Below are positions 1 through 64,000 of a DNA stretch of 64,000 nt, in pieces. A program made the translations under genes and the position numbers. The stretch's first letter is position 1; each line of letters starts with the position of its first letter. The notes beneath the pieces are model-generated. The model was not told the DNA's origin. It did no database searches and was given only the letters and a program-made list of their open reading frames with translations. Source of the stretch: Diplonema japonicum (taxonomy: Eukaryota; Protista; Euglenozoa: Diplonemea); assembly GCA_964019335.1 (NCBI GenBank), contig OZ025648.1, forward strand, positions 1,054,001 to 1,118,000. The letters are read 5' to 3'.

Positions 1-1
1 C

Positions 2-1144
2 GAGATCCCTGTACCCGCTAAGATCAAGCTTGACACCGACTTCAGGCTCCGCGACGTCGCTTTCGCATCGTCGCACCAGAACCTCACAAAGGAGATGCTT
101 ACTATTTCTATCCCGTTGGATAGCCCGAAGACAAACGAAGGTTGTCTGACAGGGGGCCCCACCCCAAACCCCACTCCTGTGCCATGGGTTACCGTTGCAC
201 CCCCAGCACACACAGACGGCTGCGACAACTTCACCCTCTCTGGGTTCAACGCCACCATCTTAACATCGGGTGGGGAGATCCCTGCGGGATGCGACGGTGA
301 GTATTTCTTGGAAGGCCCGCGGTGGGTGAACAAGGATCACACGCGTGAGATATGGCGTGCGCCTTATGATGTGTACAGGTGCACCCTCATGGGGGGGAGC
401 ATTGACGGGCCGCACCTTGGGACCTACGATGCAGCGTGGTGGGGGGAGCACCTCGTATGCACTGTGTACTCCACACCTGCACCGACACCTGTACCGACAC
501 CGTTGCCTTCTGGCGAGACGTACCCTCCGGTGACGAACCCTCCTGACACGGCACTGCCTTCTTGGTCAGTGACAACGAAGGTACCTCTTACGGTTGCACC
601 CAACACTGCGATGCCGACAGGGACGCCTGATACTGCCGCACCGGCAACGAGCTCGCCAGCCACCATGCCGCCTACTGTACCTGTGACACCATCGCCAGTT
701 ATACCGAGTACAATTGCTCCAGGATCGCCTCCAGGGACAACGGTGTCACCGACTACAAGTTCGCCAGGTGGCGGTGGTGGTGGTAAAGAAACGCTGAGTC
801 CAGGGCTCGGTGCGGGAGAGGATGAAGGCAGCAGTGGCGGGCTGAAGTGGTGGTTTTATTTTTTGATTTCTATAATTTCCGTGGTGCTGCTGGTTGCGGC
901 AGTGGTGTGGTTCAAAGTGTGGAAGAAGAAACATGACGAGACGAGCAAAATGGATAGGTACAAAAAGCAGATTGCCGAAGGCAACGGGAGCAGAATCCTC
1001 GACTACCCCCTTGTGCACAACACGGCGCCCTCCCCGCTAGGGCCCCCTGCTGGAGAACCGAACTTCCACTACTCCGACCCTTCCCCAATGAACCCCGTGG
1101 GGCAAGACGCTTCTCCTGCACCTGAAGACACCTTTGTTCTTTAG
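2..1144 (+). CDS. Type I membrane protein with Pro/Thr-rich mucin-like stalk (5'-partial)
   Basis: Frame is open from position 2, upstream of the ATG at 95, so the gene probably starts before the window. PT-rich stalk (PTPAPTPVPT, TPDTAAP), one TM helix WWFYFLISIISVVLLVAAVVWF followed by basic KVWKKK, short cytosolic tail. Confidence 0.75.
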   Translation, partial: EIPVPAKIKLDTDFRLRDVAFASSHQNLTKEMLTISIPLDSPKTNEGCLTGGPTPNPTPVPWVTVAPPAHTDGCDNFTLSGFNATILTSGGEIPAGCDGEYFLEGPRWVNKDHTREIWRAPYDVYRCTLMGGSIDGPHLGTYDAAWWGEHLVCTVYSTPAPTPVPTPLPSGETYPPVTNPPDTALPSWSVTTKVPLTVAPNTAMPTGTPDTAAPATSSPATMPPTVPVTPSPVIPSTIAPGSPPGTTVSPTTSSPGGGGGGKETLSPGLGAGEDEGSSGGLKWWFYFLISIISVVLLVAAVVWFKVWKKKHDETSKMDRYKKQIAEGNGSRILDYPLVHNTAPSPLGPPAGEPNFHYSDPSPMNPVGQDASPAPEDTFVL

Positions 1145-1849
1145 ACTGATTGCCCTTTCTTGCCAATAAAAGGAGAAAAAATAATTGTTCACACACATGA
1201 ACCTTCTATTCATTTCGTCATTTTGTTGATGAAATTGAAAGGAAAAAGAATACGTATGGGGTGGGGGAAGGAGAATAAGAAAGGACGGCGGGAGAAAACG
1301 GTGGAAAAAAAAGAAAAGAAAAATACTGTTCCTCGTGGAGTCGTTCTCCTTTCTCCATCAGAGAACAAGAAAAAGAAGCGCGCCTTTCGTATCTGAACAT
1401 TCTTCCCCCTGGTGCTCCATTTTACAATTCATATTAACTTTATAATAAGAGTATTTTATTCTCTTTTTTTTTGTGACTTTTTTTTATTTTATAGCATTGT
1501 GTTCATGTTTGTCGGGGTTAGTATTGGTCTCCTGATCTTTTTTTTTCTTCCTGTTTCTTTTGTTGATGACATTCTTTTCACACACCCCCCCCCCACCCCC
1601 CCTTTTCTTTTACCTTCAAACCATCCCCCCCCTCCCCCTCTCCCGAAGATGAAAAGAAAAGAAAGAAAATGATCCCGCGCATTCACTTATTTCTATTTTT
1701 TTTAGCACGGTGTTTTATTATTTTTTTTTAAGGGAAAGAATTAGTTCCTTATTTTTATTTTTTTCCTTCCTTCTCATCCCCTCGTCATCCACAACAACAA
1801 CAACAACAAAAAAGAGAAATTAATCTTATAAAAAAAAAATAATTAAAAA

Positions 1850-2923
1850 ATGTCAGAAGCGATAATGCTGGGAACTTGGGATGCAAAGCGGCTTGTCGTG
1901 GAAGAAAACGGACAGGAAGATGACATCAAGCTCTGCAGAGGACACAGCACGGGGAACACAAAGGGAACGCTGTGCTTATCAAACGGGGGAAAGTGCTACA
2001 CGGCAAACATGAACAGCGGCCCGCAACGATTAAGGGGAAAGTCGGAAGGATACACCATGAAGGAAATACAAAACTGCACGCACAGCGGGACCGTTGTGGC
2101 CGACGCGGGTAATATGTACATCTTGACAGACAAACACTTGATCTCAATGGACTACCACAACCCAAACGCCACACCAGAAATTCTATGCCACCTCCCATCC
2201 ACCTTTTCCACACCCTCTATCGTACTCGTCAGAAATATGTTATACCTCTACAGTGGGGGTGAAAAACATCTAGGAAGAATCTTCGCTTATGACACCGAAA
2301 CAAAGAACACGACATTAGAAAGCCTCCCAACCACCGGAATGGTCCCGCCAAAAAGGTCTGGGCAAGGATTGATAGCAGTCGCGGAGAAGTATCTGTTCCT
2401 TTACGGCGGCTGCGACGATGACAGGGAGCTCTATGTGTACGATATTGAGGAGAAGTGTTGGTATTGTGTTGAGATGAGGGGTTCGGAAGAAGTGATGCCC
2501 CCTGCATTAAGCGGGCACAGTATGTCACTGTGCGGTGAGATGATTTTGATATTTGGTGGTTTTGTAGGGGGGACATCATGGTCCACCAATACCGAAATGT
2601 ATGTGGGTGTCATCGACAAGTTGGATTCATCAGTGACATGGCATCTCGGACGTGCGAAGAACCCCAACGACAACTCCAAGCCTTCGTCTCGTGGCTACCA
2701 CGATGCGCTTCTCGTTTCGGTGTCCCCGGAGCAGACGTCACTTGTCATTATTGGGGGTGTGAACCAGTCGGAGGAGCAGATTAAAACTTCGCCGGTTTAC
2801 CTTTTGCATTTCCTCCCCCAGCACACGGCTCCTCTTCCCTTGTCGTGGACCATCAACAAGGACACTGTTAAACGCCGTACAACCTGCAACACCGCAATGT
2901 TCTGTGATTGCGTGATTTGTTAA
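1850..2923 (+). CDS. Kelch-repeat (galactose oxidase-like beta-propeller) protein
   Basis: Repeated hydrophobic-GG Kelch motifs LYLYSGG, LFLYGG, ILIFGG, LVIIGG, each preceded by PxxRxGH-like segments (PPKRSGQ, PPALSGH, PSSRGYH). Confidence 0.85.
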   Translation: MSEAIMLGTWDAKRLVVEENGQEDDIKLCRGHSTGNTKGTLCLSNGGKCYTANMNSGPQRLRGKSEGYTMKEIQNCTHSGTVVADAGNMYILTDKHLISMDYHNPNATPEILCHLPSTFSTPSIVLVRNMLYLYSGGEKHLGRIFAYDTETKNTTLESLPTTGMVPPKRSGQGLIAVAEKYLFLYGGCDDDRELYVYDIEEKCWYCVEMRGSEEVMPPALSGHSMSLCGEMILIFGGFVGGTSWSTNTEMYVGVIDKLDSSVTWHLGRAKNPNDNSKPSSRGYHDALLVSVSPEQTSLVIIGGVNQSEEQIKTSPVYLLHFLPQHTAPLPLSWTINKDTVKRRTTCNTAMFCDCVIC

Positions 2924-3137
2924 GAAGAAGAAAAAAGGGGGGGTGGGGATGAAGAGAAAGTTACACGTTAGTGAGAAGGGGTGGGGGTCGTACGACGCAT
3001 TTTCTTTTTTTTTATATTATAATGAACCCCCCCCCCCCCCCCCCCTGATGTCGCATCCTTTTTTCTCTCTCTCTCTTTTTTTTTCTTTTACATTACACTG
3101 ATGCGGCTTCTCATTGTTATTATTATTTTTCTTCTTT

Positions 3138-3322
3138 GCCGAGTTGTAGCTTCTTCTGCGTTCCGCATCGTGTCCTTAATCACTGCAACCGGGTTGTAGC
3201 TTCTTGCATTCCGCATCATTTCCTTAATCACCGCGGCCGGGTCGTAGCTTTTTCTGCATTCCGCATTTCCTTAATCACCGCGGCCGAGTTGTAGCTTCTG
3301 CGTTCCGCGTCGTGTCCTTAAT
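3138..3322. repeat. Intergenic minisatellite, ~4 copies of a 47-50 bp unit
   Basis: Unit CCGRGTYGTAGCTT..TGCRTTCCGCRT..TCCTTAAT(CAC) starts at 3139, 3189, 3237 and 3284. Confidence 0.9.
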
Positions 3323-3399
3323 GTGTGCGGTGTTCAGCTCAACCCCAGCCAGGGCGTCCTGAGGATATAAAAAAAAAAAAGAAAAAGAAAACCCAGCCG

Positions 3400-5517
3400 A
3401 TGAAACGCCAGGCGGCATGGCGAAAGCTGCTAATCGAAGAAGAGCAACAAGAAACTTCAATAGAAGCAAAGCACGCAACTGTGCAAAATGACGGCGAGGA
3501 GTTGCTGGCGGCAGGGTGCCTGCTGATGGGCAGGCTGCTGACGAAGACACAAGAGGCAAAGAACAGGGTGACGGATGCAGAGGTAAGATACGCCCTTGCT
3601 CAGGGAGTGGACATGAGACAAAGGAACGTACTGCGAACCGGCGACATCGACCTATACTCAAAGGAGAACATGAAGAAGCGCGACCTTCTGCGAAAGTCCC
3701 CCCGCGTACAGGGCATCATCTCTACATGGTGGAAGACGGTATCTGTCAAAGAGAGGGTCAACCAGACCATCTACTCCTCCATCTTTATGCCCTTGTACTT
3801 TAAACTAGTACCAAAGGCAACGAAGAAGGGCGCACGCACCGCAATAAGTAAAGACTGGAAGGAAGACAGCAAAGGTAAACCTTATCTCGACTACGATGCC
3901 TTCTTCTACTGCCTCTTCACAATGGCAGACACTTGGTGTGACACCTGCGACGAAGACGAGTATGTTGAGTTTTTGGAGGAGCTCTTCAAAGCGTCCGAAA
4001 GCAAACGGAAAAAGCAGCTTCCGGAGGTGAAGCCGACACGCGTCGCGCCTAAAAAGAAGCCAGCAAAGCCAAAGCGATTCTACCCCAAGAGATCTGTGGA
4101 GGTGAATCAGAAAAAAGCCCCTATTGAGTCTTCTGAGCTTATCAACTATTCTGGAATGGGTGTCGCGATCATAGAAAAGTGTCACTTTGAGCCCGGTAGC
4201 CCCTCCCCTCGTCACCTCTCCCCTCACTCATCCCCTCGTCGCCTCCAGATGTACGCTGGGTCCCCACCCGGGTCCCCCAGACCAGAAAGACATGGCCTCC
4301 ACGCAGACATCCTTCCCGATATGGCTGTCGTCTGCCGTGATTTCGCCAACGCATCGTCGCCCCCTCCCCGTGAACCCCGTGACACGGCACCTGCCGTGCC
4401 TATCTACACACTGTCCACTGTGGATGCGCGGCAGTATCATAAGATGCTCCCCAGGCCGTCGACAGGTACCAAACGGCTTTTGAAGATGGCGGATAACAAA
4501 CGGTACCAGGAGGTGAAACGACGCGTCGAACGGCTGAAAAAAGAAAACACCAGCATTAGCAGCAACAGCAACAGCCATAGCAAAGTATTAAACAACAGCA
4601 AAGCAATCAGCAACCGTACTCCACCGGAAGCGATCGCACCCCGTAACGAACACGAGAATGCGACAAATGTATTGCTGGCGAGGTGGGCGAGGTTGTTAGA
4701 AAAGAAGATGCTCACTATACGCGAGTGGTGCGAGCGGCAGAGTCACAACCCAGAGGGGTTTATGGAGTGGGTGGCGGAAGCATTGAAAGGGCGAGTTGCA
4801 CAAAATGCATCGTATCTGAAGTCGATACAGAAATACGTATCCCAAGAGGAGGCATTTGCTGACCCTGCACTAGACATGCGCAACGCGTGGAGACGGAAAG
4901 CTGCACAAGAGGGAATGAACTCAAAGGACTTCTGCCTGCGGTATGATGTAGAGCACGCAGACTTCGAGACATGGTTGCACGGGGTGCATGTGGAAATCGC
5001 CAGCAGCGAGGTCTGGAAAGCCGTCACGAAGTACACGACGAAGGACGACAGCCTGGTTAATAGGTGGAAGGACAAGGCTGCAAGGTCTGGGATGTCGGTT
5101 AAGCAGTTCACAATCTTTTGGGGACTCAACATGGGCAAGTTCCTGGGCTGGCTCCGCAAAGGCCGCACTGACTCGCAACGCATCCTCACATCCGTTTGGA
5201 GCTACCTCCTCGAGGGCGACCCAGCAGCAAAGCAAACGAACCTCTTCCTCAACCGCTCCGGCACGCCCCCTTGCAAGAGAGTACGCCTCAAAACCTTTCC
5301 CTACCCTCGCCCCTCAACCCCCGAGGAAAAGCACACCCTTGAGAAGGTTATTCTTCGAAAGGAGATGGATGCCCCCCTCGCCTTCGGCTCCCTCCAAACC
5401 ATAATGGGTAAGAATGCAGGTCTTAGGTTAGCTTTGCAGTCATCTTTCCAGGTGGCTGAGCATCCTTGTTTGCGTCTTGGCATGCGACTTTTTTCAAATT
5501 ACATCACAGGAAGATGA
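3400..5517 (+). CDS. EF-hand-like domain protein with three C-terminal HTH-like repeats
   Basis: ATG at 3400 after an A-tract. Conserved protist EF-hand-like block DWKEDSKGKPYLDYDAFFYCLFTMADTWCDTCDEDEYVEFL, a low-complexity middle, then three W-x6-7-(G)MS-x2-FC-x9-F-x2-W-type repeats. Confidence 0.7.
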   Translation: MKRQAAWRKLLIEEEQQETSIEAKHATVQNDGEELLAAGCLLMGRLLTKTQEAKNRVTDAEVRYALAQGVDMRQRNVLRTGDIDLYSKENMKKRDLLRKSPRVQGIISTWWKTVSVKERVNQTIYSSIFMPLYFKLVPKATKKGARTAISKDWKEDSKGKPYLDYDAFFYCLFTMADTWCDTCDEDEYVEFLEELFKASESKRKKQLPEVKPTRVAPKKKPAKPKRFYPKRSVEVNQKKAPIESSELINYSGMGVAIIEKCHFEPGSPSPRHLSPHSSPRRLQMYAGSPPGSPRPERHGLHADILPDMAVVCRDFANASSPPPREPRDTAPAVPIYTLSTVDARQYHKMLPRPSTGTKRLLKMADNKRYQEVKRRVERLKKENTSISSNSNSHSKVLNNSKAISNRTPPEAIAPRNEHENATNVLLARWARLLEKKMLTIREWCERQSHNPEGFMEWVAEALKGRVAQNASYLKSIQKYVSQEEAFADPALDMRNAWRRKAAQEGMNSKDFCLRYDVEHADFETWLHGVHVEIASSEVWKAVTKYTTKDDSLVNRWKDKAARSGMSVKQFTIFWGLNMGKFLGWLRKGRTDSQRILTSVWSYLLEGDPAAKQTNLFLNRSGTPPCKRVRLKTFPYPRPSTPEEKHTLEKVILRKEMDAPLAFGSLQTIMGKNAGLRLALQSSFQVAEHPCLRLGMRLFSNYITGR

Positions 5518-8500
5518 CGCGGGACCTGAGGATGCCTTGGGGGTATCACAACACCTCTTCAAAGATGAGACCTGCCTATGGGAGGAGCCCGTCCCCTGCG
5601 GTGGGGAGAAGCTCGTCGCCGGCCCCCAGGGGAAGAAGAAGCGCCTCGCCTTCTGCGAACAGAAAGGCAGCGTCGCCTGTTCTTAGCCGGCGTATGTATC
5701 GTGAGACGAGAGAGGAAACAGGAGCCGCTTGTTGGGCGGCAACGGAAACGAACAGAGTACAGGATGCTCTTGAGGCCAGAGTGAGGCAGCTTGAGGAAGC
5801 ACTCCGTGCGGAGCAGGAAGGTAGTGGCAAGTTATTCGAAACAGTTGCACAGCTGCGCCAAGATAACACGCAGCTTCGGGACATTGCCAACGTGGTAGAG
5901 CTGACTCAAAGGGGTCGGGAGGCTGTTTCGGGTGTCAGGCGGGGCTTTGGAGGACAAACCGTGGCATCGGGTGGTGTCCCTATGCACGCGAACAACCATG
6001 CCAACATGGGTATTGGAATCGAAGAAGTGCCCGTGAGCTCCTCGGTCCCTCAGGCCGCAGCTGACCCTATCCCCGGATGCACAAAAGCGCTACTGATTGG
6101 TGCAACTTATGCAGGCACAAGAAACGAGTTGCCACATGCAGATGAATGTGTCTACGGGCTGCAGAACTCCCTCCAGCTGTGTGGGTTTCTTGCACAGTAC
6201 AAGGTTCTGGACAGCGTTTCGCCCCCAACGAAACAGAACATCCTTCAAAGCATTAGCTGGCTAGTGGAGGACGCGCAGCCGGGGGACAGCTTGGTATTTG
6301 CGTTCTGCGGCCACAGCGTGCACATCACAGGGGCCGTCAGCAAGCTGAGCGGAATCGCCCCCATTGACTGGGAGGCGGAGGACATCATCTCAGAGCTGGA
6401 CTTGAAGAAGCTTTTGATTGAAAGCCTCCCAGCTGGTGTGAAGATGACGTGTGTATTCGATCTCGTGGGTGGGGGCGTGGGGGTGAGCATGCCCAACGTG
6501 CTCGTCATTCATGAAGGGCTCGTCAAGGAAGACAGCGACGTGGTGCCTGCGCCTTCACCCGCTCATGTCGTGACCATATGCAACGCTTGGTCGCCCACAA
6601 CACCAGTAGGTGGTTCACTGATGGAGGCCTTCAGTAGAACCATCACGGAGATTGGCTCAGAGATGCTCATGGCTGACTTCCTTCATTCCCTAGCTAAGTA
6701 CCAAAGCGGCGCTACGCCTATTCGAGTTGGTAGCTCAGCCCTAGAGCTGAAACCTATTGACGTGTTCTGCTTCGGTGTGCTTCCAGTGCACCGTGGACCA
6801 CGCAGTTCTATCACTGAACAGCCATACACAACTCCCATCCACCCCGCTTTGGTACCCCCAAGCACGAGTACACCAGCACCCACGTCTGTACCCCCGCTCC
6901 CTGCCAGCTCTGACTTTACGATACAAAAAAAGGAAACCCACATAGTCGGTGCGTCCAAGGCACTCATCGTTGAGTGTAAACACAAACTGGTTACGAGATT
7001 CCTTTCACGCCAAGGCTTCGGTGCCTTGACGCGTTGCACGCCATCGGTTAGCTTCAGCGAAGAAGACCTGAGATGGCTCGTCGACGATGCCATGCCAGGC
7101 GACAGCTTATTCTTCTGCATTACCTACACTTCATCTGTGCAGCTCTCGCTGAATGACATATTGCACTATTTGATACAACAATTACCTCAGGGCGTGCGCC
7201 TCACTTGGGTCATCGAATCTGAGAGCCAAACCACGCACCCAAGTCTAGAGCACTGTATCTCAGTCACGAACGAAGGCCTGCAACAGGTCGAGTCAGCAAC
7301 GCAAGCTGCCCCTCTTGTCTTGTGTGTGTCTGGGAGATCTGGGCTGCTGTCGGCTTATATGGCGGCCATGAACAGGGACAGCGAGCCAGCAGTATCACAG
7401 CTGTGTACAGCCATCGCAACAATCATGGCAAGCAGTAGTTTTGAGGAGAACTCATCGCTTGAGGAGTTCAACATCAGAGCGTCGTGCTCTAAGAGGTGGT
7501 CCATGGCGACTAAAATGCACCTCGGTCTCCTTGCTGCCGAGCCCAGGATAGACGTGTCATCCATTCAAGTCGACAGCTCCTCCCTGCCACCCACACCTAG
7601 GTCTTCCTACGTAAGGCCCGCGATCCATGGGCATGTGCCGTCATCCACACCAACACCGATGCCCCCTACTTCTTTTGCCTCTCCTGCAGCACCTGTCGTA
7701 CCGGTGCCCGCACCTATTCCTGCGACTTTCAAGAGTACGCCGAGCCCAGGTGCCCTACCACCTGCGCCTTCTACGCCTGTCATGGCTGCTCCTTCAGTTG
7801 CATCACTTCCGCCACAGGAGCCACCAGCAATGCCTACTGCAAGTCTTCCCGTGCCTCCAGCCTCTTTGCCTGAAGCCTCTCCCACATCAACACTTGGCAC
7901 ACAGCCTGCCGTCATGCCAGATGACGATGTGTACGCACCAAGGTCCACAAACTCCCTGCCACCCCCGCCTGTTCATGCAAGGTCGCTGCCGAAGGAATCA
8001 ACACCCATATACGAACCAGAAGCCAAGCCTTCACCAGTTCTCGGTCCGACGCAGGAAAATTGCAAGAGGCTGCTGGTAGATTTTTGTAGCAAGTACGATC
8101 CTACTAACCTGCCCGACGTGCCGGTGATGCTCGCAGACCACGCTGGAGACGAAGAGTTGTTGCTCGAGGCGGTGGCCATGCGCGCTGGGATGCCTGGGTA
8201 CTTTACGGCGAAGAAGAAAGTGACCGACTACTACATCAGGGTGAACCCTAGCAAGGTAGACCAAGTGGACACCATTCTGTCTGAATATCTGAACGCATGG
8301 GACGAACTGTTCCACGACCTGCAGGACAGGTACGGCGACCCCTTTGACATCAGTGGGAATGAAAACCACAGCATGCAGTATAGACGAGATGACTCGCCAA
8401 GGGGCATCGCCCCCATAGAGCATCACATGGGCTGGGGGAATGGAGAAGTGGAACAGGAACTGGCTCAGCAGTCACCGCAGGTCAGCCCTGCTCGGGCACT

Positions 8501-8789
8501 GGCTAGACCTATTCAGTTCGACACCACCACTGATACTATCGATCCTCAGTATATAGGAACTTACCAACCGTCTGATATGACCGAGCCACCGTTGCCAGTC
8601 ACGAGGACGGGCCCGTCTCCTGAGGACGACGCCCTCACAAAACGGAAGAATGAAGCTGAAGAGCGGTACAAAGCGCTCAAAGAACAAACCGACTCGTTCA
8701 AGAAACGCGTCGAGGCGCTCAAGGACTCGAGGACAAGCGACGTCCTAACAGAACCCTTTTGGACCTCGCCTACGTCGCGACGCATGTAG
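5514..8789 (+). CDS. Tandem metacaspase-like (peptidase C14) pseudopeptidase with coiled coil, Pro-rich region and two C-terminal NP-K...YG helical repeats
   Basis: KALLIGATY...PTKQNIL..WLVEDAQPGDSLVFAFCGHS...LPAGVKMTCVFDLV matches the metacaspase p20 fold. Second copy KALIV...WLVDDAMPGDSLFF...LPQGVRLTWVIE. Start codon uncertain (see finding at 5401-5520). Confidence 0.8.
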   Translation: MTRDLRMPWGYHNTSSKMRPAYGRSPSPAVGRSSSPAPRGRRSASPSANRKAASPVLSRRMYRETREETGAACWAATETNRVQDALEARVRQLEEALRAEQEGSGKLFETVAQLRQDNTQLRDIANVVELTQRGREAVSGVRRGFGGQTVASGGVPMHANNHANMGIGIEEVPVSSSVPQAAADPIPGCTKALLIGATYAGTRNELPHADECVYGLQNSLQLCGFLAQYKVLDSVSPPTKQNILQSISWLVEDAQPGDSLVFAFCGHSVHITGAVSKLSGIAPIDWEAEDIISELDLKKLLIESLPAGVKMTCVFDLVGGGVGVSMPNVLVIHEGLVKEDSDVVPAPSPAHVVTICNAWSPTTPVGGSLMEAFSRTITEIGSEMLMADFLHSLAKYQSGATPIRVGSSALELKPIDVFCFGVLPVHRGPRSSITEQPYTTPIHPALVPPSTSTPAPTSVPPLPASSDFTIQKKETHIVGASKALIVECKHKLVTRFLSRQGFGALTRCTPSVSFSEEDLRWLVDDAMPGDSLFFCITYTSSVQLSLNDILHYLIQQLPQGVRLTWVIESESQTTHPSLEHCISVTNEGLQQVESATQAAPLVLCVSGRSGLLSAYMAAMNRDSEPAVSQLCTAIATIMASSSFEENSSLEEFNIRASCSKRWSMATKMHLGLLAAEPRIDVSSIQVDSSSLPPTPRSSYVRPAIHGHVPSSTPTPMPPTSFASPAAPVVPVPAPIPATFKSTPSPGALPPAPSTPVMAAPSVASLPPQEPPAMPTASLPVPPASLPEASPTSTLGTQPAVMPDDDVYAPRSTNSLPPPPVHARSLPKESTPIYEPEAKPSPVLGPTQENCKRLLVDFCSKYDPTNLPDVPVMLADHAGDEELLLEAVAMRAGMPGYFTAKKKVTDYYIRVNPSKVDQVDTILSEYLNAWDELFHDLQDRYGDPFDISGNENHSMQYRRDDSPRGIAPIEHHMGWGNGEVEQELAQQSPQVSPARALARPIQFDTTTDTIDPQYIGTYQPSDMTEPPLPVTRTGPSPEDDALTKRKNEAEERYKALKEQTDSFKKRVEALKDSRTSDVLTEPFWTSPTSRRM

Positions 8790-8895
8790 ATTAGACTAGA
8801 CTAGATTTTGTTATAGATTATTCTCAATTTCTTTTTTTTTTTCCAATTCTTCCCATTCTTAAACACCCTAACCACAGGAGAGACATGAGAAGTAC

Positions 8896-11800
8896 ATGTT
8901 ACTCTTCTTATTAACATGCTTGGTGATCTGTGTGAGTTGGGATGCAGCAAGTGCTGCTGAAGCGTGCGGTGCAATAACATGGTCGGAGGTTTCAGGGAAC
9001 TGTGTAGGGCCATTGGGAAGTCCCCCGCTGCTGTGTGGAAAGAACGGTCTGTGGCCGTCATCACCTGTCTGTGTCAACGTGCAAGAAGACGGGACGCTGC
9101 AGAGAAGAAGCCCTTACGTCGAGTCGTCGGTGTTTCAGCATGATGTGATCAGGGCACTGTGTTCGTGTTCTTCTGAGTGCGGTGGCTATTATGTAGATGA
9201 TCAGAGCTTGTACTTTGTCGCTGGTAATGCAGCTCCTGCTTTCAGCTGCGCGTCCTTGGGCAAGCCAGAATGTCAGTCCCCCCACTGTCAATGGGACAGC
9301 CTCGGGGGCGTGTGCACCAATGCCACAGAGCAGTGCCCAACCTGTACATGCGTCCTCCAAACAACCACAGCAACCTGCAATCAGGGAAGCCAGGTGGGTG
9401 GCAGATGTGTGTGTAGTTCCTCCGAAGTGTGCCAGGACGGAGCTTGTGTCACGATGGGAGCGTCATCTTTTTCAAGAGCCAACGTCCTATCAGTAGAACG
9501 CAGCGCCGAACCTCTCATGGCCATGGGTGCCTGCAACTTGGAAGCCTGCAAGATGCCAGGCAAATGGCTGGCAGAGTGGACTTCCTTTAGATGCCAGGGA
9601 CCACACACTGCGACTACCATAGTGATACACGACAACAACACAGCAGACGCTTTCAAAGGCGCCGTCCACGCTGCCGCCACTGTCGCCTCATCGGAAATGA
9701 GTTTGGACTGGAGCATCTTCAGAGATGTTCTCTGCCACAGCAACGGGGAAAACATTACCGGGACGCACTACTTTAATGGCAACGCGTGTGGGAACGTGAC
9801 GATTACGAGGCTCGCACACCTTCGTTCTGTCTCAAACTGCATGACAGCACGCAGCATGTGCCCTTTGCACCACCCGTTCATTTCTCAAGCAGGCACCCAT
9901 TGTTGTTCCGTGCCTTGGACGCAAGATTTCTGCAATGCTTCAGCTGTGCTGTGCAAGGATTGGCCCTGCATGTCAAACGCTGACACCTCACGAGCAGCGC
10001 CGTCTGGCGACTACACATTCGTGGGCCACGGTGTGTGCACGTCACAGGGGAACGAAATCAGCAAGTGGGTTGCCATCTTCGACCCGTCGTACACAGACGC
10101 ACACTGCAGAGCAGAATGCGATGCGCGTGCATCATGTGTAGGCTACGAGACGTTAGAGTGGGAAAATGATGTAGTGTGCTCCCTGTTTGAACCCTCCAGT
10201 GGTCCACCGCTTAACAAATTGCTGTGGACATACCATTTGGGCTCTGGTGGCGCCTTCCCTGAGGAGACAATCTCAGTGCTGGCCCTCAACGGCACATGCT
10301 GGAGGAAGTCTTCATACGTTCGCAGACCTTTTGAGGTGATCGAAGGAAGCTGCTCGTTGGGGAACACCTCACTTGTGACAGGCGTTGCAACGGCAGACGC
10401 TTGTAAGGAGAGGTGCGTCACTTCGAATTGCAAAGCTGCGGTGTGGGATGGCAGCTGCAAAGCGGTGCTCGCAGAGCATATCACGATGAACGCAGGTTCC
10501 GACACGTGTTACTTGAAGCGACTCAACATGCGCCTGTCGAAACTTCGCAACCAGTGTTGCAGGTCATCAAGTATGGGCTTCCCGAATGTCAACATGTTCG
10601 CTGGCCCGGGTGGTGGCCCGGCAGCCGGTCCTGGTTCCGGTCCAGCAGCGGGCCCCGGCTCTGGTCCGGCGGCTGGCCCTGGTTCCGGTCCAGCAACAGG
10701 ACCTGGCTCTGGTCCGGCAGCGGGACCCGGTTCCGGTCCGGCAGCAGGTGGTTCTGATCCCTGGGTCAGGTTTGGTGATTGTATAACAACACTAGGGGCT
10801 TGCAAAACGGCATGTTTGGCGAATTCCAGCTGCACTGCGATCGACTACACAGTGATGAGCAACTGCAACGAATGTTACATGAGCACCGAGGACATCCTGC
10901 TTGACATCATGCCGTGCAATACATCCACGTGCTACTTGGTTCAGCCGAACACTTACAAGCACTTACCAGGCCAGAAGGTTTGCCCTAAGGGCATGACCGC
11001 TTTGCTCGATATGGATGAGTGCAAGGAAGCTGCATCCGCGCTTAGTATCGCTTTTACTTTAGAACAGGTGCAGCTGAACAACGGGTACCCCGACGGGTGC
11101 TGGCTAGACTACACCACTAATGAGCTGCACTTCAGCAACAATCCGGGAAGCCTTGACAGTGTGGCGTGTCCTGCTGCAGGCGGCTACTGTTCCGTCTTTT
11201 GCAAAGATGAACCAGCGTCGTTATTCGAGTGGGATGGGTGCTACTATGAGGACACCACGGAGAGGGAGCTACCGGTTGGCCCCATGACAAAGGATGTCTA
11301 CGTGACCCCCGGTGACTGCAACGTAAAATGCGGAGGTTCGAAGTACTTTTCCATCCAGCTGCTTCCGGGAAATAAAACAGAATGTTGGTGCAGTAGTGGA
11401 GAGGAGGTTCCGGGGCTGCGACCAGCCCCTGCGATTTGTGAGCAGCTGTGCTTCCAGCGACGAGGAGATGTCAACGCTCCCATCAACTGCGTTTACCAGG
11501 CACAGAGCCTTCCTTGCTTCACCGAGTTGCATGCTAGAAAGAAATGCGCACCTGGTATTCCTTACCCGGCAACATGGAAGGGCGAGTGCGAAGCTGCATG
11601 TCTTGCCGACCCACAGTGCCTTGCGGTCAACTGGGCTGCTGAGAAGTCGATGAAGTGCGAGCTAGTGAGGAACTGTACAGAGGTTACCGCCGATGTAAGT
11701 GTCGTTGTTTACGAGAGTCAGGGCTGCAGCTTGGGAGATGTGTCTGGCAGTGCTAGAGACAAGGCGCCCTTCCCGTATTTACTGGAAAGTGAAGGCGGTG

Positions 11801-14800
11801 GTGCATGCGAGAAATTTCCATTCAGCCCTACTCTATCGAGCCTTTTGGGATACTGCAACTTCCCAGTCACACAACCCGGCAGGAGCTGCATCCAAATAGC
11901 AGTTCCAACACCTGGTATAGCAGCGCCTTTCGACTTGGATGGGACTTGTTTGTGCAGCAACAATGCGGGGACGAACCTCGGCGAATGCAAACTAGATGGA
12001 TACTGCCATAGTACTGTTGTTGCGGCACCCGAGGTCACCGCTCTGGTCCCGCAGCCATTGCGTGCCAACGACGTGATCGTGGGAGAGTACCTAGGAGGTG
12101 TCGGTGCCTGCCTGGACAAGCGTGGCCACACGTTCATTACGTATGACATCGATCTTGTTGTGCTAGATGCGACATACAAGGGTGACGAGTACTGGTTGGG
12201 TATTTGTAAGAACATGGTGGCTGACCTTGCCCAGGACTCCTGTGTTGTTGCGGGGTTCCAGTTTTCAGCCGCAGTACCTGAGCTCCCGACATGCCTCATC
12301 CTGACTACTGCCGTTGACGAAAGCATCTCTGCCAGTAGTTTTTTGGAGACGCAACCTGATGTGGTAAGCAATGACTATCCTGCGCAACGCGACGGACAGG
12401 AGAACGTGTACTGCTACATTTACACAGGAGGGCGGTGTTCAGCTGCTGATGGATGTGGAGGGTGCAGTGAGAACTGCACGCTGGTGGACAACCTCTGCAT
12501 GGCCGAAGGTTACGTTTGTAACTCTACCTGCAGCAGCTCGCCCTTTGACACTGTGTGCGACGCTGGGACACTGTCACGTCTAGGACTTAAGGCTAATCCC
12601 GAGTCCCAGTGGCTTGGCCCTGACAGGACCCTGACATACAACACCACTTCCCAGGAGGGTGAAGCAAGGAACTACGACTTCGTTGTGCTCCAAGCAGGAT
12701 ATGACGATTGTTCCCAGGCTGGTCTGCATCTGATTGACAGCGAAGCAGATTGCAAGCGGGCATTGTGCTCTGCCTTCAATGTTTCGTGGTTGCCGTCTAT
12801 TGCTCGGGACAACAGCAGCTTGCCGTCGGGGTGTGTTGTAAGTTGCACTGACCTCAGCGACTGTCCCTTCTATGCCTGGTTCAACGTACGCAACCATTCT
12901 GAAGTAAGTTGCAAGGACTTTGGGAAGTGCCTGTGTAAGAGGGATAGAGGTCCAACACTCACCGCCAGCCCTATGTGCACCGTAAATACTGGGAATGAGT
13001 ATTTTATCCAGAATTATGGTCCTGGGTGCGGGACGACAGATCTGGCTGGTATCACCGCGTCTGAGGTGATGGACATCAGCACCGAAGAAGAGTGTCGACA
13101 AGCAGCTTGCCAACTTCTTCAGATTGAAATCGGCCCTGGTGCTATGAACCACCTGGGAGCGCACCCGATTCACGACAGCTCGGAGGTGAGACCTCTATAC
13201 AGCGGGAAGTACAACGGGTCGGTGACTGTCAGCGCGACGCAGCACTGGCCGGGTGGATGCTCTGTCCAGCTGGACACGCAGTCTAAAGCGTTTGCTGTGT
13301 GGTTCAACCCGCGGAATACGTGCCCAGTGGTGCTTCAGCAACAAATGGACTGCAGTGCTACTAGTGGGTGTGGCTTAAATGCCCATGGCAAATGTAGTGC
13401 AGTTCATGAAGGGTTCAGTTTATGCACGAAGAATGCTCCATGCTTGTGCAAGCGGGACATACTGGCTGGTCGACCCGACCCAGGCTCGAACACACCTGTA
13501 ACACATGAGCCGTGCGAGCTGCACACGGACATCTGGGCATCTGGTGTTGCCAAGACATGTGACCCTTGTGACAGCTCTACTGACATTTCTATTCAGTGTG
13601 GCACAGATGACGGTGTAACACCTGACGAGGAACTGAGCGTCAGCCTCACCTCTGGCGAAACAAAAACCTTTATCTTCAACAGCTATGCAGACCCCGAAAA
13701 CTACATGGTTGTCAAAAAGCACTTCGTGAAAGGGAAGGTGACGTTGGGTGTCATGGTGGGCGATGAGCCTGACCACGACCTCACGAGGCCCCAGCGGGAG
13801 AACAATGTCGTGTGGTACCACTGCAGGTCGGAGCCGGGGCTTGAGTCGGGCACGAATGTTTGCAAGCTTAAGGCGTGCGGTCCCTTTTCAGTGTTGTTGG
13901 CTGCGCAGCAGTCTGATGCAGAGGTGAAATTGTCCATTTGCTTCCCGAAGAGGCCCTGCTGCAAGACGCCGAATGGGAGATGCGCCTTCGAACAACCGAG
14001 TCGCACGCTGGAGTTTGGCACTTCGTCTGTAGTGGTGCCTTCCGTGAAATGTGTTTGCAACGGGAACTTCGCTGGTGCGGAGTGCGACAGATGTCAGAAG
14101 GGACATTTCCCTGAGCCCTACAGCGGTTCAGAGGTGCCCGCCTGCTCGCTGAAGTGTGCGCAGTGTGGCAGTGTTCCATGTGGTGTGTATGATCAGGACC
14201 TGGGTGTGTGTGTGTGCGAAGGGAGCCTGAGTGGGATCACATGCGAGGACAGCTGCCAGCAAGGATACTTCGGGATCTTCTGCAACGAGACTTACACACC
14301 ACTGGAGACCACTCTTGTTCGGTCCTTCACAAACACTGTCACGTCCTTTGTCCCGCCTCCATGGGCTATTGTGTCAAAGTCAAAGCTCGTTGTGACCCTC
14401 AAGAGCAGCGGGCTCAGCAGCGTGAAGTCATTCCGCCTAACTGCAAGGGCACAGCTCACCTATGACGCACCACAAGCCTCCACTGTTGTTAGCCCTCTGG
14501 CGCAGGACAGCATCGACGCTGCGTATTATGGTCCTAGCCCAACGAGCAGGTCGAGCTACATGGAACCCAAGCTCCACATTCTGAGGGGGGACACAGTTTA
14601 CGTTTATACTGTGAGCAATGGTAACTTCACCTTGGAGAGCTCGCAGCTAATCTCCGCTTATTACTCCTCCATGAGCATACATGTGTGCGAGGAGGTGTTC
14701 GGCACGAACTATGCTCGTGACTATGACGCAGCGTTCTTCTTGCAGGATCTAGAGATCGACAAGAATGGGGCGCCCTCAAACATGGAGATTACGCCGAATG

Positions 14801-17800
14801 ACTGGCTGGTCTTTGTCAAAGACAATAAATTCTGCGCGGCCACAGGGTCAGAGAGGAAGTTCTCAGTGGAGGGTGCGACCGCCATACAGAACTTGCTTAA
14901 TCTACAGACGGGTAGTGGCACGAACAAGTTTAATGCCGACTACGACTGCGATACATGTAGCAGCAAATGGGACACTGTGGCAGCTGCACCGTATGAAGGG
15001 AAAACAGCCATAGTGCTTGTGCAGGGTGAGAAGGTTCGGATTTTGAGCAGGCTAATTGATTTGTGCTGCACCGATGACGAGTGCATGTGTGCTGCGCAGA
15101 CCTCATCGACGTTCAACAGCAAGTTCACCGACACCACTTACTCGGCGCTCTACGGCACCAAGGTGAAGGGGAAGTTGAGGGCTGTGGCCGTTGATTATCT
15201 GCGAAGAGACGGCGACGCCTTCCCGTCCCTTGTGTTCGGTGAATTCAGCACCCTCATCACATACAGAGGGAATGCATCTCTAGTTGCGACTGGCACCATC
15301 CTAAGTGGCATGGAGCTGCCTGCCTCCTTGGAGATCAAGTCGGGCAACACATACAACGCAGCCACACTTGAGGTCGGTGCATCTGTTGTGAGCGGTGCCA
15401 AGTCCCTGCAATACACAATCATCGTCAAAGACTCGCGGGGCGTGACTATTGCTCTCGACAACGATGCCATCGTTCCTGTTCTCTTGGAGTGCGGGCTGCC
15501 TCTCACAGCTGCACAGAAGCAGGCTGTTACCACTCTCTCTGCTGTGTCGCCTTCCGATGGTGCACCCCTAGACACCTTCATTATAAATGAGGAAGACTGT
15601 GTGCCTGCAACTGGTGACAAGACATTGGTTGGCAGCAGTTCAAAAGGTGTGTTTGCTGAAGAGGAGTCCAAGAAGGAGTTCGCCTTTGACCACTTGGCGA
15701 TCAGCAAGGAGGGCAGGTACCGCATTGTGTTCCAGCACCCGAAGTCAGGCCTCCATGTGATGTCCGGCATAATCCAGGTGAGCGCAACGGACTGCTATTC
15801 GCCGGACTTGTGGGAAGGCGCTAGTGAGTGTGACAGGAACTGTCTTGCAGAAACAGCCACCTCGGGTCTTCATGTTAGATGCACTTTGGACTTCTCCGCA
15901 AACATGAACTGGGCGCAGTTGAGCATCAGTACAGAAGGGTTCGTGACTCTCGATGTTGGACTGCAGATAGTGCAGCCGTGCTGCGAAGGTAACGGGCTCT
16001 GCTGCAACGGGAACATCGACTGTGACAAGCATGCGCCCAGCGTGCAATATTCCGATGGCTATCGTTGCAAGTGTCTCGCGGACGCTGGGTTAGGGTATTG
16101 GGACCAGAGGAACCACTCGCACTGTAAGTACTGCAAGCCTGGATTCGCAGGCTCTCAGTGTACACGATACACTGGCAGCACGCAGGTGGAGAAGGTGCTC
16201 GATAACACAATGGAGTCAGGAGGAACCGAGACTTATGTCGTTCCTGTGGCTCCCGAGACGCCTTTTTCTGTTGAAATTAACAGCACAGTGGGCGATGCTG
16301 ATGTCCTCATAGGGTTTGGGAGCTGCCCCGGCCAGGGACTCATCACAAGCAAAACTGTTTTGGTTGAAGGAGAGTTAGCCGTGCCATGCAACGGCCTTGG
16401 CACGTGCAAATTCCATGACACTTCGGCGCCCTACTGCGACTGCTTCGCTGGTCAGTGGGACGCAGACTGCAGCAAGGAGTGCTGCAGAAGAAACGGTGCA
16501 TGTGATGGTTCCCTCGGCACAGGATGCCAGTGTTTCAACGATTCCGATAGAGGGTTTTGGGGGAAAGCGGACACCTTCTGCGTGGGAGGGGTTTGCAGCG
16601 ATCTTGGAGGTGCTGACAAAATCCCAGTCGATCAGTGCTTGTTCGCAAATGCGTACACACCGTACCAGTCATGTCGCGAAAGTGCCATAAGCGGCAGCAA
16701 CCTACTTCCCTTCCGTGCATGGATGTCGTGGCGCAACCTTACAGGTGTCACGAAGGACAGCATCACCTACGGTGCTATTGTGTACGAGGAAGACGACGCC
16801 GAGGACTGTTCGGGACAGCAAACTGTGCGTGTCTATGCAACTGACGATAGCAATGCTCGTGAATACAACCCCCGCGACCGATGGATCCCGCGGGGTGTAA
16901 CCCCTTGCAATGTCGCACAGACCCGATCGACGTTCATCATTGGGACACCGAACTGTGGACCTGAAGCCACATGGGACGAAGGGAAAAAGATGTGCAGCTG
17001 CGACTCTCCTTTGGTGTGTGCTGTTGGAAAATGTGTGCAGAGTGAAGGCACATGTGGGTCGCCGTCTCAAAACTGTACTGCTCCGTGGGGTTGGGGTCCT
17101 AACCCAAAGATGATCAATCATGGAGGAGCGTGCAGGTGCGTTACCAGTCAAGCACCGAACGACGAACTTGGCGAGTGGGTCTGTGAGAATAGTGCGTGTC
17201 TGGAAAGCGTCCAAGATTTATCATACAACTGGACAGAAGCCGACTTCGAAGGATTCACACACAGCGACATCACCATGGGCCGGGAAGAGGCCCAGCTGCA
17301 GTGGACAAGCGTCAACTCCAAAAGCAGGTTCTTCTACGAAGTGACAGCTTTCAAGCAGAGCGTGCCTCGTTTAGGGAACAAGCGTGTTATCGACATCACA
17401 GACTGGCTCCAGAGATATACCACAAACCTTAAGACCGCAAACTTTGACCTAAGTTTTGTGCTGGTGACTGAGGATGTTGGTAAGTGTATTCCTACGTCCG
17501 TCGGGCCGCCCTCCCTTGTGCTGAAAACGTACGGGAATAGGCAGCCTTCGAGGTTATTCTTCTCGACAGAGGTCACGGAACTGACAACGAAGCAAGGTGG
17601 CCATCCATTCTACTCGCTTGTCACTTCTAACTCTGCTCAGCACGTAGATGACATCTTTGCACCCGCGCCCGTCAAATCTGCGGAACATACACGATACGTG
17701 CAGCGCTATGCGACTACCGCCACATACAGGCCTGAGAAGAGTGATGCGTGCGGCGAGTTTTCTAACAATTCCCTGTCTTGCGGTTGCGGGAAATTAGCCA

Positions 17801-20800
17801 ACGACACCAGTGAGGGAGGGAGGTGTAACTGCCCCGAGGACACTCTGTTCCAGGACCCTACTGACTTCGTTCAGATTGGCGAACATATGTTCTTCCTTGC
17901 TATCACAGACTGGGAGGGTTCTCCTAAGGACGCTTCTGCCCCTTGCGATGGCGACAGAACCGCTGGGATTTTCCAAGGCCCACGTGAGTTGTACTATACT
18001 AAGGGGATGCCTAAGAGCGCTGTTGGTGATGTCTCTGAGGCCACGTCCTCAAACACTCGCCATGGATCGGGGGCGTACCCCATGCTCTCGTCTCAATACA
18101 CTGAGGCTGAAATGCGGCAAAGCATGCTTGGCATACGTGTTTTCACGAGGGCGAAGGAGCTGACCAAGATGCCGAATCCTGACTGCGCACCCACCGCAAC
18201 CGCGCGGTGCCCTGCCGATTCGTACCATGATGAAATACTGGTGTACGTGAGCGTGGACAGGGGGGGCGATTCAGTCGTTGTGTCGAAAGATGTCACAAAG
18301 CAGTCTAAGATACAGTCCGACCTGCTCCCGAAGCTGTGGCGCTTGAAGCTCCATAAGTCGACAGTGCCCTCTTCGCAAGCGGAGCTTATCGCGAACGACG
18401 TTATGTTCCCTTCTTATGTGACGACGGTGCCCATTGTGAACACGGCCGTGTTGAAGCATAAGCAGACTATGCTGCTGTTCCTAGCGCAGGGTAAGTTCAC
18501 TGCAGCGGACGATGACTTCTCACCGTTAGGAAAATCGTACGGAGAGGGGGGCAAGACCAGCAACCACCAGTATCTAGCGGCCACGAGGCTGTCCGTTTAT
18601 GCATCAGACGGGTCGCCTGGGAACGCAATTCTAGTGGTCGATGCCGTTGCAGACAATGTGCCTACCTGTGTGCACGGGCAGGGACACCCCGGGTTCGTTT
18701 TCTTCAAGGGTTTTATCTACTTCTACTTCGACAACGGCGACAAGGGAATGCAGTTGTACAAGTGGGACACAGAGAACCAAAATCTCAAGGCAACCGTAGT
18801 GCAGCTCCAGATTATGAGAGAGACAGGCGAGATAGAAACACTCCGTCCTGTAATACCCCCAACACATAAAGGATACTTCCGGCCGGTGGTCGCTAAAAAC
18901 AACCTGCTGCTTTCGTTAGGCTCGTCAAACAACGGATCATGGGAGACCACCAGCGCGGGGGGCTGTCTACAGCTTAAACAGTGCGGGTTGAAAGTCCACA
19001 CGTACCAAAAGAGCTTTGCCTGTGTGAGGGAAGAGATTGGTGCCGTTGAGATGTGGTGGTGGAATGGTGACGAAACACCACAACCAAAAGGAGCGAACCT
19101 GGGAGTCGTAAGCGGAAGCGAAGAACCTGCAACTGATCCAAAATGGGTCCACAAGACGAAGAAAGGTGTGTTTTGGGTGTCACATTATGGTGGGATGAGT
19201 AATATTGGGGTATTCCTGAACGAAAGTGTAAACGGAACAACCTACCCAACGCCGCAGTACGTATCCCAGGAGAGGCAGGCATTGTGGTTCGCGCCGTACA
19301 GGTCATTCGTTGGAACAAATGCTACCCCAGAGGCGACCCTGGTGTGGAACACCGATACACCCGCTGAAATGTACGGTTTTACCAATTGGGGGGACGAGGT
19401 ATACTTCTGGAGCTACGACCCTGACGTCCTGCGTGATGTATACAACGACCTTGACAACACGAACAGCACATGCTTCCCCCCAGGTAGGCTTCAGGATGTG
19501 CTCTATAAGTCAGGAACGGACATGAAGTTCACGAAAGTGATGAGTGGTGCAAACGTCCCTGCCTATGCTGGATGCAGAAGAAAGCTCTACAAAATGCCCG
19601 ACTCCGGCGACAGCCCCCCTGTGGAGGTCATGGAGGGGTCACCAAACGATGGTCTCGGCGTGCCGAAGGTGCAGTGCTGCGGCGACAACTACGACACCGA
19701 CGTTGACTCCACCGGCTGGCCGGGTGGTTTTTCAATGAGCGACCCTGGGGGCCTTCAAGCTGGTAGGTCATGCAACTACGGCACAGACCCCGACTGTAGA
19801 CCTCACGACCCTGAACTGAACGACACAGTACTGCCTAAGGGCTGCTTTTCGTGCTACCTGCCGCGTACGTACCCCCCCTTGGACGCGGTGTCTGACTCGC
19901 TTGATTTCTTGTATCCCAACTACATGAGTGCCACAAACGAGAAATATTCCACGAACTACTCGTGGAGCAGACCCAACACAGGGTGGTGGTTTACGGGCTT
20001 CCAGAGCATATGGTTGGATGAAAGGGTGGGGAGAGCTGCCGGAGAAGCTGTCGATGCAAACGGTGCATCATCGAACAACCACATCCGCGGAGGGGAACTG
20101 TATCGTCCTGGAGGGTTTGCGTGGAGAGAGCACTGGCCGCGCGTGATGGCTGCGTGGGAGGAAGTGCCTACTGTTATACATGACGACTGTGAGGACTGTC
20201 GGAAGGGATATTATGGTCCGAAGTGTTCGATACAATGCCCAGTGAGCGAAAACTCAAATCATTGCCCCGGTGTACAAACGGAAGTAGAATGCCACTCAAC
20301 TTCGCTGTGTCTGTGGGACGACGGTGCTTGCAGGGCTGCTCCGTGCAGTGGCTTCCCATGTGCTGATGGTGTCTTTGGGAATGGCACGTGCATCTGCCCG
20401 GGTCTGGGACACAGCTGCGCCAACACAGTGGCAGTTGACAGCACGTATGTCTCTGTGGCTGCTGATGCACCCTTTGGGGTGTACTCTGACTGCGAGCAGT
20501 GCGCAGATAACGACTGCATAGTAAACGGTGTTCCTTATTGTGGACGGCCTGACAACGGTACGTGCACATCTGAGTGCGGTATACACAACAACGAGCCTTG
20601 CTGTGGTCGCAGCCCCGAGCCCATGAAGGTGTCCAGCAGAGACTGGATTGTGCTGCGCTTTGATGATGTCAACATCCCCAACAACGCTTCGCTGAGCCTA
20701 CACCTACAGGAGATCGAGAGTGCTCCTTGTACCGCAGCCTCGCGTCTCAAAGTACACTTGATCTCTTCTCTTGCTGACATCGAGGGTAGTGCCACTTTCA

Positions 20801-23800
20801 TCGATGTAGTGGAGGCAATGCTGAATAACACTGAGGCAGGTAACTACGACATAGCAGAAACGCAGCCCAAGGAGCTTGTCATCGAATTGAACCCTGCTGC
20901 TTTCCAGCAAGGCGTGCAGAACATCACAATGGTAGTCACTGGTACCACCGCCACGTGCGTTCCAATGTTCGCGCCGTCTGAATACATTAGCAACTGGGTA
21001 ACGTACTGCAACTCTGGAGCACTTGAGGGTTGCAGGGATGGTGCAGCCCCCAAAAATGCTAATAAGAGGATAGACAGAGGGGATGCAGGTGCTGTATTAG
21101 GTATCCATTCAGTTCGTGATGGGGCTGCTGCTGTTGCTTCTGTGCAGCCGCGTGTTTTAGAGCGCAGAGTGCACACCACGGGACGTACTGCACAGGTTCT
21201 CGAAGCAGCCCCCCCGAGTAGTGACGCATTCTTCTCTGCGGGCAACACGCCTTACTTGGAAACTATATTTCAAGAACCTGTGTGCACGCTCATCGGGACT
21301 GACAGATTGGAACACTGCAGGCTCCTCACTTCCCTCGACACAGGGTTTGTCTTCATCCGTGTCACAGCCTTTAAGGCACACACGACGTACGACATGACGA
21401 TACAGCGTACTGACCAAGGAAACTTCAACAGCCTGCAAAAGTACGGATCATGCTTGGCGTCGGACCTTGACGGTCACTGGTCGGGAGAGCTGTGTCTTGA
21501 CTGTGCATACAGGTACGAGGGATCCAAGTGTGACGCTTATGTGCCTGGTTCATGTGAGACAACAGAGTGTCTGCCTGAGAACGGTGAGTGCGTTTCAGAT
21601 CCTGACACAAATAACCGATACGAGAAATGTCATTGCCACGCACAGAAGTTCGGCTTGTATTGTAACATAACATGTGACAGCAACAACTGCCACATGGGGG
21701 TATGCGCCGAAACAGGCGAATGCGCCTGCTACGATGATGACACCAACGGCCACTGGGCTGGTGGCAACTGTGACGAGTGCTTGGATGGCTACTTTGGCAG
21801 CAGCTGCAACAGGCAATGTTCATGCAACAGTGGAAAATGCAACTCGACTTCTGACACAGGAGCATGCATCGAGGGCAGCTGCAGTGGAAACTATGAAGGC
21901 GATAGCTGTGACAGGTGTAAAGACGGCTACTATGGTACGACGTGCAACGTGCTCTGTGACAGCACGACGTGCACGAATGGGAACTGCGACTCGGAGGGAG
22001 ACTGTCTTTGCAATGCTGAGGCTGGCTGGTACCCAGATAGTACGGGTGCTTGTGTGGTGCAGTGCAACTCAACAACCTGCCATGGACACGGGACGTGTCC
22101 TGCCAGCAACGAGAAAGTAGCAAACTCCTCCGCACCTTGTAAGTGCTTCAGTGCATGGGATCAAAGCGAAAGCTGCGCAAAGTGCACTGCGGCATACTGG
22201 GGCGAAAACTGCGAGAAGGATTGTTTATGCAACCTAGCTGGTATATGTAACATGGAGACAGGAACATGCGAATGTTACTCTGATGACCAACGGGGCTACT
22301 TCGAGGGTGACAGGTGTCAGAGATGCAAGGAGGGCTACGCAGGAGACTGCAAGTCACGCGTCACAACATCGAGCACCGAGAAGCTTGGAAAGGCTTACGA
22401 CGTGTTCAGTGGGAAGGTGAACCCAAAGGCCACCGATGTGTTCCCCCTCACAGGCGCTATTTACTATACAACAGTACAGAAGATGGTGAGGAAGATCTTA
22501 AGCAAGCCAGATCTCACCGTCACAGAAGAGGAGGACTCTCTGCTTGCTTCGACTGGCACGGAACTCATATTCGCCTCTTCAGGGAGCAGAAACACATCCC
22601 TTCCAATCCTCCTCCCGGTAGAGGTGTGGACAAAGACAACTAGTACAAGCACTGATTTTAGAGACAAGTGGGTCACTGATTTCAGTGTGCACACGAGCAG
22701 CAGCAACGTTGCTGTGGTGGGGAGGAGCGTGCAAGGTATCTTCCAGGACCGTGAGTATCTGTACTTCGTTGTAAACGACGAGTCCTCCTCGTACATAGGC
22801 AGGGTGTGGGCATACTACAATAAGGATGTGATGTTCAATCTTTATCCGCACGACGGGTTGAAGTATCTCAGCAAAGACCGCAGCTTGCCCTTCAACTTCA
22901 CGGAGACAAAGACATGCAGCGTGGGGTGCTCAGTTGGGCAGCAAGTGCTCGTCTATGCAGACCCTTCAAGGAGCATCCCCTCGCAGCGTGGGCTCGTCGT
23001 GGCACATGCAACCTCTTCCAAGAAACCGTGGGTGATTTTAGAAGATGGTGCTGACTGCAACGTCACGGAACAATGTAACCCTCAACACCCGAAAGCGAGA
23101 ATCTTCTCTAATTTAAAGATACGACCCTTGCGTGGTGTTGTCTTCTTAGAGCCCACCAGGCCCACACCTGTGACGGGGACCAGGCAATACACTATCGTGG
23201 ACTGGGCTTTCCTCGAAGCGACGCACAACGTGATCGCAATCATCTTAGAATCAACTGTGAATCTTTTCGGCGAGGTGACCCCCGCCGCGTACCACCTGCA
23301 GCAGGTGCGAACAGACTCTTTTGAAGACTTCATCCTGTCGGATGTCAATAGCTTCGAGCTGCAGTCATTCGACCCGTCTGTCGCAGGGAGTGTGATAGAC
23401 GCACTTTACGTCTACCAGGACACCACTGGGACACCCGTGGCTATCGTGTTCGGGAAGAACACCAAGGGAAGGTCCATTATGCAGAAGATCTTCTTGCCGA
23501 CGGAAAGCCAGCCAACGTATAGGAAGGTACTCGACCTCGTGCCTGGGGTGTGTGAACAGGTTGCCTGCCTGAAGATGGAGCGAATCGTTCCCATTGCGCC
23601 GATCGTAGGGAACGTGTATGACAGGTCGGCAGCACTCCTGTTCATCAGGACCACAGGCACCACGAGTACGGGTGCCACAGACACGCAGTATGTGGTGCAG
23701 CGTCTGGACACAGTCGGCCTCAAGAACCAAGGCACCACGCCGTTGCTTGACCACGAACTTTGTGGACAGCTTACTGACCAGCCGGGCTGTGCAGCAGCAA

Positions 23801-26800
23801 AGTGTTCATGGGTTGCTGGTGCATGTGTGAGAAAGGTAGTGAGCTATCTAAGCTTCACTGGTGGACGGCAGGGCATCGGGACTGTCTCGCTCGACCCTGA
23901 TTTCGGGTACGTGTACTTCTCGGTTGGGTCGATGAACAGGAACATTCCGTCGCTGTTGTACAAGCTGAACGCCATGACGATGGAGGTGGAGCTGAGCAGG
24001 ACGATGAGCTACGGGCATCTTGTGACGGAAGTGGAGGCCGTGGTGGGTAGCTACCTCGACAGGGCCAGGCGTGCGCTGTATGTTCTGACGCATCTGTCGC
24101 GTACCTCAGTCGCCGTTGTCAACGCATACGATGTGACAGGCATCACGCCTAACGTTGCCGATGCCCCCAGTGCCGGTACTAACATTACTGTGTACGGGCA
24201 AGGCTTCACAACGCTGCGGGGCACTTATGAGCCTATCTGCAAAATGGGTACCACTGTCTCCGATGGGTGGTTCGATACAGAAAATGGGAAGACGATCATT
24301 GTCTGCACTGCTGTTGTGCCAGAGTCGTACTCTGCGTGCAACTGGCTTGCATTGGAGGTCTCGATCAACAGGAACGACAATCGATGGACAGAGACAAGTG
24401 CGCTGATCAAAAGAACCAACACCGCCTTGATCCTCTCTCTGGGGACTAAGCTCGAGAACTGGTCCTTCCCGCACCTCGCGACCAACATACCAATGACTCC
24501 CAATGACCCGTTTATCAATCGCGAGGACCTCCTGAAAGCTGCAGAAGACCCAGTGGTCGTACCAGGCCCTATTACTGAGCCTCACACACAGCTGGACTCC
24601 ACTGATCTACGTATCGTGCAGCCCGTGGCAACAGGGCCGTACAACCAGAACGTCACAATCACCGTGAAGGGTGCTGGATTCTTCGAGTCACCTTTTATGA
24701 AGTGCAGGTTTGGGTCCAACATCATCACACCTGGTACCTTTCTCACTGCGATCAGGATGCTGTGCTTCCAGCCCGTGCTGGCTGAACCCCTTGCTGCGGT
24801 GCTGGAGGTCACCCTCGACGGCCAGATCTATTCGAACAGCGGTGTGCGGTACTTCGGTATCGACGACGCCGTTAAAATCGATGCCTTCTTCTGTTCGAAC
24901 GTCACTGGCACGAACCTCGACTGTCTGAACTCTGCCACCTCCACTGTGAAGTCGCAGGCTACAGTCGAGTTGCCCCCTTTGATCGTTTCATTCAGGGACT
25001 CTCTCGGGACATTTGTAGGAGCTGTGTGGACAAGGGAGCAAGTGGGCACAGTCACCATCACACCCCCCGAAGGCCTCGATTTCGGGACAAGCACACTTAC
25101 GGCGACGCCTATTGAGGGGAGGGCTATCTTCAGTGATCTGAGGGTCCTGCTGCCCAAGTCGGGGGTGTACAGCATTGAGGTTATCTACAAAGACAAGGCT
25201 GGGACCTTTGCCACCACAGTGGACCTTACGGTGGTTGGCGGGGAACCGAAGAAGGTCATCATGCACGTGTCGCCTTCGAGCTTCTCGAACAATCGTGGAA
25301 AGCTCACGACACAGCCGAAGATCAAGATCGTCGATGCAGCTGAAAACCCTGTGCTTGACAGCAACTACAATATTGTGGCGGCACTGGGTGGGGTTCCTGA
25401 AGAGCTGCAAGACACGGAAGGCAACAGCCTAATCGGGATCAAGGATAACATCGCGCGTCGTGGTGGGGGTGACAGCTATGATTTCACAGATCTGGAGATC
25501 CATTCACTGCCGGGGATATCCATCAGCGGGAGGGAGCTGCAGTTTGCACAAAGAAGCTACAACACATACGATCAGCTCGACTTCGTGCTCACGTTCACAG
25601 CGTACTTCAACAATGTGAGGGTCAACACTCTTAACCAGCTGTCGGCCACCATACACCTTGTTGACTGTTCTGCTGAGAACATTGGGAATTCCAAGCTTGC
25701 GTGGATCGAACCCGAAGAGCTCCCTACAGTGACGGGCACAACCCTTACCATCAAGGGGTGGGAATACCGGGACCTAGGGTCGTATGGGAGCTATAGGTGC
25801 CAGTTCCGCGATGCGAACAGTGGCACTTTTGTGACATCGTTGGAAGCCACCTTCTTGGACTCATGTTCCATAAGCTGCACGCCGCCCGCTTCCCTCCGTG
25901 ATGCGCCAGGAATGTACTTGGTGCAGCCTGCGTTGTGCTGCCGCAACAATTTGGGAGATCTGGACTGTCCTACCACTGCGGCGGTGGGCCAGAACTGTTT
26001 CGAAACAGGGCAGACGCTGACAGCCTTTAACGAGTCATCGTTGAAGATCGATACTTATTTCAAGTATGTGGGCCCTGGCACGCAGATAAAACTCTGGAAC
26101 CTTGTATCTGCTCTCCCGGCTCCTGCTTTCGAGTACCACCCGTACTCCGATGCGCTGGGGCTACAGACCACCGTGTCGCAGAAGCTTCAGGTGAATGCTT
26201 CGAAGTCTAACGGTGTGCGGAAGTCGCTGGCAGCGAACTACATTATGAACCAGTTCAACAGATCAGACTTCGTGTACCAGCTGAATATGTACTCGGAGAC
26301 CATCGCGAACAAGGAGACCGTTCTGCGTAGCAGCGCAGAAGTAACGATTGCGGGACAGGATTTCTGGACGTCGAACGACTGGCAACTCGACTCATCTGTG
26401 CAGCTCTTACAAACTGATCGCCCTGACACAAGCTTCATAGTGGGTGTGGCCGATTCATCTGTGGGATTGAACAACTGGCAGGGCAGCTGGGTCTCTGACC
26501 AAGACTACATGCGGAACGGCGTGCCTAGCGAGGCCTCTATCACGATGGAGATTATCCCAAAGCTCACCTACTCCGATGCCACTGGTGAGTCTCAGAGGCA
26601 CTACGCAAGCGTGAAGCAGTCTGAGCAGCGTTTCCACACCGTCTTCACCGTCGACGGCAGCCCCAAGTACAACAGTAAGTACACCCTCGCACTTAATCAC
26701 TCCCTCATTGAGTTTAAGAACGTCAAGCTGGAGTACCCCGCAAAGGGCACCTACACCGTGACCTTCAAGCATGCTGACCCTATCATCCCTATGCTCTCCA

Positions 26801-29800
26801 CCACCATCAAGATCCTCGAGGGGCTGCCCTATAGGGTGGCCTTTGACTCTGTGAACTTTGGTGGCATCAACGGGCTGCCAAGCTCGACGCTTACTAATGC
26901 ACGTGAGCTAACGACGCAGCCCAGATTCAGACTACTTGATGTGTCTGATAACACGCTGCAGGATCTGCCGAGTACCTTTGACATCTTCGTGCGTGTGCAT
27001 AGTGTGTTGCCGTGGCCGAGGTGCCTCCCAGAGGTAACGTGCCCAGCGGGGACAACCTGTCCTGATGCTGACCCGAATACGCCTGGCATGTGGGGTCAGA
27101 TAGATAGGAACAACGCTGGACTATGCACCTGGAACACGCCTCCCCTCACTAACAAAAGCAAAGAGGCGTCTGATGTGCGGCTGCTGTACGACCCGAGGTT
27201 CGATTCAACGGGAATTGCCGCCTATGGTGTCTCTGCCGTCAGTGCGTTAATGAATCTGTGGGCAAAGGAAGGTGAGAACTACAACATAACATTCGACTTC
27301 TATGGTCCAGGCCTAGACCTTTTCGACTACAAAGTACCAGCACTATCGGTACCGAAGCTGATCACAACCTCGTTTTGCGCTACGCCCTGTCCTTCAGGGC
27401 AGAGGATTTGCCAGTTTGATCCCCCTTCCTTTGCGCATTCGGCGCCGGCTGGGTCGATCGGAGCACCGCTCATCGTGTACGGGGACTACTTCGATTTCGC
27501 GAAAGGGGGCAACACGGATGACAAGCTGAGGATTGAGTTGGCGTACCTCGTGAACCAGACGGCCTTCACGTGTGAGGTAGCAGCGTCCCTGCGGGATCCC
27601 TGCAGCGTGACGACTATTATTCCAGCATGCCATTACCTTTGCTACAATGTGTATTCTCCGCTGCAATACACCGAGCTTGACCGTAAGGCTTGTTGTGCTA
27701 CAGGTTTCAAGAACGACAAGATCACGGCATGTGAACCGACAGCACCCCTGACTAGAAATGCCTATATCCTGCAGTCGGCCGCTGTATCCTGTACTTCATG
27801 TCTAGCTAGTGCCCTCAACCAACCTGCTACAACTGCAGTAAAAGTCGCGACCTCGTGCCAATCGGGCAGCCAGTGTTCTTCGTCTCTCAATGCTGTTACA
27901 GCAACAATAGGTCCACCCAAGATTGGGCCTCCCGTCCAGCTTGGTGTGAATGAATCCACTTTCAAGATGGGCAGCGTGGACAAAGACAGAGTATCACGGG
28001 AGAGGCTCGACCCCATAGAGATTAAGATCACTTCCAAGGACAGCACGGGGAATGACGTCGAGGCGACAGACACCGTTAGGCGAAGGGTGAGAATCTTCTT
28101 GCAAAAGCAGGTTGGCTCTGGGCTTACCGACTGGAAGGGACCTGACTGCTCGCTTGGCGATTGTTTGCCTCACGCCCATGAAAATCAAAAATTGTGCAGC
28201 AACGCCAGCATCGAGTGTGTGCACTTTGTGAATGCCGACGGCAGCGCAGCAAGTAGCAGTGATGCCGATATGGTGGACGGCACAGCTGTTGTGTATGTTG
28301 TACTGCAAGCTCCGAAAGAACGTACGTTCTTGGTGCAGATCAGAGATATCACTCCTGTAGGCAGCGGGTATGTTGCGCTGCCTTCGTGCGCAGGCCCTTA
28401 CATTCGGAATGGAGTTGACTTAGGACACGGCGCACCGGCTGTGACAAATGAAGGGACTTACAACTACCCCTTCGTCGACAGTGTCAAGTGCTCCGTCTCA
28501 AACTCAGGTGGGTACACCAGTGCCTGGAGTTTCAGGGTACACAAGGGTGCACCGTACCGTCTTGGCTGGGCCACGACGCCGCTAGGCCAGGTTAGGAACG
28601 AGGATAACAATATTGAGTACATTTTGCAGGTGCAAGACTTTGCTGGAAACGTGCTGAATAAAGAAGAAGTGCGAGAAACACCGATTTCTGACTTCATAAA
28701 GGTAGCCGTGAAGGTCACAAGGACGGTACCAGAGCTGCGCAACAACGTGACAGGTACTTTGTTGAGGCAGAGGCGTGACGAGCCGCTCACTGAGGAGAAC
28801 CTGCAGCGTCTCGAAGCCCTTGCGTGCACGTTCGACGTAACGAACGACATCGACAACAACAACGAGATCGAACTGGGTTCTGGGCAGAACCCCGCTCAGA
28901 TCAAGTTCAGCTTCCGCGGCCTTATGATTTGGCACGGGATGAGTTGTGTGCTGTCCTTCAAAGCGATCGAAGATACGACGAACTCCGTACAGAACAGCCT
29001 GGCCAGGAGGCTCAACGAACAAACAGTGCCAGGCGTATCGCAGGTTGTAGTACCCACAAAGTGCTGCGATCCTGGCGCTGATGGAAAATGCAACCAATTT
29101 GCTTACTCGTTCGAGTTTGGGTGCTGGAACCAAGAGCTCAAAAGGGTCATCGAAGGCAGCTCCAACAAGAAATCGACAAAAGGCAGCAGCCTGGCACTCG
29201 TAACAGAGGCAACCCCCTACAGCTGCCTGTACCACTGTGGGACATGCGAGACAGGGATGACTTGCGATGGGACCATCTCACTGGACAACCGCAAGGACTA
29301 CTGGAGGGAGCCTGTCACGTACAGTGCTTTTGAGTGTAAGCCTACGAACTGCATCATCAACGGTTCGGAGCCGGGCTTCAATCTTGATGTCTTAAGACTC
29401 ACCGATGAGCAGCGATCGGGAGTATGTTTTCTTTTTTCTAATTACATTCACGCAACACAATCACAGAGGCAATGTGCAGAAGGCAGGGAAGGACCCTACT
29501 GCGGGGTGTGCATTAGAACCAAATCGGACGCAGCGCAATATGGTTACGCTCGCAGTGAAGGAGGGTGTGCCAAGTGCCCATCACCTGCTGTGAACTACAC
29601 TCTACTAGCTCTCACTGGGCTAGCGCTACTCATCGTTGTGTTGGTGATGGTGCTTGTAAACCTGAACACGGGACCCACGGTGACAGAAACGCCAAAGATT
29701 TCAGTCATGATCAAGATGCTCATGAATCACGTGCAGGTATGATGACCGCTTTCCATGTTGCATCTTTCACAGGTGGCAGCGCTAGCTGGAGACTTTGCAG

Positions 29801-32003
29801 TGAAGTGGGGGTCTCTCCTTGATCAGATATTTGACTACCAGTCCAAGACAGGCCCCACGAATGTGGTGTCTCTGGCCTGTGCTGTGGAGTACGACTACTA
29901 CGCGAAGTTCATCGGGTGGATGCTTCTCCCCATCCTTGTTGTTGTGGTGCCCGGCATGGTGGTCGTGTGCATCGAACTGCGAAGGCGATTCTTCGTAGAC
30001 GAGGACGAAGAGAAGCCGATGAACCCGGAGGTTCCCCCAGAGTGCCAGTCGCCGTATCACTGGATGTACGACTGGTGTGTGGAGGACAGGGACAGGGAAG
30101 AGTTCAGGAACCACCTGGAGAAGCACTCCATGCAGACCGAGCAGCAGAAGAAAAGATGGAAGCTCAACGTTGAAACCCGCAGAGTGGCAAATCCAAAGAA
30201 GGTCCTTACCTCAGTAGAAGAGCTCGCGAGGACAGAGACAACGATCGAGGATGAGTACATCCCCATAAAGGTGCAGCGTGTCATCGTCGATGCCGGGCAT
30301 GAGAAGGACGCCTCGTCGTTCGACGTCTTCTGGGAAACGAACATCGCTCTCGGGACGCATGGGTGCTGGCTGTGCAAGAGGTGCTGTATCATGGAACAGC
30401 TTTTCCCGTCTCCTGGTGTGGGGAGGATCGGTGCTGAAGACCAGATCAAGGAACTGGTCAACAGGAAATGGTATCCTTGCGATTTAGAGGAGCACGAGAT
30501 CACAAAACGCAAGCTGCAGATGCTCTTCAAAGAGGAGTTGCTAGAGGCCACCTTGGCACGTTTCGAGCTCATCGAGAAGATAGACAAGCGGCTTGCGAAA
30601 GGACAGCACACGACAGTGGATGACGTTCAGAAGCTGACGGCAGCGTTGTTCAAAGGAGAGGACTCCGATGTCCACGAGGAGGGTGAAGACTCGGAATCAG
30701 AAGCAGAGACGACAGAGGACAAGCGTCACAGACAGAGAGTCGCCAGGGAACTCCTCGAGAGACGCAAGGCACTGGCAACATCAACCACACCTCCGTTCCC
30801 TGTGGAGCATCACAAGTCGTTCGACTTCCCAGACCTCGAAAACCAAGAGGCGGCGGGGACCTCGATCACCGTCATCAGCGATGGGAACATCGTCTACGGG
30901 CACCAGAAGAGCAACTGCCAAAAGGTCTCCCTGCGTAAGAAGAAGGAAGCCGCGATCATCTTCTTCCTGAAGGAACAAGGAGTATGCCTTTTTATATTTC
31001 ACCGCACGGGCATCAACAAGAAAATACAAAACCACAGACCTCCCTAGGCGCTAATGAAGCCGGCAGTGTGAAGCATGACCGCATGATAGCAGTCCGCCAG
31101 CAGACGCTCGGCAAGGACTCCTTCTGGAAGTACCAACGAACAGACATCATGACGGGCGAAGACCTCGAGTGGCACACTCACGAGGATCCTATCACACCGC
31201 CGAGATCGCCTAAGAGGGGAAGGTGTGGCTTTTTTAGAACAAACAATAAATTTCTTTTTTTTATAGTGTACTGCCTGGCTTCGTGCAGATTCCAATGCAG
31301 AAACCGGAGGAAGAGGAGACCCTTGCCGATCTTCCAGGTTTGATAAGGAGGAGAAAGGGAAACACATCATACAGATTGGTACCTCGAAGCGGAATATCCG
31401 AATCTGATAGACTTTAAGCTCCCGGACAAACAACTATTGCCCGTACCCTCCGATGCCACCGGGCAGTGCGTGGTCTATGATCTGCAGGAACTGGCGAGGT
31501 CCGTGGGGTACAGGGAGCTGTACGCCATGGCAAGACTGCGAAGGATGCGGGATAAGTTCGCCAAGTGGAGGGCAATGGGGTATGATTCCACCCCCCCTTT
31601 TTTTTTCCTCATTTTCTATTTTTTTTAGGATCTCCGAGTCAGACATAAAGACGAAGCTCACGAACCATTCGGACGCAGAGCCAATGGCAGACGGGGGCGG
31701 GGATGATAAAAGTTCACGAAAAATGTCAGTTTGGAGCGAAGTCCGCGGGAGTCTATGGAACGAGATGGACGAGCTCGACACAGAAACACGCAGCAAGAGG
31801 TTCGAAGTGCAGAAGAAGAAGAAAGAACGCCTCGTTGACAAGGACAAACACATGAACGTCTTGGAAACGTGCGGTCTTTGCCACAAAGACTTCGCTGTAT
31901 GGTACTGCCCGCACTGCGATGAGTTTTACTGCGAGCTGTGCGACGGCCTGATGCATCAGTTCGGGGAGGCATCAAAACACATGAGGCTCAAGGTATGGTT
32001 GTT

Positions 32004-32048
<45 letters not shown>

Positions 32049-33296
32049 TTACTTACCTAATATCCACCACACAGCCGCAACCCAAAACATCACCTTTAAC
32101 CGAAGCAGGATTTGAGATTAAAATGCACCTCACAGACATATACATGGTGGCTGTCATCGTGATTATTTTCCTGTGCTACCCATCGCTGATGAAGGAGATC
32201 GCGTTGATGTTAAACTGCACTGAAAGCACGTGCGTCTCGCTCGGGACGTGCCATCGTTTCCTTGAAGAGGACCCGGCTATCGACTGCAGCGAAAGCCCGT
32301 ACCCGACCTTCCAATTTCTCAGCTTGTTCTTCTTCATGATGTACGGCTTTGGGTTCCCGCTAATGGGGTACTTGGTCTTGAGGGCAAGGCGGTACGAATT
32401 GCGTACAAAACAGGTTATGAGCACACTGGGGTTCTTATACTCAGGGTACCGCGAGTCGAAGTACTACTGGGAGATGGTCATTATGTTGCGGAAGATGTTG
32501 ATCGTGTTCATTGTGGTGTTCCTTGCAAGGTACGACAAATATCAGTTGTACTCCGCAATGTGGCTCATCACATTCTTCGTGTTTTTGAACATATTCTTGA
32601 AGCCTTTCAAGTACGCGGTTCTGTGGAGGCTTGAGAACTTGTCGCTCATCTCCATCATGATCACCTTGAACATCGGTTTGCTGTTCTTTGAAGAGCTGTC
32701 CAGTGCGGTGGAGCTCATCGTGATTGTGGGGGCGTTTAGCTTGAACGTGATCGTTTTGTTGGTGTTCTTGATTCACATTCTGAAGGAGCTGCGCACGGAG
32801 GTCTACGAAAGGGTTGACACTGATGGCGATGGTGATTTAACATATCAGGAATTCCAAGATTATTTGTCAATGAAATGGGATGAATCGAAGCCTGACGTTT
32901 TCGTATGCGGGAAAAAAAAAAAAGAAAAAAAAGAAAAAAATCCAGAAAACCCGAGACGAACGCCTCGAAGACGACAAAACAGCGATTCGGAAAAGAAAGT
33001 GGGAGAAGATCGACAAGAAGCAAAGAGAATGCAGGGGGAAACCGAGTAACGGGGTGTACAACACCACGGCGGAGTTCGGGTACTGGATGGAGCACTACAA
33101 AGACAAAGATAAGCGGCGCAACAGGTTTGAGTGGTTTGATGGCTTCAAGGAAAAGCCCAATACGGCTAGGAAGATTAAGGAGAAATGTTTGACAGAACAA
33201 GAAATGCCTGCTTTGTGGCAGCATACTCTTGGGGAACTTGTTGGGGGAAACGGCGACCCACGGGCTGAAGAAGGCGACATTGAGGTACAACGGGGG

Positions 33297-33334
<38 letters not shown>

Positions 33335-33375
33335 TGAATACTGCAGATGGTAGTGCAGATGAGAAGGGTCTGTGA
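8896..33375 (+). CDS. Giant (~8,010 aa) secreted-ectodomain, 9-TM TRP/FLC-like receptor; 10 exons
   Basis: Signal peptide MLLFLLTCLVICVSWDA. Exons inferred from GT-AG introns that keep the frame open: 8896-29421, 29467-29736, 29773-30981, 31038-31222, 31267-31337, 31375-31579, 31629-31992, 32075-32902, 32946-33284, 33334-33375. The last acceptor is ambiguous (AG at 33346 would end the gene at 33388). Ectodomain has PAN/apple, WSC, EGF/laminin-EGF and IPT motifs. CxxGxxGPxCxxC stalk, membrane block LGFLYSGYR..YYWEMVIMLRK, B-box and EF-hand. Confidence 0.85.
10603..10746 (+). repeat. Coding 24-bp tandem repeat, six GPG(S/G)GPA(A/T) units
   Basis: 6 x 24 bp within the giant ORF, with varied synonymous codons. 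Confidence 0.9.
29422..29466 (+). other. In-frame 45-nt spliceosomal intron hidden inside the 6948-aa ORF
   Basis: GTATGT donor, T-tract, CTAAT branch-like motif, CACAG acceptor. Length is a multiple of 3 with no stop; translates as the out-of-context peptide VCFLFSNYIHATQSQ. Confidence 0.7.
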
Positions 33376-34145
33376 AAAAGAAAAGTAAATATTTTTTTTT
33401 TTTATTTCTTCATTTTTTTTTTTTATCTTTTTACTCCCCTCTTCCCCTTCATTAAACGGTATTTAATGACAACACCACCTCCCCCCTTTTTTTTTCTTCT
33501 TGCTTTCTTGGAAAAAAAAAAAGAATTAATGTAGATGCTGCTAACTCTTCTATTTTTTTTGTGTGGTTTTTTATAATCCGCAAGAAAAAAATCCTCGTCT
33601 CAATCAAAACTCTGTTTGTGGGAAGGGGGAAAAAAAAAAGAATGGGAAGAAAACCAAGGATGAAAATGGGGAAAGATACAATTAAGAAGAAGCAAATAAG
33701 TTACAATAACCACCTAAGGTGTGCTATCACTTAAGTCCCCCCCCCCCCCCCCCCCCTTCCTCCCCGTTGCCACCTTTTCTTTTTCTTTTTTTTTTTGCTT
33801 CATCCCACCCTCCCCAAGACGCTTACGTGAAAGGGGGAAGAACAAAGAAAAAAATAAAAAAGAGGAAGTTATCTCTATCTCTCTCTTTTTTTCCCCCACA
33901 AAACAGAAAGAATATCACAAACCCTCCGTTTTTCTTTTCTTCTTTGTCTTCTACCCCCCCCTCAAAAAATCTACCTTTTTTTGATCCAGTATTCCAACAC
34001 CACATAAGTTTTTTTATAAAAACCCGGGGGAAAAAAATAAGAAAAAAGAAGAAAAAAAAAAAACCTGTGTTTTTTTTTTTTTTTTCATACTTTCCTAAGG
34101 GAAAAAAAAAAAGAAAAAAAAAAGGGGGCGGGTGGGGGGGGGGGA

Positions 34146-34888
34146 ATGTCAAAATGGCTCATAGGTGTCGCAGTGTCCGTAACGGGGACCTTCTCTTCGG
34201 GTTTGGGGGACAATTTGGTAAGAAAAAGTTACGCCGAGGCAGAAGAACTGGAGGGTGAAGACGTCCCGCCGCCGTACAAGCGCCCCTTATGGGTGGTCGG
34301 GTGGTTCTTGACGATAGTAATGGACACTGGCTGCAACGCTCTGGCGATAGCATTGGCACCGTTGTCACTTATAATACCCCTGGGTGCCTTGCATATATTA
34401 TGGGGAGCGTGGTTTGCAAGAGTGATCAACAAAGAACCTTTAGGAAAGCTAGGAATAGTTGGGGCGGTGGTGATTGTCGTTGGCGTAGCCTTGGTGCTAG
34501 TCAGCGCACCTCACGACTCGAAATCACGAAATTTCGACGAAACGCTTGACATAATATCAGGGCCCGGGTTTATAATAGGACAGGGTGTCACCATTGCGTT
34601 GGTCTCAATATGCCTATGGTTCACATGGTGTTCAAACAATGTAATAATTCAACATTTCACGGCCCCGGCAGTTTCCGGACTGCTCGGGTCGAGCAGCAAT
34701 CTAACCTTGAAAATCTCCGAATCCCTTGCTAGCGGTGGCACGGCGAAATGGGAATTCTGGATGGTGGTTTTTTGCACGATATGCCTTGCCGTGGCGCAAT
34801 TGACTTCGCTGAACCATGCACTGGCAACGGGGGAGGCCTTTATGGTGGTACCGACCGCGAACTCCGTTTTGCTGATAGGTGGTATGCG

Positions 34889-34934
<46 letters not shown>

Positions 34935-35220
34935 CGAATACATGACAGGCACGATAAACGGTTTGGTGTGCTTTGACTCTGACGATCTGTCGTCGACTCA
35001 GCTGGGTCTCCTCGTTTTGGGTATTTTTGTTGTGGTGGTCGGTATTTCTATCCTTGCTGGGAAGAAAACGCTGCTGCACAAGCTCATGAATTACGACTCC
35101 TGCTCGTCATCTTGTTCTGGTTCTTCCGACGACGAAGCAGGCCTCCTCGGGGCACCCTCGTCACAGGTCAACTACCGGACCAGCACCTCTACTGATGCGC
35201 TTCACGCTGCAACTCCCTAA
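34146..35220 (+). CDS. NIPA-like Mg2+ transporter / DMT superfamily; 2 exons (intron 34882-34948)
   Basis: KRPLWVVGW, ALALAPLSLIIPLGAL-type motif (AIALAPLSLIIPLGAL), INKEPL, QLTSLNHAL and VVP motifs of NIPA proteins. A phase-1 GTATGC...GACAG intron joins ORF 34146 to ORF 34879. Confidence 0.85.
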
Positions 35221-36041
35221 ATAAAATATTTACTGTAAAGCGAAAAATTCCCAGCACCGATTTTTTTTTCCGGCTTTTACAGTATTTTTTTTTCTTTTTT
35301 CTTACGAGTTTCTTTTAGGGGGGGGGGGTCATTTTTTTTCTTGAGGGAGGTCGTTTCCCTAACTACTTTGTGGCCTTTCTCAGTGATTTTTTTTCTTTTT
35401 TGTGGGTTTTCTTGGGGGGAGGGGGTAACGTTGTTATTTAAATGAAGCACTATGTAAACTCTGCTGCATGATGTTCTAGATGGCTCTCCCCATCCACCCT
35501 ACCCCACCCCCAGATGCTCAGGGAAGGCGAACGTGCTGTTGCATTGTTCCCGCCCGGTTCCTCCGTAGCGAAAAAAAAAGAAGAAAAAAAGAATGGCTGA
35601 ACTTGGTTTCTTCCCCCCCTCCCCAGCTCTTCGGTGCTGTAATGCACGAGGCTAGCTTATGTCACCCCCCCCCTATTCACTGCTTTGGGAAACAGAGGGG
35701 ACGAAAACGAGGGGGGAAAGAAATAATGGGAAAGATATAAAAAAGGGGGAAAAAAAAAGGGAAATTTTCTTTTTTTTTAAATTTTCTTTTCTATTTTTTT
35801 TTTTCCCCTCTATTCTGGATCCCCCCCCCCTCACCCCTACCGCACCCTGTTTCATCATAGTGAATTTTTTTTTCTTTCCCCCCCCCATTTTTTTTTGAGC
35901 TTCGATTTATCTGATTTCTTGGTTTTTGTTTCTCTCTTTTAAAGAAAAAAAAAAGGGGGAACTGCGTTTGTTTTGGATATCAACTCCTAACATGGTACAG
36001 GCCTCTGCACTTACAAAACAAACGCTTCTTCGAGAATATCC

Positions 36042-36083
<42 letters not shown>

Positions 36084-36182
36084 CTTTTTTCTTAACTCCA
36101 CGACAAGCGAAGAGTGATTTGGAGGACGAGAGGCACCCGTGGAGACGGTGCAACCCCAACAGCCTGAGTGCGATGAAAGTGG

Positions 36183-36214
<32 letters not shown>

Positions 36215-36215
<1 letters not shown>

Positions 36216-36342
36216 ATAGCTATTTACTGCCACACATCGAGGCGCTGTTAACGTCATTAGTGATATTTTTCACAGGGGCAACAAAAAAAAAAAAAGGTAT
36301 GAGCGCCCTGAGTGCGTGACGTAATTTCAGAAGAGGTGAAAT
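36215..36342 (-). mobile_element. Short internally deleted relative of the 60333-61002 element, inverted
   Basis: 36215-36232 AATAGCTATTTACTGCCA is the reverse complement of 60984-61001. Reverse complement of 36311-36342 (ATTTCACCTCTTCTGAAATTACGTCACGCACT) closely matches 60333-60363 (ATTTCACTCTTCAGAAATTACTTCACGCACT). Confidence 0.65.
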
Positions 36343-36777
36343 TCATAGCTATTTTATTCACAACAAACAACATCAACGAATACTGAATTTCTTCCGTCAC
36401 TCGAGTGAAATGAACAAAAGCTTTCCCTTTTTTTCCCGAGAGAACGACAGAAATAGTAAATAAAATACCAAAAGAAAAAGCCCACCAATACTTTTTTGGT
36501 TTAATTTTAGAGGGAGGGGGGGGTGGGATGAGGGGGAAGAAATAATGGGGGGAAACAAAAAAAGGGAATATCCGATCGCTTCTGCGGTACTTTTTATTTT
36601 TTATTTTTATTTTTTTTGTTTTTGTTTTTTTTTTGTTTCTATTTGCTGCATGGGAAGTATCTCATCTACCCACCTTTTTTTTTTTTGGCACCCCCTTGCC
36701 CGTCCTTGTGTCTTTTCTTTTCCCCCCCTGCTTTTTTTCTTTTTTTCAAATCAGAAACATTTCAGGGGGGGTCCACC

Positions 36778-39300
36778 ATGAAGGGCTTTGTGAAAACGTG
36801 CCTAGGTCAGGGCGAAAGCGAATCCGAGCGATTCGTTCGAAAATTCACAGAACAGGCGAATGGCGAAGTAGACGATGCATGGCGTGCAAACTATGCCGAC
36901 GGTGAGCTCCTTTTGCACTGCGAACAATCGCGAGACGACCAAGGAATTGAACTTCTCCCCACAACCCTCGAGTTCTGCTGGGCGGAGTCCTTCCAAAGAA
37001 GTAGCACCGCGTTCACCAAACAGCTCGACCTGCTGCGCGACAACTGGACCATGATGCGGCGCACCCTCGACAAGTATGAAGACGAAAACATTGGAATCCA
37101 GTCCGAACAGTCGCGCGCCATGGTCCACGTGCTGCGCCGCATGACCGAAGACCACTACAGAGAACTCATGAAACTACAAATTTTCCAATACTGGCACCGA
37201 AACCTTTTCGAGCGTGCGGAAAACCTTGTACCAGATGTGTACGAGAACAACATTGCAGACAAAGAATGGTGGGCAGGCAAGGACGGAGCGATCTTCCGCA
37301 ACAGGCTCATTCTGGGAGTGGAGATGAAACTGGTGACCGAACGATACGCCCAGTTCAGGGCACACACCAACGCTGATATGAAAGGCAAGCAACGAGGTGC
37401 GCTGTCGGAAATGGTAACACTGGAGCAGGCAGACGCTATGCTGTCTGAGCGCAGAGTGCATCACCCACCGCCGCCAGGGCTTATATGCCTGTTCGGCGTG
37501 TCAAGCGGTGTGATTTTGACTTTTGTGGTGGTGCTGTGCTTCCTCTTCACCATCGACCCTGTCGATTCGTACGACCCTGATAAGCACCTTTACGACATCG
37601 TGCCTTACTTCAGGGGCTACATCGTGATCTACGTGGCACTGTGGCTGTGGGCGCTTGTCGTGTATCGAATGGAGCGCCGCCGCATTAATTACCCGTACTT
37701 CTTAAACCTCTCTGGGAAGACGATCAAGGCCCTTCACATCGCACAGGGAGCCGCCATGCTGACGGCCTTGTGCGCAGCATGCTTCACGTTTTATCTGGCG
37801 GAGGTCCGGGCGGGCCTCAGACTGGTTCCCTTCTTCCGCAGCAACCCGCGGTACTTCATCCTCGTCAACGCGGTGACTCCTGTCGCTGTTCTGCTGTGCC
37901 CCTTTAAGGTCATGCAGCACAGCACGCGCCTGTGGCTTTGCAGGGTGCTGCTGGCCATCCTCATCACCCCGATCCTTCCCTGTACCTTTGAAGGGAACTT
38001 CATAACTGATTATCTCACGTCGCTTGTGAAGCCCATCCTGGACCTCTCGCTTACCATGTGCTCAATGCTGACAGGCAGGATGCTGCGTGACCCGCTAGTG
38101 CACACGGACAACACATGCTCGCGAGACGGGGTGCTGATGCCGTCTCTGTGTGCCCTTGCCCCATTGTCGTGGAGGCTTTTACAATGTTGGCGGAGGGGTA
38201 TCTTGGAGCCTCTTGTACTGGCGAAACCCAGGAAGCCAGTGGTGCCCCAACGACTTCATGGCGAGGAGGACCTGCAAAGCCCGGAGAGCCTTCTTGGTGA
38301 ATGGAAGGTGCACGACACTGGCACCGTGTTCACGCTGTGCAAGGGGGAGCTAAGGGGAAGCGTTGTCTTCAAGTTCTTCGACGAGAGTGGGGATCTGGCC
38401 ACCACTACAGACGTGAACTCCGATGTCGAGACGCAAATGCTGAACGCAACCTTCCACTGCGAGCTGCGGGGCCTGGACAGAACAGAAGGGAGAGGGAAGA
38501 CAAGCTCCCGCAAAATATCGATAAGCCACCACAAGATAGAGGATGACATGGTGGCCGAGATAGAGGTGACGTGTGTGATCGAGTCGGAGGAGTACTGCGT
38601 GACAAAGCTCGCCAGTAGACACAATCCTTCCACAGCACGCAGACCCATTGTGTGGCCGCACTGCGTGAACATGGGGAAGTATATGTTTTCGATAATCCCG
38701 GTGGTGGTGGGGCTCTTTCACAGCGAGTGGGGCAAACGTTCCATGCACGACTGGCCTGTGGGGCGGGTCATATATGTCTTTTTGTTGCTGTTCTCCACGT
38801 GCTACTCGTACCTGTGGGATGTGTTCATGGATTGGGGTTTGTGGAAGCAGAACACGTTTCCCCCGCGAGGCCTGGTGGAGTGCTGCGGGGGGCTGGTGTG
38901 GAGGAACACGTCTGTCGATTTTAGATCGAAGTGGTTTTTCTTGCTGGTGATGATGTACAACTTGTTGGGGAGGTTGGCATGGACATTCACCCTAGTGGCA
39001 GAGCCAAGCCTGCTGGGGCTGAACACGAGCGACGGAAACAAAGAAGTCTTGACACTAATCACGAGTCTCATTGAGGTCTGCCGAAGATCTTCATGGGGGT
39101 TGATCAGGCTAGGGCACGAGCATGACGTGGATGTAGGCAGTTGTAATGGGGGAAGCGCCATTCCCCTCCTCATGGCCCACACCCCTTGGACCAAACCAGG
39201 CCAGGCAGCACTATTACACCGTTTTGCGCTGCATCCTACGAATGCCAATAATAATGATGAAACTATCCACCTCTCTGGTCTGGAGGGCACCATTAATTGA
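36778..39300 (+). CDS. EXS-domain protein, XPR1/PHO1/SYG1 family phosphate exporter-like, with a divergent SPX-like N-terminus
   Basis: RINYPYFL, FITDYLTSL, WRLLQCWRR, NMGKY, YSYLWDVFMDWGL, LGRLAW and EVCRRSSWGLIRLGHEH are EXS family motifs. Confidence 0.85.
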   Translation: MKGFVKTCLGQGESESERFVRKFTEQANGEVDDAWRANYADGELLLHCEQSRDDQGIELLPTTLEFCWAESFQRSSTAFTKQLDLLRDNWTMMRRTLDKYEDENIGIQSEQSRAMVHVLRRMTEDHYRELMKLQIFQYWHRNLFERAENLVPDVYENNIADKEWWAGKDGAIFRNRLILGVEMKLVTERYAQFRAHTNADMKGKQRGALSEMVTLEQADAMLSERRVHHPPPPGLICLFGVSSGVILTFVVVLCFLFTIDPVDSYDPDKHLYDIVPYFRGYIVIYVALWLWALVVYRMERRRINYPYFLNLSGKTIKALHIAQGAAMLTALCAACFTFYLAEVRAGLRLVPFFRSNPRYFILVNAVTPVAVLLCPFKVMQHSTRLWLCRVLLAILITPILPCTFEGNFITDYLTSLVKPILDLSLTMCSMLTGRMLRDPLVHTDNTCSRDGVLMPSLCALAPLSWRLLQCWRRGILEPLVLAKPRKPVVPQRLHGEEDLQSPESLLGEWKVHDTGTVFTLCKGELRGSVVFKFFDESGDLATTTDVNSDVETQMLNATFHCELRGLDRTEGRGKTSSRKISISHHKIEDDMVAEIEVTCVIESEEYCVTKLASRHNPSTARRPIVWPHCVNMGKYMFSIIPVVVGLFHSEWGKRSMHDWPVGRVIYVFLLLFSTCYSYLWDVFMDWGLWKQNTFPPRGLVECCGGLVWRNTSVDFRSKWFFLLVMMYNLLGRLAWTFTLVAEPSLLGLNTSDGNKEVLTLITSLIEVCRRSSWGLIRLGHEHDVDVGSCNGGSAIPLLMAHTPWTKPGQAALLHRFALHPTNANNNDETIHLSGLEGTIN

Positions 39301-39470
39301 TTTTTCTCAAATTTTTTTTTTAACGCATTCTTTTTTTTTTTTGTTTGTAAAAAGGAGACGCAAAAGAAATTTTAAAAAAAAGATCTTTAAAAAGAAAGAA
39401 GGGAAGAGAATAAAAACATACCTCCACCCGATGGTAGAGAGGGGTCCTTTTTCTTCCTCTTTTTTTTTTT

Positions 39471-40463
39471 ATCACCGGAGGGGTCCCCTACCTTAGCCCG
39501 CATGCAGGAACGAATCAAAGAAGCGTCCCCCTGGCACCAGAAGGTGACGGCACCGAAGAAGTCGAAGAGAGCATAAGCCAAGTCCCAACAACGACAGTAT
39601 CACGCACACAAGGGTTCAGGTGCGACCTGTGTGAATCACCGTACCCGGACACGGTAACCCTACTCCGCCACCAACTCTACGAGTGCGCCTGCGCACAGGA
39701 AGAGCTAGCACAGGACGGCTTGGAACCACTGCGCAACAGGACAGGATGGCCCCTATGTCTGGAATTGCACGCGATTCTGCCGAGAGGACATGACTTTGCG
39801 TACCTAGAGAAGCTGCAACGATACTTAACCGTGGTGGTTGAGAAACGAGACGTAGAGCTCATGCAGAAGGAGGATGTCAACACACAGCCGCTACCGTGGA
39901 TTCGAAATGTGGTAGGTAAGAAATGCCCCGTTCCGATAGCTGGCGAGCTCGAAGGAGTGAGCGGGGTCCTGTCCCAGTACCTGAACCCGCTGCTACAATG
40001 GTTGTCACAACTGCGCTGGGTGGAGAAGGACACCACCTCGGAGGTGTCGGCGGTGGAACTGGCCATTGACTTCGAATGGACGACCGGAAAGTCTTTGGGA
40101 GGCCTGCTGGAAGATAGGGCGCGCAGAATCAAAGCTCTCATCGTAAAGATAAACACAGCATGCAGGGCACGGAAGAAGCGACGCCCCTTCCCAGCGGACG
40201 AGAGAGAGTGAAGTCCCTCATCGCCATTGGAGGAAAGGCAGCTATTGGTTTCTCCAGGAGGCCTATTTTCGCCACCCGCTCCACGCACGACAAGCTAATG
40301 GAATTGAAAGCCGACTACAAGCGGGACCGCATCACACGACTCCGCAAGACGCTCACGGCCTCAATCGGAATGAAAGCAATGCTCCAGAAGGGGAGTATTA
40401 ACAGATAGACCCCCCCCTCCCATAGGGCGGCCCTCTAGCGGGGGGCTTGTCCTGTACTTTGAG
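39471..40463 (+). mobile_element. 5'-truncated non-LTR retrotransposon 3' end (ORF2 zinc-knuckle region), frameshifted
   Basis: Frame is open from 39471 with no start: ITGGVPYLSP...CDLCESPYPDTVTLLRHQLYEC (CxxC...H...C zf-RVT-like). Frameshift in a (GA)n run at ~40200. Homologous to 59137-60240, and its 3' 238 bp recur at 56973-57210. Flanked by T-tracts. Confidence 0.75.
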
Positions 40464-41417
40464 TTTTTTTTTTCTTAATAGATTTTTTTTATCTTGTTTT
40501 CTTTTTTTAATTATAACGCCAACTTTTATTCTCTATTAACTTTCCTTTTCCTTGTGAATTTTTTTTTTCCCCCCTTTCCCCATCCCTGTCGTGTGATATG
40601 TAGCTATATGGCTCTTGCTTGCAGGATGAATAATGTCAAAACCTCTCTTATTTTGTTATTTTTCCTTTTTTTTTTCTTTTTTTTCCTCTCTAAACGGCAT
40701 TGGCGCAAGAAGTTGACATTGTCTTGACCCGTGCCCGAATTTACCACACAGCGAGACGGGGTGCGGGTATCTTTTTTTTTTTCTTTTTTTTTTCTTTTTT
40801 CTTTTTTTTTTTTTTTTCCCCATTCTTCGCAACTACGGCCTTTAACAACGCTGACAAAAGAAGAAGAAAAAAATGATGAAAGAGGGAGAAAAGGAACTCT
40901 TTTTTTTTTTACTCCGCCAAAGTGGTGGGGATAACATGATGGAGAAGTACATCAGATGTGTTGTTCGCTGTTGACCTGCACTCTGGGGTGACGAACAGGC
41001 AAGCACAAAAACCTTAAAAAAAAGAAAAAGAATAGAGAACATGACACATGTTTATGTTTTGCCCTCCGGGAAGGTGCTGGGTGCTTCACACAAGACGACG
41101 GGTGCGTCACAAGAGACCGAAAAGATTTTATTTTTTACTTGGAAAGCTTTTATTCTGGTGAAAATCTTCGCCCAAAAGTGGAACGGGAGGAATACACATG
41201 TGATGTAAAACGCAAAGAAAAAGAAAAAAGAACAATTTCCTTTTTTTTTCCCTGAAGTGGGGAAAAAAAACAAAAAAAAAAAAAAACCTCTTGCTCCTTT
41301 TTTTTTTTTTTTTTTTTTCTTGTTTCCCCTTAAAATCTCCCGTCTCCAACAACCCCCAAAAACCCTTCCAAAAAAAAAAAAAAAAATGACACAATTTCAC
41401 AGGAAGCGTAGAACTTC

Positions 41418-41467
<50 letters not shown>

Positions 41468-41468
41468 A

Positions 41469-42944
41469 ATGTCGCAACACAACCGGCAGCGTCCCGAATG
41501 GTACGGATATGTAGTGCTAGCTGCAGGAGTACTTATCCACCTGTGCTTGGGCACCACGTACTGTTGGGGCAACATGACAACCTACATCACAAGCTACCTG
41601 AGACGGTCGCACCCTTCAGTGCAGTACAGCGACACATACTGGGTCTACACCAGCGTCCCTTCAGGACAGGCCTTAGTCATGCCTTTCAGCGGGTGGCTAC
41701 AACTAAAGGTCGGCACACGCATAACCACATGGCTGGGCACACTATGCGTGGTAGGTGCTCTGTTGCTAAGCCACTTCACTGTGGAAAACGGTGTTGCGGC
41801 ATTGGTGGGCTCGTACGGTGTGCTGTTTGGAGTAGGCGTGGGCCTGACCTATACCTGCCCCGTCACGGCGGCCATAAGCTACCTCCCGGAAAAGAAAGGT
41901 CTTGTCAATGGTATCATTGTAATGGGATTCGGTTTGGGTGCTTTTGTGATGAACTTCGTGATCACATCGTATCTCAACCCGCACAACTGTAAACCGCAAT
42001 GTCCTGGAATGCACAATGACTACCCGCAGTTCAGCTGCCCCACATGGACGCCCTCACCTACCACAAACACATCGGAGGTACCGGACTGCGATGGTGATGA
42101 CAAGTACTTCCCACCGAATTCGTCTGTTACTAATAATGTTCCCAACCTCTTCCTTCTCTTGGGTGGGATCTACAGTGTTATGATGACGTTTGGGTCGATG
42201 TTCATTGTGGAGCGAGACCGTAGTCTATTGGGGTTGTGGGGGCATGTTGGTGATGGTGATTCGGATGAAGAGAACGAGGAGCTTGTGAAACCCGAGCTGC
42301 AGGAACGAAACAAAAAACTGAACGAGGATGTCCCCACACTGGAGGTTGTTAAAACAAAGCTTGGGTGGTTGTTGTGGGGGAATTTCTTGCTTACCGGCGT
42401 CGGGGGGATGTTTATCTTGGCGCAGTACAAAACCTTCGGGCAGAAGAGTTCCTGGTCTACAGACAATATCGAAGCCCACATTTCAAGTGCGATGTCGGTG
42501 GGGAACGCGTTTGGGCGGTTGTTTCACGGGTTTTTGTCTGATAAATATGGATTTCTTGCTGTGCTGACGGTGAGTACCGTATTTTCAAGCGCATTCCAAT
42601 TTACATTGTCTGTCACACATATAAGCGAATATTGGTTTGCTGTTTGGTGTTGTGTTATTGCGTTCTTGTACGGGGGTAATTTCTCGTTGTACCCTGCTGG
42701 CGTGGCGCAGTTGTGGGGGAAGAAGTACTTCCCCACAACCTATGCATTCTTATTCACTGGATTTGGTGTGGGTGGTATTGTTATCGGATTTGTCAACAAA
42801 TCTTTGGTAGACTCGATCGGTTTTTCTGGCATCACTATAATCCTGGGGTGCATCACTGCAGTGGGAATATTCAATACACTTTACATTAAAAGGATCGTGG
42901 CCAAAAATGAAGAGGAGGAGGAGGAAGAAACCGAAGAAGCTTAG
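41469..42944 (+). CDS. MFS transporter, oxalate:formate antiporter (OFA)-like
   Basis: IHLCLGTTYCWG, YGVLFGVGVGLTYTCP, PEKKGLVNGIIVMGFGLGA, NAFGRLFHGFLSDKYG and YGGNFSLYP motifs; ~12 hydrophobic helices. Confidence 0.9.
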   Translation: MSQHNRQRPEWYGYVVLAAGVLIHLCLGTTYCWGNMTTYITSYLRRSHPSVQYSDTYWVYTSVPSGQALVMPFSGWLQLKVGTRITTWLGTLCVVGALLLSHFTVENGVAALVGSYGVLFGVGVGLTYTCPVTAAISYLPEKKGLVNGIIVMGFGLGAFVMNFVITSYLNPHNCKPQCPGMHNDYPQFSCPTWTPSPTTNTSEVPDCDGDDKYFPPNSSVTNNVPNLFLLLGGIYSVMMTFGSMFIVERDRSLLGLWGHVGDGDSDEENEELVKPELQERNKKLNEDVPTLEVVKTKLGWLLWGNFLLTGVGGMFILAQYKTFGQKSSWSTDNIEAHISSAMSVGNAFGRLFHGFLSDKYGFLAVLTVSTVFSSAFQFTLSVTHISEYWFAVWCCVIAFLYGGNFSLYPAGVAQLWGKKYFPTTYAFLFTGFGVGGIVIGFVNKSLVDSIGFSGITIILGCITAVGIFNTLYIKRIVAKNEEEEEEETEEA

Positions 42945-43787
42945 GCTTTTTATTTCCCTTTTTTTTTGTTCTGTTCGTACACTTTCGCATTTCTTTTTTT
43001 TTTTTTTTTTGCTCGATCCCTTATATTCCCTTTAGATCTTTTTGTTCGGGCGGCAGGATCCCAAAGTGGTGTGTTCTCTTATTTTATTTTATTTTGCCTT
43101 GTTGTGTGTTATTTGATAGTCCGGACTTACAAAAATAGGGAATGAGAGGGGTGAGAAGCACGTCCGTGTGTGTTCTTCTTTTTTTTTTTTGAATCTTGAA
43201 GTGAGACCTCACAGTCTTAAAGTTTTTATACCTTCCTTTACATATTCAATATTATTTCCTTTGTGTTTTTTTTCTCTCTTCTTATGTTGTCTTTTTCTTT
43301 TTCTTTTTTCTGTTTTCTTTCTTTCCAACTTTCTTTTTTTTTCGCACCCCCTTTTATAAAAAGTAATAGCGGGGCAGAAACAATAAAAAAAAAGAGTAGC
43401 CGTTTTCACCTACAGCAGGGATAACGGACAAGCTGCCTCTACTCTTTTTTCACAGTGAGCACCCCATATGCACACTAAAGTTTTATTCGAGCTTTTTTAA
43501 TCGTTTTCAAAGTTTGTTTACTTTGTTAATCTTTATTTTTCATGACCTTTAACAAAAAGCCAAAACATTTTCCATAGGAGAAGGGCATGGCGGAGGGAGG
43601 GGGGGGGGGGGGGGAAGGGATATCATGGCTGCACTCCGCCGGGCCCAACCCCGCCTCCAATAGCCCTTTTTTTCCCCAAATGTTTTTTTTTTCTTCCCCC
43701 TTTTCTCTTCTCTTCTCCCCCCCCTCACCCTTTAAAAAAAAAATACAATACAAACAAAAAAAAAGAGGGGAAAAAAAAACACAAAAA

Positions 43788-44498
43788 ATGTACTTCATAG
43801 GAGTGTGCGGCGCGAGTGGAAGTGGTAAAACGACAGTATGCAAGAAGATGGTGGAAGGGGTCGGGGAAGGGCAGAGGGTGGCCGTTATCACGTTGGATTC
43901 CTTTTACAAGTCTCTCAACGAGACGCAGCACAACGACTTTTACAACTACAACTTCGACCACCCCAACGCATTTGACTTCGAAGGCGCGAAGCGATGCCTC
44001 AAGGAGCTCCAGGAGACAGGGCGTACGGAAATCCCAACATACTGTTTCGTCCGTCATGCCAGAACAGAGGAGATAGAAGTTATTGAGAACGTCGACATCA
44101 TTGTGTTCGAGGGGATCCTGATCCTCCATGATCCAGAAGTTCGCAAGATTTTGGATCTTTCAATTTTTGTCGACACCGACTTGGACACATGCTTGGTTCG
44201 CCGCATAAGGCGAGACACCAAGGAACGGGCTCGGACACTGGAATCGGTTTTGACGCAATATGAAAAAACTGTGAAGCCCTCTTTCGACTCCCACATTTCG
44301 CCCCTTCGAAAGTTCGCGGACGTGATTATCCCTCGAGGTGGCAGCAACCACAAGGCCATTGAGATCGTCACACAGCACATCTTACGAAAGCTTCACGAAG
44401 CGAACCCCCATGTTGATAAGGACGATAGCACTGCATACAACCTCTTGTCAGGGCTGGTTGACAGGAGTGCTGCGTCCAGCCCCGTGAATATGAAGTGA
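43788..44498 (+). CDS. udk: Uridine (uridine-cytidine) kinase
   Basis: IGVCGASGSGKTT P-loop, DSFYK, YNFDHPNAFD, FEGIL, RRIRRD..ER.R, QYEKTVKP and ADVIIPRG. Confidence 0.95.
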   Translation: MYFIGVCGASGSGKTTVCKKMVEGVGEGQRVAVITLDSFYKSLNETQHNDFYNYNFDHPNAFDFEGAKRCLKELQETGRTEIPTYCFVRHARTEEIEVIENVDIIVFEGILILHDPEVRKILDLSIFVDTDLDTCLVRRIRRDTKERARTLESVLTQYEKTVKPSFDSHISPLRKFADVIIPRGGSNHKAIEIVTQHILRKLHEANPHVDKDDSTAYNLLSGLVDRSAASSPVNMK

Positions 44499-44924
44499 AT
44501 TTGAAGCAAAAAAAAAAAAATAAATAAAACGAAAAATAAAAAATATGTCTAACGATTAAAAAGTGAGCAAAAAAAAAAAAAAAATCCCAGAGGAGGCTTT
44601 GCAGTCGGCCTGTGTTCCCATTTGATGACTGTGGTCTGTGAATGAACATGGAATGAATAAAGAATAAAGAAGATGGAAAGAAAGAAAGAAAGAAAAAAAA
44701 AAAGAAACAGTGCAAACCAACGTACACAAAACATTCTGTTCTTTTCTTTTCTTTTCTTTTTTTTTTCCCTCTCCTTTTTTCTTTTCTTTTTTTTTTTTGA
44801 AAAATTGATAAACCGGAACTTGGTCATGCCTTTTATTTCTTGTGCTCCCGAAGCAAAAAAAAGTCTTAAAAAAATGAAAATGCTTTCTTATCCCCCCCTC
44901 CCTGTCAGAATCTTTTTTTTTTAT

Positions 44925-44976
44925 AGATGAGAACAAGGGAAGCGTCTCATCTATAGATCTCCTTTCAAAACTCATA
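44925..44976 (+). mobile_element. Solo ~50-bp 3'-terminal remnant of the 59137-60287 retroelement family
   Basis: AGATGAGAACAAGGGAAGCGTCTCA..AGA.CTCCTTT..AACTCATA aligns with 60242-60287 (AGATGAGAACAAGGGGGCGTCTCA..AGACTTCCTTTAACTCATA). T-tracts on both sides. Confidence 0.6.
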
Positions 44977-45143
44977 CTTTTTTCCCCCCCTCTTCCGTTC
45001 ATAAGCATCATTTTCCCACCCTTCATATCTTATACTTTCACATTTTTTTTTTTTTTTGCCAATAATAAAAAAAAAAAAATCAGGGTAGAAAAGAAAAAAG
45101 AAAAAAAAAAAAGAAGACGTACCCACACCGGACGCACGATGAA

Positions 45144-46684
45144 ATGGGAGGGCATCACCACCACACCCTTGGGCATCACCACCACCATCACCACCACCAC
45201 CACCACCACCACCACCACCATCACCACCGTTCCCACCACTATGCAATGCATGCCATGCCCATTAATATGGGGTACCACCTTCCCTATTACCCGAACCCCA
45301 TTAAGTCGGAGTTTGAAAAGCCGCCGCCAAGGAAGAAGGAGGACCGCCCGTGCTACGCGCTGTCGATGGCTCTGCTGAACACGTATAAAGATATTAACTC
45401 GAAGTATTTCACGGTGAAGCGAAAGAACACCGGCGGCTGCAACAACGGATTCGACGATGAAAACGGCAACTATGTGATCCATCAGGGTGAGGAGATCAAC
45501 GGGCGGTACCTCGTCCACAGTGTGCTGGGAATGGGCTCTTTCGGTGTTGTGGTCAAGGCGTACGACACGGTGGACAGGGTCCCCGTCGCACTCAAGATAA
45601 TCAAAAACAAGAGAATCTTCACATCGCAATCGCAGATAGAAATCAACTTCCTCTTCCACATGAAGCGGGTTGCTTCTGACGACTGCAACATCGTCTCAGT
45701 CATCGATCACTTCACGTGGAACAACCATGCTGTCATTGTCATGGAGCTGTTGTGTATTAATCTGTACGAACTGCTCCGGCTGACAGAGATGAAGGGCGTC
45801 CCGCTTGTCCCTGTCGCTGGTGTCGGTCGGGAACTGCTCAAGACGCTCAGCTTCCTCCGTTCGGAGCGAATCGTGCACTGCGATCTGAAACCAGAGAACA
45901 TCCTCTTGCGGTCGCGCGACTCCTCCCGCGTCAAGGTTATCGACTTCGGTGCCGCTTGCTCACGGGGCCAGACTATCTACAACTATATCCAAACGCGATT
46001 TTACCGGGCTCCGGAGGTTATTCTAGGTTTGAAAAAAAAAAAAAAAAAAAAAAAAAAAAGATTTTCTCTTTTTTTTTTCATAACAAACATCAGGCATCCC
46101 TTACTCCCACCCCATTGACATGTGGTCTTTGGGAACCGTGCTGGTTGAGCTTCATGTTGGGAAGCCTTTGCTTGAAGGGCAGTGTGAACTGGGGCAGTTG
46201 AATAAAGTATGAAAAAAAAAAGAAAGGAGGGGGAAAAAACTTTTTTTTCAAACCCCAGATGGTCGAGGTCCTTGGCCCGCTTCCCACCGATCTCGTTATG
46301 CGTGCGTCTCGGGAAAAGTTGAAAAAGTACTTTACTCGTGAGTCTGATGACGCAGAGTGGCAGTTGAAACCACCTCCGACACCCTTGGCACCATCCCCTA
46401 CTTTAGAGGACCTTCTTAGTTCTAGCGGCCCTTCCACTTTCGGGCACAGCAACGATGAGTACAAAATATTTAAGGATTTCATAAAGCAAGCTCTTGCTTA
46501 CTCCCCCGAGAAGCGATTACTACCCAATGACGGGCTGAATCATGATTTCATCGTAAAGCTATCAGGACAAAAGCGCCCCTCTGGAGATGAGGAAGAGGAG
46601 GAAGAAGAAGAAGAAGAAGACGAGGAAGAGGAAGAAGAGGAAGAGGAAGAGGATGTCTCGTCCCAAGGTTTGAAAGAGAAATAG
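45144..46684 (+). CDS. DYRK1: Class 1 DYRK dual-specificity kinase with N-terminal poly-His and C-terminal poly-Glu; 3 exons (introns 46027-46093, 46207-46258)
   Basis: LSMALLNTYKDIN (DYRK1 N-terminal motif), DH box NGFDDENGNY, LGMGSFGVV, HCDLKPENIL, DFG, YNYIQTRFYRAPE. The two GT-AG introns restore IDMWSLG and MVEVLG. Confidence 0.9.
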
Positions 46685-47957
46685 AAACATGAGGCAATTT
46701 GTTAAGTCTGGAGAAAGCGAAAACAGGGGGGGCAGCTTGAAATGATTGTTCTTAGAAAAGTTTTTTGTACTGTAGGCCTAACCTTTTTTTTTTTTCTTTT
46801 TTCTATTCTCTATGTGAAGTATTTTTATTTTTTTTAAAGTATACATGTAACCCTTGGAAAAAGGAGGGAGAATTGAGGGAAAGGGGGGTGTCATCACTTT
46901 CCTTGTATTTTTATTTTCCTCAAGAAGGGGGGGAAGTTACATGTAGTTGATACTCAAAGTTCATTTTTTTTTTAAGCCCTTGTGCTTTATTTTTCTCCCC
47001 CTCCAATTCTCACCGCTTGATTTTTGTTGATAAAAAAAAAAAAAAAAAAAAAAAAGAAGAAATAGAATTTATTAACGAGAAGAGAAGTTAGTACTACTGC
47101 TCTCCAAAAAAAAAAAAAAAAAAGTAAACAAAACAAAAAAAAGGGGGTGTATTTTTACTTTAGGTCCCTAGCCAGAAAAGAAAAGAAGGGAAAGAAATGT
47201 AATCAAGCATTTCGTTTCCCCCTCACAGTGAATTTTGATCGATCTGTGTACTTTCTTGTTGAAACAAAAAAAAAGGGAGGTTGCTAGCGGTCCTTAACAA
47301 ATTCAGTAGTTTTTTTTGGGGGGGGGTTTCTTTAACCGGCACGTAACCGGTCTTTTCCTGACCACCCAACTAAAAGAAAAGCGAAGAGAAAAAAGAAAAA
47401 GAAAAAAAAAATTGTGTTGTGAAGATATTTTTTTTCTCATGTGAATATAAAAAAAAAGAAGAGTTTTCCATCCGTTCTTACTGTCTTTTTTCTTTTTTTC
47501 TTCTTTCTTCCCCCCCCCCCCCCCGGTTGGGCTACAAGCCTTCCACAAAAAAGAAAAGTATGTCAAAACTAGTTCCCTCCCTTCCCCACCCCGTTTCCTT
47601 TTTATTTTTATTTCCCCCCCCCTCCTTTCCTTATTGTACTTTCCCCCTTTTAAGATTTCTTTTTTTATATTGTTCCCCCTATCTCTTTAACCTTTTTTTT
47701 TTGTCTCCTTGCCAAAAAAAAAAAGTTTTTTTTTTTAAAAAAAGGGAAAAGAGACTCCCCCCCTCCTCCTCCTCCTCCTCCTCCTCCCTCCCCAATTGTG
47801 AAACCACTCCCTTATTCTTTTCTTTCTTTCTTTCTTTCTTTTTTTTTTTTTTTTCCTATTGTTATTTTTGTATTTTTTTTTGTTCTATTTAAAGTAAACA
47901 CAAATGACAATTTCTCCAGGGCGAACACACACACACAAACACAAACAACAACAGAAA

Positions 47958-49112
47958 ATGGTACACGTGAAACCAACAAAGGCAGGGGAAATGTTGAAAT
48001 GCTGCGTGCTAACCTCGAACCTAGGCACCGCCGGAGAGGACGAAACTGGTGGGGTCCTAAAAAGGTGGGGAGAAGACGTGAGGCGGGTGGTCCAAGACAA
48101 CGACATAGACGTCCTCATGCTGCACCTCCAGGAAATAGGCGGCAAGGCCTACAACGAAAAATTCTACGAGGCCCTGGGTAGAGAAACCGAGGCTTCCCTG
48201 CTAAAAGAATCCGGTTGGAGCACAGGCCTAATGTCACATAACTGCAACGATGCTGACTTCACAGCAGTCGGCGCAATGGTGTTTGTCAAGGAACATGCAA
48301 TGCATAGAGTAGAAATTTACGACTTCATCGATAAAGAGTACAGCAACGGACTTCCCAAAACACTCGTTCAAAGCAGGCAATTTCTGTCAAAGAAATTCGT
48401 CGATGCAGGCGCCTCACGAAAAGGCTGGGTCCGTTACAGGCTACGGATAGACGGCCACGCCTGGGACCTCATAGCTATCCATCTTTACCACGATCACGAT
48501 AACTGGGTAACTTACAACAGCGACAACGGTAAAGGCCCGTCTGCTGAACGGAGAAGCAACGCGTTACGCGAATCCATTTTAGAAGTGGAACATGCTCAAT
48601 GCTCTTCAGGTTTAATACTAGCTGGGGACATGAATTTCCGTGTTGACGGCAAGTGCCTTGTTGAATCTGTTAAAAAACGAAGGAAGACAGCGGAGGTGAA
48701 AATCGACAAAAAGGAGTTTTCATGGGGGCCTGACCAACCGGTGGTGGAGAGTATGTACATTGATAATTGGAAGGATCTGATTGCGTCTTCTTGCAGGGAG
48801 GCGGTTCACAATATTGATAGGATAGAGAGGGAGCTTCAGGTACGGCTGTCGGAACAACCAGTTTCATGGCCGCCAAGCTATCCTCTTACTCCACCGTGCG
48901 ATCCCACTTCTCCTATAAAACTCGCTTATTCCGTGAAGAGGCTGCCGGCGTGGGCGGATCGGATACTGTACACAAGTACTCCTTCGCTCAAAAATATTGC
49001 TTACCGTTCTTTGACGTCTGCTTTGGATCATTCGTTGGTATTTTTGACGTGGGATTCAGATTTGCCCCCTTCTCACCCACAGATTGGGGAAGCTGAAGGT
49101 GTTTCGAGTTGA
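47958..49112 (+). CDS. INPP5A: Type I inositol polyphosphate 5-phosphatase-like (EEP fold)
   Basis: LTSNLG, LHLQEIGGK, SRKGW, IHLYHD, GDMNFR and PAWADRIL catalytic motifs. Confidence 0.85.
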   Translation: MVHVKPTKAGEMLKCCVLTSNLGTAGEDETGGVLKRWGEDVRRVVQDNDIDVLMLHLQEIGGKAYNEKFYEALGRETEASLLKESGWSTGLMSHNCNDADFTAVGAMVFVKEHAMHRVEIYDFIDKEYSNGLPKTLVQSRQFLSKKFVDAGASRKGWVRYRLRIDGHAWDLIAIHLYHDHDNWVTYNSDNGKGPSAERRSNALRESILEVEHAQCSSGLILAGDMNFRVDGKCLVESVKKRRKTAEVKIDKKEFSWGPDQPVVESMYIDNWKDLIASSCREAVHNIDRIERELQVRLSEQPVSWPPSYPLTPPCDPTSPIKLAYSVKRLPAWADRILYTSTPSLKNIAYRSLTSALDHSLVFLTWDSDLPPSHPQIGEAEGVSS

Positions 49113-49218
49113 GTCCTTTTTTTTTTTTTTTTTCTTTTTTGTTGTTGTCCCCCTTCCCCATTTTGTAATCCGGTTCAGTTTTTTTTTTTATAACAGGGAG
49201 CGGGGGGGGGGGGGGGGG

Positions 49219-49249
<31 letters not shown>

Positions 49250-49600
49250 AAACGTCCTCCTATATGTTTTTTTTTTATATTCCCTACCCCTTCCCCCCCC
49301 TTTTTTTTTCTGCTATTGTTTTTTTTTCTTTTTGTTTGTTTTTTTTTCTCTTTTTCTTCACCCTTTGTACGGACTCCCCCCGCTTTCCTTCTATTTCTCA
49401 TTCATTGTCCTTTTGTAATAAGTAATTTTGTAACTTTCTTAACACCAGCATATTTCACTCGGGCAAATAAAGGAGGGGGCGGCGGGAGTGTGTTCAGGGG
49501 GGAAGAAGGAAAAGAAGAAAGAAAAAAAAAAAACAATGGTAGATAGTCTTTTTAGAAAAAAAGAAGCAGAGATCGCATCTCCAAAAAAAAAAAAGGAAAA

Positions 49601-49634
<34 letters not shown>

Positions 49635-50192
49635 CTTTACTTCCCTCCACTTCTATGCCTTTTCCTCTGATTTCTCTTTTTTTTCTTTTTTACAGGTAGG
49701 TAGGCTTACTACCTAATTGCACCCTGTTTTTTTTAAGTTTTTTTTTTTTTTTTTTTTTTTGGTGGGCCGTTGCTAACCACTACGTTCCTATCATAGTGAA
49801 TTTTTTTTTTTTTCCTTCGGGGTCTTTTTTTCTCCCTTTTTTTCCCCCTTGGTAGTAATTTATTTTCGTTCTTTTTTTTTTTCTCTTCCCTTTTTTTCTT
49901 TTTTTTTTCCCCCACCTCACTGCTCTCACTGCCACTTTGCCATGTGGCACACCCGGGCAAGTCGTGCCACTCCCAAAAACTAATGGCAATTGCTCCTCAA
50001 CCGTCTAACAAACAACACCAAGTACAATCCCTCTAAAGAAAAATTCGCATTCTTTTTTTTGAGGGGGGATGATTGCAGAGTATTCCTCCCCCCCCCCCCC
50101 CCATATGATATAGAGGAGCTATTTCGCGTCCAGTGGCTGGGGGAACCTCTTTTTTTTTTTTTTTCTTCTTTTTTTTTTTTTCATACAAAAAT

Positions 50193-51002
50193 ATGAAGCT
50201 CCATTTTATTGGAGATATTCTGGAATATGTAAGCCGCCGACCGGGAAGCAGCAGGGGAATCACAAAAGAAGTCCTGAAGACAATCTGGTGTGCCACCGCC
50301 GAGTATATCGAAGGCCAGATTCTCTGCCGGAAGGGGGTCAACATCCCAGGTATCGCAACTATACTCCTGAAGCCGGTAGTTTCTGACGCTCTACTGTGGG
50401 GTAAGAAGACTGCCTGGGCACCGACTTTTCGGTTTCAAAGCAATTTCACGTCGCAGCACCAACTGGAAGGAAGTAAGTCCCTTGGCCTCACCATGCAAAA
50501 AGGAGGCTCAATATGCATAATAAGTTATTGCTGCCTAGCAGCTATGACAGGCCTCTCAAAGGATGTTGTGATGAACAGTTTGAAGGACATCTTCCGCTGC
50601 CTAGGCGACATGGCGTACAGGAAGGTGCCTATGTGTGTTGACGTTGGCTTTTGCAAGCTACATATATCAGGTAGGCGGTACGTTACTAAGTGGAACTCCA
50701 TTTTCATGAGGAAGGTGGCTGCGCTGGGAAGGCGTGTGAATAGGAGGAGGGTGGTGGCGCAGGCTACCTTTGCAATGTCTGGCACCTACGACGCTTCGTC
50801 CACTGACGTGTCCCTCCCCATCGATCTTGATGAAGTGCTTTCGTTCAAGTCTTCCACCAGACCTCGCAAGACAGGCCGTCCCCTTACACCCGCCCCACCT
50901 TCTACCGCACGTAGCTCTGTGGCCTCCCGGCCGCATTCCGCCCTCTCTTTCCGCCCGTCCATTTCTACACCTATATTAGCTCAAGGAGCTGAAAAAGAAT
51001 GA
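50193..51002 (+). CDS. CCDC81-like HU-domain protein
   Basis: IW..TAEYIEGQIL.RKGVNIPGIATI...PTF, followed by ISY..LA..TGLSKDVV...L.DIFR.LG...VDVGFCKL, the two-part HU-CCDC81 pattern. Confidence 0.7.
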   Translation: MKLHFIGDILEYVSRRPGSSRGITKEVLKTIWCATAEYIEGQILCRKGVNIPGIATILLKPVVSDALLWGKKTAWAPTFRFQSNFTSQHQLEGSKSLGLTMQKGGSICIISYCCLAAMTGLSKDVVMNSLKDIFRCLGDMAYRKVPMCVDVGFCKLHISGRRYVTKWNSIFMRKVAALGRRVNRRRVVAQATFAMSGTYDASSTDVSLPIDLDEVLSFKSSTRPRKTGRPLTPAPPSTARSSVASRPHSALSFRPSISTPILAQGAEKE

Positions 51003-51220
51003 TTTTTTATTTTAAAAAAAAAGGGGGGGGGTATGTGTTCGTGTGCATTTACATGCGCTGGAGTTTTCTTTTTTTTTTTTTTTGAAATTTATTTTGTCAC
51101 GCGCCATTTTTTTTTTGTGTTGTAGAGGTTTGGCTAAAGAAAGAAAGAAGAAAGATAACGACGAAACAGAGGGGGAAAAAAAATGCGTGTGGGGTTGGGG
51201 CTGGAAAATTAAACAGAGGC

Positions 51221-54200
51221 ATGCTGTATAATGTGAGTACTTTGGGGGCCCTACTCCTTTTTTTTTTTTAAAGAAAAGGGGTTGATTTCATTTTTAACGG
51301 TTTGTACCACACCAGGTGCCAACACACGAGATGGATGATCTAGAGCCACGTCGTGACGACAGCGCAAATGGACTTGGCGGGCGAAAAAAGAGCTCACTGA
51401 AAAGCAAGAGATCCTCGAAGGAGATGGAACTGGCGTTCATGCTGGGGTCGCTTCAGACAGGAGACACGGTAGAGCTGGCCGACATGAACGGCGTGAGCAT
51501 GATGGAGACCGCTGAAATAGAAAACCCCCTCGTCGCCCCGAAGGCAGAGGGGAAAAGGAATTCAATGGAAAGGATCGAAACCATCGAGGATAGAAGGCGA
51601 TCAAGCATCATAATGCCCAGAAGGCTTTCCGATAACACAAGGCGGCCCCGAAGACGGTCATCTACTCAGATAGACGAGCACCTTGAAGCAGGGCACATGA
51701 AACCCATCCACTCCAGCCCGAGGATCATTAGAGCACGGTCAAAAACCCTTTCGGGCGGTGCCCTACTCCCTGTAACATCCCCCTTGCCCAGGTCTCCTTT
51801 GTTCGGCGAGACGATGATACTTCCAAAGGGACCAGTCAGACAAGCAACCATCATATCGCAAGAGGAGGGCCCGAGATCGCCGTTCGCAGGAGCGCTGTCT
51901 CTCAGTCTAGGTCCGCCCAATGAGCTTCACATGTTGTGGGACAACTTGGACACCACAAGGAAAGGGTTTCTTTCTTACGAAGAGGTAGGGAATCTACTGG
52001 CAGAGCTTGGTGTGGAGATGGACGACTGGAAGGAGATGGAATTCTACCACCTGATCGACACGGATAGGAACGGGAAGATCACGTTTGCGGAGTTTGCAGC
52101 TGCGTTCATGAAGTTCAAGACCTCAGGTCAGTTCAAGACGGTGTGGTCGTCTGTACGTCTGGCGTGCAGCCTGGCAGCCAGGTCGGGTGTCACCGCAGAA
52201 CAAGTCGTCAAGGTCTGGCAGCGTTATGACAAGGAAAGCGACGAAGAGCTCGGTGCCGAGGAAGTCATGCAGCTTCTTTCTGACCTCGGCCTAGAGCACA
52301 CTCTCGCCGAAGTAGAGGAGGTGGTGAAGGAGTTCGACGTCGATAACTCCGGGAAGCTGTCGTTCCAAGAGTTCGTGAGCATGTTCACCGGCAGGACGCA
52401 GCTTACCGATGATGAGCACCGCTTTGACAGCTGGATGAACGAGGTGCGTACTGTGATAGCTTCACGCCAAATGCACTCACGATCTGTCTACAAGACGAAA
52501 GAGCAGGTCTACGTGGAGAACGCGGAGGAAAGAAAGCTCTGGTATGAAAAGACGTACGTCTACCTCTTATTCTTTTACGCTATGTTCAACTTCCTTGTCC
52601 CTCTTTTTCTCATCTGTTTGAACCGGTTGCCTCTCCCCCTCGCCTCCGCACCCCCCATCATCTACGTCATGCTCGGCACGGATATCATTGCATACTGGTG
52701 GGTCTATATCAACTTTCACCTTCCGAAAGAAAATAACGGTGCGCCTGTGTACGACCCGCCGTCGATCAGGAAGCTGTACTTGAACTCCCGTTTCGCGTTT
52801 GACTTCTTGATTATCCTGCCGTTTGAGCTTGTTGTGGGAATTGTATGGCAGGGAGGCTTCTTGCACCCCGTGTTCCGCCTGAATAAGTTGCTGCTGGTGT
52901 GGTACATGAACGGGTGGTTCGGGCTGTGCTTCAACAGGTTCCTGGGGCCCACATGGGGACGCATTGTGAACGCGTTGTACTGGTGGGCGATGATGGCGCA
53001 TGTGGTGGCGTGTGTGTTCAATGTAGTGGCGATATACGCGGGTGACGAAGACACGAAAATAGTGCTCACTGTGTCTGGGTACTCAGAGCTGTCTATACAG
53101 CACAGATACCTGCAAGCATGCAGCTATTCGGTCAACACCATGGCGGGGCTCAGCAGGGGTGTCTTCCCGCAGAACGACGTGCAGGCGGTGTTCGCATTGT
53201 TCGTCGTCATTATCGGTGTGTTCGTGTACGCCTTGGTGTTAGCTGTAGTGTCTTATGGCCTTTCTGTAAACACCCAAGAAGCCAAGTTCAGGGCTATCGT
53301 CGATGAGGTGAAGGATGTTCTCTCCTCTGAGGTCAATGCAGGCCGTCTCTCATCGTCCTTTGTGCAAGAAGCTGTTGCGTATCACAAGCACGTCTTCACC
53401 TCTACAGGTCTCTTCCACATCGATGAGGACCTGTTGTACGACCTCCCTCCACAGCTGTCTGTCAGCATCGCGCTAGTGGTCGGGAAGCAAACCATTGGAA
53501 GGGTGCCCATCTTCTCGTCGGTGTGTTCCTCAGGAAACGAAGAGTTCATCTACGCCCTGCAACAGTGCCTCCGCCTAGTGGTGTCCCCGCCGAACTACGA
53601 CATTATAGAGAAAGGTGCGGAGGGGCGGGAGATGTACTTCATCACGTCAGGGTGCTGTTATGTGATGAACGAGTTGGACAATGTAGTGCATGTTTTGAAG
53701 CCGGGGGACATGTTCGGGGAGATTGCTTTGCTAGCGTCGGTGCCGAGAACGGCGACCATCCGCGCGGCGGTGTTCTGCAACCTGTTAGAGTTGCAAAGGG
53801 ATGACTTCGATCTTGTGATGGGGAGCTTCCCGTCTCTGCTGAAGTCGATAGAGTCGCAGGCGAGGGACAGGATACGCGTCATCAGGCGGTCGACGTTGCG
53901 GAGAAAAACTATGGAAGGTTTGGATTCAGGGTCGCCACTGGGGAGTGAACCGCAGACGACGGTGGAAAGAACGAGTATCTCGCCGTCGATGAACTCTGCG
54001 TCATCAGGGAAATCGTCTTCATCGTCTGGAGATTCGGAAGGCGACTTGCTAGATTGGATACGGAGGAACAGCAAGAGAATGGTGTCAACCAATTCAGGAG
54101 TCATGAAGAAAGGACACTGGGGGTCACAGCGGAAGAAAGCGTCCCTCCGACGTGTGTCAGTGAGGAGCAACACAGACAGCGCAGCCGACAACGCATCTCC

Positions 54201-54465
54201 CCGGGGGTCTGTGTTCTCCACGCTCCTTTCTACAGTGGGCAGCCCCGAGGATGATTCTTTACTCGTACCTTTCCCTGTAGACGCGACTAACCCGGTAAGA
54301 AGAGTAACTCTCGCTCAGCAAGAGCCAAGCCCGTCAGATGATGTTGGAACGAGCTGGCCCACAGTCGCTGGCCCGATGCATCCTGAACCCGTTAGGGCCC
54401 AACCTGATTTGCAGAGTCGGAAGCACCTTTCAAGTCTCACTAATCAGCTAGATCCAATTGACTAA
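51221..54465 (+). CDS. Cyclic nucleotide-gated-like cation channel with N-terminal EF-hands; putative 12-nt first exon and intron 51233-51315
   Basis: EF loops DTTRKGFLSYEE, DTDRNGKITFAE, DKESDEELGAEE and DVDNSGKLSFQE. Six-TM region, C-linker (LLYDLPPQL), CNBD IIEKGAEGREMYFI...FGEIALLASVPRTATIRA. Alternative start at ATG 51331. Confidence 0.85.
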
Positions 54466-54716
54466 TATGTATGAAGCATCTCTTTTACAAGAGGATGCCA
54501 GCTCTTTCCCCCTCTTTTTCTTATCTATTTTTCTTCTTTCTTTTCTTTTTTTATTTCTTCTTCCCCCCACTACTCACACCTTTGCTCATACCCGTTGTCC
54601 CGTTCTCCTCCGTTCTAATTCTTTATTTTCAACACACTACGGCGGTTTTTGTTTGTTTTTTTCCCCTCCCACCGGTTTTAAATGCCCACAGGAGGGCGGT
54701 GCCGCCTGTTAATCAC

Positions 54717-56831
54717 ATGGCGCACTTAGAAAAAGAGAGAAAGCTGTACGAGGTGCTCGGTCTTGGTGGGGGTGCGACCGTGGAGCAGGTGCGGAAGGCA
54801 TTTAAACAAAAGGCTGTCGTGATGCATCCCGACAAGAACCCCAGCAAGAACGCGTCCGAGATGTTCAAGAACATCAACCACGCGCACCAGGTCCTGACCG
54901 ACCCCGTCAGGAAGGGCACCTACGACAAGATATGCAACTCTGAAGCCACCAAGTTCGCACAGAAAGCCTACAAAAGCAGCAACTACAACGACATCGAGGC
55001 AGCAAGAAAGCAACGCGAGCAGGAGCTCTACAAGAGAAGAGCTTCCCGTGATGCCGCCCGCCAAGGAGAGGTAAAGCGCTCCGGTTCTTCGACCATGGGC
55101 GCTTCACAGAAAGAGTACTGGAAGAGCAAGGACAAAGAGAGAGACCGAGAGTTTGCCTCAAAGTTCAACCGAGACAAGGAGTCCCAAAGACTTGCAGAGT
55201 TAGAAAGGCAAAGACTTTTAGACCTATCAAAACAGAGGACGGAAGAAGGAAGGAAAAGAGAGGCAGAGAGAAATCTCCAACGCACAAGGCAGCAGGAAGA
55301 ACAGAGAGACAAGGCCAAGGAACAGGAAATGAAGAAAAGACACTTGGCGGACCTGGAGCGAGTAAGGCAGGAGGAGGCCAGGAAAAAGGAGCTGGAGAGG
55401 CAAATCATACGTCATCAAAAACAAGCGGAGAAGCTTCGGGAGCAGAAGATAGTTGAGGCACAGGAGCAGGAGAGGCTTGCAAAGCTAAACGAGCGGACAA
55501 GGACCGCAGAGTTGGAGGAGACAGCAAGAAAAACCATCCAGATTGAGCAAGTCAAAGCAAGACGAAGGCTAAGGGAACACCACGGGGTGGGGCTAACGGA
55601 CGTGAAACATGCTGAAGAGCGTGAGGATGTAGAGGAGGAGGAGGACGTTCACAGGGAGTCTGTGAACAGTTTGGAAGCTTTCAAGTACTCGCTGCTGTCG
55701 ACGGAGAAGGCTGAAAGCAAGCAAAGGGTCACCATCGACTGCGACTATCAACAGTTCCTTGAGGGCGTGTCGCTGGACTGCAGACAAGCGGATCAGTACT
55801 GGAGACATGCATACAGCGCCAGGAGGTCGGTGGAATCCGCCTGCTGCGCAGGGATGGCTACCATCGCGTGCGAGGCTGATGACAGGCTTCCCCAGCACGC
55901 CCTGTTCCACTGCGAGATCCACTCCCGTCTGGATGTCATGTCCACCTTCGACAACGTGCAGAGGTGCATCCACACCATCATGAAGGAGGACGAGGCCGCA
56001 CTCTCGCAACTGCTGTCCATCAAGACCACGGAGACCATTACAAGGAAGGACCTCGAGATCAACTGGCAGGCCTCGGTAGACCTTGTCAGGCAGGAGATGG
56101 AGATCATTGTCCTTGAGGACTCTGCAAGGAAGTACATTTTGCTGGACGAGGAGAGGGAGCTGGCGTGCAACAGCGAGCTCGCGGAGATTGCGAAGAAGAG
56201 GCGACAGGGTGACGAGGAAGCTCAAAGGATCAAAGCGGAACACGCTGAGATGCAAGAGACGATTAGGAGGTTGATGCAAGAGAATGCAGGCCTGACAGAG
56301 CAACTGAAAGTGACGAACAACTACCTGGACTGTTTTAAGAGGGAAACAGAGCAGGAAAGGATGAACCAGGAAAGGAAACTGACAGCAATGAAGGATGAGA
56401 ATTACATGTTGCAAGCAGAGGCAAGGACAAGCAGACTGGAGAAGATTAAAGAGAAGGAGAAAGAGAAGGGAAAAGATGCGGAAGTCACAGTGTCGACGCC
56501 TACGGCCTCGCGCAAGAGGAGTACCTCCACGAAGCCCCCTGGGTCGCCCTCGAGCACCACCAGCAAGCGATCGGCCTCAAGAAGTTCAGTTACAAGAAGG
56601 CGTAGGTCTGTGCCTTCGTCTTCTAGTGGTGGGTCTTCTGGCAGTGCTTTTAAGAGACAGGTCTCTCTTCCCCGCCAGTCTTCTGCATCACCCAACCCCC
56701 GTCTGTCCAGCCCCATGACCCCTACTAGAAAGACAGAGTCCTGGAGAGACAAACACTCCCGCACTGTTCTCCTGTCCGGCGCTGATGACCTCTCGACGTC
56801 CCACCGTCCGTGTCCCGTGAGACGGGTTTAG
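54717..56831 (+). CDS. J-domain (DnaJ class C) protein with long coiled coils and a Ser/Arg-rich tail
   Basis: LYEVLGL...VRKAFKQKAVVMHPDKNP...FKNINHAHQVLTDP.RK.TYD, with an intact HPD motif. Confidence 0.9.
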   Translation: MAHLEKERKLYEVLGLGGGATVEQVRKAFKQKAVVMHPDKNPSKNASEMFKNINHAHQVLTDPVRKGTYDKICNSEATKFAQKAYKSSNYNDIEAARKQREQELYKRRASRDAARQGEVKRSGSSTMGASQKEYWKSKDKERDREFASKFNRDKESQRLAELERQRLLDLSKQRTEEGRKREAERNLQRTRQQEEQRDKAKEQEMKKRHLADLERVRQEEARKKELERQIIRHQKQAEKLREQKIVEAQEQERLAKLNERTRTAELEETARKTIQIEQVKARRRLREHHGVGLTDVKHAEEREDVEEEEDVHRESVNSLEAFKYSLLSTEKAESKQRVTIDCDYQQFLEGVSLDCRQADQYWRHAYSARRSVESACCAGMATIACEADDRLPQHALFHCEIHSRLDVMSTFDNVQRCIHTIMKEDEAALSQLLSIKTTETITRKDLEINWQASVDLVRQEMEIIVLEDSARKYILLDEERELACNSELAEIAKKRRQGDEEAQRIKAEHAEMQETIRRLMQENAGLTEQLKVTNNYLDCFKRETEQERMNQERKLTAMKDENYMLQAEARTSRLEKIKEKEKEKGKDAEVTVSTPTASRKRSTSTKPPGSPSSTTSKRSASRSSVTRRRRSVPSSSSGGSSGSAFKRQVSLPRQSSASPNPRLSSPMTPTRKTESWRDKHSRTVLLSGADDLSTSHRPCPVRRV

Positions 56832-56972
56832 GGAAGGCACAATAGGAGGTGGTATTTGATAGATCTTTCATCAGTTGTTTTTTATTTTTATTTTATTCCA
56901 CATTCTTATTATTCTCCCCCCCCCCCCCCCCCCCGATCAATCCTGTGTGTGAGATCCACTTTTTTTTATTTG

Positions 56973-57210
56973 ATTGGAGGAAAGGCAGCTATTGGTTTCT
57001 CCAGGAGGCCTATTTTCGCCACCCGCTCCACGCACGACAAGCTAATGGAATTGAAAGCCGACTACAAGCGGGACCGCATCACACGACTCCGCAAGACGCT
57101 CACGGCCTCAATCGGAATGAAAGCAATGCTCCAGAAGGGGAGTATTAACAGATAGACCCCCCCCTCCCATAGGGCGGCCCTCTAGCGGGGGGCTTGTCCT
57201 GTACTTTGAG
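56973..57210 (+). mobile_element. 238-bp 5'-truncated retroelement copy, apparently identical to 40226-40463
   Basis: Direct repeat from ATTGGAGGAAAGG to GTACTTTGAG. Candidate 9-bp target-site duplication TTTTTATTT at 56963-56971 and 57211-57219. Confidence 0.9.
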
Positions 57211-57890
57211 TTTTTATTTTATTTATACACCTATCAACCCGACCTTCTCCCTCTTTTTGTCTAGGTGACCCCTTCTTCTCCCCTTTCTTCTTCTCCTTTT
57301 TATTAAATGTCTTAGTGAGGATTGTATTATTTCTCTCTTTTTCTTTTCTTGGTGATACTCCCACCGGCAGCACGGTGTGCTCCCTTCCAAACCCTCTCAC
57401 TCCTTCCAAGCCCCAAGCACAGCACCGGGGAGGACTTCGTGATGTGGTGGTGCGGGTAGAGGAGCACCCGTTGTTTCCTAGGAACTAGTCATTGAGGCCA
57501 AGTGCGTAATTCAAAAGCATGTTAAAAGTAACCTTTTTGTTTTGTGTCTTTTATTTCTATTTTGCTCTTTTCCCCCTCCCCTTTTTTTCTTTTTCATTCC
57601 ACCCGTCCCTCTCTCCCTTTTCCTGTTCTTTTTCCTGATTTCCAAGAAACGAGGGAAAAAAAGGGAGTGGGGGGGGGGGGGGGGGAAGAGGAAAAAAAAG
57701 AAGGAAAAGAAAAGCAATCCCTCAAGAAGAAAAAGAATCCCTGTTCATACCCCCCCCTTTGTGTTTTCCACCCACCCCCTTTTTTTTCCCCCTGGGTTGT
57801 TAATGTTATGTGTAATAAAAAAACTTCTCTGCGGGGAGGAAAAAAAAAGAAAAAATAACAAAGGTCGCAAAAGAAAAAAAGAAAAGACAA

Positions 57891-59105
57891 ATGCAACTCT
57901 GTTTAATTGTAGTGGTGTTGGCTAGCATGACGGCGGGCACAACAGGGCAGCTGACGCCTTCTCCTGCATGGAGTCCGCATTCAGGGAATATCACAGCGCC
58001 AGCAAGATGCATCATTCAAATGGACGACTGGCTAATAGGTGCAAGGGGTGAAGCCACACTGAACCTCTGGGGGAGCAAGGACAACGGGATGACCTGGGTG
58101 CTCCTCAGGGAAAACATCATCTCGGACCAGAAGCCCGAGGAGTTCGCGGACGTGACGACATGGTACGGCACACTGGGCGGGCAGCCCGCCCTCATCATAG
58201 CCTACAGAGAACAATGGGTCACAAACTCTCAATACCACAACTTCTCCGTCTCGATGATCGCCTCCTTCGACAAAGGACAGACGTGGTCCGATCGTGTCCT
58301 ACTAGTCCCCCCCACACCGCCGCACTTTGTGGGCGCGCCTTTTATCTACCAGATCTCCAATGGGAGCTTGCTCGTTTTCTATGACTCCGAAGTACTTCCT
58401 GCAAAGGCTGGTATACAGCCTGGTCACCAACAGTGGATAGGCTTCATGTCTGGTAACTACACGAATGGACAGTTTGTCTTTTCCGGTCAAATGGTAGCCT
58501 CGCGGTACCCTCAAAGCAGCGGGCAGTACTCCCGTGATGGGATGGCAACGGTGACACGTGTAGATGAAACAACGCTGCTGCTGGTGTGCGAGGGTGTGGG
58601 GCTGAACCAGTACGGTGTGCAGCATGACATTGTGCTGTCGCAGGTGCTTCGCGACAATGGGGACAGAATCGACTTCGTGGGTGACAGGGGTATGGTGTAC
58701 TCGCCGGGTGTGGTAACAGGTGGAAACCGTTCTTTCAACGCCTACTGCCCGTACAGCACCATCACACCGCTGGGCGAGAAGCTCGTCGTGTTTTCAACAG
58801 ACGAAGATGCCTCTGCCCCTACACCCCCTGGCTTTCCCCCATATAGCATTAACAGCACAGTCAAGTATGTCACCCTACACAACGGGGTGTGGGGCCCACG
58901 CAAGACGTTGTACGCGTCAGAGGAGAAGACCTACCTTGCTGGTGTCATGACAACAGGGAACGCTACCATGGTGTCGACTATAAGATTGAGAGGGGGTGAG
59001 GAAGTGGTTTTTACGAACCACGGCGGGTACAGGGAAAAGTGGTACGCGGGGTACCACAGGAACCAGAGTGTGTACCACCATGATCGCACGCAATTTCCGT
59101 TCTAA
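57891..59105 (+). CDS. Secreted BNR/Asp-box beta-propeller protein (sialidase/GH93-like fold)
   Basis: Signal peptide MQLCLIVVVLASMTA, Asp-boxes SKDNGMTW and SFDKGQTW, and the motifs GSLLVFYDSE, RDGMATV and LLVCEG. Confidence 0.75.
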   Translation: MQLCLIVVVLASMTAGTTGQLTPSPAWSPHSGNITAPARCIIQMDDWLIGARGEATLNLWGSKDNGMTWVLLRENIISDQKPEEFADVTTWYGTLGGQPALIIAYREQWVTNSQYHNFSVSMIASFDKGQTWSDRVLLVPPTPPHFVGAPFIYQISNGSLLVFYDSEVLPAKAGIQPGHQQWIGFMSGNYTNGQFVFSGQMVASRYPQSSGQYSRDGMATVTRVDETTLLLVCEGVGLNQYGVQHDIVLSQVLRDNGDRIDFVGDRGMVYSPGVVTGGNRSFNAYCPYSTITPLGEKLVVFSTDEDASAPTPPGFPPYSINSTVKYVTLHNGVWGPRKTLYASEEKTYLAGVMTTGNATMVSTIRLRGGEEVVFTNHGGYREKWYAGYHRNQSVYHHDRTQFPF

Positions 59106-59136
59106 ATGAGGGGAATGGTTTTTTTTTTTTTTTTCA

Positions 59137-60284
59137 ATGGTGACGGACCCGATTGCAGCAAGGGACGTGCGAAGGATCATCTCGGGGGCAGTGTTCTACA
59201 TCAACCCACGGGGATGGCGCACGGACACGGTGGAGCACATCCCGAAGGCGGAAGGAGAAGAAGACGAGGATGAAGACGAGGCTGAAGATGAACAAGAAGA
59301 AGAAGAAGAGGAAGGACAGGACACCGAAAAGTGGCTGATTGCGGAGGCGAGGAAGCAAGAAGCTAAGCAGGCCGAACCCACGACGGCACACTGCGACATC
59401 TGCGGTCAGGAGCAACAGCTGCCCAACATGCTGGAGCACGCACTGTGGGAGTGCGAAAAGGCCAAGGAAGTGCAACAGCGGGAAGAACACGAAGGCATGA
59501 CGCGCAGGGGGCTGGAACCGTGTACGAAGCTGCATGGCATCCTGCCAAGGGGAGCAGGGAAGGATGTCAGGGAAAGGCTCGAAGGAACGCAGAGGTACCT
59601 GCTGGCGGTGGTGGGGGAGCGGGACGCAGCCCTACAAGCGAAGAGGCAGGAGGTGTACCACACACACCAGTGGCTGGAGATCACACAAGGTCAAGAACAC
59701 CCAGTACCGTCGGACAAGGACTTCGGCAAGCTACCGGCAGGGGATGTCCTACGGGAGTACACGAAGGAGGTGCTGAGGTGGATGCGGCAACTGCGCTGGT
59801 ATGCAGGCAGCAGAAACACGTCAGTGTCGACGGTGGAGCTGGCACTGGATTTCGAGAACGTGACCGGGAAGACCCTTGGAGGGAAGCTGGGGGATCTCGC
59901 AGAAGTACAGCAGAAAGCGAGGAGATTGCATGGACTGATGAAGAAGATCTGGCACACATGGGAGCTAGGGAGGGTACTGAAGAAGGTGAAAGGAAGGAGG
60001 GCCTTCCCAGCTGAGCCGAGCACAAGGGTGCACACACTACGATCCATCGGGAGGACAAAGGCGGTGATCGGATGGAACAGGAGGGCGATATTTGCATCAC
60101 CGAAGACCAAGCATGACCTAGAGGCATTGAAAGGACAATGGGCGAGAGAACGAAGAGAAAGAGCGGCCAGGCTGGGGAGAAGGCCGGCAAGACCACCAAA
60201 GGAGGAGAACCCGCTGCTGAAAGGGGATAGGTGCAGGTAGAAGATGAGAACAAGGGGGCGTCTCACAAAGACTTCCTTTAACTC

Positions 60285-60287
<3 letters not shown>
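59137..60287 (+). mobile_element. 5'-truncated non-LTR retrotransposon 3' end, second subfamily
   Basis: CDICGQEQQLPNMLEHALWEC zinc knuckle. VSTVELALDFENVTGKTLGG and RRAFPA...IGWNRRAIFA are homologous to the 39471 element. 3' hairpin followed by a 45-nt T run (60288-60332); T-tract on the 5' side. Confidence 0.75.
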
Positions 60288-60332
<45 letters not shown>

Positions 60333-60334
<2 letters not shown>

Positions 60335-61002
60335 TTCACTCTTCAGAAATTACTTCACGCACTGGGGGGCCCATTACTTCACGCTAAATCTCATTACTTC
60401 ACGGTGAAATAATGGCCTGTTTTCCGTGAAGTAATAGGGGGTTTCCGTTAAATAATATGCCTTGGTAGGCCAATTTTTGCCTCGGTTCGGTTCCCAGTGG
60501 GGCTACTTTTTCCTCTCAGTTTGCTATTTCCCCCCAGGTTCAGCTCAATTGGCCAACTTTTGCCTCGGCTCAGTTCCAAGTTGGACTACTTTTTCCTCCC
60601 AATTTGCCCACTTTTGGCTAGGCCTTGTTCCCAGTTTCTGTGGGTAACTCTTCTGTGGGTAAGGGTAACTTAGTCAGCTTACCCAAGCACCCCAAAAGAC
60701 TTCAAAATACCGAAGCAGCAGAAAAAAAAGAGCCAGCGGCCGCGCTAGGTATGGGAAGGCCTGATTAGAGATGGTGACAGTGGCAATGCCAGCGACAGCG
60801 GCAGCTCTTAGTCAACAAGGAGGAAAAACAACTTGTATTGTAACCTTTGTAACCCCTCTCTTGTTGTACCCCTTGTCACCCTGTTGTGCCCCTCGTGAAG
60901 TAATTTCAGAGTGTCGTGAAATAAAACCACTTACCTACCGCCAAGTAATGCTTTACCGAGGTAACGGTAAAGTCATTACTTGTTGGCAGTAAATAGCTAT
61001 TT
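60333..61002 (+). mobile_element. Non-autonomous Helentron/DINE-like element
   Basis: Perfect 14-bp subterminal inverted repeat (60346-60359 / 60894-60907), extra ATTACTTCACG copies near the 5' end, central degenerate repeats (60468, 60551, 60606), near-perfect hairpin 60942-60982, palindromic AAATAGCTATTT end, T-tract flanks, no coding capacity. Confidence 0.65.
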
Positions 61003-61214
61003 TTTCCCTTTTTCACGCTCTCGGCTTTTTTTTTTTTTTCTTCTTTTTTCTTTTTTTTTTTTTTTTTGAAGAAAGATCCTTCGTTCAGTATCGCAAATAG
61101 CAATAGCATCAACGTTTTTTTTTTTTCTTTTTTCTCCTCTTCCTGTCCCCCACCCCTCCACCATGTTCTGAACACCATGCATCATCTTCACAGGCAGCAC
61201 TAACCAAACACATA

Positions 61215-61490
61215 ATGAGCATTGCTATTCATGTCGAAACAGAAACGCTTTCTCTGGACGACCTGTTCATCAGCAGCGTGAGCACGCCCATGTCTGACAG
61301 CGAAGAGGACGAGGGTAGGGTAGGCGAGATGGTGGAGAGAGCCCCTTGCTTTCATAAGCTGCGAACTCCTTCATCCACCAGCTTGGTGGTGACACACACA
61401 TTGAGCTCCTTGGAGCTGCCCTCCGAGACGCACCACAGGTTCATAAGGGGCCCGGCGCCCGGCGTGTACGCCCGAGGGTTTCTTGGCTGA
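61215..61490 (+). CDS. Small hypothetical protein (91 aa)
   Basis: ATG-started, GC-balanced, homopolymer-free island on the cluster strand, with a T-tract upstream; no recognisable motif. Confidence 0.4.
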   Translation: MSIAIHVETETLSLDDLFISSVSTPMSDSEEDEGRVGEMVERAPCFHKLRTPSSTSLVVTHTLSSLELPSETHHRFIRGPAPGVYARGFLG

Positions 61491-61737
61491 TTTGCTTTTT
61501 CTCCCTCTTTTTTTTTGTGTTTCCTTTTCTACTAAAGAACCTTCTCAGGTAACTCTATTTTATTTTATTTTATTTTTTTCTCCCTCTTGTTCTTTTTTTT
61601 TTTTTTTTTTGTGTGTTGCAGCAGCATTCTTCTTCTTTTTTTTTTTATTCTGCTTTCGCAGATTTAAAAAAAAAAAAAAAAAGGCGCGGTGGGTTTGTGA
61701 TCCCCCCTTTTTCTTTCCTTTTTTTTTTACTTAAATG

Positions 61738-61768
<31 letters not shown>

Positions 61769-61903
61769 TTGCCCCTTTGTCACTTTTTTTACTCGGGGTA
61801 AAACAAAAAAAAAAAAAAAAGATTCGGGTTCCCGAAAGCCAAGCCCAGTGAGTGATCACAGATGACGAAGGGGCATAAAATGAAAAACTTGCCTTACGCC
61901 AGG

Positions 61904-61977
61904 TGAGCCACAATTTAACTCTTTTAACACGAGTTAAATTATGACTCATTATTTTTGTTGGTAATAAATAGCTATTT
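61904..61977 (+). mobile_element. 3' end (hairpin + AAATAGCTATTT terminus) of another Helentron-like element
   Basis: Stem TGAGCCACAATTTAACTC / GAGTTAAATTATGACTCA (61904-61948), then TTGTTGGTAATAAATAGCTATTT, resembling 60980-61002. 5' boundary not determined. Confidence 0.5.
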
Positions 61978-62436
61978 TACTGTGAAGAAAAAAAACAGGG
62001 CACACGAGCTCCATGTCTAGTTGTTTACAGTATTTTGAATTCATTTAAAGCTCCGGTTGCTTTTCCACAACGGAAGAGGGGAAAACAAAACAAAAAAAAA
62101 GAGGAAGAAGAAAAAAAAAAAAAAGAAACATGAAAAAGAAAATTCTTCTTTCCTTCATCTTTTCTTTCGTCGGTAGCCATTCTACTTTTTTAGTTGTACT
62201 TTTCAACGACGGGGGGAGGTAATTGTGTGCTTTCAGCCAACTGAAAAATCCCCCCCACCCCTACCCCCTGACTTCCTTCCCCATTCTTTACCCTGTTTCT
62301 ATTCATTACCTATTTACAAGAACGGGCTTTATTTTTATTTTTTGACCTTTTGTCAGAATGAAAAACGAGGATCTGTACCTAAGCCAATGAGCAATGTGTT
62401 ATTTCTTTTTTTTTTTTTTTCGGGAAAACCAACCTA

Positions 62437-62996
62437 CACGGTAACCAAATAACTTTTTTCCACCGTCGCCTTCCAACCTCCAACTTTTTTTCCACCATCC
62501 ACGGTAACCTGTAACTTTTTTTTCTACTTTTTACTGTAACTACCAACAATTTCCCTTATGCAACCACTAACTTTTTTTCCAGCGTCCACGGTAACCTCCG
62601 ACATTTCTATGCCTCATTGGGGTTTGGTACGAAATGTAGCAAGGGGGCAAAACATGATGTCATGGCAAAAGAAAAGGAAAAAAGACCTTTTAAGAGAAAT
62701 GGGTGACTACCCTGAGGACAGCACCTCGAAGAGTGATTGTGGCTGTGGCGCAGCAGTTGAGTTTCCGAGCCCTGGCTGTGCCTGCACGTTCCCAAGTGCA
62801 CACAGACCTCCACCGTGGACGGTGGAAAAGAAGTTCTTACTTACAGGGTTTAGTGGAAATAAAAATAGGTTACCGTGGAGAGTGGAAAATTCTTACAAAA
62901 AACCATTTGAGTGGAAAAAAAGTTGTAGGTTACCGTAAACAGTGGTGGAAATTCTGCTAACAGACTTGGGTGGAAAAAAGTCAACTGGTTACCGTG
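62437..62996. mobile_element. MITE/foldback element with long modular terminal inverted repeats, TA-flanked
   Basis: TA|CACGGTAACCAAATAACTTTTTTCCACC ... GGTGGAAAAAAGTCAACTGGTTACCGTG|TA. Three ACGGTAACC modules on the left are mirrored by three GGTTACCGT modules on the right. Confidence 0.8.
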
Positions 62997-63144
62997 TACG
63001 TTGTTTTTCTCTTTTTTTTTTTTTTAATATTTTCTTTTAGCAAGCAGCGGCCCAGTTCCTCTCTTTCTTTCTTTCTTTTTTCTATTTCTTTTTCATTTTC
63101 CATTTATCAATTTTCTTACAGGTTTCAAAAAAAAAAAAAAAAAA

Positions 63145-63333
63145 ATGCCCAAAATCGAGAACATAATGGCTGAGATAATGAACGAAGGACAGGAAGAAGA
63201 AGTGGCTAGGAATCTGGCCGAAGTACTGGTAAAGTTAGAACTACTCAAGAATCAGGTTCGCAGCAGGGCAGAGCGCAAAAGGGCAAGAGGGGCAATCTTG
63301 ATGATGAAGGAAGGCGAGAGAACATCGGGTTGA
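63145..63333 (+). CDS. Small hypothetical helical protein or gene fragment (62 aa)
   Basis: ATG directly after an A-tract, preceded by a pyrimidine tract and CAG (the same context as other starts here); charged amphipathic sequence. Confidence 0.35.
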   Translation: MPKIENIMAEIMNEGQEEEVARNLAEVLVKLELLKNQVRSRAERKRARGAILMMKEGERTSG

Positions 63334-64000
63334 CCACGTCGTTCCTTTCTTTTTTTTAAAAGCTCTTAATTCTCAACCCTGTCTAAGGGTAACGGAATTG
63401 CCTTCGGGTATAGGCATTATAAACACGCTCCGAGGGGAAAAAGAAAAAAGTTTTTTTTTTTAAATTCCCCTTCTTCTCATGAGCAGAACTAATAACACCT
63501 TCTTCTTCTCTTTTTATTTAGAAAAAAAAAAAAAAAGAAGAAAGTTTTTTTTTTCACTATTTTGATAATGTAATTGTATTGGTGTCTGCGATGCTGTTCT
63601 CATACACATCTGGTAAATGGTCTTCCGCACGCTCGAAAGAATTCTAAAAAACGGTGCTAAAAAAAAGAGTGGTGATGGCATTGTTGGGGTGACCTTCTGC
63701 AAGTTGAACTCGACTACTGTGCATAATTAACCGATTTTTTTTTTCTTTTTATTACCGGATTTGTATTTATATTGTTCAGTTTTAATAATGGTCTGGGGAT
63801 TTAGTGTACTGTATAAATTATGTACCTTTTTCGGATTTTGGACCCAACTTGGGACTTTTTACAGAACAATACAAAAAACTATTTTTATTATTTTTGGCCT
63901 GACCCCCCCCCCCCCCCCCCCAGGACAGGCCCCACTAAAATCAAAGGCACGTTTGTGGTGTACAAGATCTACTTTTTGGTTTCCATTTTCAAAACAAGGT

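What the first reader, a model, noticed from the sequence alone, without database searches (positions are those of the whole stretch)
8896..33375. An ~8,000-aa giant surface receptor-channel split across several ORFs in the ORF track
Seen: nine short GT-AG introns join the 6948-aa ORF to the downstream ORF fragments in one open frame of 24,039 nt (~8,012 aa). Architecture: signal peptide, ~6,880-aa Cys-rich mosaic ectodomain, CxxGxxGPxCxxC stalk, nine TM helices and a cytosolic EF-hand. Known: the LGFLY..YR...YYWE....RK block is characteristic of fungal TRP/FLC (Pkd2-like) membrane domains and of poorly studied protist 'GPCR-related' proteins. Inference: a polycystin- or adhesion-GPCR-analogous sensor that couples glycan or prey recognition, or mechanical load, to Ca2+ signalling. 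This is the strongest candidate for an undescribed system in the window.
Basis: partly seen in the sequence, partly recalled or inferred. Interest (0 to 1): 0.8.

Follow-up and report, generated by a model that had tools for sequence, protein, structure and literature searches.

The report
Giant diplonemid CRMP-type surface sensor
One spliced gene of a diplonemid protist encodes an 8,012-residue protein whose predicted nine-helix membrane part is related to the CRMP invasion proteins of Toxoplasma; it likely acts as a surface contact sensor, and it adds zinc-finger and predicted calcium-binding parts inside the cell.

Summary
The gene model is right. Nine GT-AG introns give 24,039 nt and 8,012 aa. 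One 24,356-nt spliced contig starts with a spliced-leader tail and crosses all nine junctions. Colinear giant homologues occur in other diplonemids. The interpretation needs changing. The stalk plus nine-helix core is that of the CRMPs of Toxoplasma, Plasmodium and ciliates: 12 of 12 near-invariant residues appear in TgCRMPa (by eye). It resembles fungal Pkd2/FLC only weakly (PF06011 below cut-off). No GPS site, TRP box or PDB fold match supports an adhesion GPCR or polycystin. The core is widespread (5,431 clusters), and this scan met it before in Naegleria, Ostreococcus and a marine protist. It holds a B-box, found here only in one clade whose 15 named members are all euglenozoans, and an unclassified Cys/His module seen only in diplonemids. 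A canonical EF-hand follows TM9. Most likely a contact or ligand sensor with Ca2+ feedback; channel activity is untested. New variant of a known kind.

The parts
8878..8895 (+). 5' UTR after the trans-splice acceptor (AG at 8876-8877)
   Evidence: X7 contig starts with a 14-nt leader-like loose end at 8877; pyrimidine tract upstream
8896..29421 (+). Exon 1 coding part (aa 1-6842): predicted signal peptide and nearly all of the ectodomain; no intron
8896..8955 (+). Predicted signal peptide
   Evidence: hydropathy 2.0 over aa 1-19; no signal-peptide predictor run
10330..11703 (+). Distal PAN/apple-like modules (aa ~479-551, 631-667, 896-936) and a WSC-like module (aa 781-853); candidate glycan or protein binding
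   Evidence: Pfam PAN_1 E 0.0017 and 0.027, PAN_2 E 0.0014, WSC E 0.00028, all below curated cut-offs
21451..22365 (+). Main laminin-type EGF cluster (aa ~4186-4490); a further EGF at aa ~1714-1745
   Evidence: Pfam EGF_laminin and EGF_STAB1-2, E 0.0005-0.004, below cut-off; 39 Cys in aa 4251-4500; matches the repeats of Entosiphon P0012
24133..25896 (+). IPT/TIG Ig-like domains (aa ~5080-5129, 5243-5290, 5604-5667)
   Evidence: Pfam TIG 43.3 bits, E 3.8e-11, above cut-off 20.9; single domains
27754..27771 (+). R-x4-L motif (aa 6287-6292) in a variable linker; possible processing site (inference)
   Evidence: present in this linker in 8 of 8 aligned proteins
29233..29595 (+). Membrane-proximal cysteine stalk (aa ~6780-6885, split by intron 1), matching the membrane-proximal part of the CRMP core
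   Evidence: cysteines conserved in 8 of 8; same order of cysteines in TgCRMPa by eye; DUF7630 hits this module in 9 of 14 relatives scanned but not in this protein
29422..29466 (+). Intron 1 (45 nt, in frame, inside the long ORF)
29596..29976 (+). TM1-TM3 (aa ~6886-7000), split by intron 2 (29737-29772), which holds the stop of the 6,948-aa ORF
30043..30495 (+). Unclassified Cys/His module at the start of the cytosolic loop: C7023, H7028, C7130, C7133, C7136, C7137, C7168, H7173; predicted to bind zinc (inference)
   Evidence: conserved in the alignment; HMM finds it in 14 of 169 proteins, the named ones all diplonemid; no Pfam, NCBIfam or Atlas hit
30982..31628 (+). Introns 3-6 with small exons 4-6 (middle of the cytosolic loop)
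   Evidence: four introns at matching positions in L001
31870..31983 (+). B-box zinc finger (aa ~7570-7607) just before TM4
   Evidence: Pfam ANCHR-like_BBOX 27.4 bits, cut-off 27, E 3.6e-6; in the model of homologue P0003, Z 8.7, rmsd 1.5 A over 49 residues to a plant B-box
32129..32785 (+). TM4-TM9 (aa ~7629-7847) with the conserved C, C, G-x-P, F-x3-G, WE-x5-RK, P and E residues
   Evidence: PF06011 18.2 bits, E 0.0012, cut-off 28.5
32798..32872 (+). Single canonical EF-hand (loop D7858-E7869) directly after the TM9 helix
   Evidence: Pfam EF-hand_1 E 1.1e-4, below cut-off; helix-loop-helix in the model; HMM hit in 24 of 33 clade rows
32946..33375 (+). Exons 9-10 (intron 9 at 33285-33333): cytosolic tail and stop codon
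33376..33659 (+). 3' UTR, at least this long
   Evidence: X7 contig ends at 33659

Best explanation
This single spliced gene encodes an 8,012-residue protein with the CRMP-type stalk and predicted nine-helix core, and it likely works as a cell-surface contact or ligand sensor whose output would be tuned from inside by a B-box, a predicted zinc module and a predicted Ca2+-binding EF-hand. Shown: the gene, the spliced contig, conservation across diplonemids, the domain order. Inferred, in order: (1) it enters the secretory pathway and is glycosylated (63 sequons and 356 Cys outside, 1 sequon in the loop); (2) the ~6,880-aa arm of EGF and Ig-like modules holds variable PAN/WSC-like modules far from the membrane, where they meet prey, substrate or another cell; the arm may be cut at the R-x4-L linker; (3) binding or pulling passes through the conserved cysteine stalk to the core, whose buried E, R, K, Q, E and N residues are conserved; (4) the core triggers a local Ca2+-dependent response such as regulated secretion or feeding, as CRMPs do for rhoptries and mucocysts, either by passing ions or through partners; (5) the EF-hand, continuous with TM9, reads the Ca2+ rise and feeds back, and the B-box clusters the protein or recruits partners. 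I put the gene model at about 0.97, homology to the CRMP core at about 0.95, and the sensor role at about 0.6.
For: Gene and transcript. Ectodomain, TM1-9, B-box and tail in one chain in P0010 (7,961 aa), D. papillatum P0011 and P0015, D. ambulator P0017 and Rhynchopus P0009. CRMP link: all 12 invariant or near-invariant residues of my 64-sequence alignment are present in order in TgCRMPa as printed in the supplement of PMC9815656 (by eye, no E-value); spacing is identical from G93 to K140 and differs by 3-4 residues in three loops. That paper defines the core as EGF-like modules plus 9 TMs. TgCRMPa has its N-terminus outside and C-terminus in the cytosol and is cleaved N-terminally; CRMP loss blocks rhoptry and mucocyst discharge (PMC9670195). 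Identity to P0007 is 27-38% over the first 1,500 aa against 40-60% over aa 5001-7000, which fits a variable tip on a conserved base. Conserved polar residues in the helices: E133 96%, R139 90%, K140 95%, Q157 75%, E187 93%, N224 82%. B-box and EF-hand.
Against: No functional data exist for this protein or any euglenozoan relative; function is carried over from alveolates. I had no named CRMP sequence to score, so the CRMP link has no E-value, and no CRMP is in my tree. The ephrin-receptor-like repeats drawn for CRMPs were not detected here. PAN, WSC, EGF, PF06011 and EF-hand hits are all below Pfam cut-offs. The EF loop is degenerate in P0010, P0020 and P0033, so Ca2+ binding is not needed by all members. 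The review passages I saw list extrusomes for D. ambulator, D. japonicum, D. aggregatum and hemistasiids but not for D. papillatum, Rhynchopus, Flectonema or Sulcionema, all of which have relatives of this protein; that weakens an extrusome-specific role. Surface location is untested.
Confidence: 0.6

Rival explanations
1. The nine-helix core is itself a stretch- or tether-gated Ca2+-permeable channel, like fission-yeast Pkd2, with the ectodomain as tether and the EF-hand as a direct Ca2+ gate. This is a sharper form of step 4 of the best explanation.
For: PF06011 matches this core weakly (E 0.0012) and passes the cut-off in relatives P0035 (41.8 bits) and P0040 (38.8 bits). The Atlas top cluster scores 0.94, with PF06011 in 42% of members. 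S. pombe Pkd2 is predicted to have nine helices (bioRxiv 10.1101/2022.08.11.503631, passages) and passed Ca2+ under stretch in vesicles (PMC9727806, abstract). Conserved charged residues in the helices.
Against: No pore was examined; I modelled only TM4-9. No TRP box or S4-type motif in the helices. The CRMP passages I read report no ion flux.
Confidence: 0.22
2. It is a structural adhesin or surface-coat element; the core only anchors it and the cytosolic modules handle trafficking or cytoskeletal attachment.
For: Very long EGF/Ig-like arm, about 875 kDa; several paralogues per species; B-boxes often serve oligomerisation (own knowledge).
Against: A single helix or GPI anchor would do. The buried polar residues and the EF loop are conserved across diplonemids, prokinetoplastids and beyond. 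Relatives put the same core under CUB, laminin-G, beta-helix or phosphate-binding-protein ectodomains, as a receptor family would.
Confidence: 0.1
3. It is a true adhesion GPCR or polycystin-1 relative, cleaved at a GAIN/GPS site and signalling through G proteins or a PKD2 partner.
For: Similar overall plan. PANTHER calls TgCRMPa GPCR-like and HHpred found GAIN-like similarity in Tetrahymena CRMPs (PMC9670195).
Against: No GPS motif within 290 aa before TM1; nine helices, not seven or eleven; no DRY or NPxxY. The same paper says CRMPs are not bona fide GPCRs.
Confidence: 0.04
4. The core is a distant relative of the Hrd1 membrane domain and, with the B-box, works in membrane-protein quality control or ubiquitin-linked turnover.
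For: Hrd1 is the top VIA-align row for both models: Z 9.3, rmsd 5.0 A, 165 aligned; Z 9.1, rmsd 4.5 A, 162 aligned. A zinc finger sits next to the membrane.
Against: Z is under the tool's ~13 mark for helical bundles, identity is 9-10%, Foldseek gives nothing at E<=0.001, there is no RING domain, and a 6,880-aa ectodomain is unexplained.
Confidence: 0.04

Closest known systems
Cysteine repeat modular proteins (TgCRMPa/TGGT1_261080, TgCRMPb/TGGT1_292020, Plasmodium CRMP1-4, Tetrahymena CRMP1/2)
   Same: Large Cys-rich ectodomain, membrane-proximal cysteine stalk, nine-helix core with the same conserved residues (12 of 12 by eye), predicted N-out/C-in topology.
   Different: 8,012 aa; laminin-type EGF, TIG and PAN/WSC-like modules in place of MAR/Kringle/ephrin-like modules; TM3-TM4 loop ~620 aa against about 70 aa in TgCRMPa, with a B-box and a Cys/His module; EF-hand after TM9; euglenozoan host. 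Partner and function untested.
Fungal FLC/Pkd2 'TRP-like' proteins (Pfam PF06011; S. pombe Pkd2)
   Same: Weak profile match over the last four helices (model positions 273-399 of 426); nine predicted helices.
   Different: Below the Pfam cut-off (18.2 against 28.5 bits); Pkd2 has a 147-aa Ig-like domain where this protein has ~6,880 aa; the Pkd2 passages I read mention no B-box or EF-hand.
Adhesion GPCRs and polycystin-1
   Same: Huge modular ectodomain on a multipass anchor; a likely contact or force sensor.
   Different: No GPS motif, different helix count, no significant sequence or fold match. Analogy only.
Diplonema papillatum KAJ9454236.1 ('Laminin subunit alpha') and KAJ9468467.1 ('Teneurin-m')
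   Same: Colinear homologues with the same stalk, nine-helix core, Cys/His module, B-box and EF-hand.
   Different: About 30-45% identical by region. Their database names reflect EGF repeats only and appear to be misannotations.

Membership tests
CRMP-type nine-helix proteins | Nine C-terminal transmembrane helices | tested here: met
   Eight hydropathy segments plus TM2 by homology; TM4-9 helical at pLDDT 93; TM1-3 not modelled
CRMP-type nine-helix proteins | Conserved core residues of the membrane domain | tested here: met
   12 of 12 near-invariant residues of alignment A1 seen in order in TgCRMPa; by eye, no score
CRMP-type nine-helix proteins | Membrane-proximal EGF-like cysteine module before TM1 | tested here: met
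   aa ~6780-6885 conserved in 8 of 8; same cysteine order in TgCRMPa (by eye)
Apicomplexan CRMPA/CRMPB clades (strict sense) | Ephrin-receptor-like cysteine repeats upstream of the stalk | tested here: not met
   No PF07699 hit in 23 overlapping ectodomain pieces at E<=1, though it hits relatives P0040, P0049, P0062
Apicomplexan CRMPA/CRMPB clades (strict sense) | Groups with CRMPA or CRMPB in a tree | not tested
   No named CRMP sequence came back or from the look-ups
CRMP-type nine-helix proteins | Heterodimer through the membrane domains; needed for regulated exocytosis | not testable with these tools
   Needs paralogues from the same genome (none held) and bench work
Fungal FLC/Pkd2 (PF06011) | PF06011 at the curated cut-off | tested here: not met
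   18.2 bits against 28.5, on the exon with TM4-9 only; relatives P0035 and P0040 pass
Fungal FLC/Pkd2 (PF06011) | Stretch-activated Ca2+ permeability | not testable with these tools
   Shown for S. pombe Pkd2 only (PMC9727806 abstract)
Adhesion GPCR / polycystin-1 | GPS motif just before TM1 | tested here: not met
   No C-x-C-x-H-L-T/S, nor any H-L/F/M-T/S, in aa 6601-6890; no GPS or GAIN Pfam hit
Adhesion GPCR / polycystin-1 | 7TM GPCR fold or PKD channel fold | tested here: inconclusive
   No Foldseek match at E<=0.001; PKD1/PKD2 and GPCR rows only at E>3; none in the top 50 of VIA-align for this model; TM1-3 were missing from the model
Canonical TRP channels | TRP box and S1-S6 voltage-sensor-like fold | tested here: inconclusive
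   No TRP-box motif; TRPV1 rows only at E>=1.8 with TM-score about 0.23
B-box zinc finger | Cys/His pattern and fold | tested here: met
   Pfam PF22586 above cut-off; Z 8.7, rmsd 1.5 A, 49 aligned in homologue P0003
EF-hand | 12-residue loop with D1, D3, D5, G6, hydrophobic 8 and E12 between helices | tested here: met
   Loop D7858-E7869 in the sequence, helix-loop-helix in the model; Ca2+ binding itself untested

The most novel reading that the evidence does not exclude
Euglenozoans built a self-contained version of the CRMP/Pkd2 nine-helix sensor: a contact- or force-gated Ca2+-permeable core wired to its own Ca2+ feedback switch (an EF-hand continuing TM9) and to a B-box clustering module, with diplonemids adding a new two-zinc domain in the same loop and an arm of almost 7,000 residues. 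It would be the first member of this family with its signalling output written into the chain, and a route to how CRMPs signal.
Probability: 0.22. Interest if true: 0.8.

Novelty: new variant of a known kind. Interest (0 to 1): 0.5.

Why it matters
How CRMPs turn contact into secretion is open; the papers I read propose signalling but name no output. This subfamily carries recognisable cytosolic modules (B-box, EF-hand) on the same core in free-living, culturable protists, so specific mutations can test a Ca2+ link. It also gives diplonemids, abundant marine heterotrophs with little known sensory biology, a conserved candidate receptor family that databases now label 'laminin' or 'teneurin'. 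The 24-kb message and 8,012-aa chain have transcript support.

Tried and rejected
No genome is held for this window, so paralogues in the same organism were not counted; the window holds no second copy. The run search listed no holder on record as RNA; X7 is taken as RNA-derived from its splicing and leader. Runs X8, X9 and X11 were laid only on 8000-27900, cover it in pieces and say nothing on the junctions. A leader-like loose end at 33510 in X7 lies in low-complexity 3' UTR with no AG acceptor; I treat it as a mis-laid 5' end of another gene. Sequence searches of the PDB: 0 hits for TM4-9 at E<=10; only compositional hits with the profile, best E 0.004; 0 and 2 weak hits for the ectodomain halves. 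Fold searches found no significant match for TM4-9; the Cys/His module was not folded alone, so the whole-model searches barely test it. Atlas: no usable hit for that module. NCBIfam: one chance hit in 10 pieces, so my guess of ELWxxDGT-type propeller repeats near aa 3000-3600 is unsupported. BLASTP of the protein against itself found no internal repeats at E<=0.05. Homodimer prediction of TM4-9 plus EF-hand with Ca2+: no answer, score 0.00, not evidence either way. A search with Entosiphon P0033 to reach named CRMPs returned 5 proteins, none named CRMP. The genome index answered once (3 of 20 aligned genomes matched) and was busy afterwards, so the range in trypanosomatids and Bodo is untested. 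The tree is the quick version; the careful search did not finish. Literature searches with no relevant paper: CRMP + Euglenozoa, 1 unrelated by its listing; five-term CRMP search since 2023, 0; PTHR11319, 0; Diplonema + genome + G protein-coupled + surface protein, 0; CRMP + cryo-EM since 2023, 3 papers, the 1 listed unrelated; diplonemid + B-box, 0. The library lacks most subscription papers, and bioRxiv supplements were not seen.
Full report
1. The observation. The window has a 6,948-aa ORF from the ATG at 8896 and several shorter frames to 33375. Of four runs laid on 26000-34200, X1, X3 and X5 show none of the nine joints, and X7 holds one contig of 24,356 nt that skips all nine introns: six appear in the joint table, three follow from the contig's coordinates. 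The same contig covers 8877-27900 without differences and starts with a 14-nt loose end that I recall as the tail of the euglenozoan spliced leader. The upstream gene lies on separate contigs that end at 8789-8831.

2. Independent support for one chain. A search with aa 4100-6940 returned 7 proteins among 2,872 candidates, five covering 99-100% of the query at 30-42% identity. They include Flectonema neradi (7,777 aa), Rhynchopus euleeides, D. papillatum and an unnamed 7,961-aa protein, P0010, that aligns from aa 636 to 7981 in one piece. Two genomes of the same family each hold at least three matches to TM4-9. L001 has introns at four matching positions and lacks introns 7-9; L002 is open throughout. 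The closest named relatives and the leader make the host a diplonemid (inference); I did not determine the species.

3. Anatomy. A hydrophobic N-terminus; about 6,880 extracellular residues with 356 Cys and 63 sequons; weak PAN and WSC hits at aa 479-936, laminin-type EGF modules, and TIG domains, of which only TIG passes the Pfam cut-off. Much of the arm is unassigned. An R-x4-L motif sits in a variable linker at aa 6287 in 8 of 8 aligned proteins and may be a processing site (inference). Then come the cysteine stalk, TM1-3, a cytosolic loop of 621 aa, TM4-9, an EF-hand and a tail. The TM4-9 model has mean pLDDT 93, with the last helix running into the EF loop.

4. What the core is. TM4-9 matches 5,431 clusters at E<=0.001 and 945 at 1e-10 among 1.84 billion representatives. 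In my alignment of 64 sequences, 12 residues are at least 90% conserved. All 12 occur in order in TgCRMPa as printed in the supplement of PMC9815656 (13 of 34 places shown), with identical spacing from G93 to K140. This comparison is by eye. In passages of that paper the CRMP core is EGF-like modules plus nine helices, predicted to heterodimerise (12 of 19 places). In passages of PMC9670195, CRMP loss blocks rhoptry and mucocyst discharge, TgCRMPa is N-out, C-in and cleaved, and CRMPs are said not to be bona fide GPCRs (12 of 25 places). PF06011 scores 18.2 bits here, below its cut-off, but passes in two relatives. S. pombe Pkd2 is predicted to have nine helices (passages) and passed Ca2+ under stretch in vesicles (abstract). 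No GPS, TRP-box, DRY or NPxxY motif is present, and no solved structure matches significantly; the best row is Hrd1 at Z 9.3, rmsd 5.0 A. Four earlier notes of this scan reach the same family assignment on other DNA; I had written the CRMP reading down before that call, and they are not independent evidence.

5. What is particular here. In a quick tree of TM4-9 from 141 sequences (rows with under 170 aligned residues and four duplicate isoforms left out), this protein falls in a 33-row clade with SH-aLRT 94. A B-box HMM built from 14 close homologues hits 25 of those 33 rows and none of the 108 other rows; five further hits are three isoform duplicates and two proteins not in the tree. Pfam found no B-box in the 8 outside proteins scanned. 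Of 19 clade members looked up, 15 carry a species name and all 15 are euglenozoans: five diplonemid species, Papus, Apiculatamorpha and Entosiphon. The TM3-TM4 loop has a median of 426 aa in the clade (n=18) and 40 aa outside (n=62). The sample is the 150 best hits to this protein plus a few others, so B-boxes in distant branches are not excluded. The fold of the B-box is confirmed in homologue P0003. The loop opens with a module with six conserved Cys and two His, modelled at pLDDT about 60-90, with no family hit; it is found in 14 of 169 proteins, 12 of which built the HMM, and the named ones are all diplonemids. The EF-hand is in 24 of 33 clade rows and also in some outside rows, so it is not exclusive, and it is degenerate in some members.

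6. Mechanism. I favour a surface sensor of the CRMP kind (0.6): a variable binding tip on a long arm, a conserved stalk and core that transduce contact, and cytosolic modules for clustering and Ca2+ feedback. All functional steps are inferred. The channel version (0.22) rests on the Pkd2 link. An extrusome-specific role is less likely, because review passages list extrusomes for only some of the genera that carry the protein; feeding, adhesion or other secretion are open.

7. Verdict. Observation confirmed; interpretation partly supported. It works like a CRMP and carries the CRMP core, but lacks the ephrin-like repeats and is not shown to belong to the CRMPA or CRMPB clades. It is not an adhesion GPCR or polycystin by the features tested. 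Six searches found no paper on euglenozoan members, within a library that lacks most subscription journals. New variant of a known kind; interest 0.5.

Noticed in passing
window 8885-8914: A 9-codon upstream ORF starts 7 nt after the trans-splice site, out of frame with and overlapping the main ATG at 8896; it could dampen translation. The X7 contig shows no difference here.
   Followed up: partly
window 5460-8789: Upstream 1,109-aa frame with a caspase/metacaspase domain (PF00656, E 1.8e-8) and a proline-rich C-terminal half; its stop lies about 90 nt before the splice acceptor of the giant gene.
   Followed up: no
window 51298-54465: 1,055-aa frame with EF-hands, a weak Ion_trans match and a cyclic-nucleotide-binding domain: an EF-hand-bearing CNG/HCN-like channel.
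   Followed up: no
window 34041-34976, 36532-39300, 41412-42944, 54462-56831, 1847-2923: Neighbours match NIPA Mg2+ transporter, EXS, MFS transporter, DnaJ and kelch families; all on the + strand, with no obvious link to the giant gene.
   Followed up: no
P0042 (Entosiphon sulcatum, 1,933 aa): A member of the B-box clade whose ectodomain is four phosphate-binding-protein domains (PF12849, E 2.5e-44), suggesting a small-solute sensor on the same core.
   Followed up: no
P0038 (3,759 aa): A relative outside the clade with an EF-hand and a C-terminal PDZ domain after the core: another cytosolic add-on.
   Followed up: no
P0011, P0015: D. papillatum homologues are annotated 'Laminin subunit alpha' and 'Teneurin-m' although they end in the nine-helix core.
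   Followed up: yes
window 8896-29421 versus 29422-33375: All nine introns lie in the last 4 kb of the gene, after a 20.5-kb intron-free exon; L001 shares four positions and L002 has none in the part seen.
   Followed up: partly
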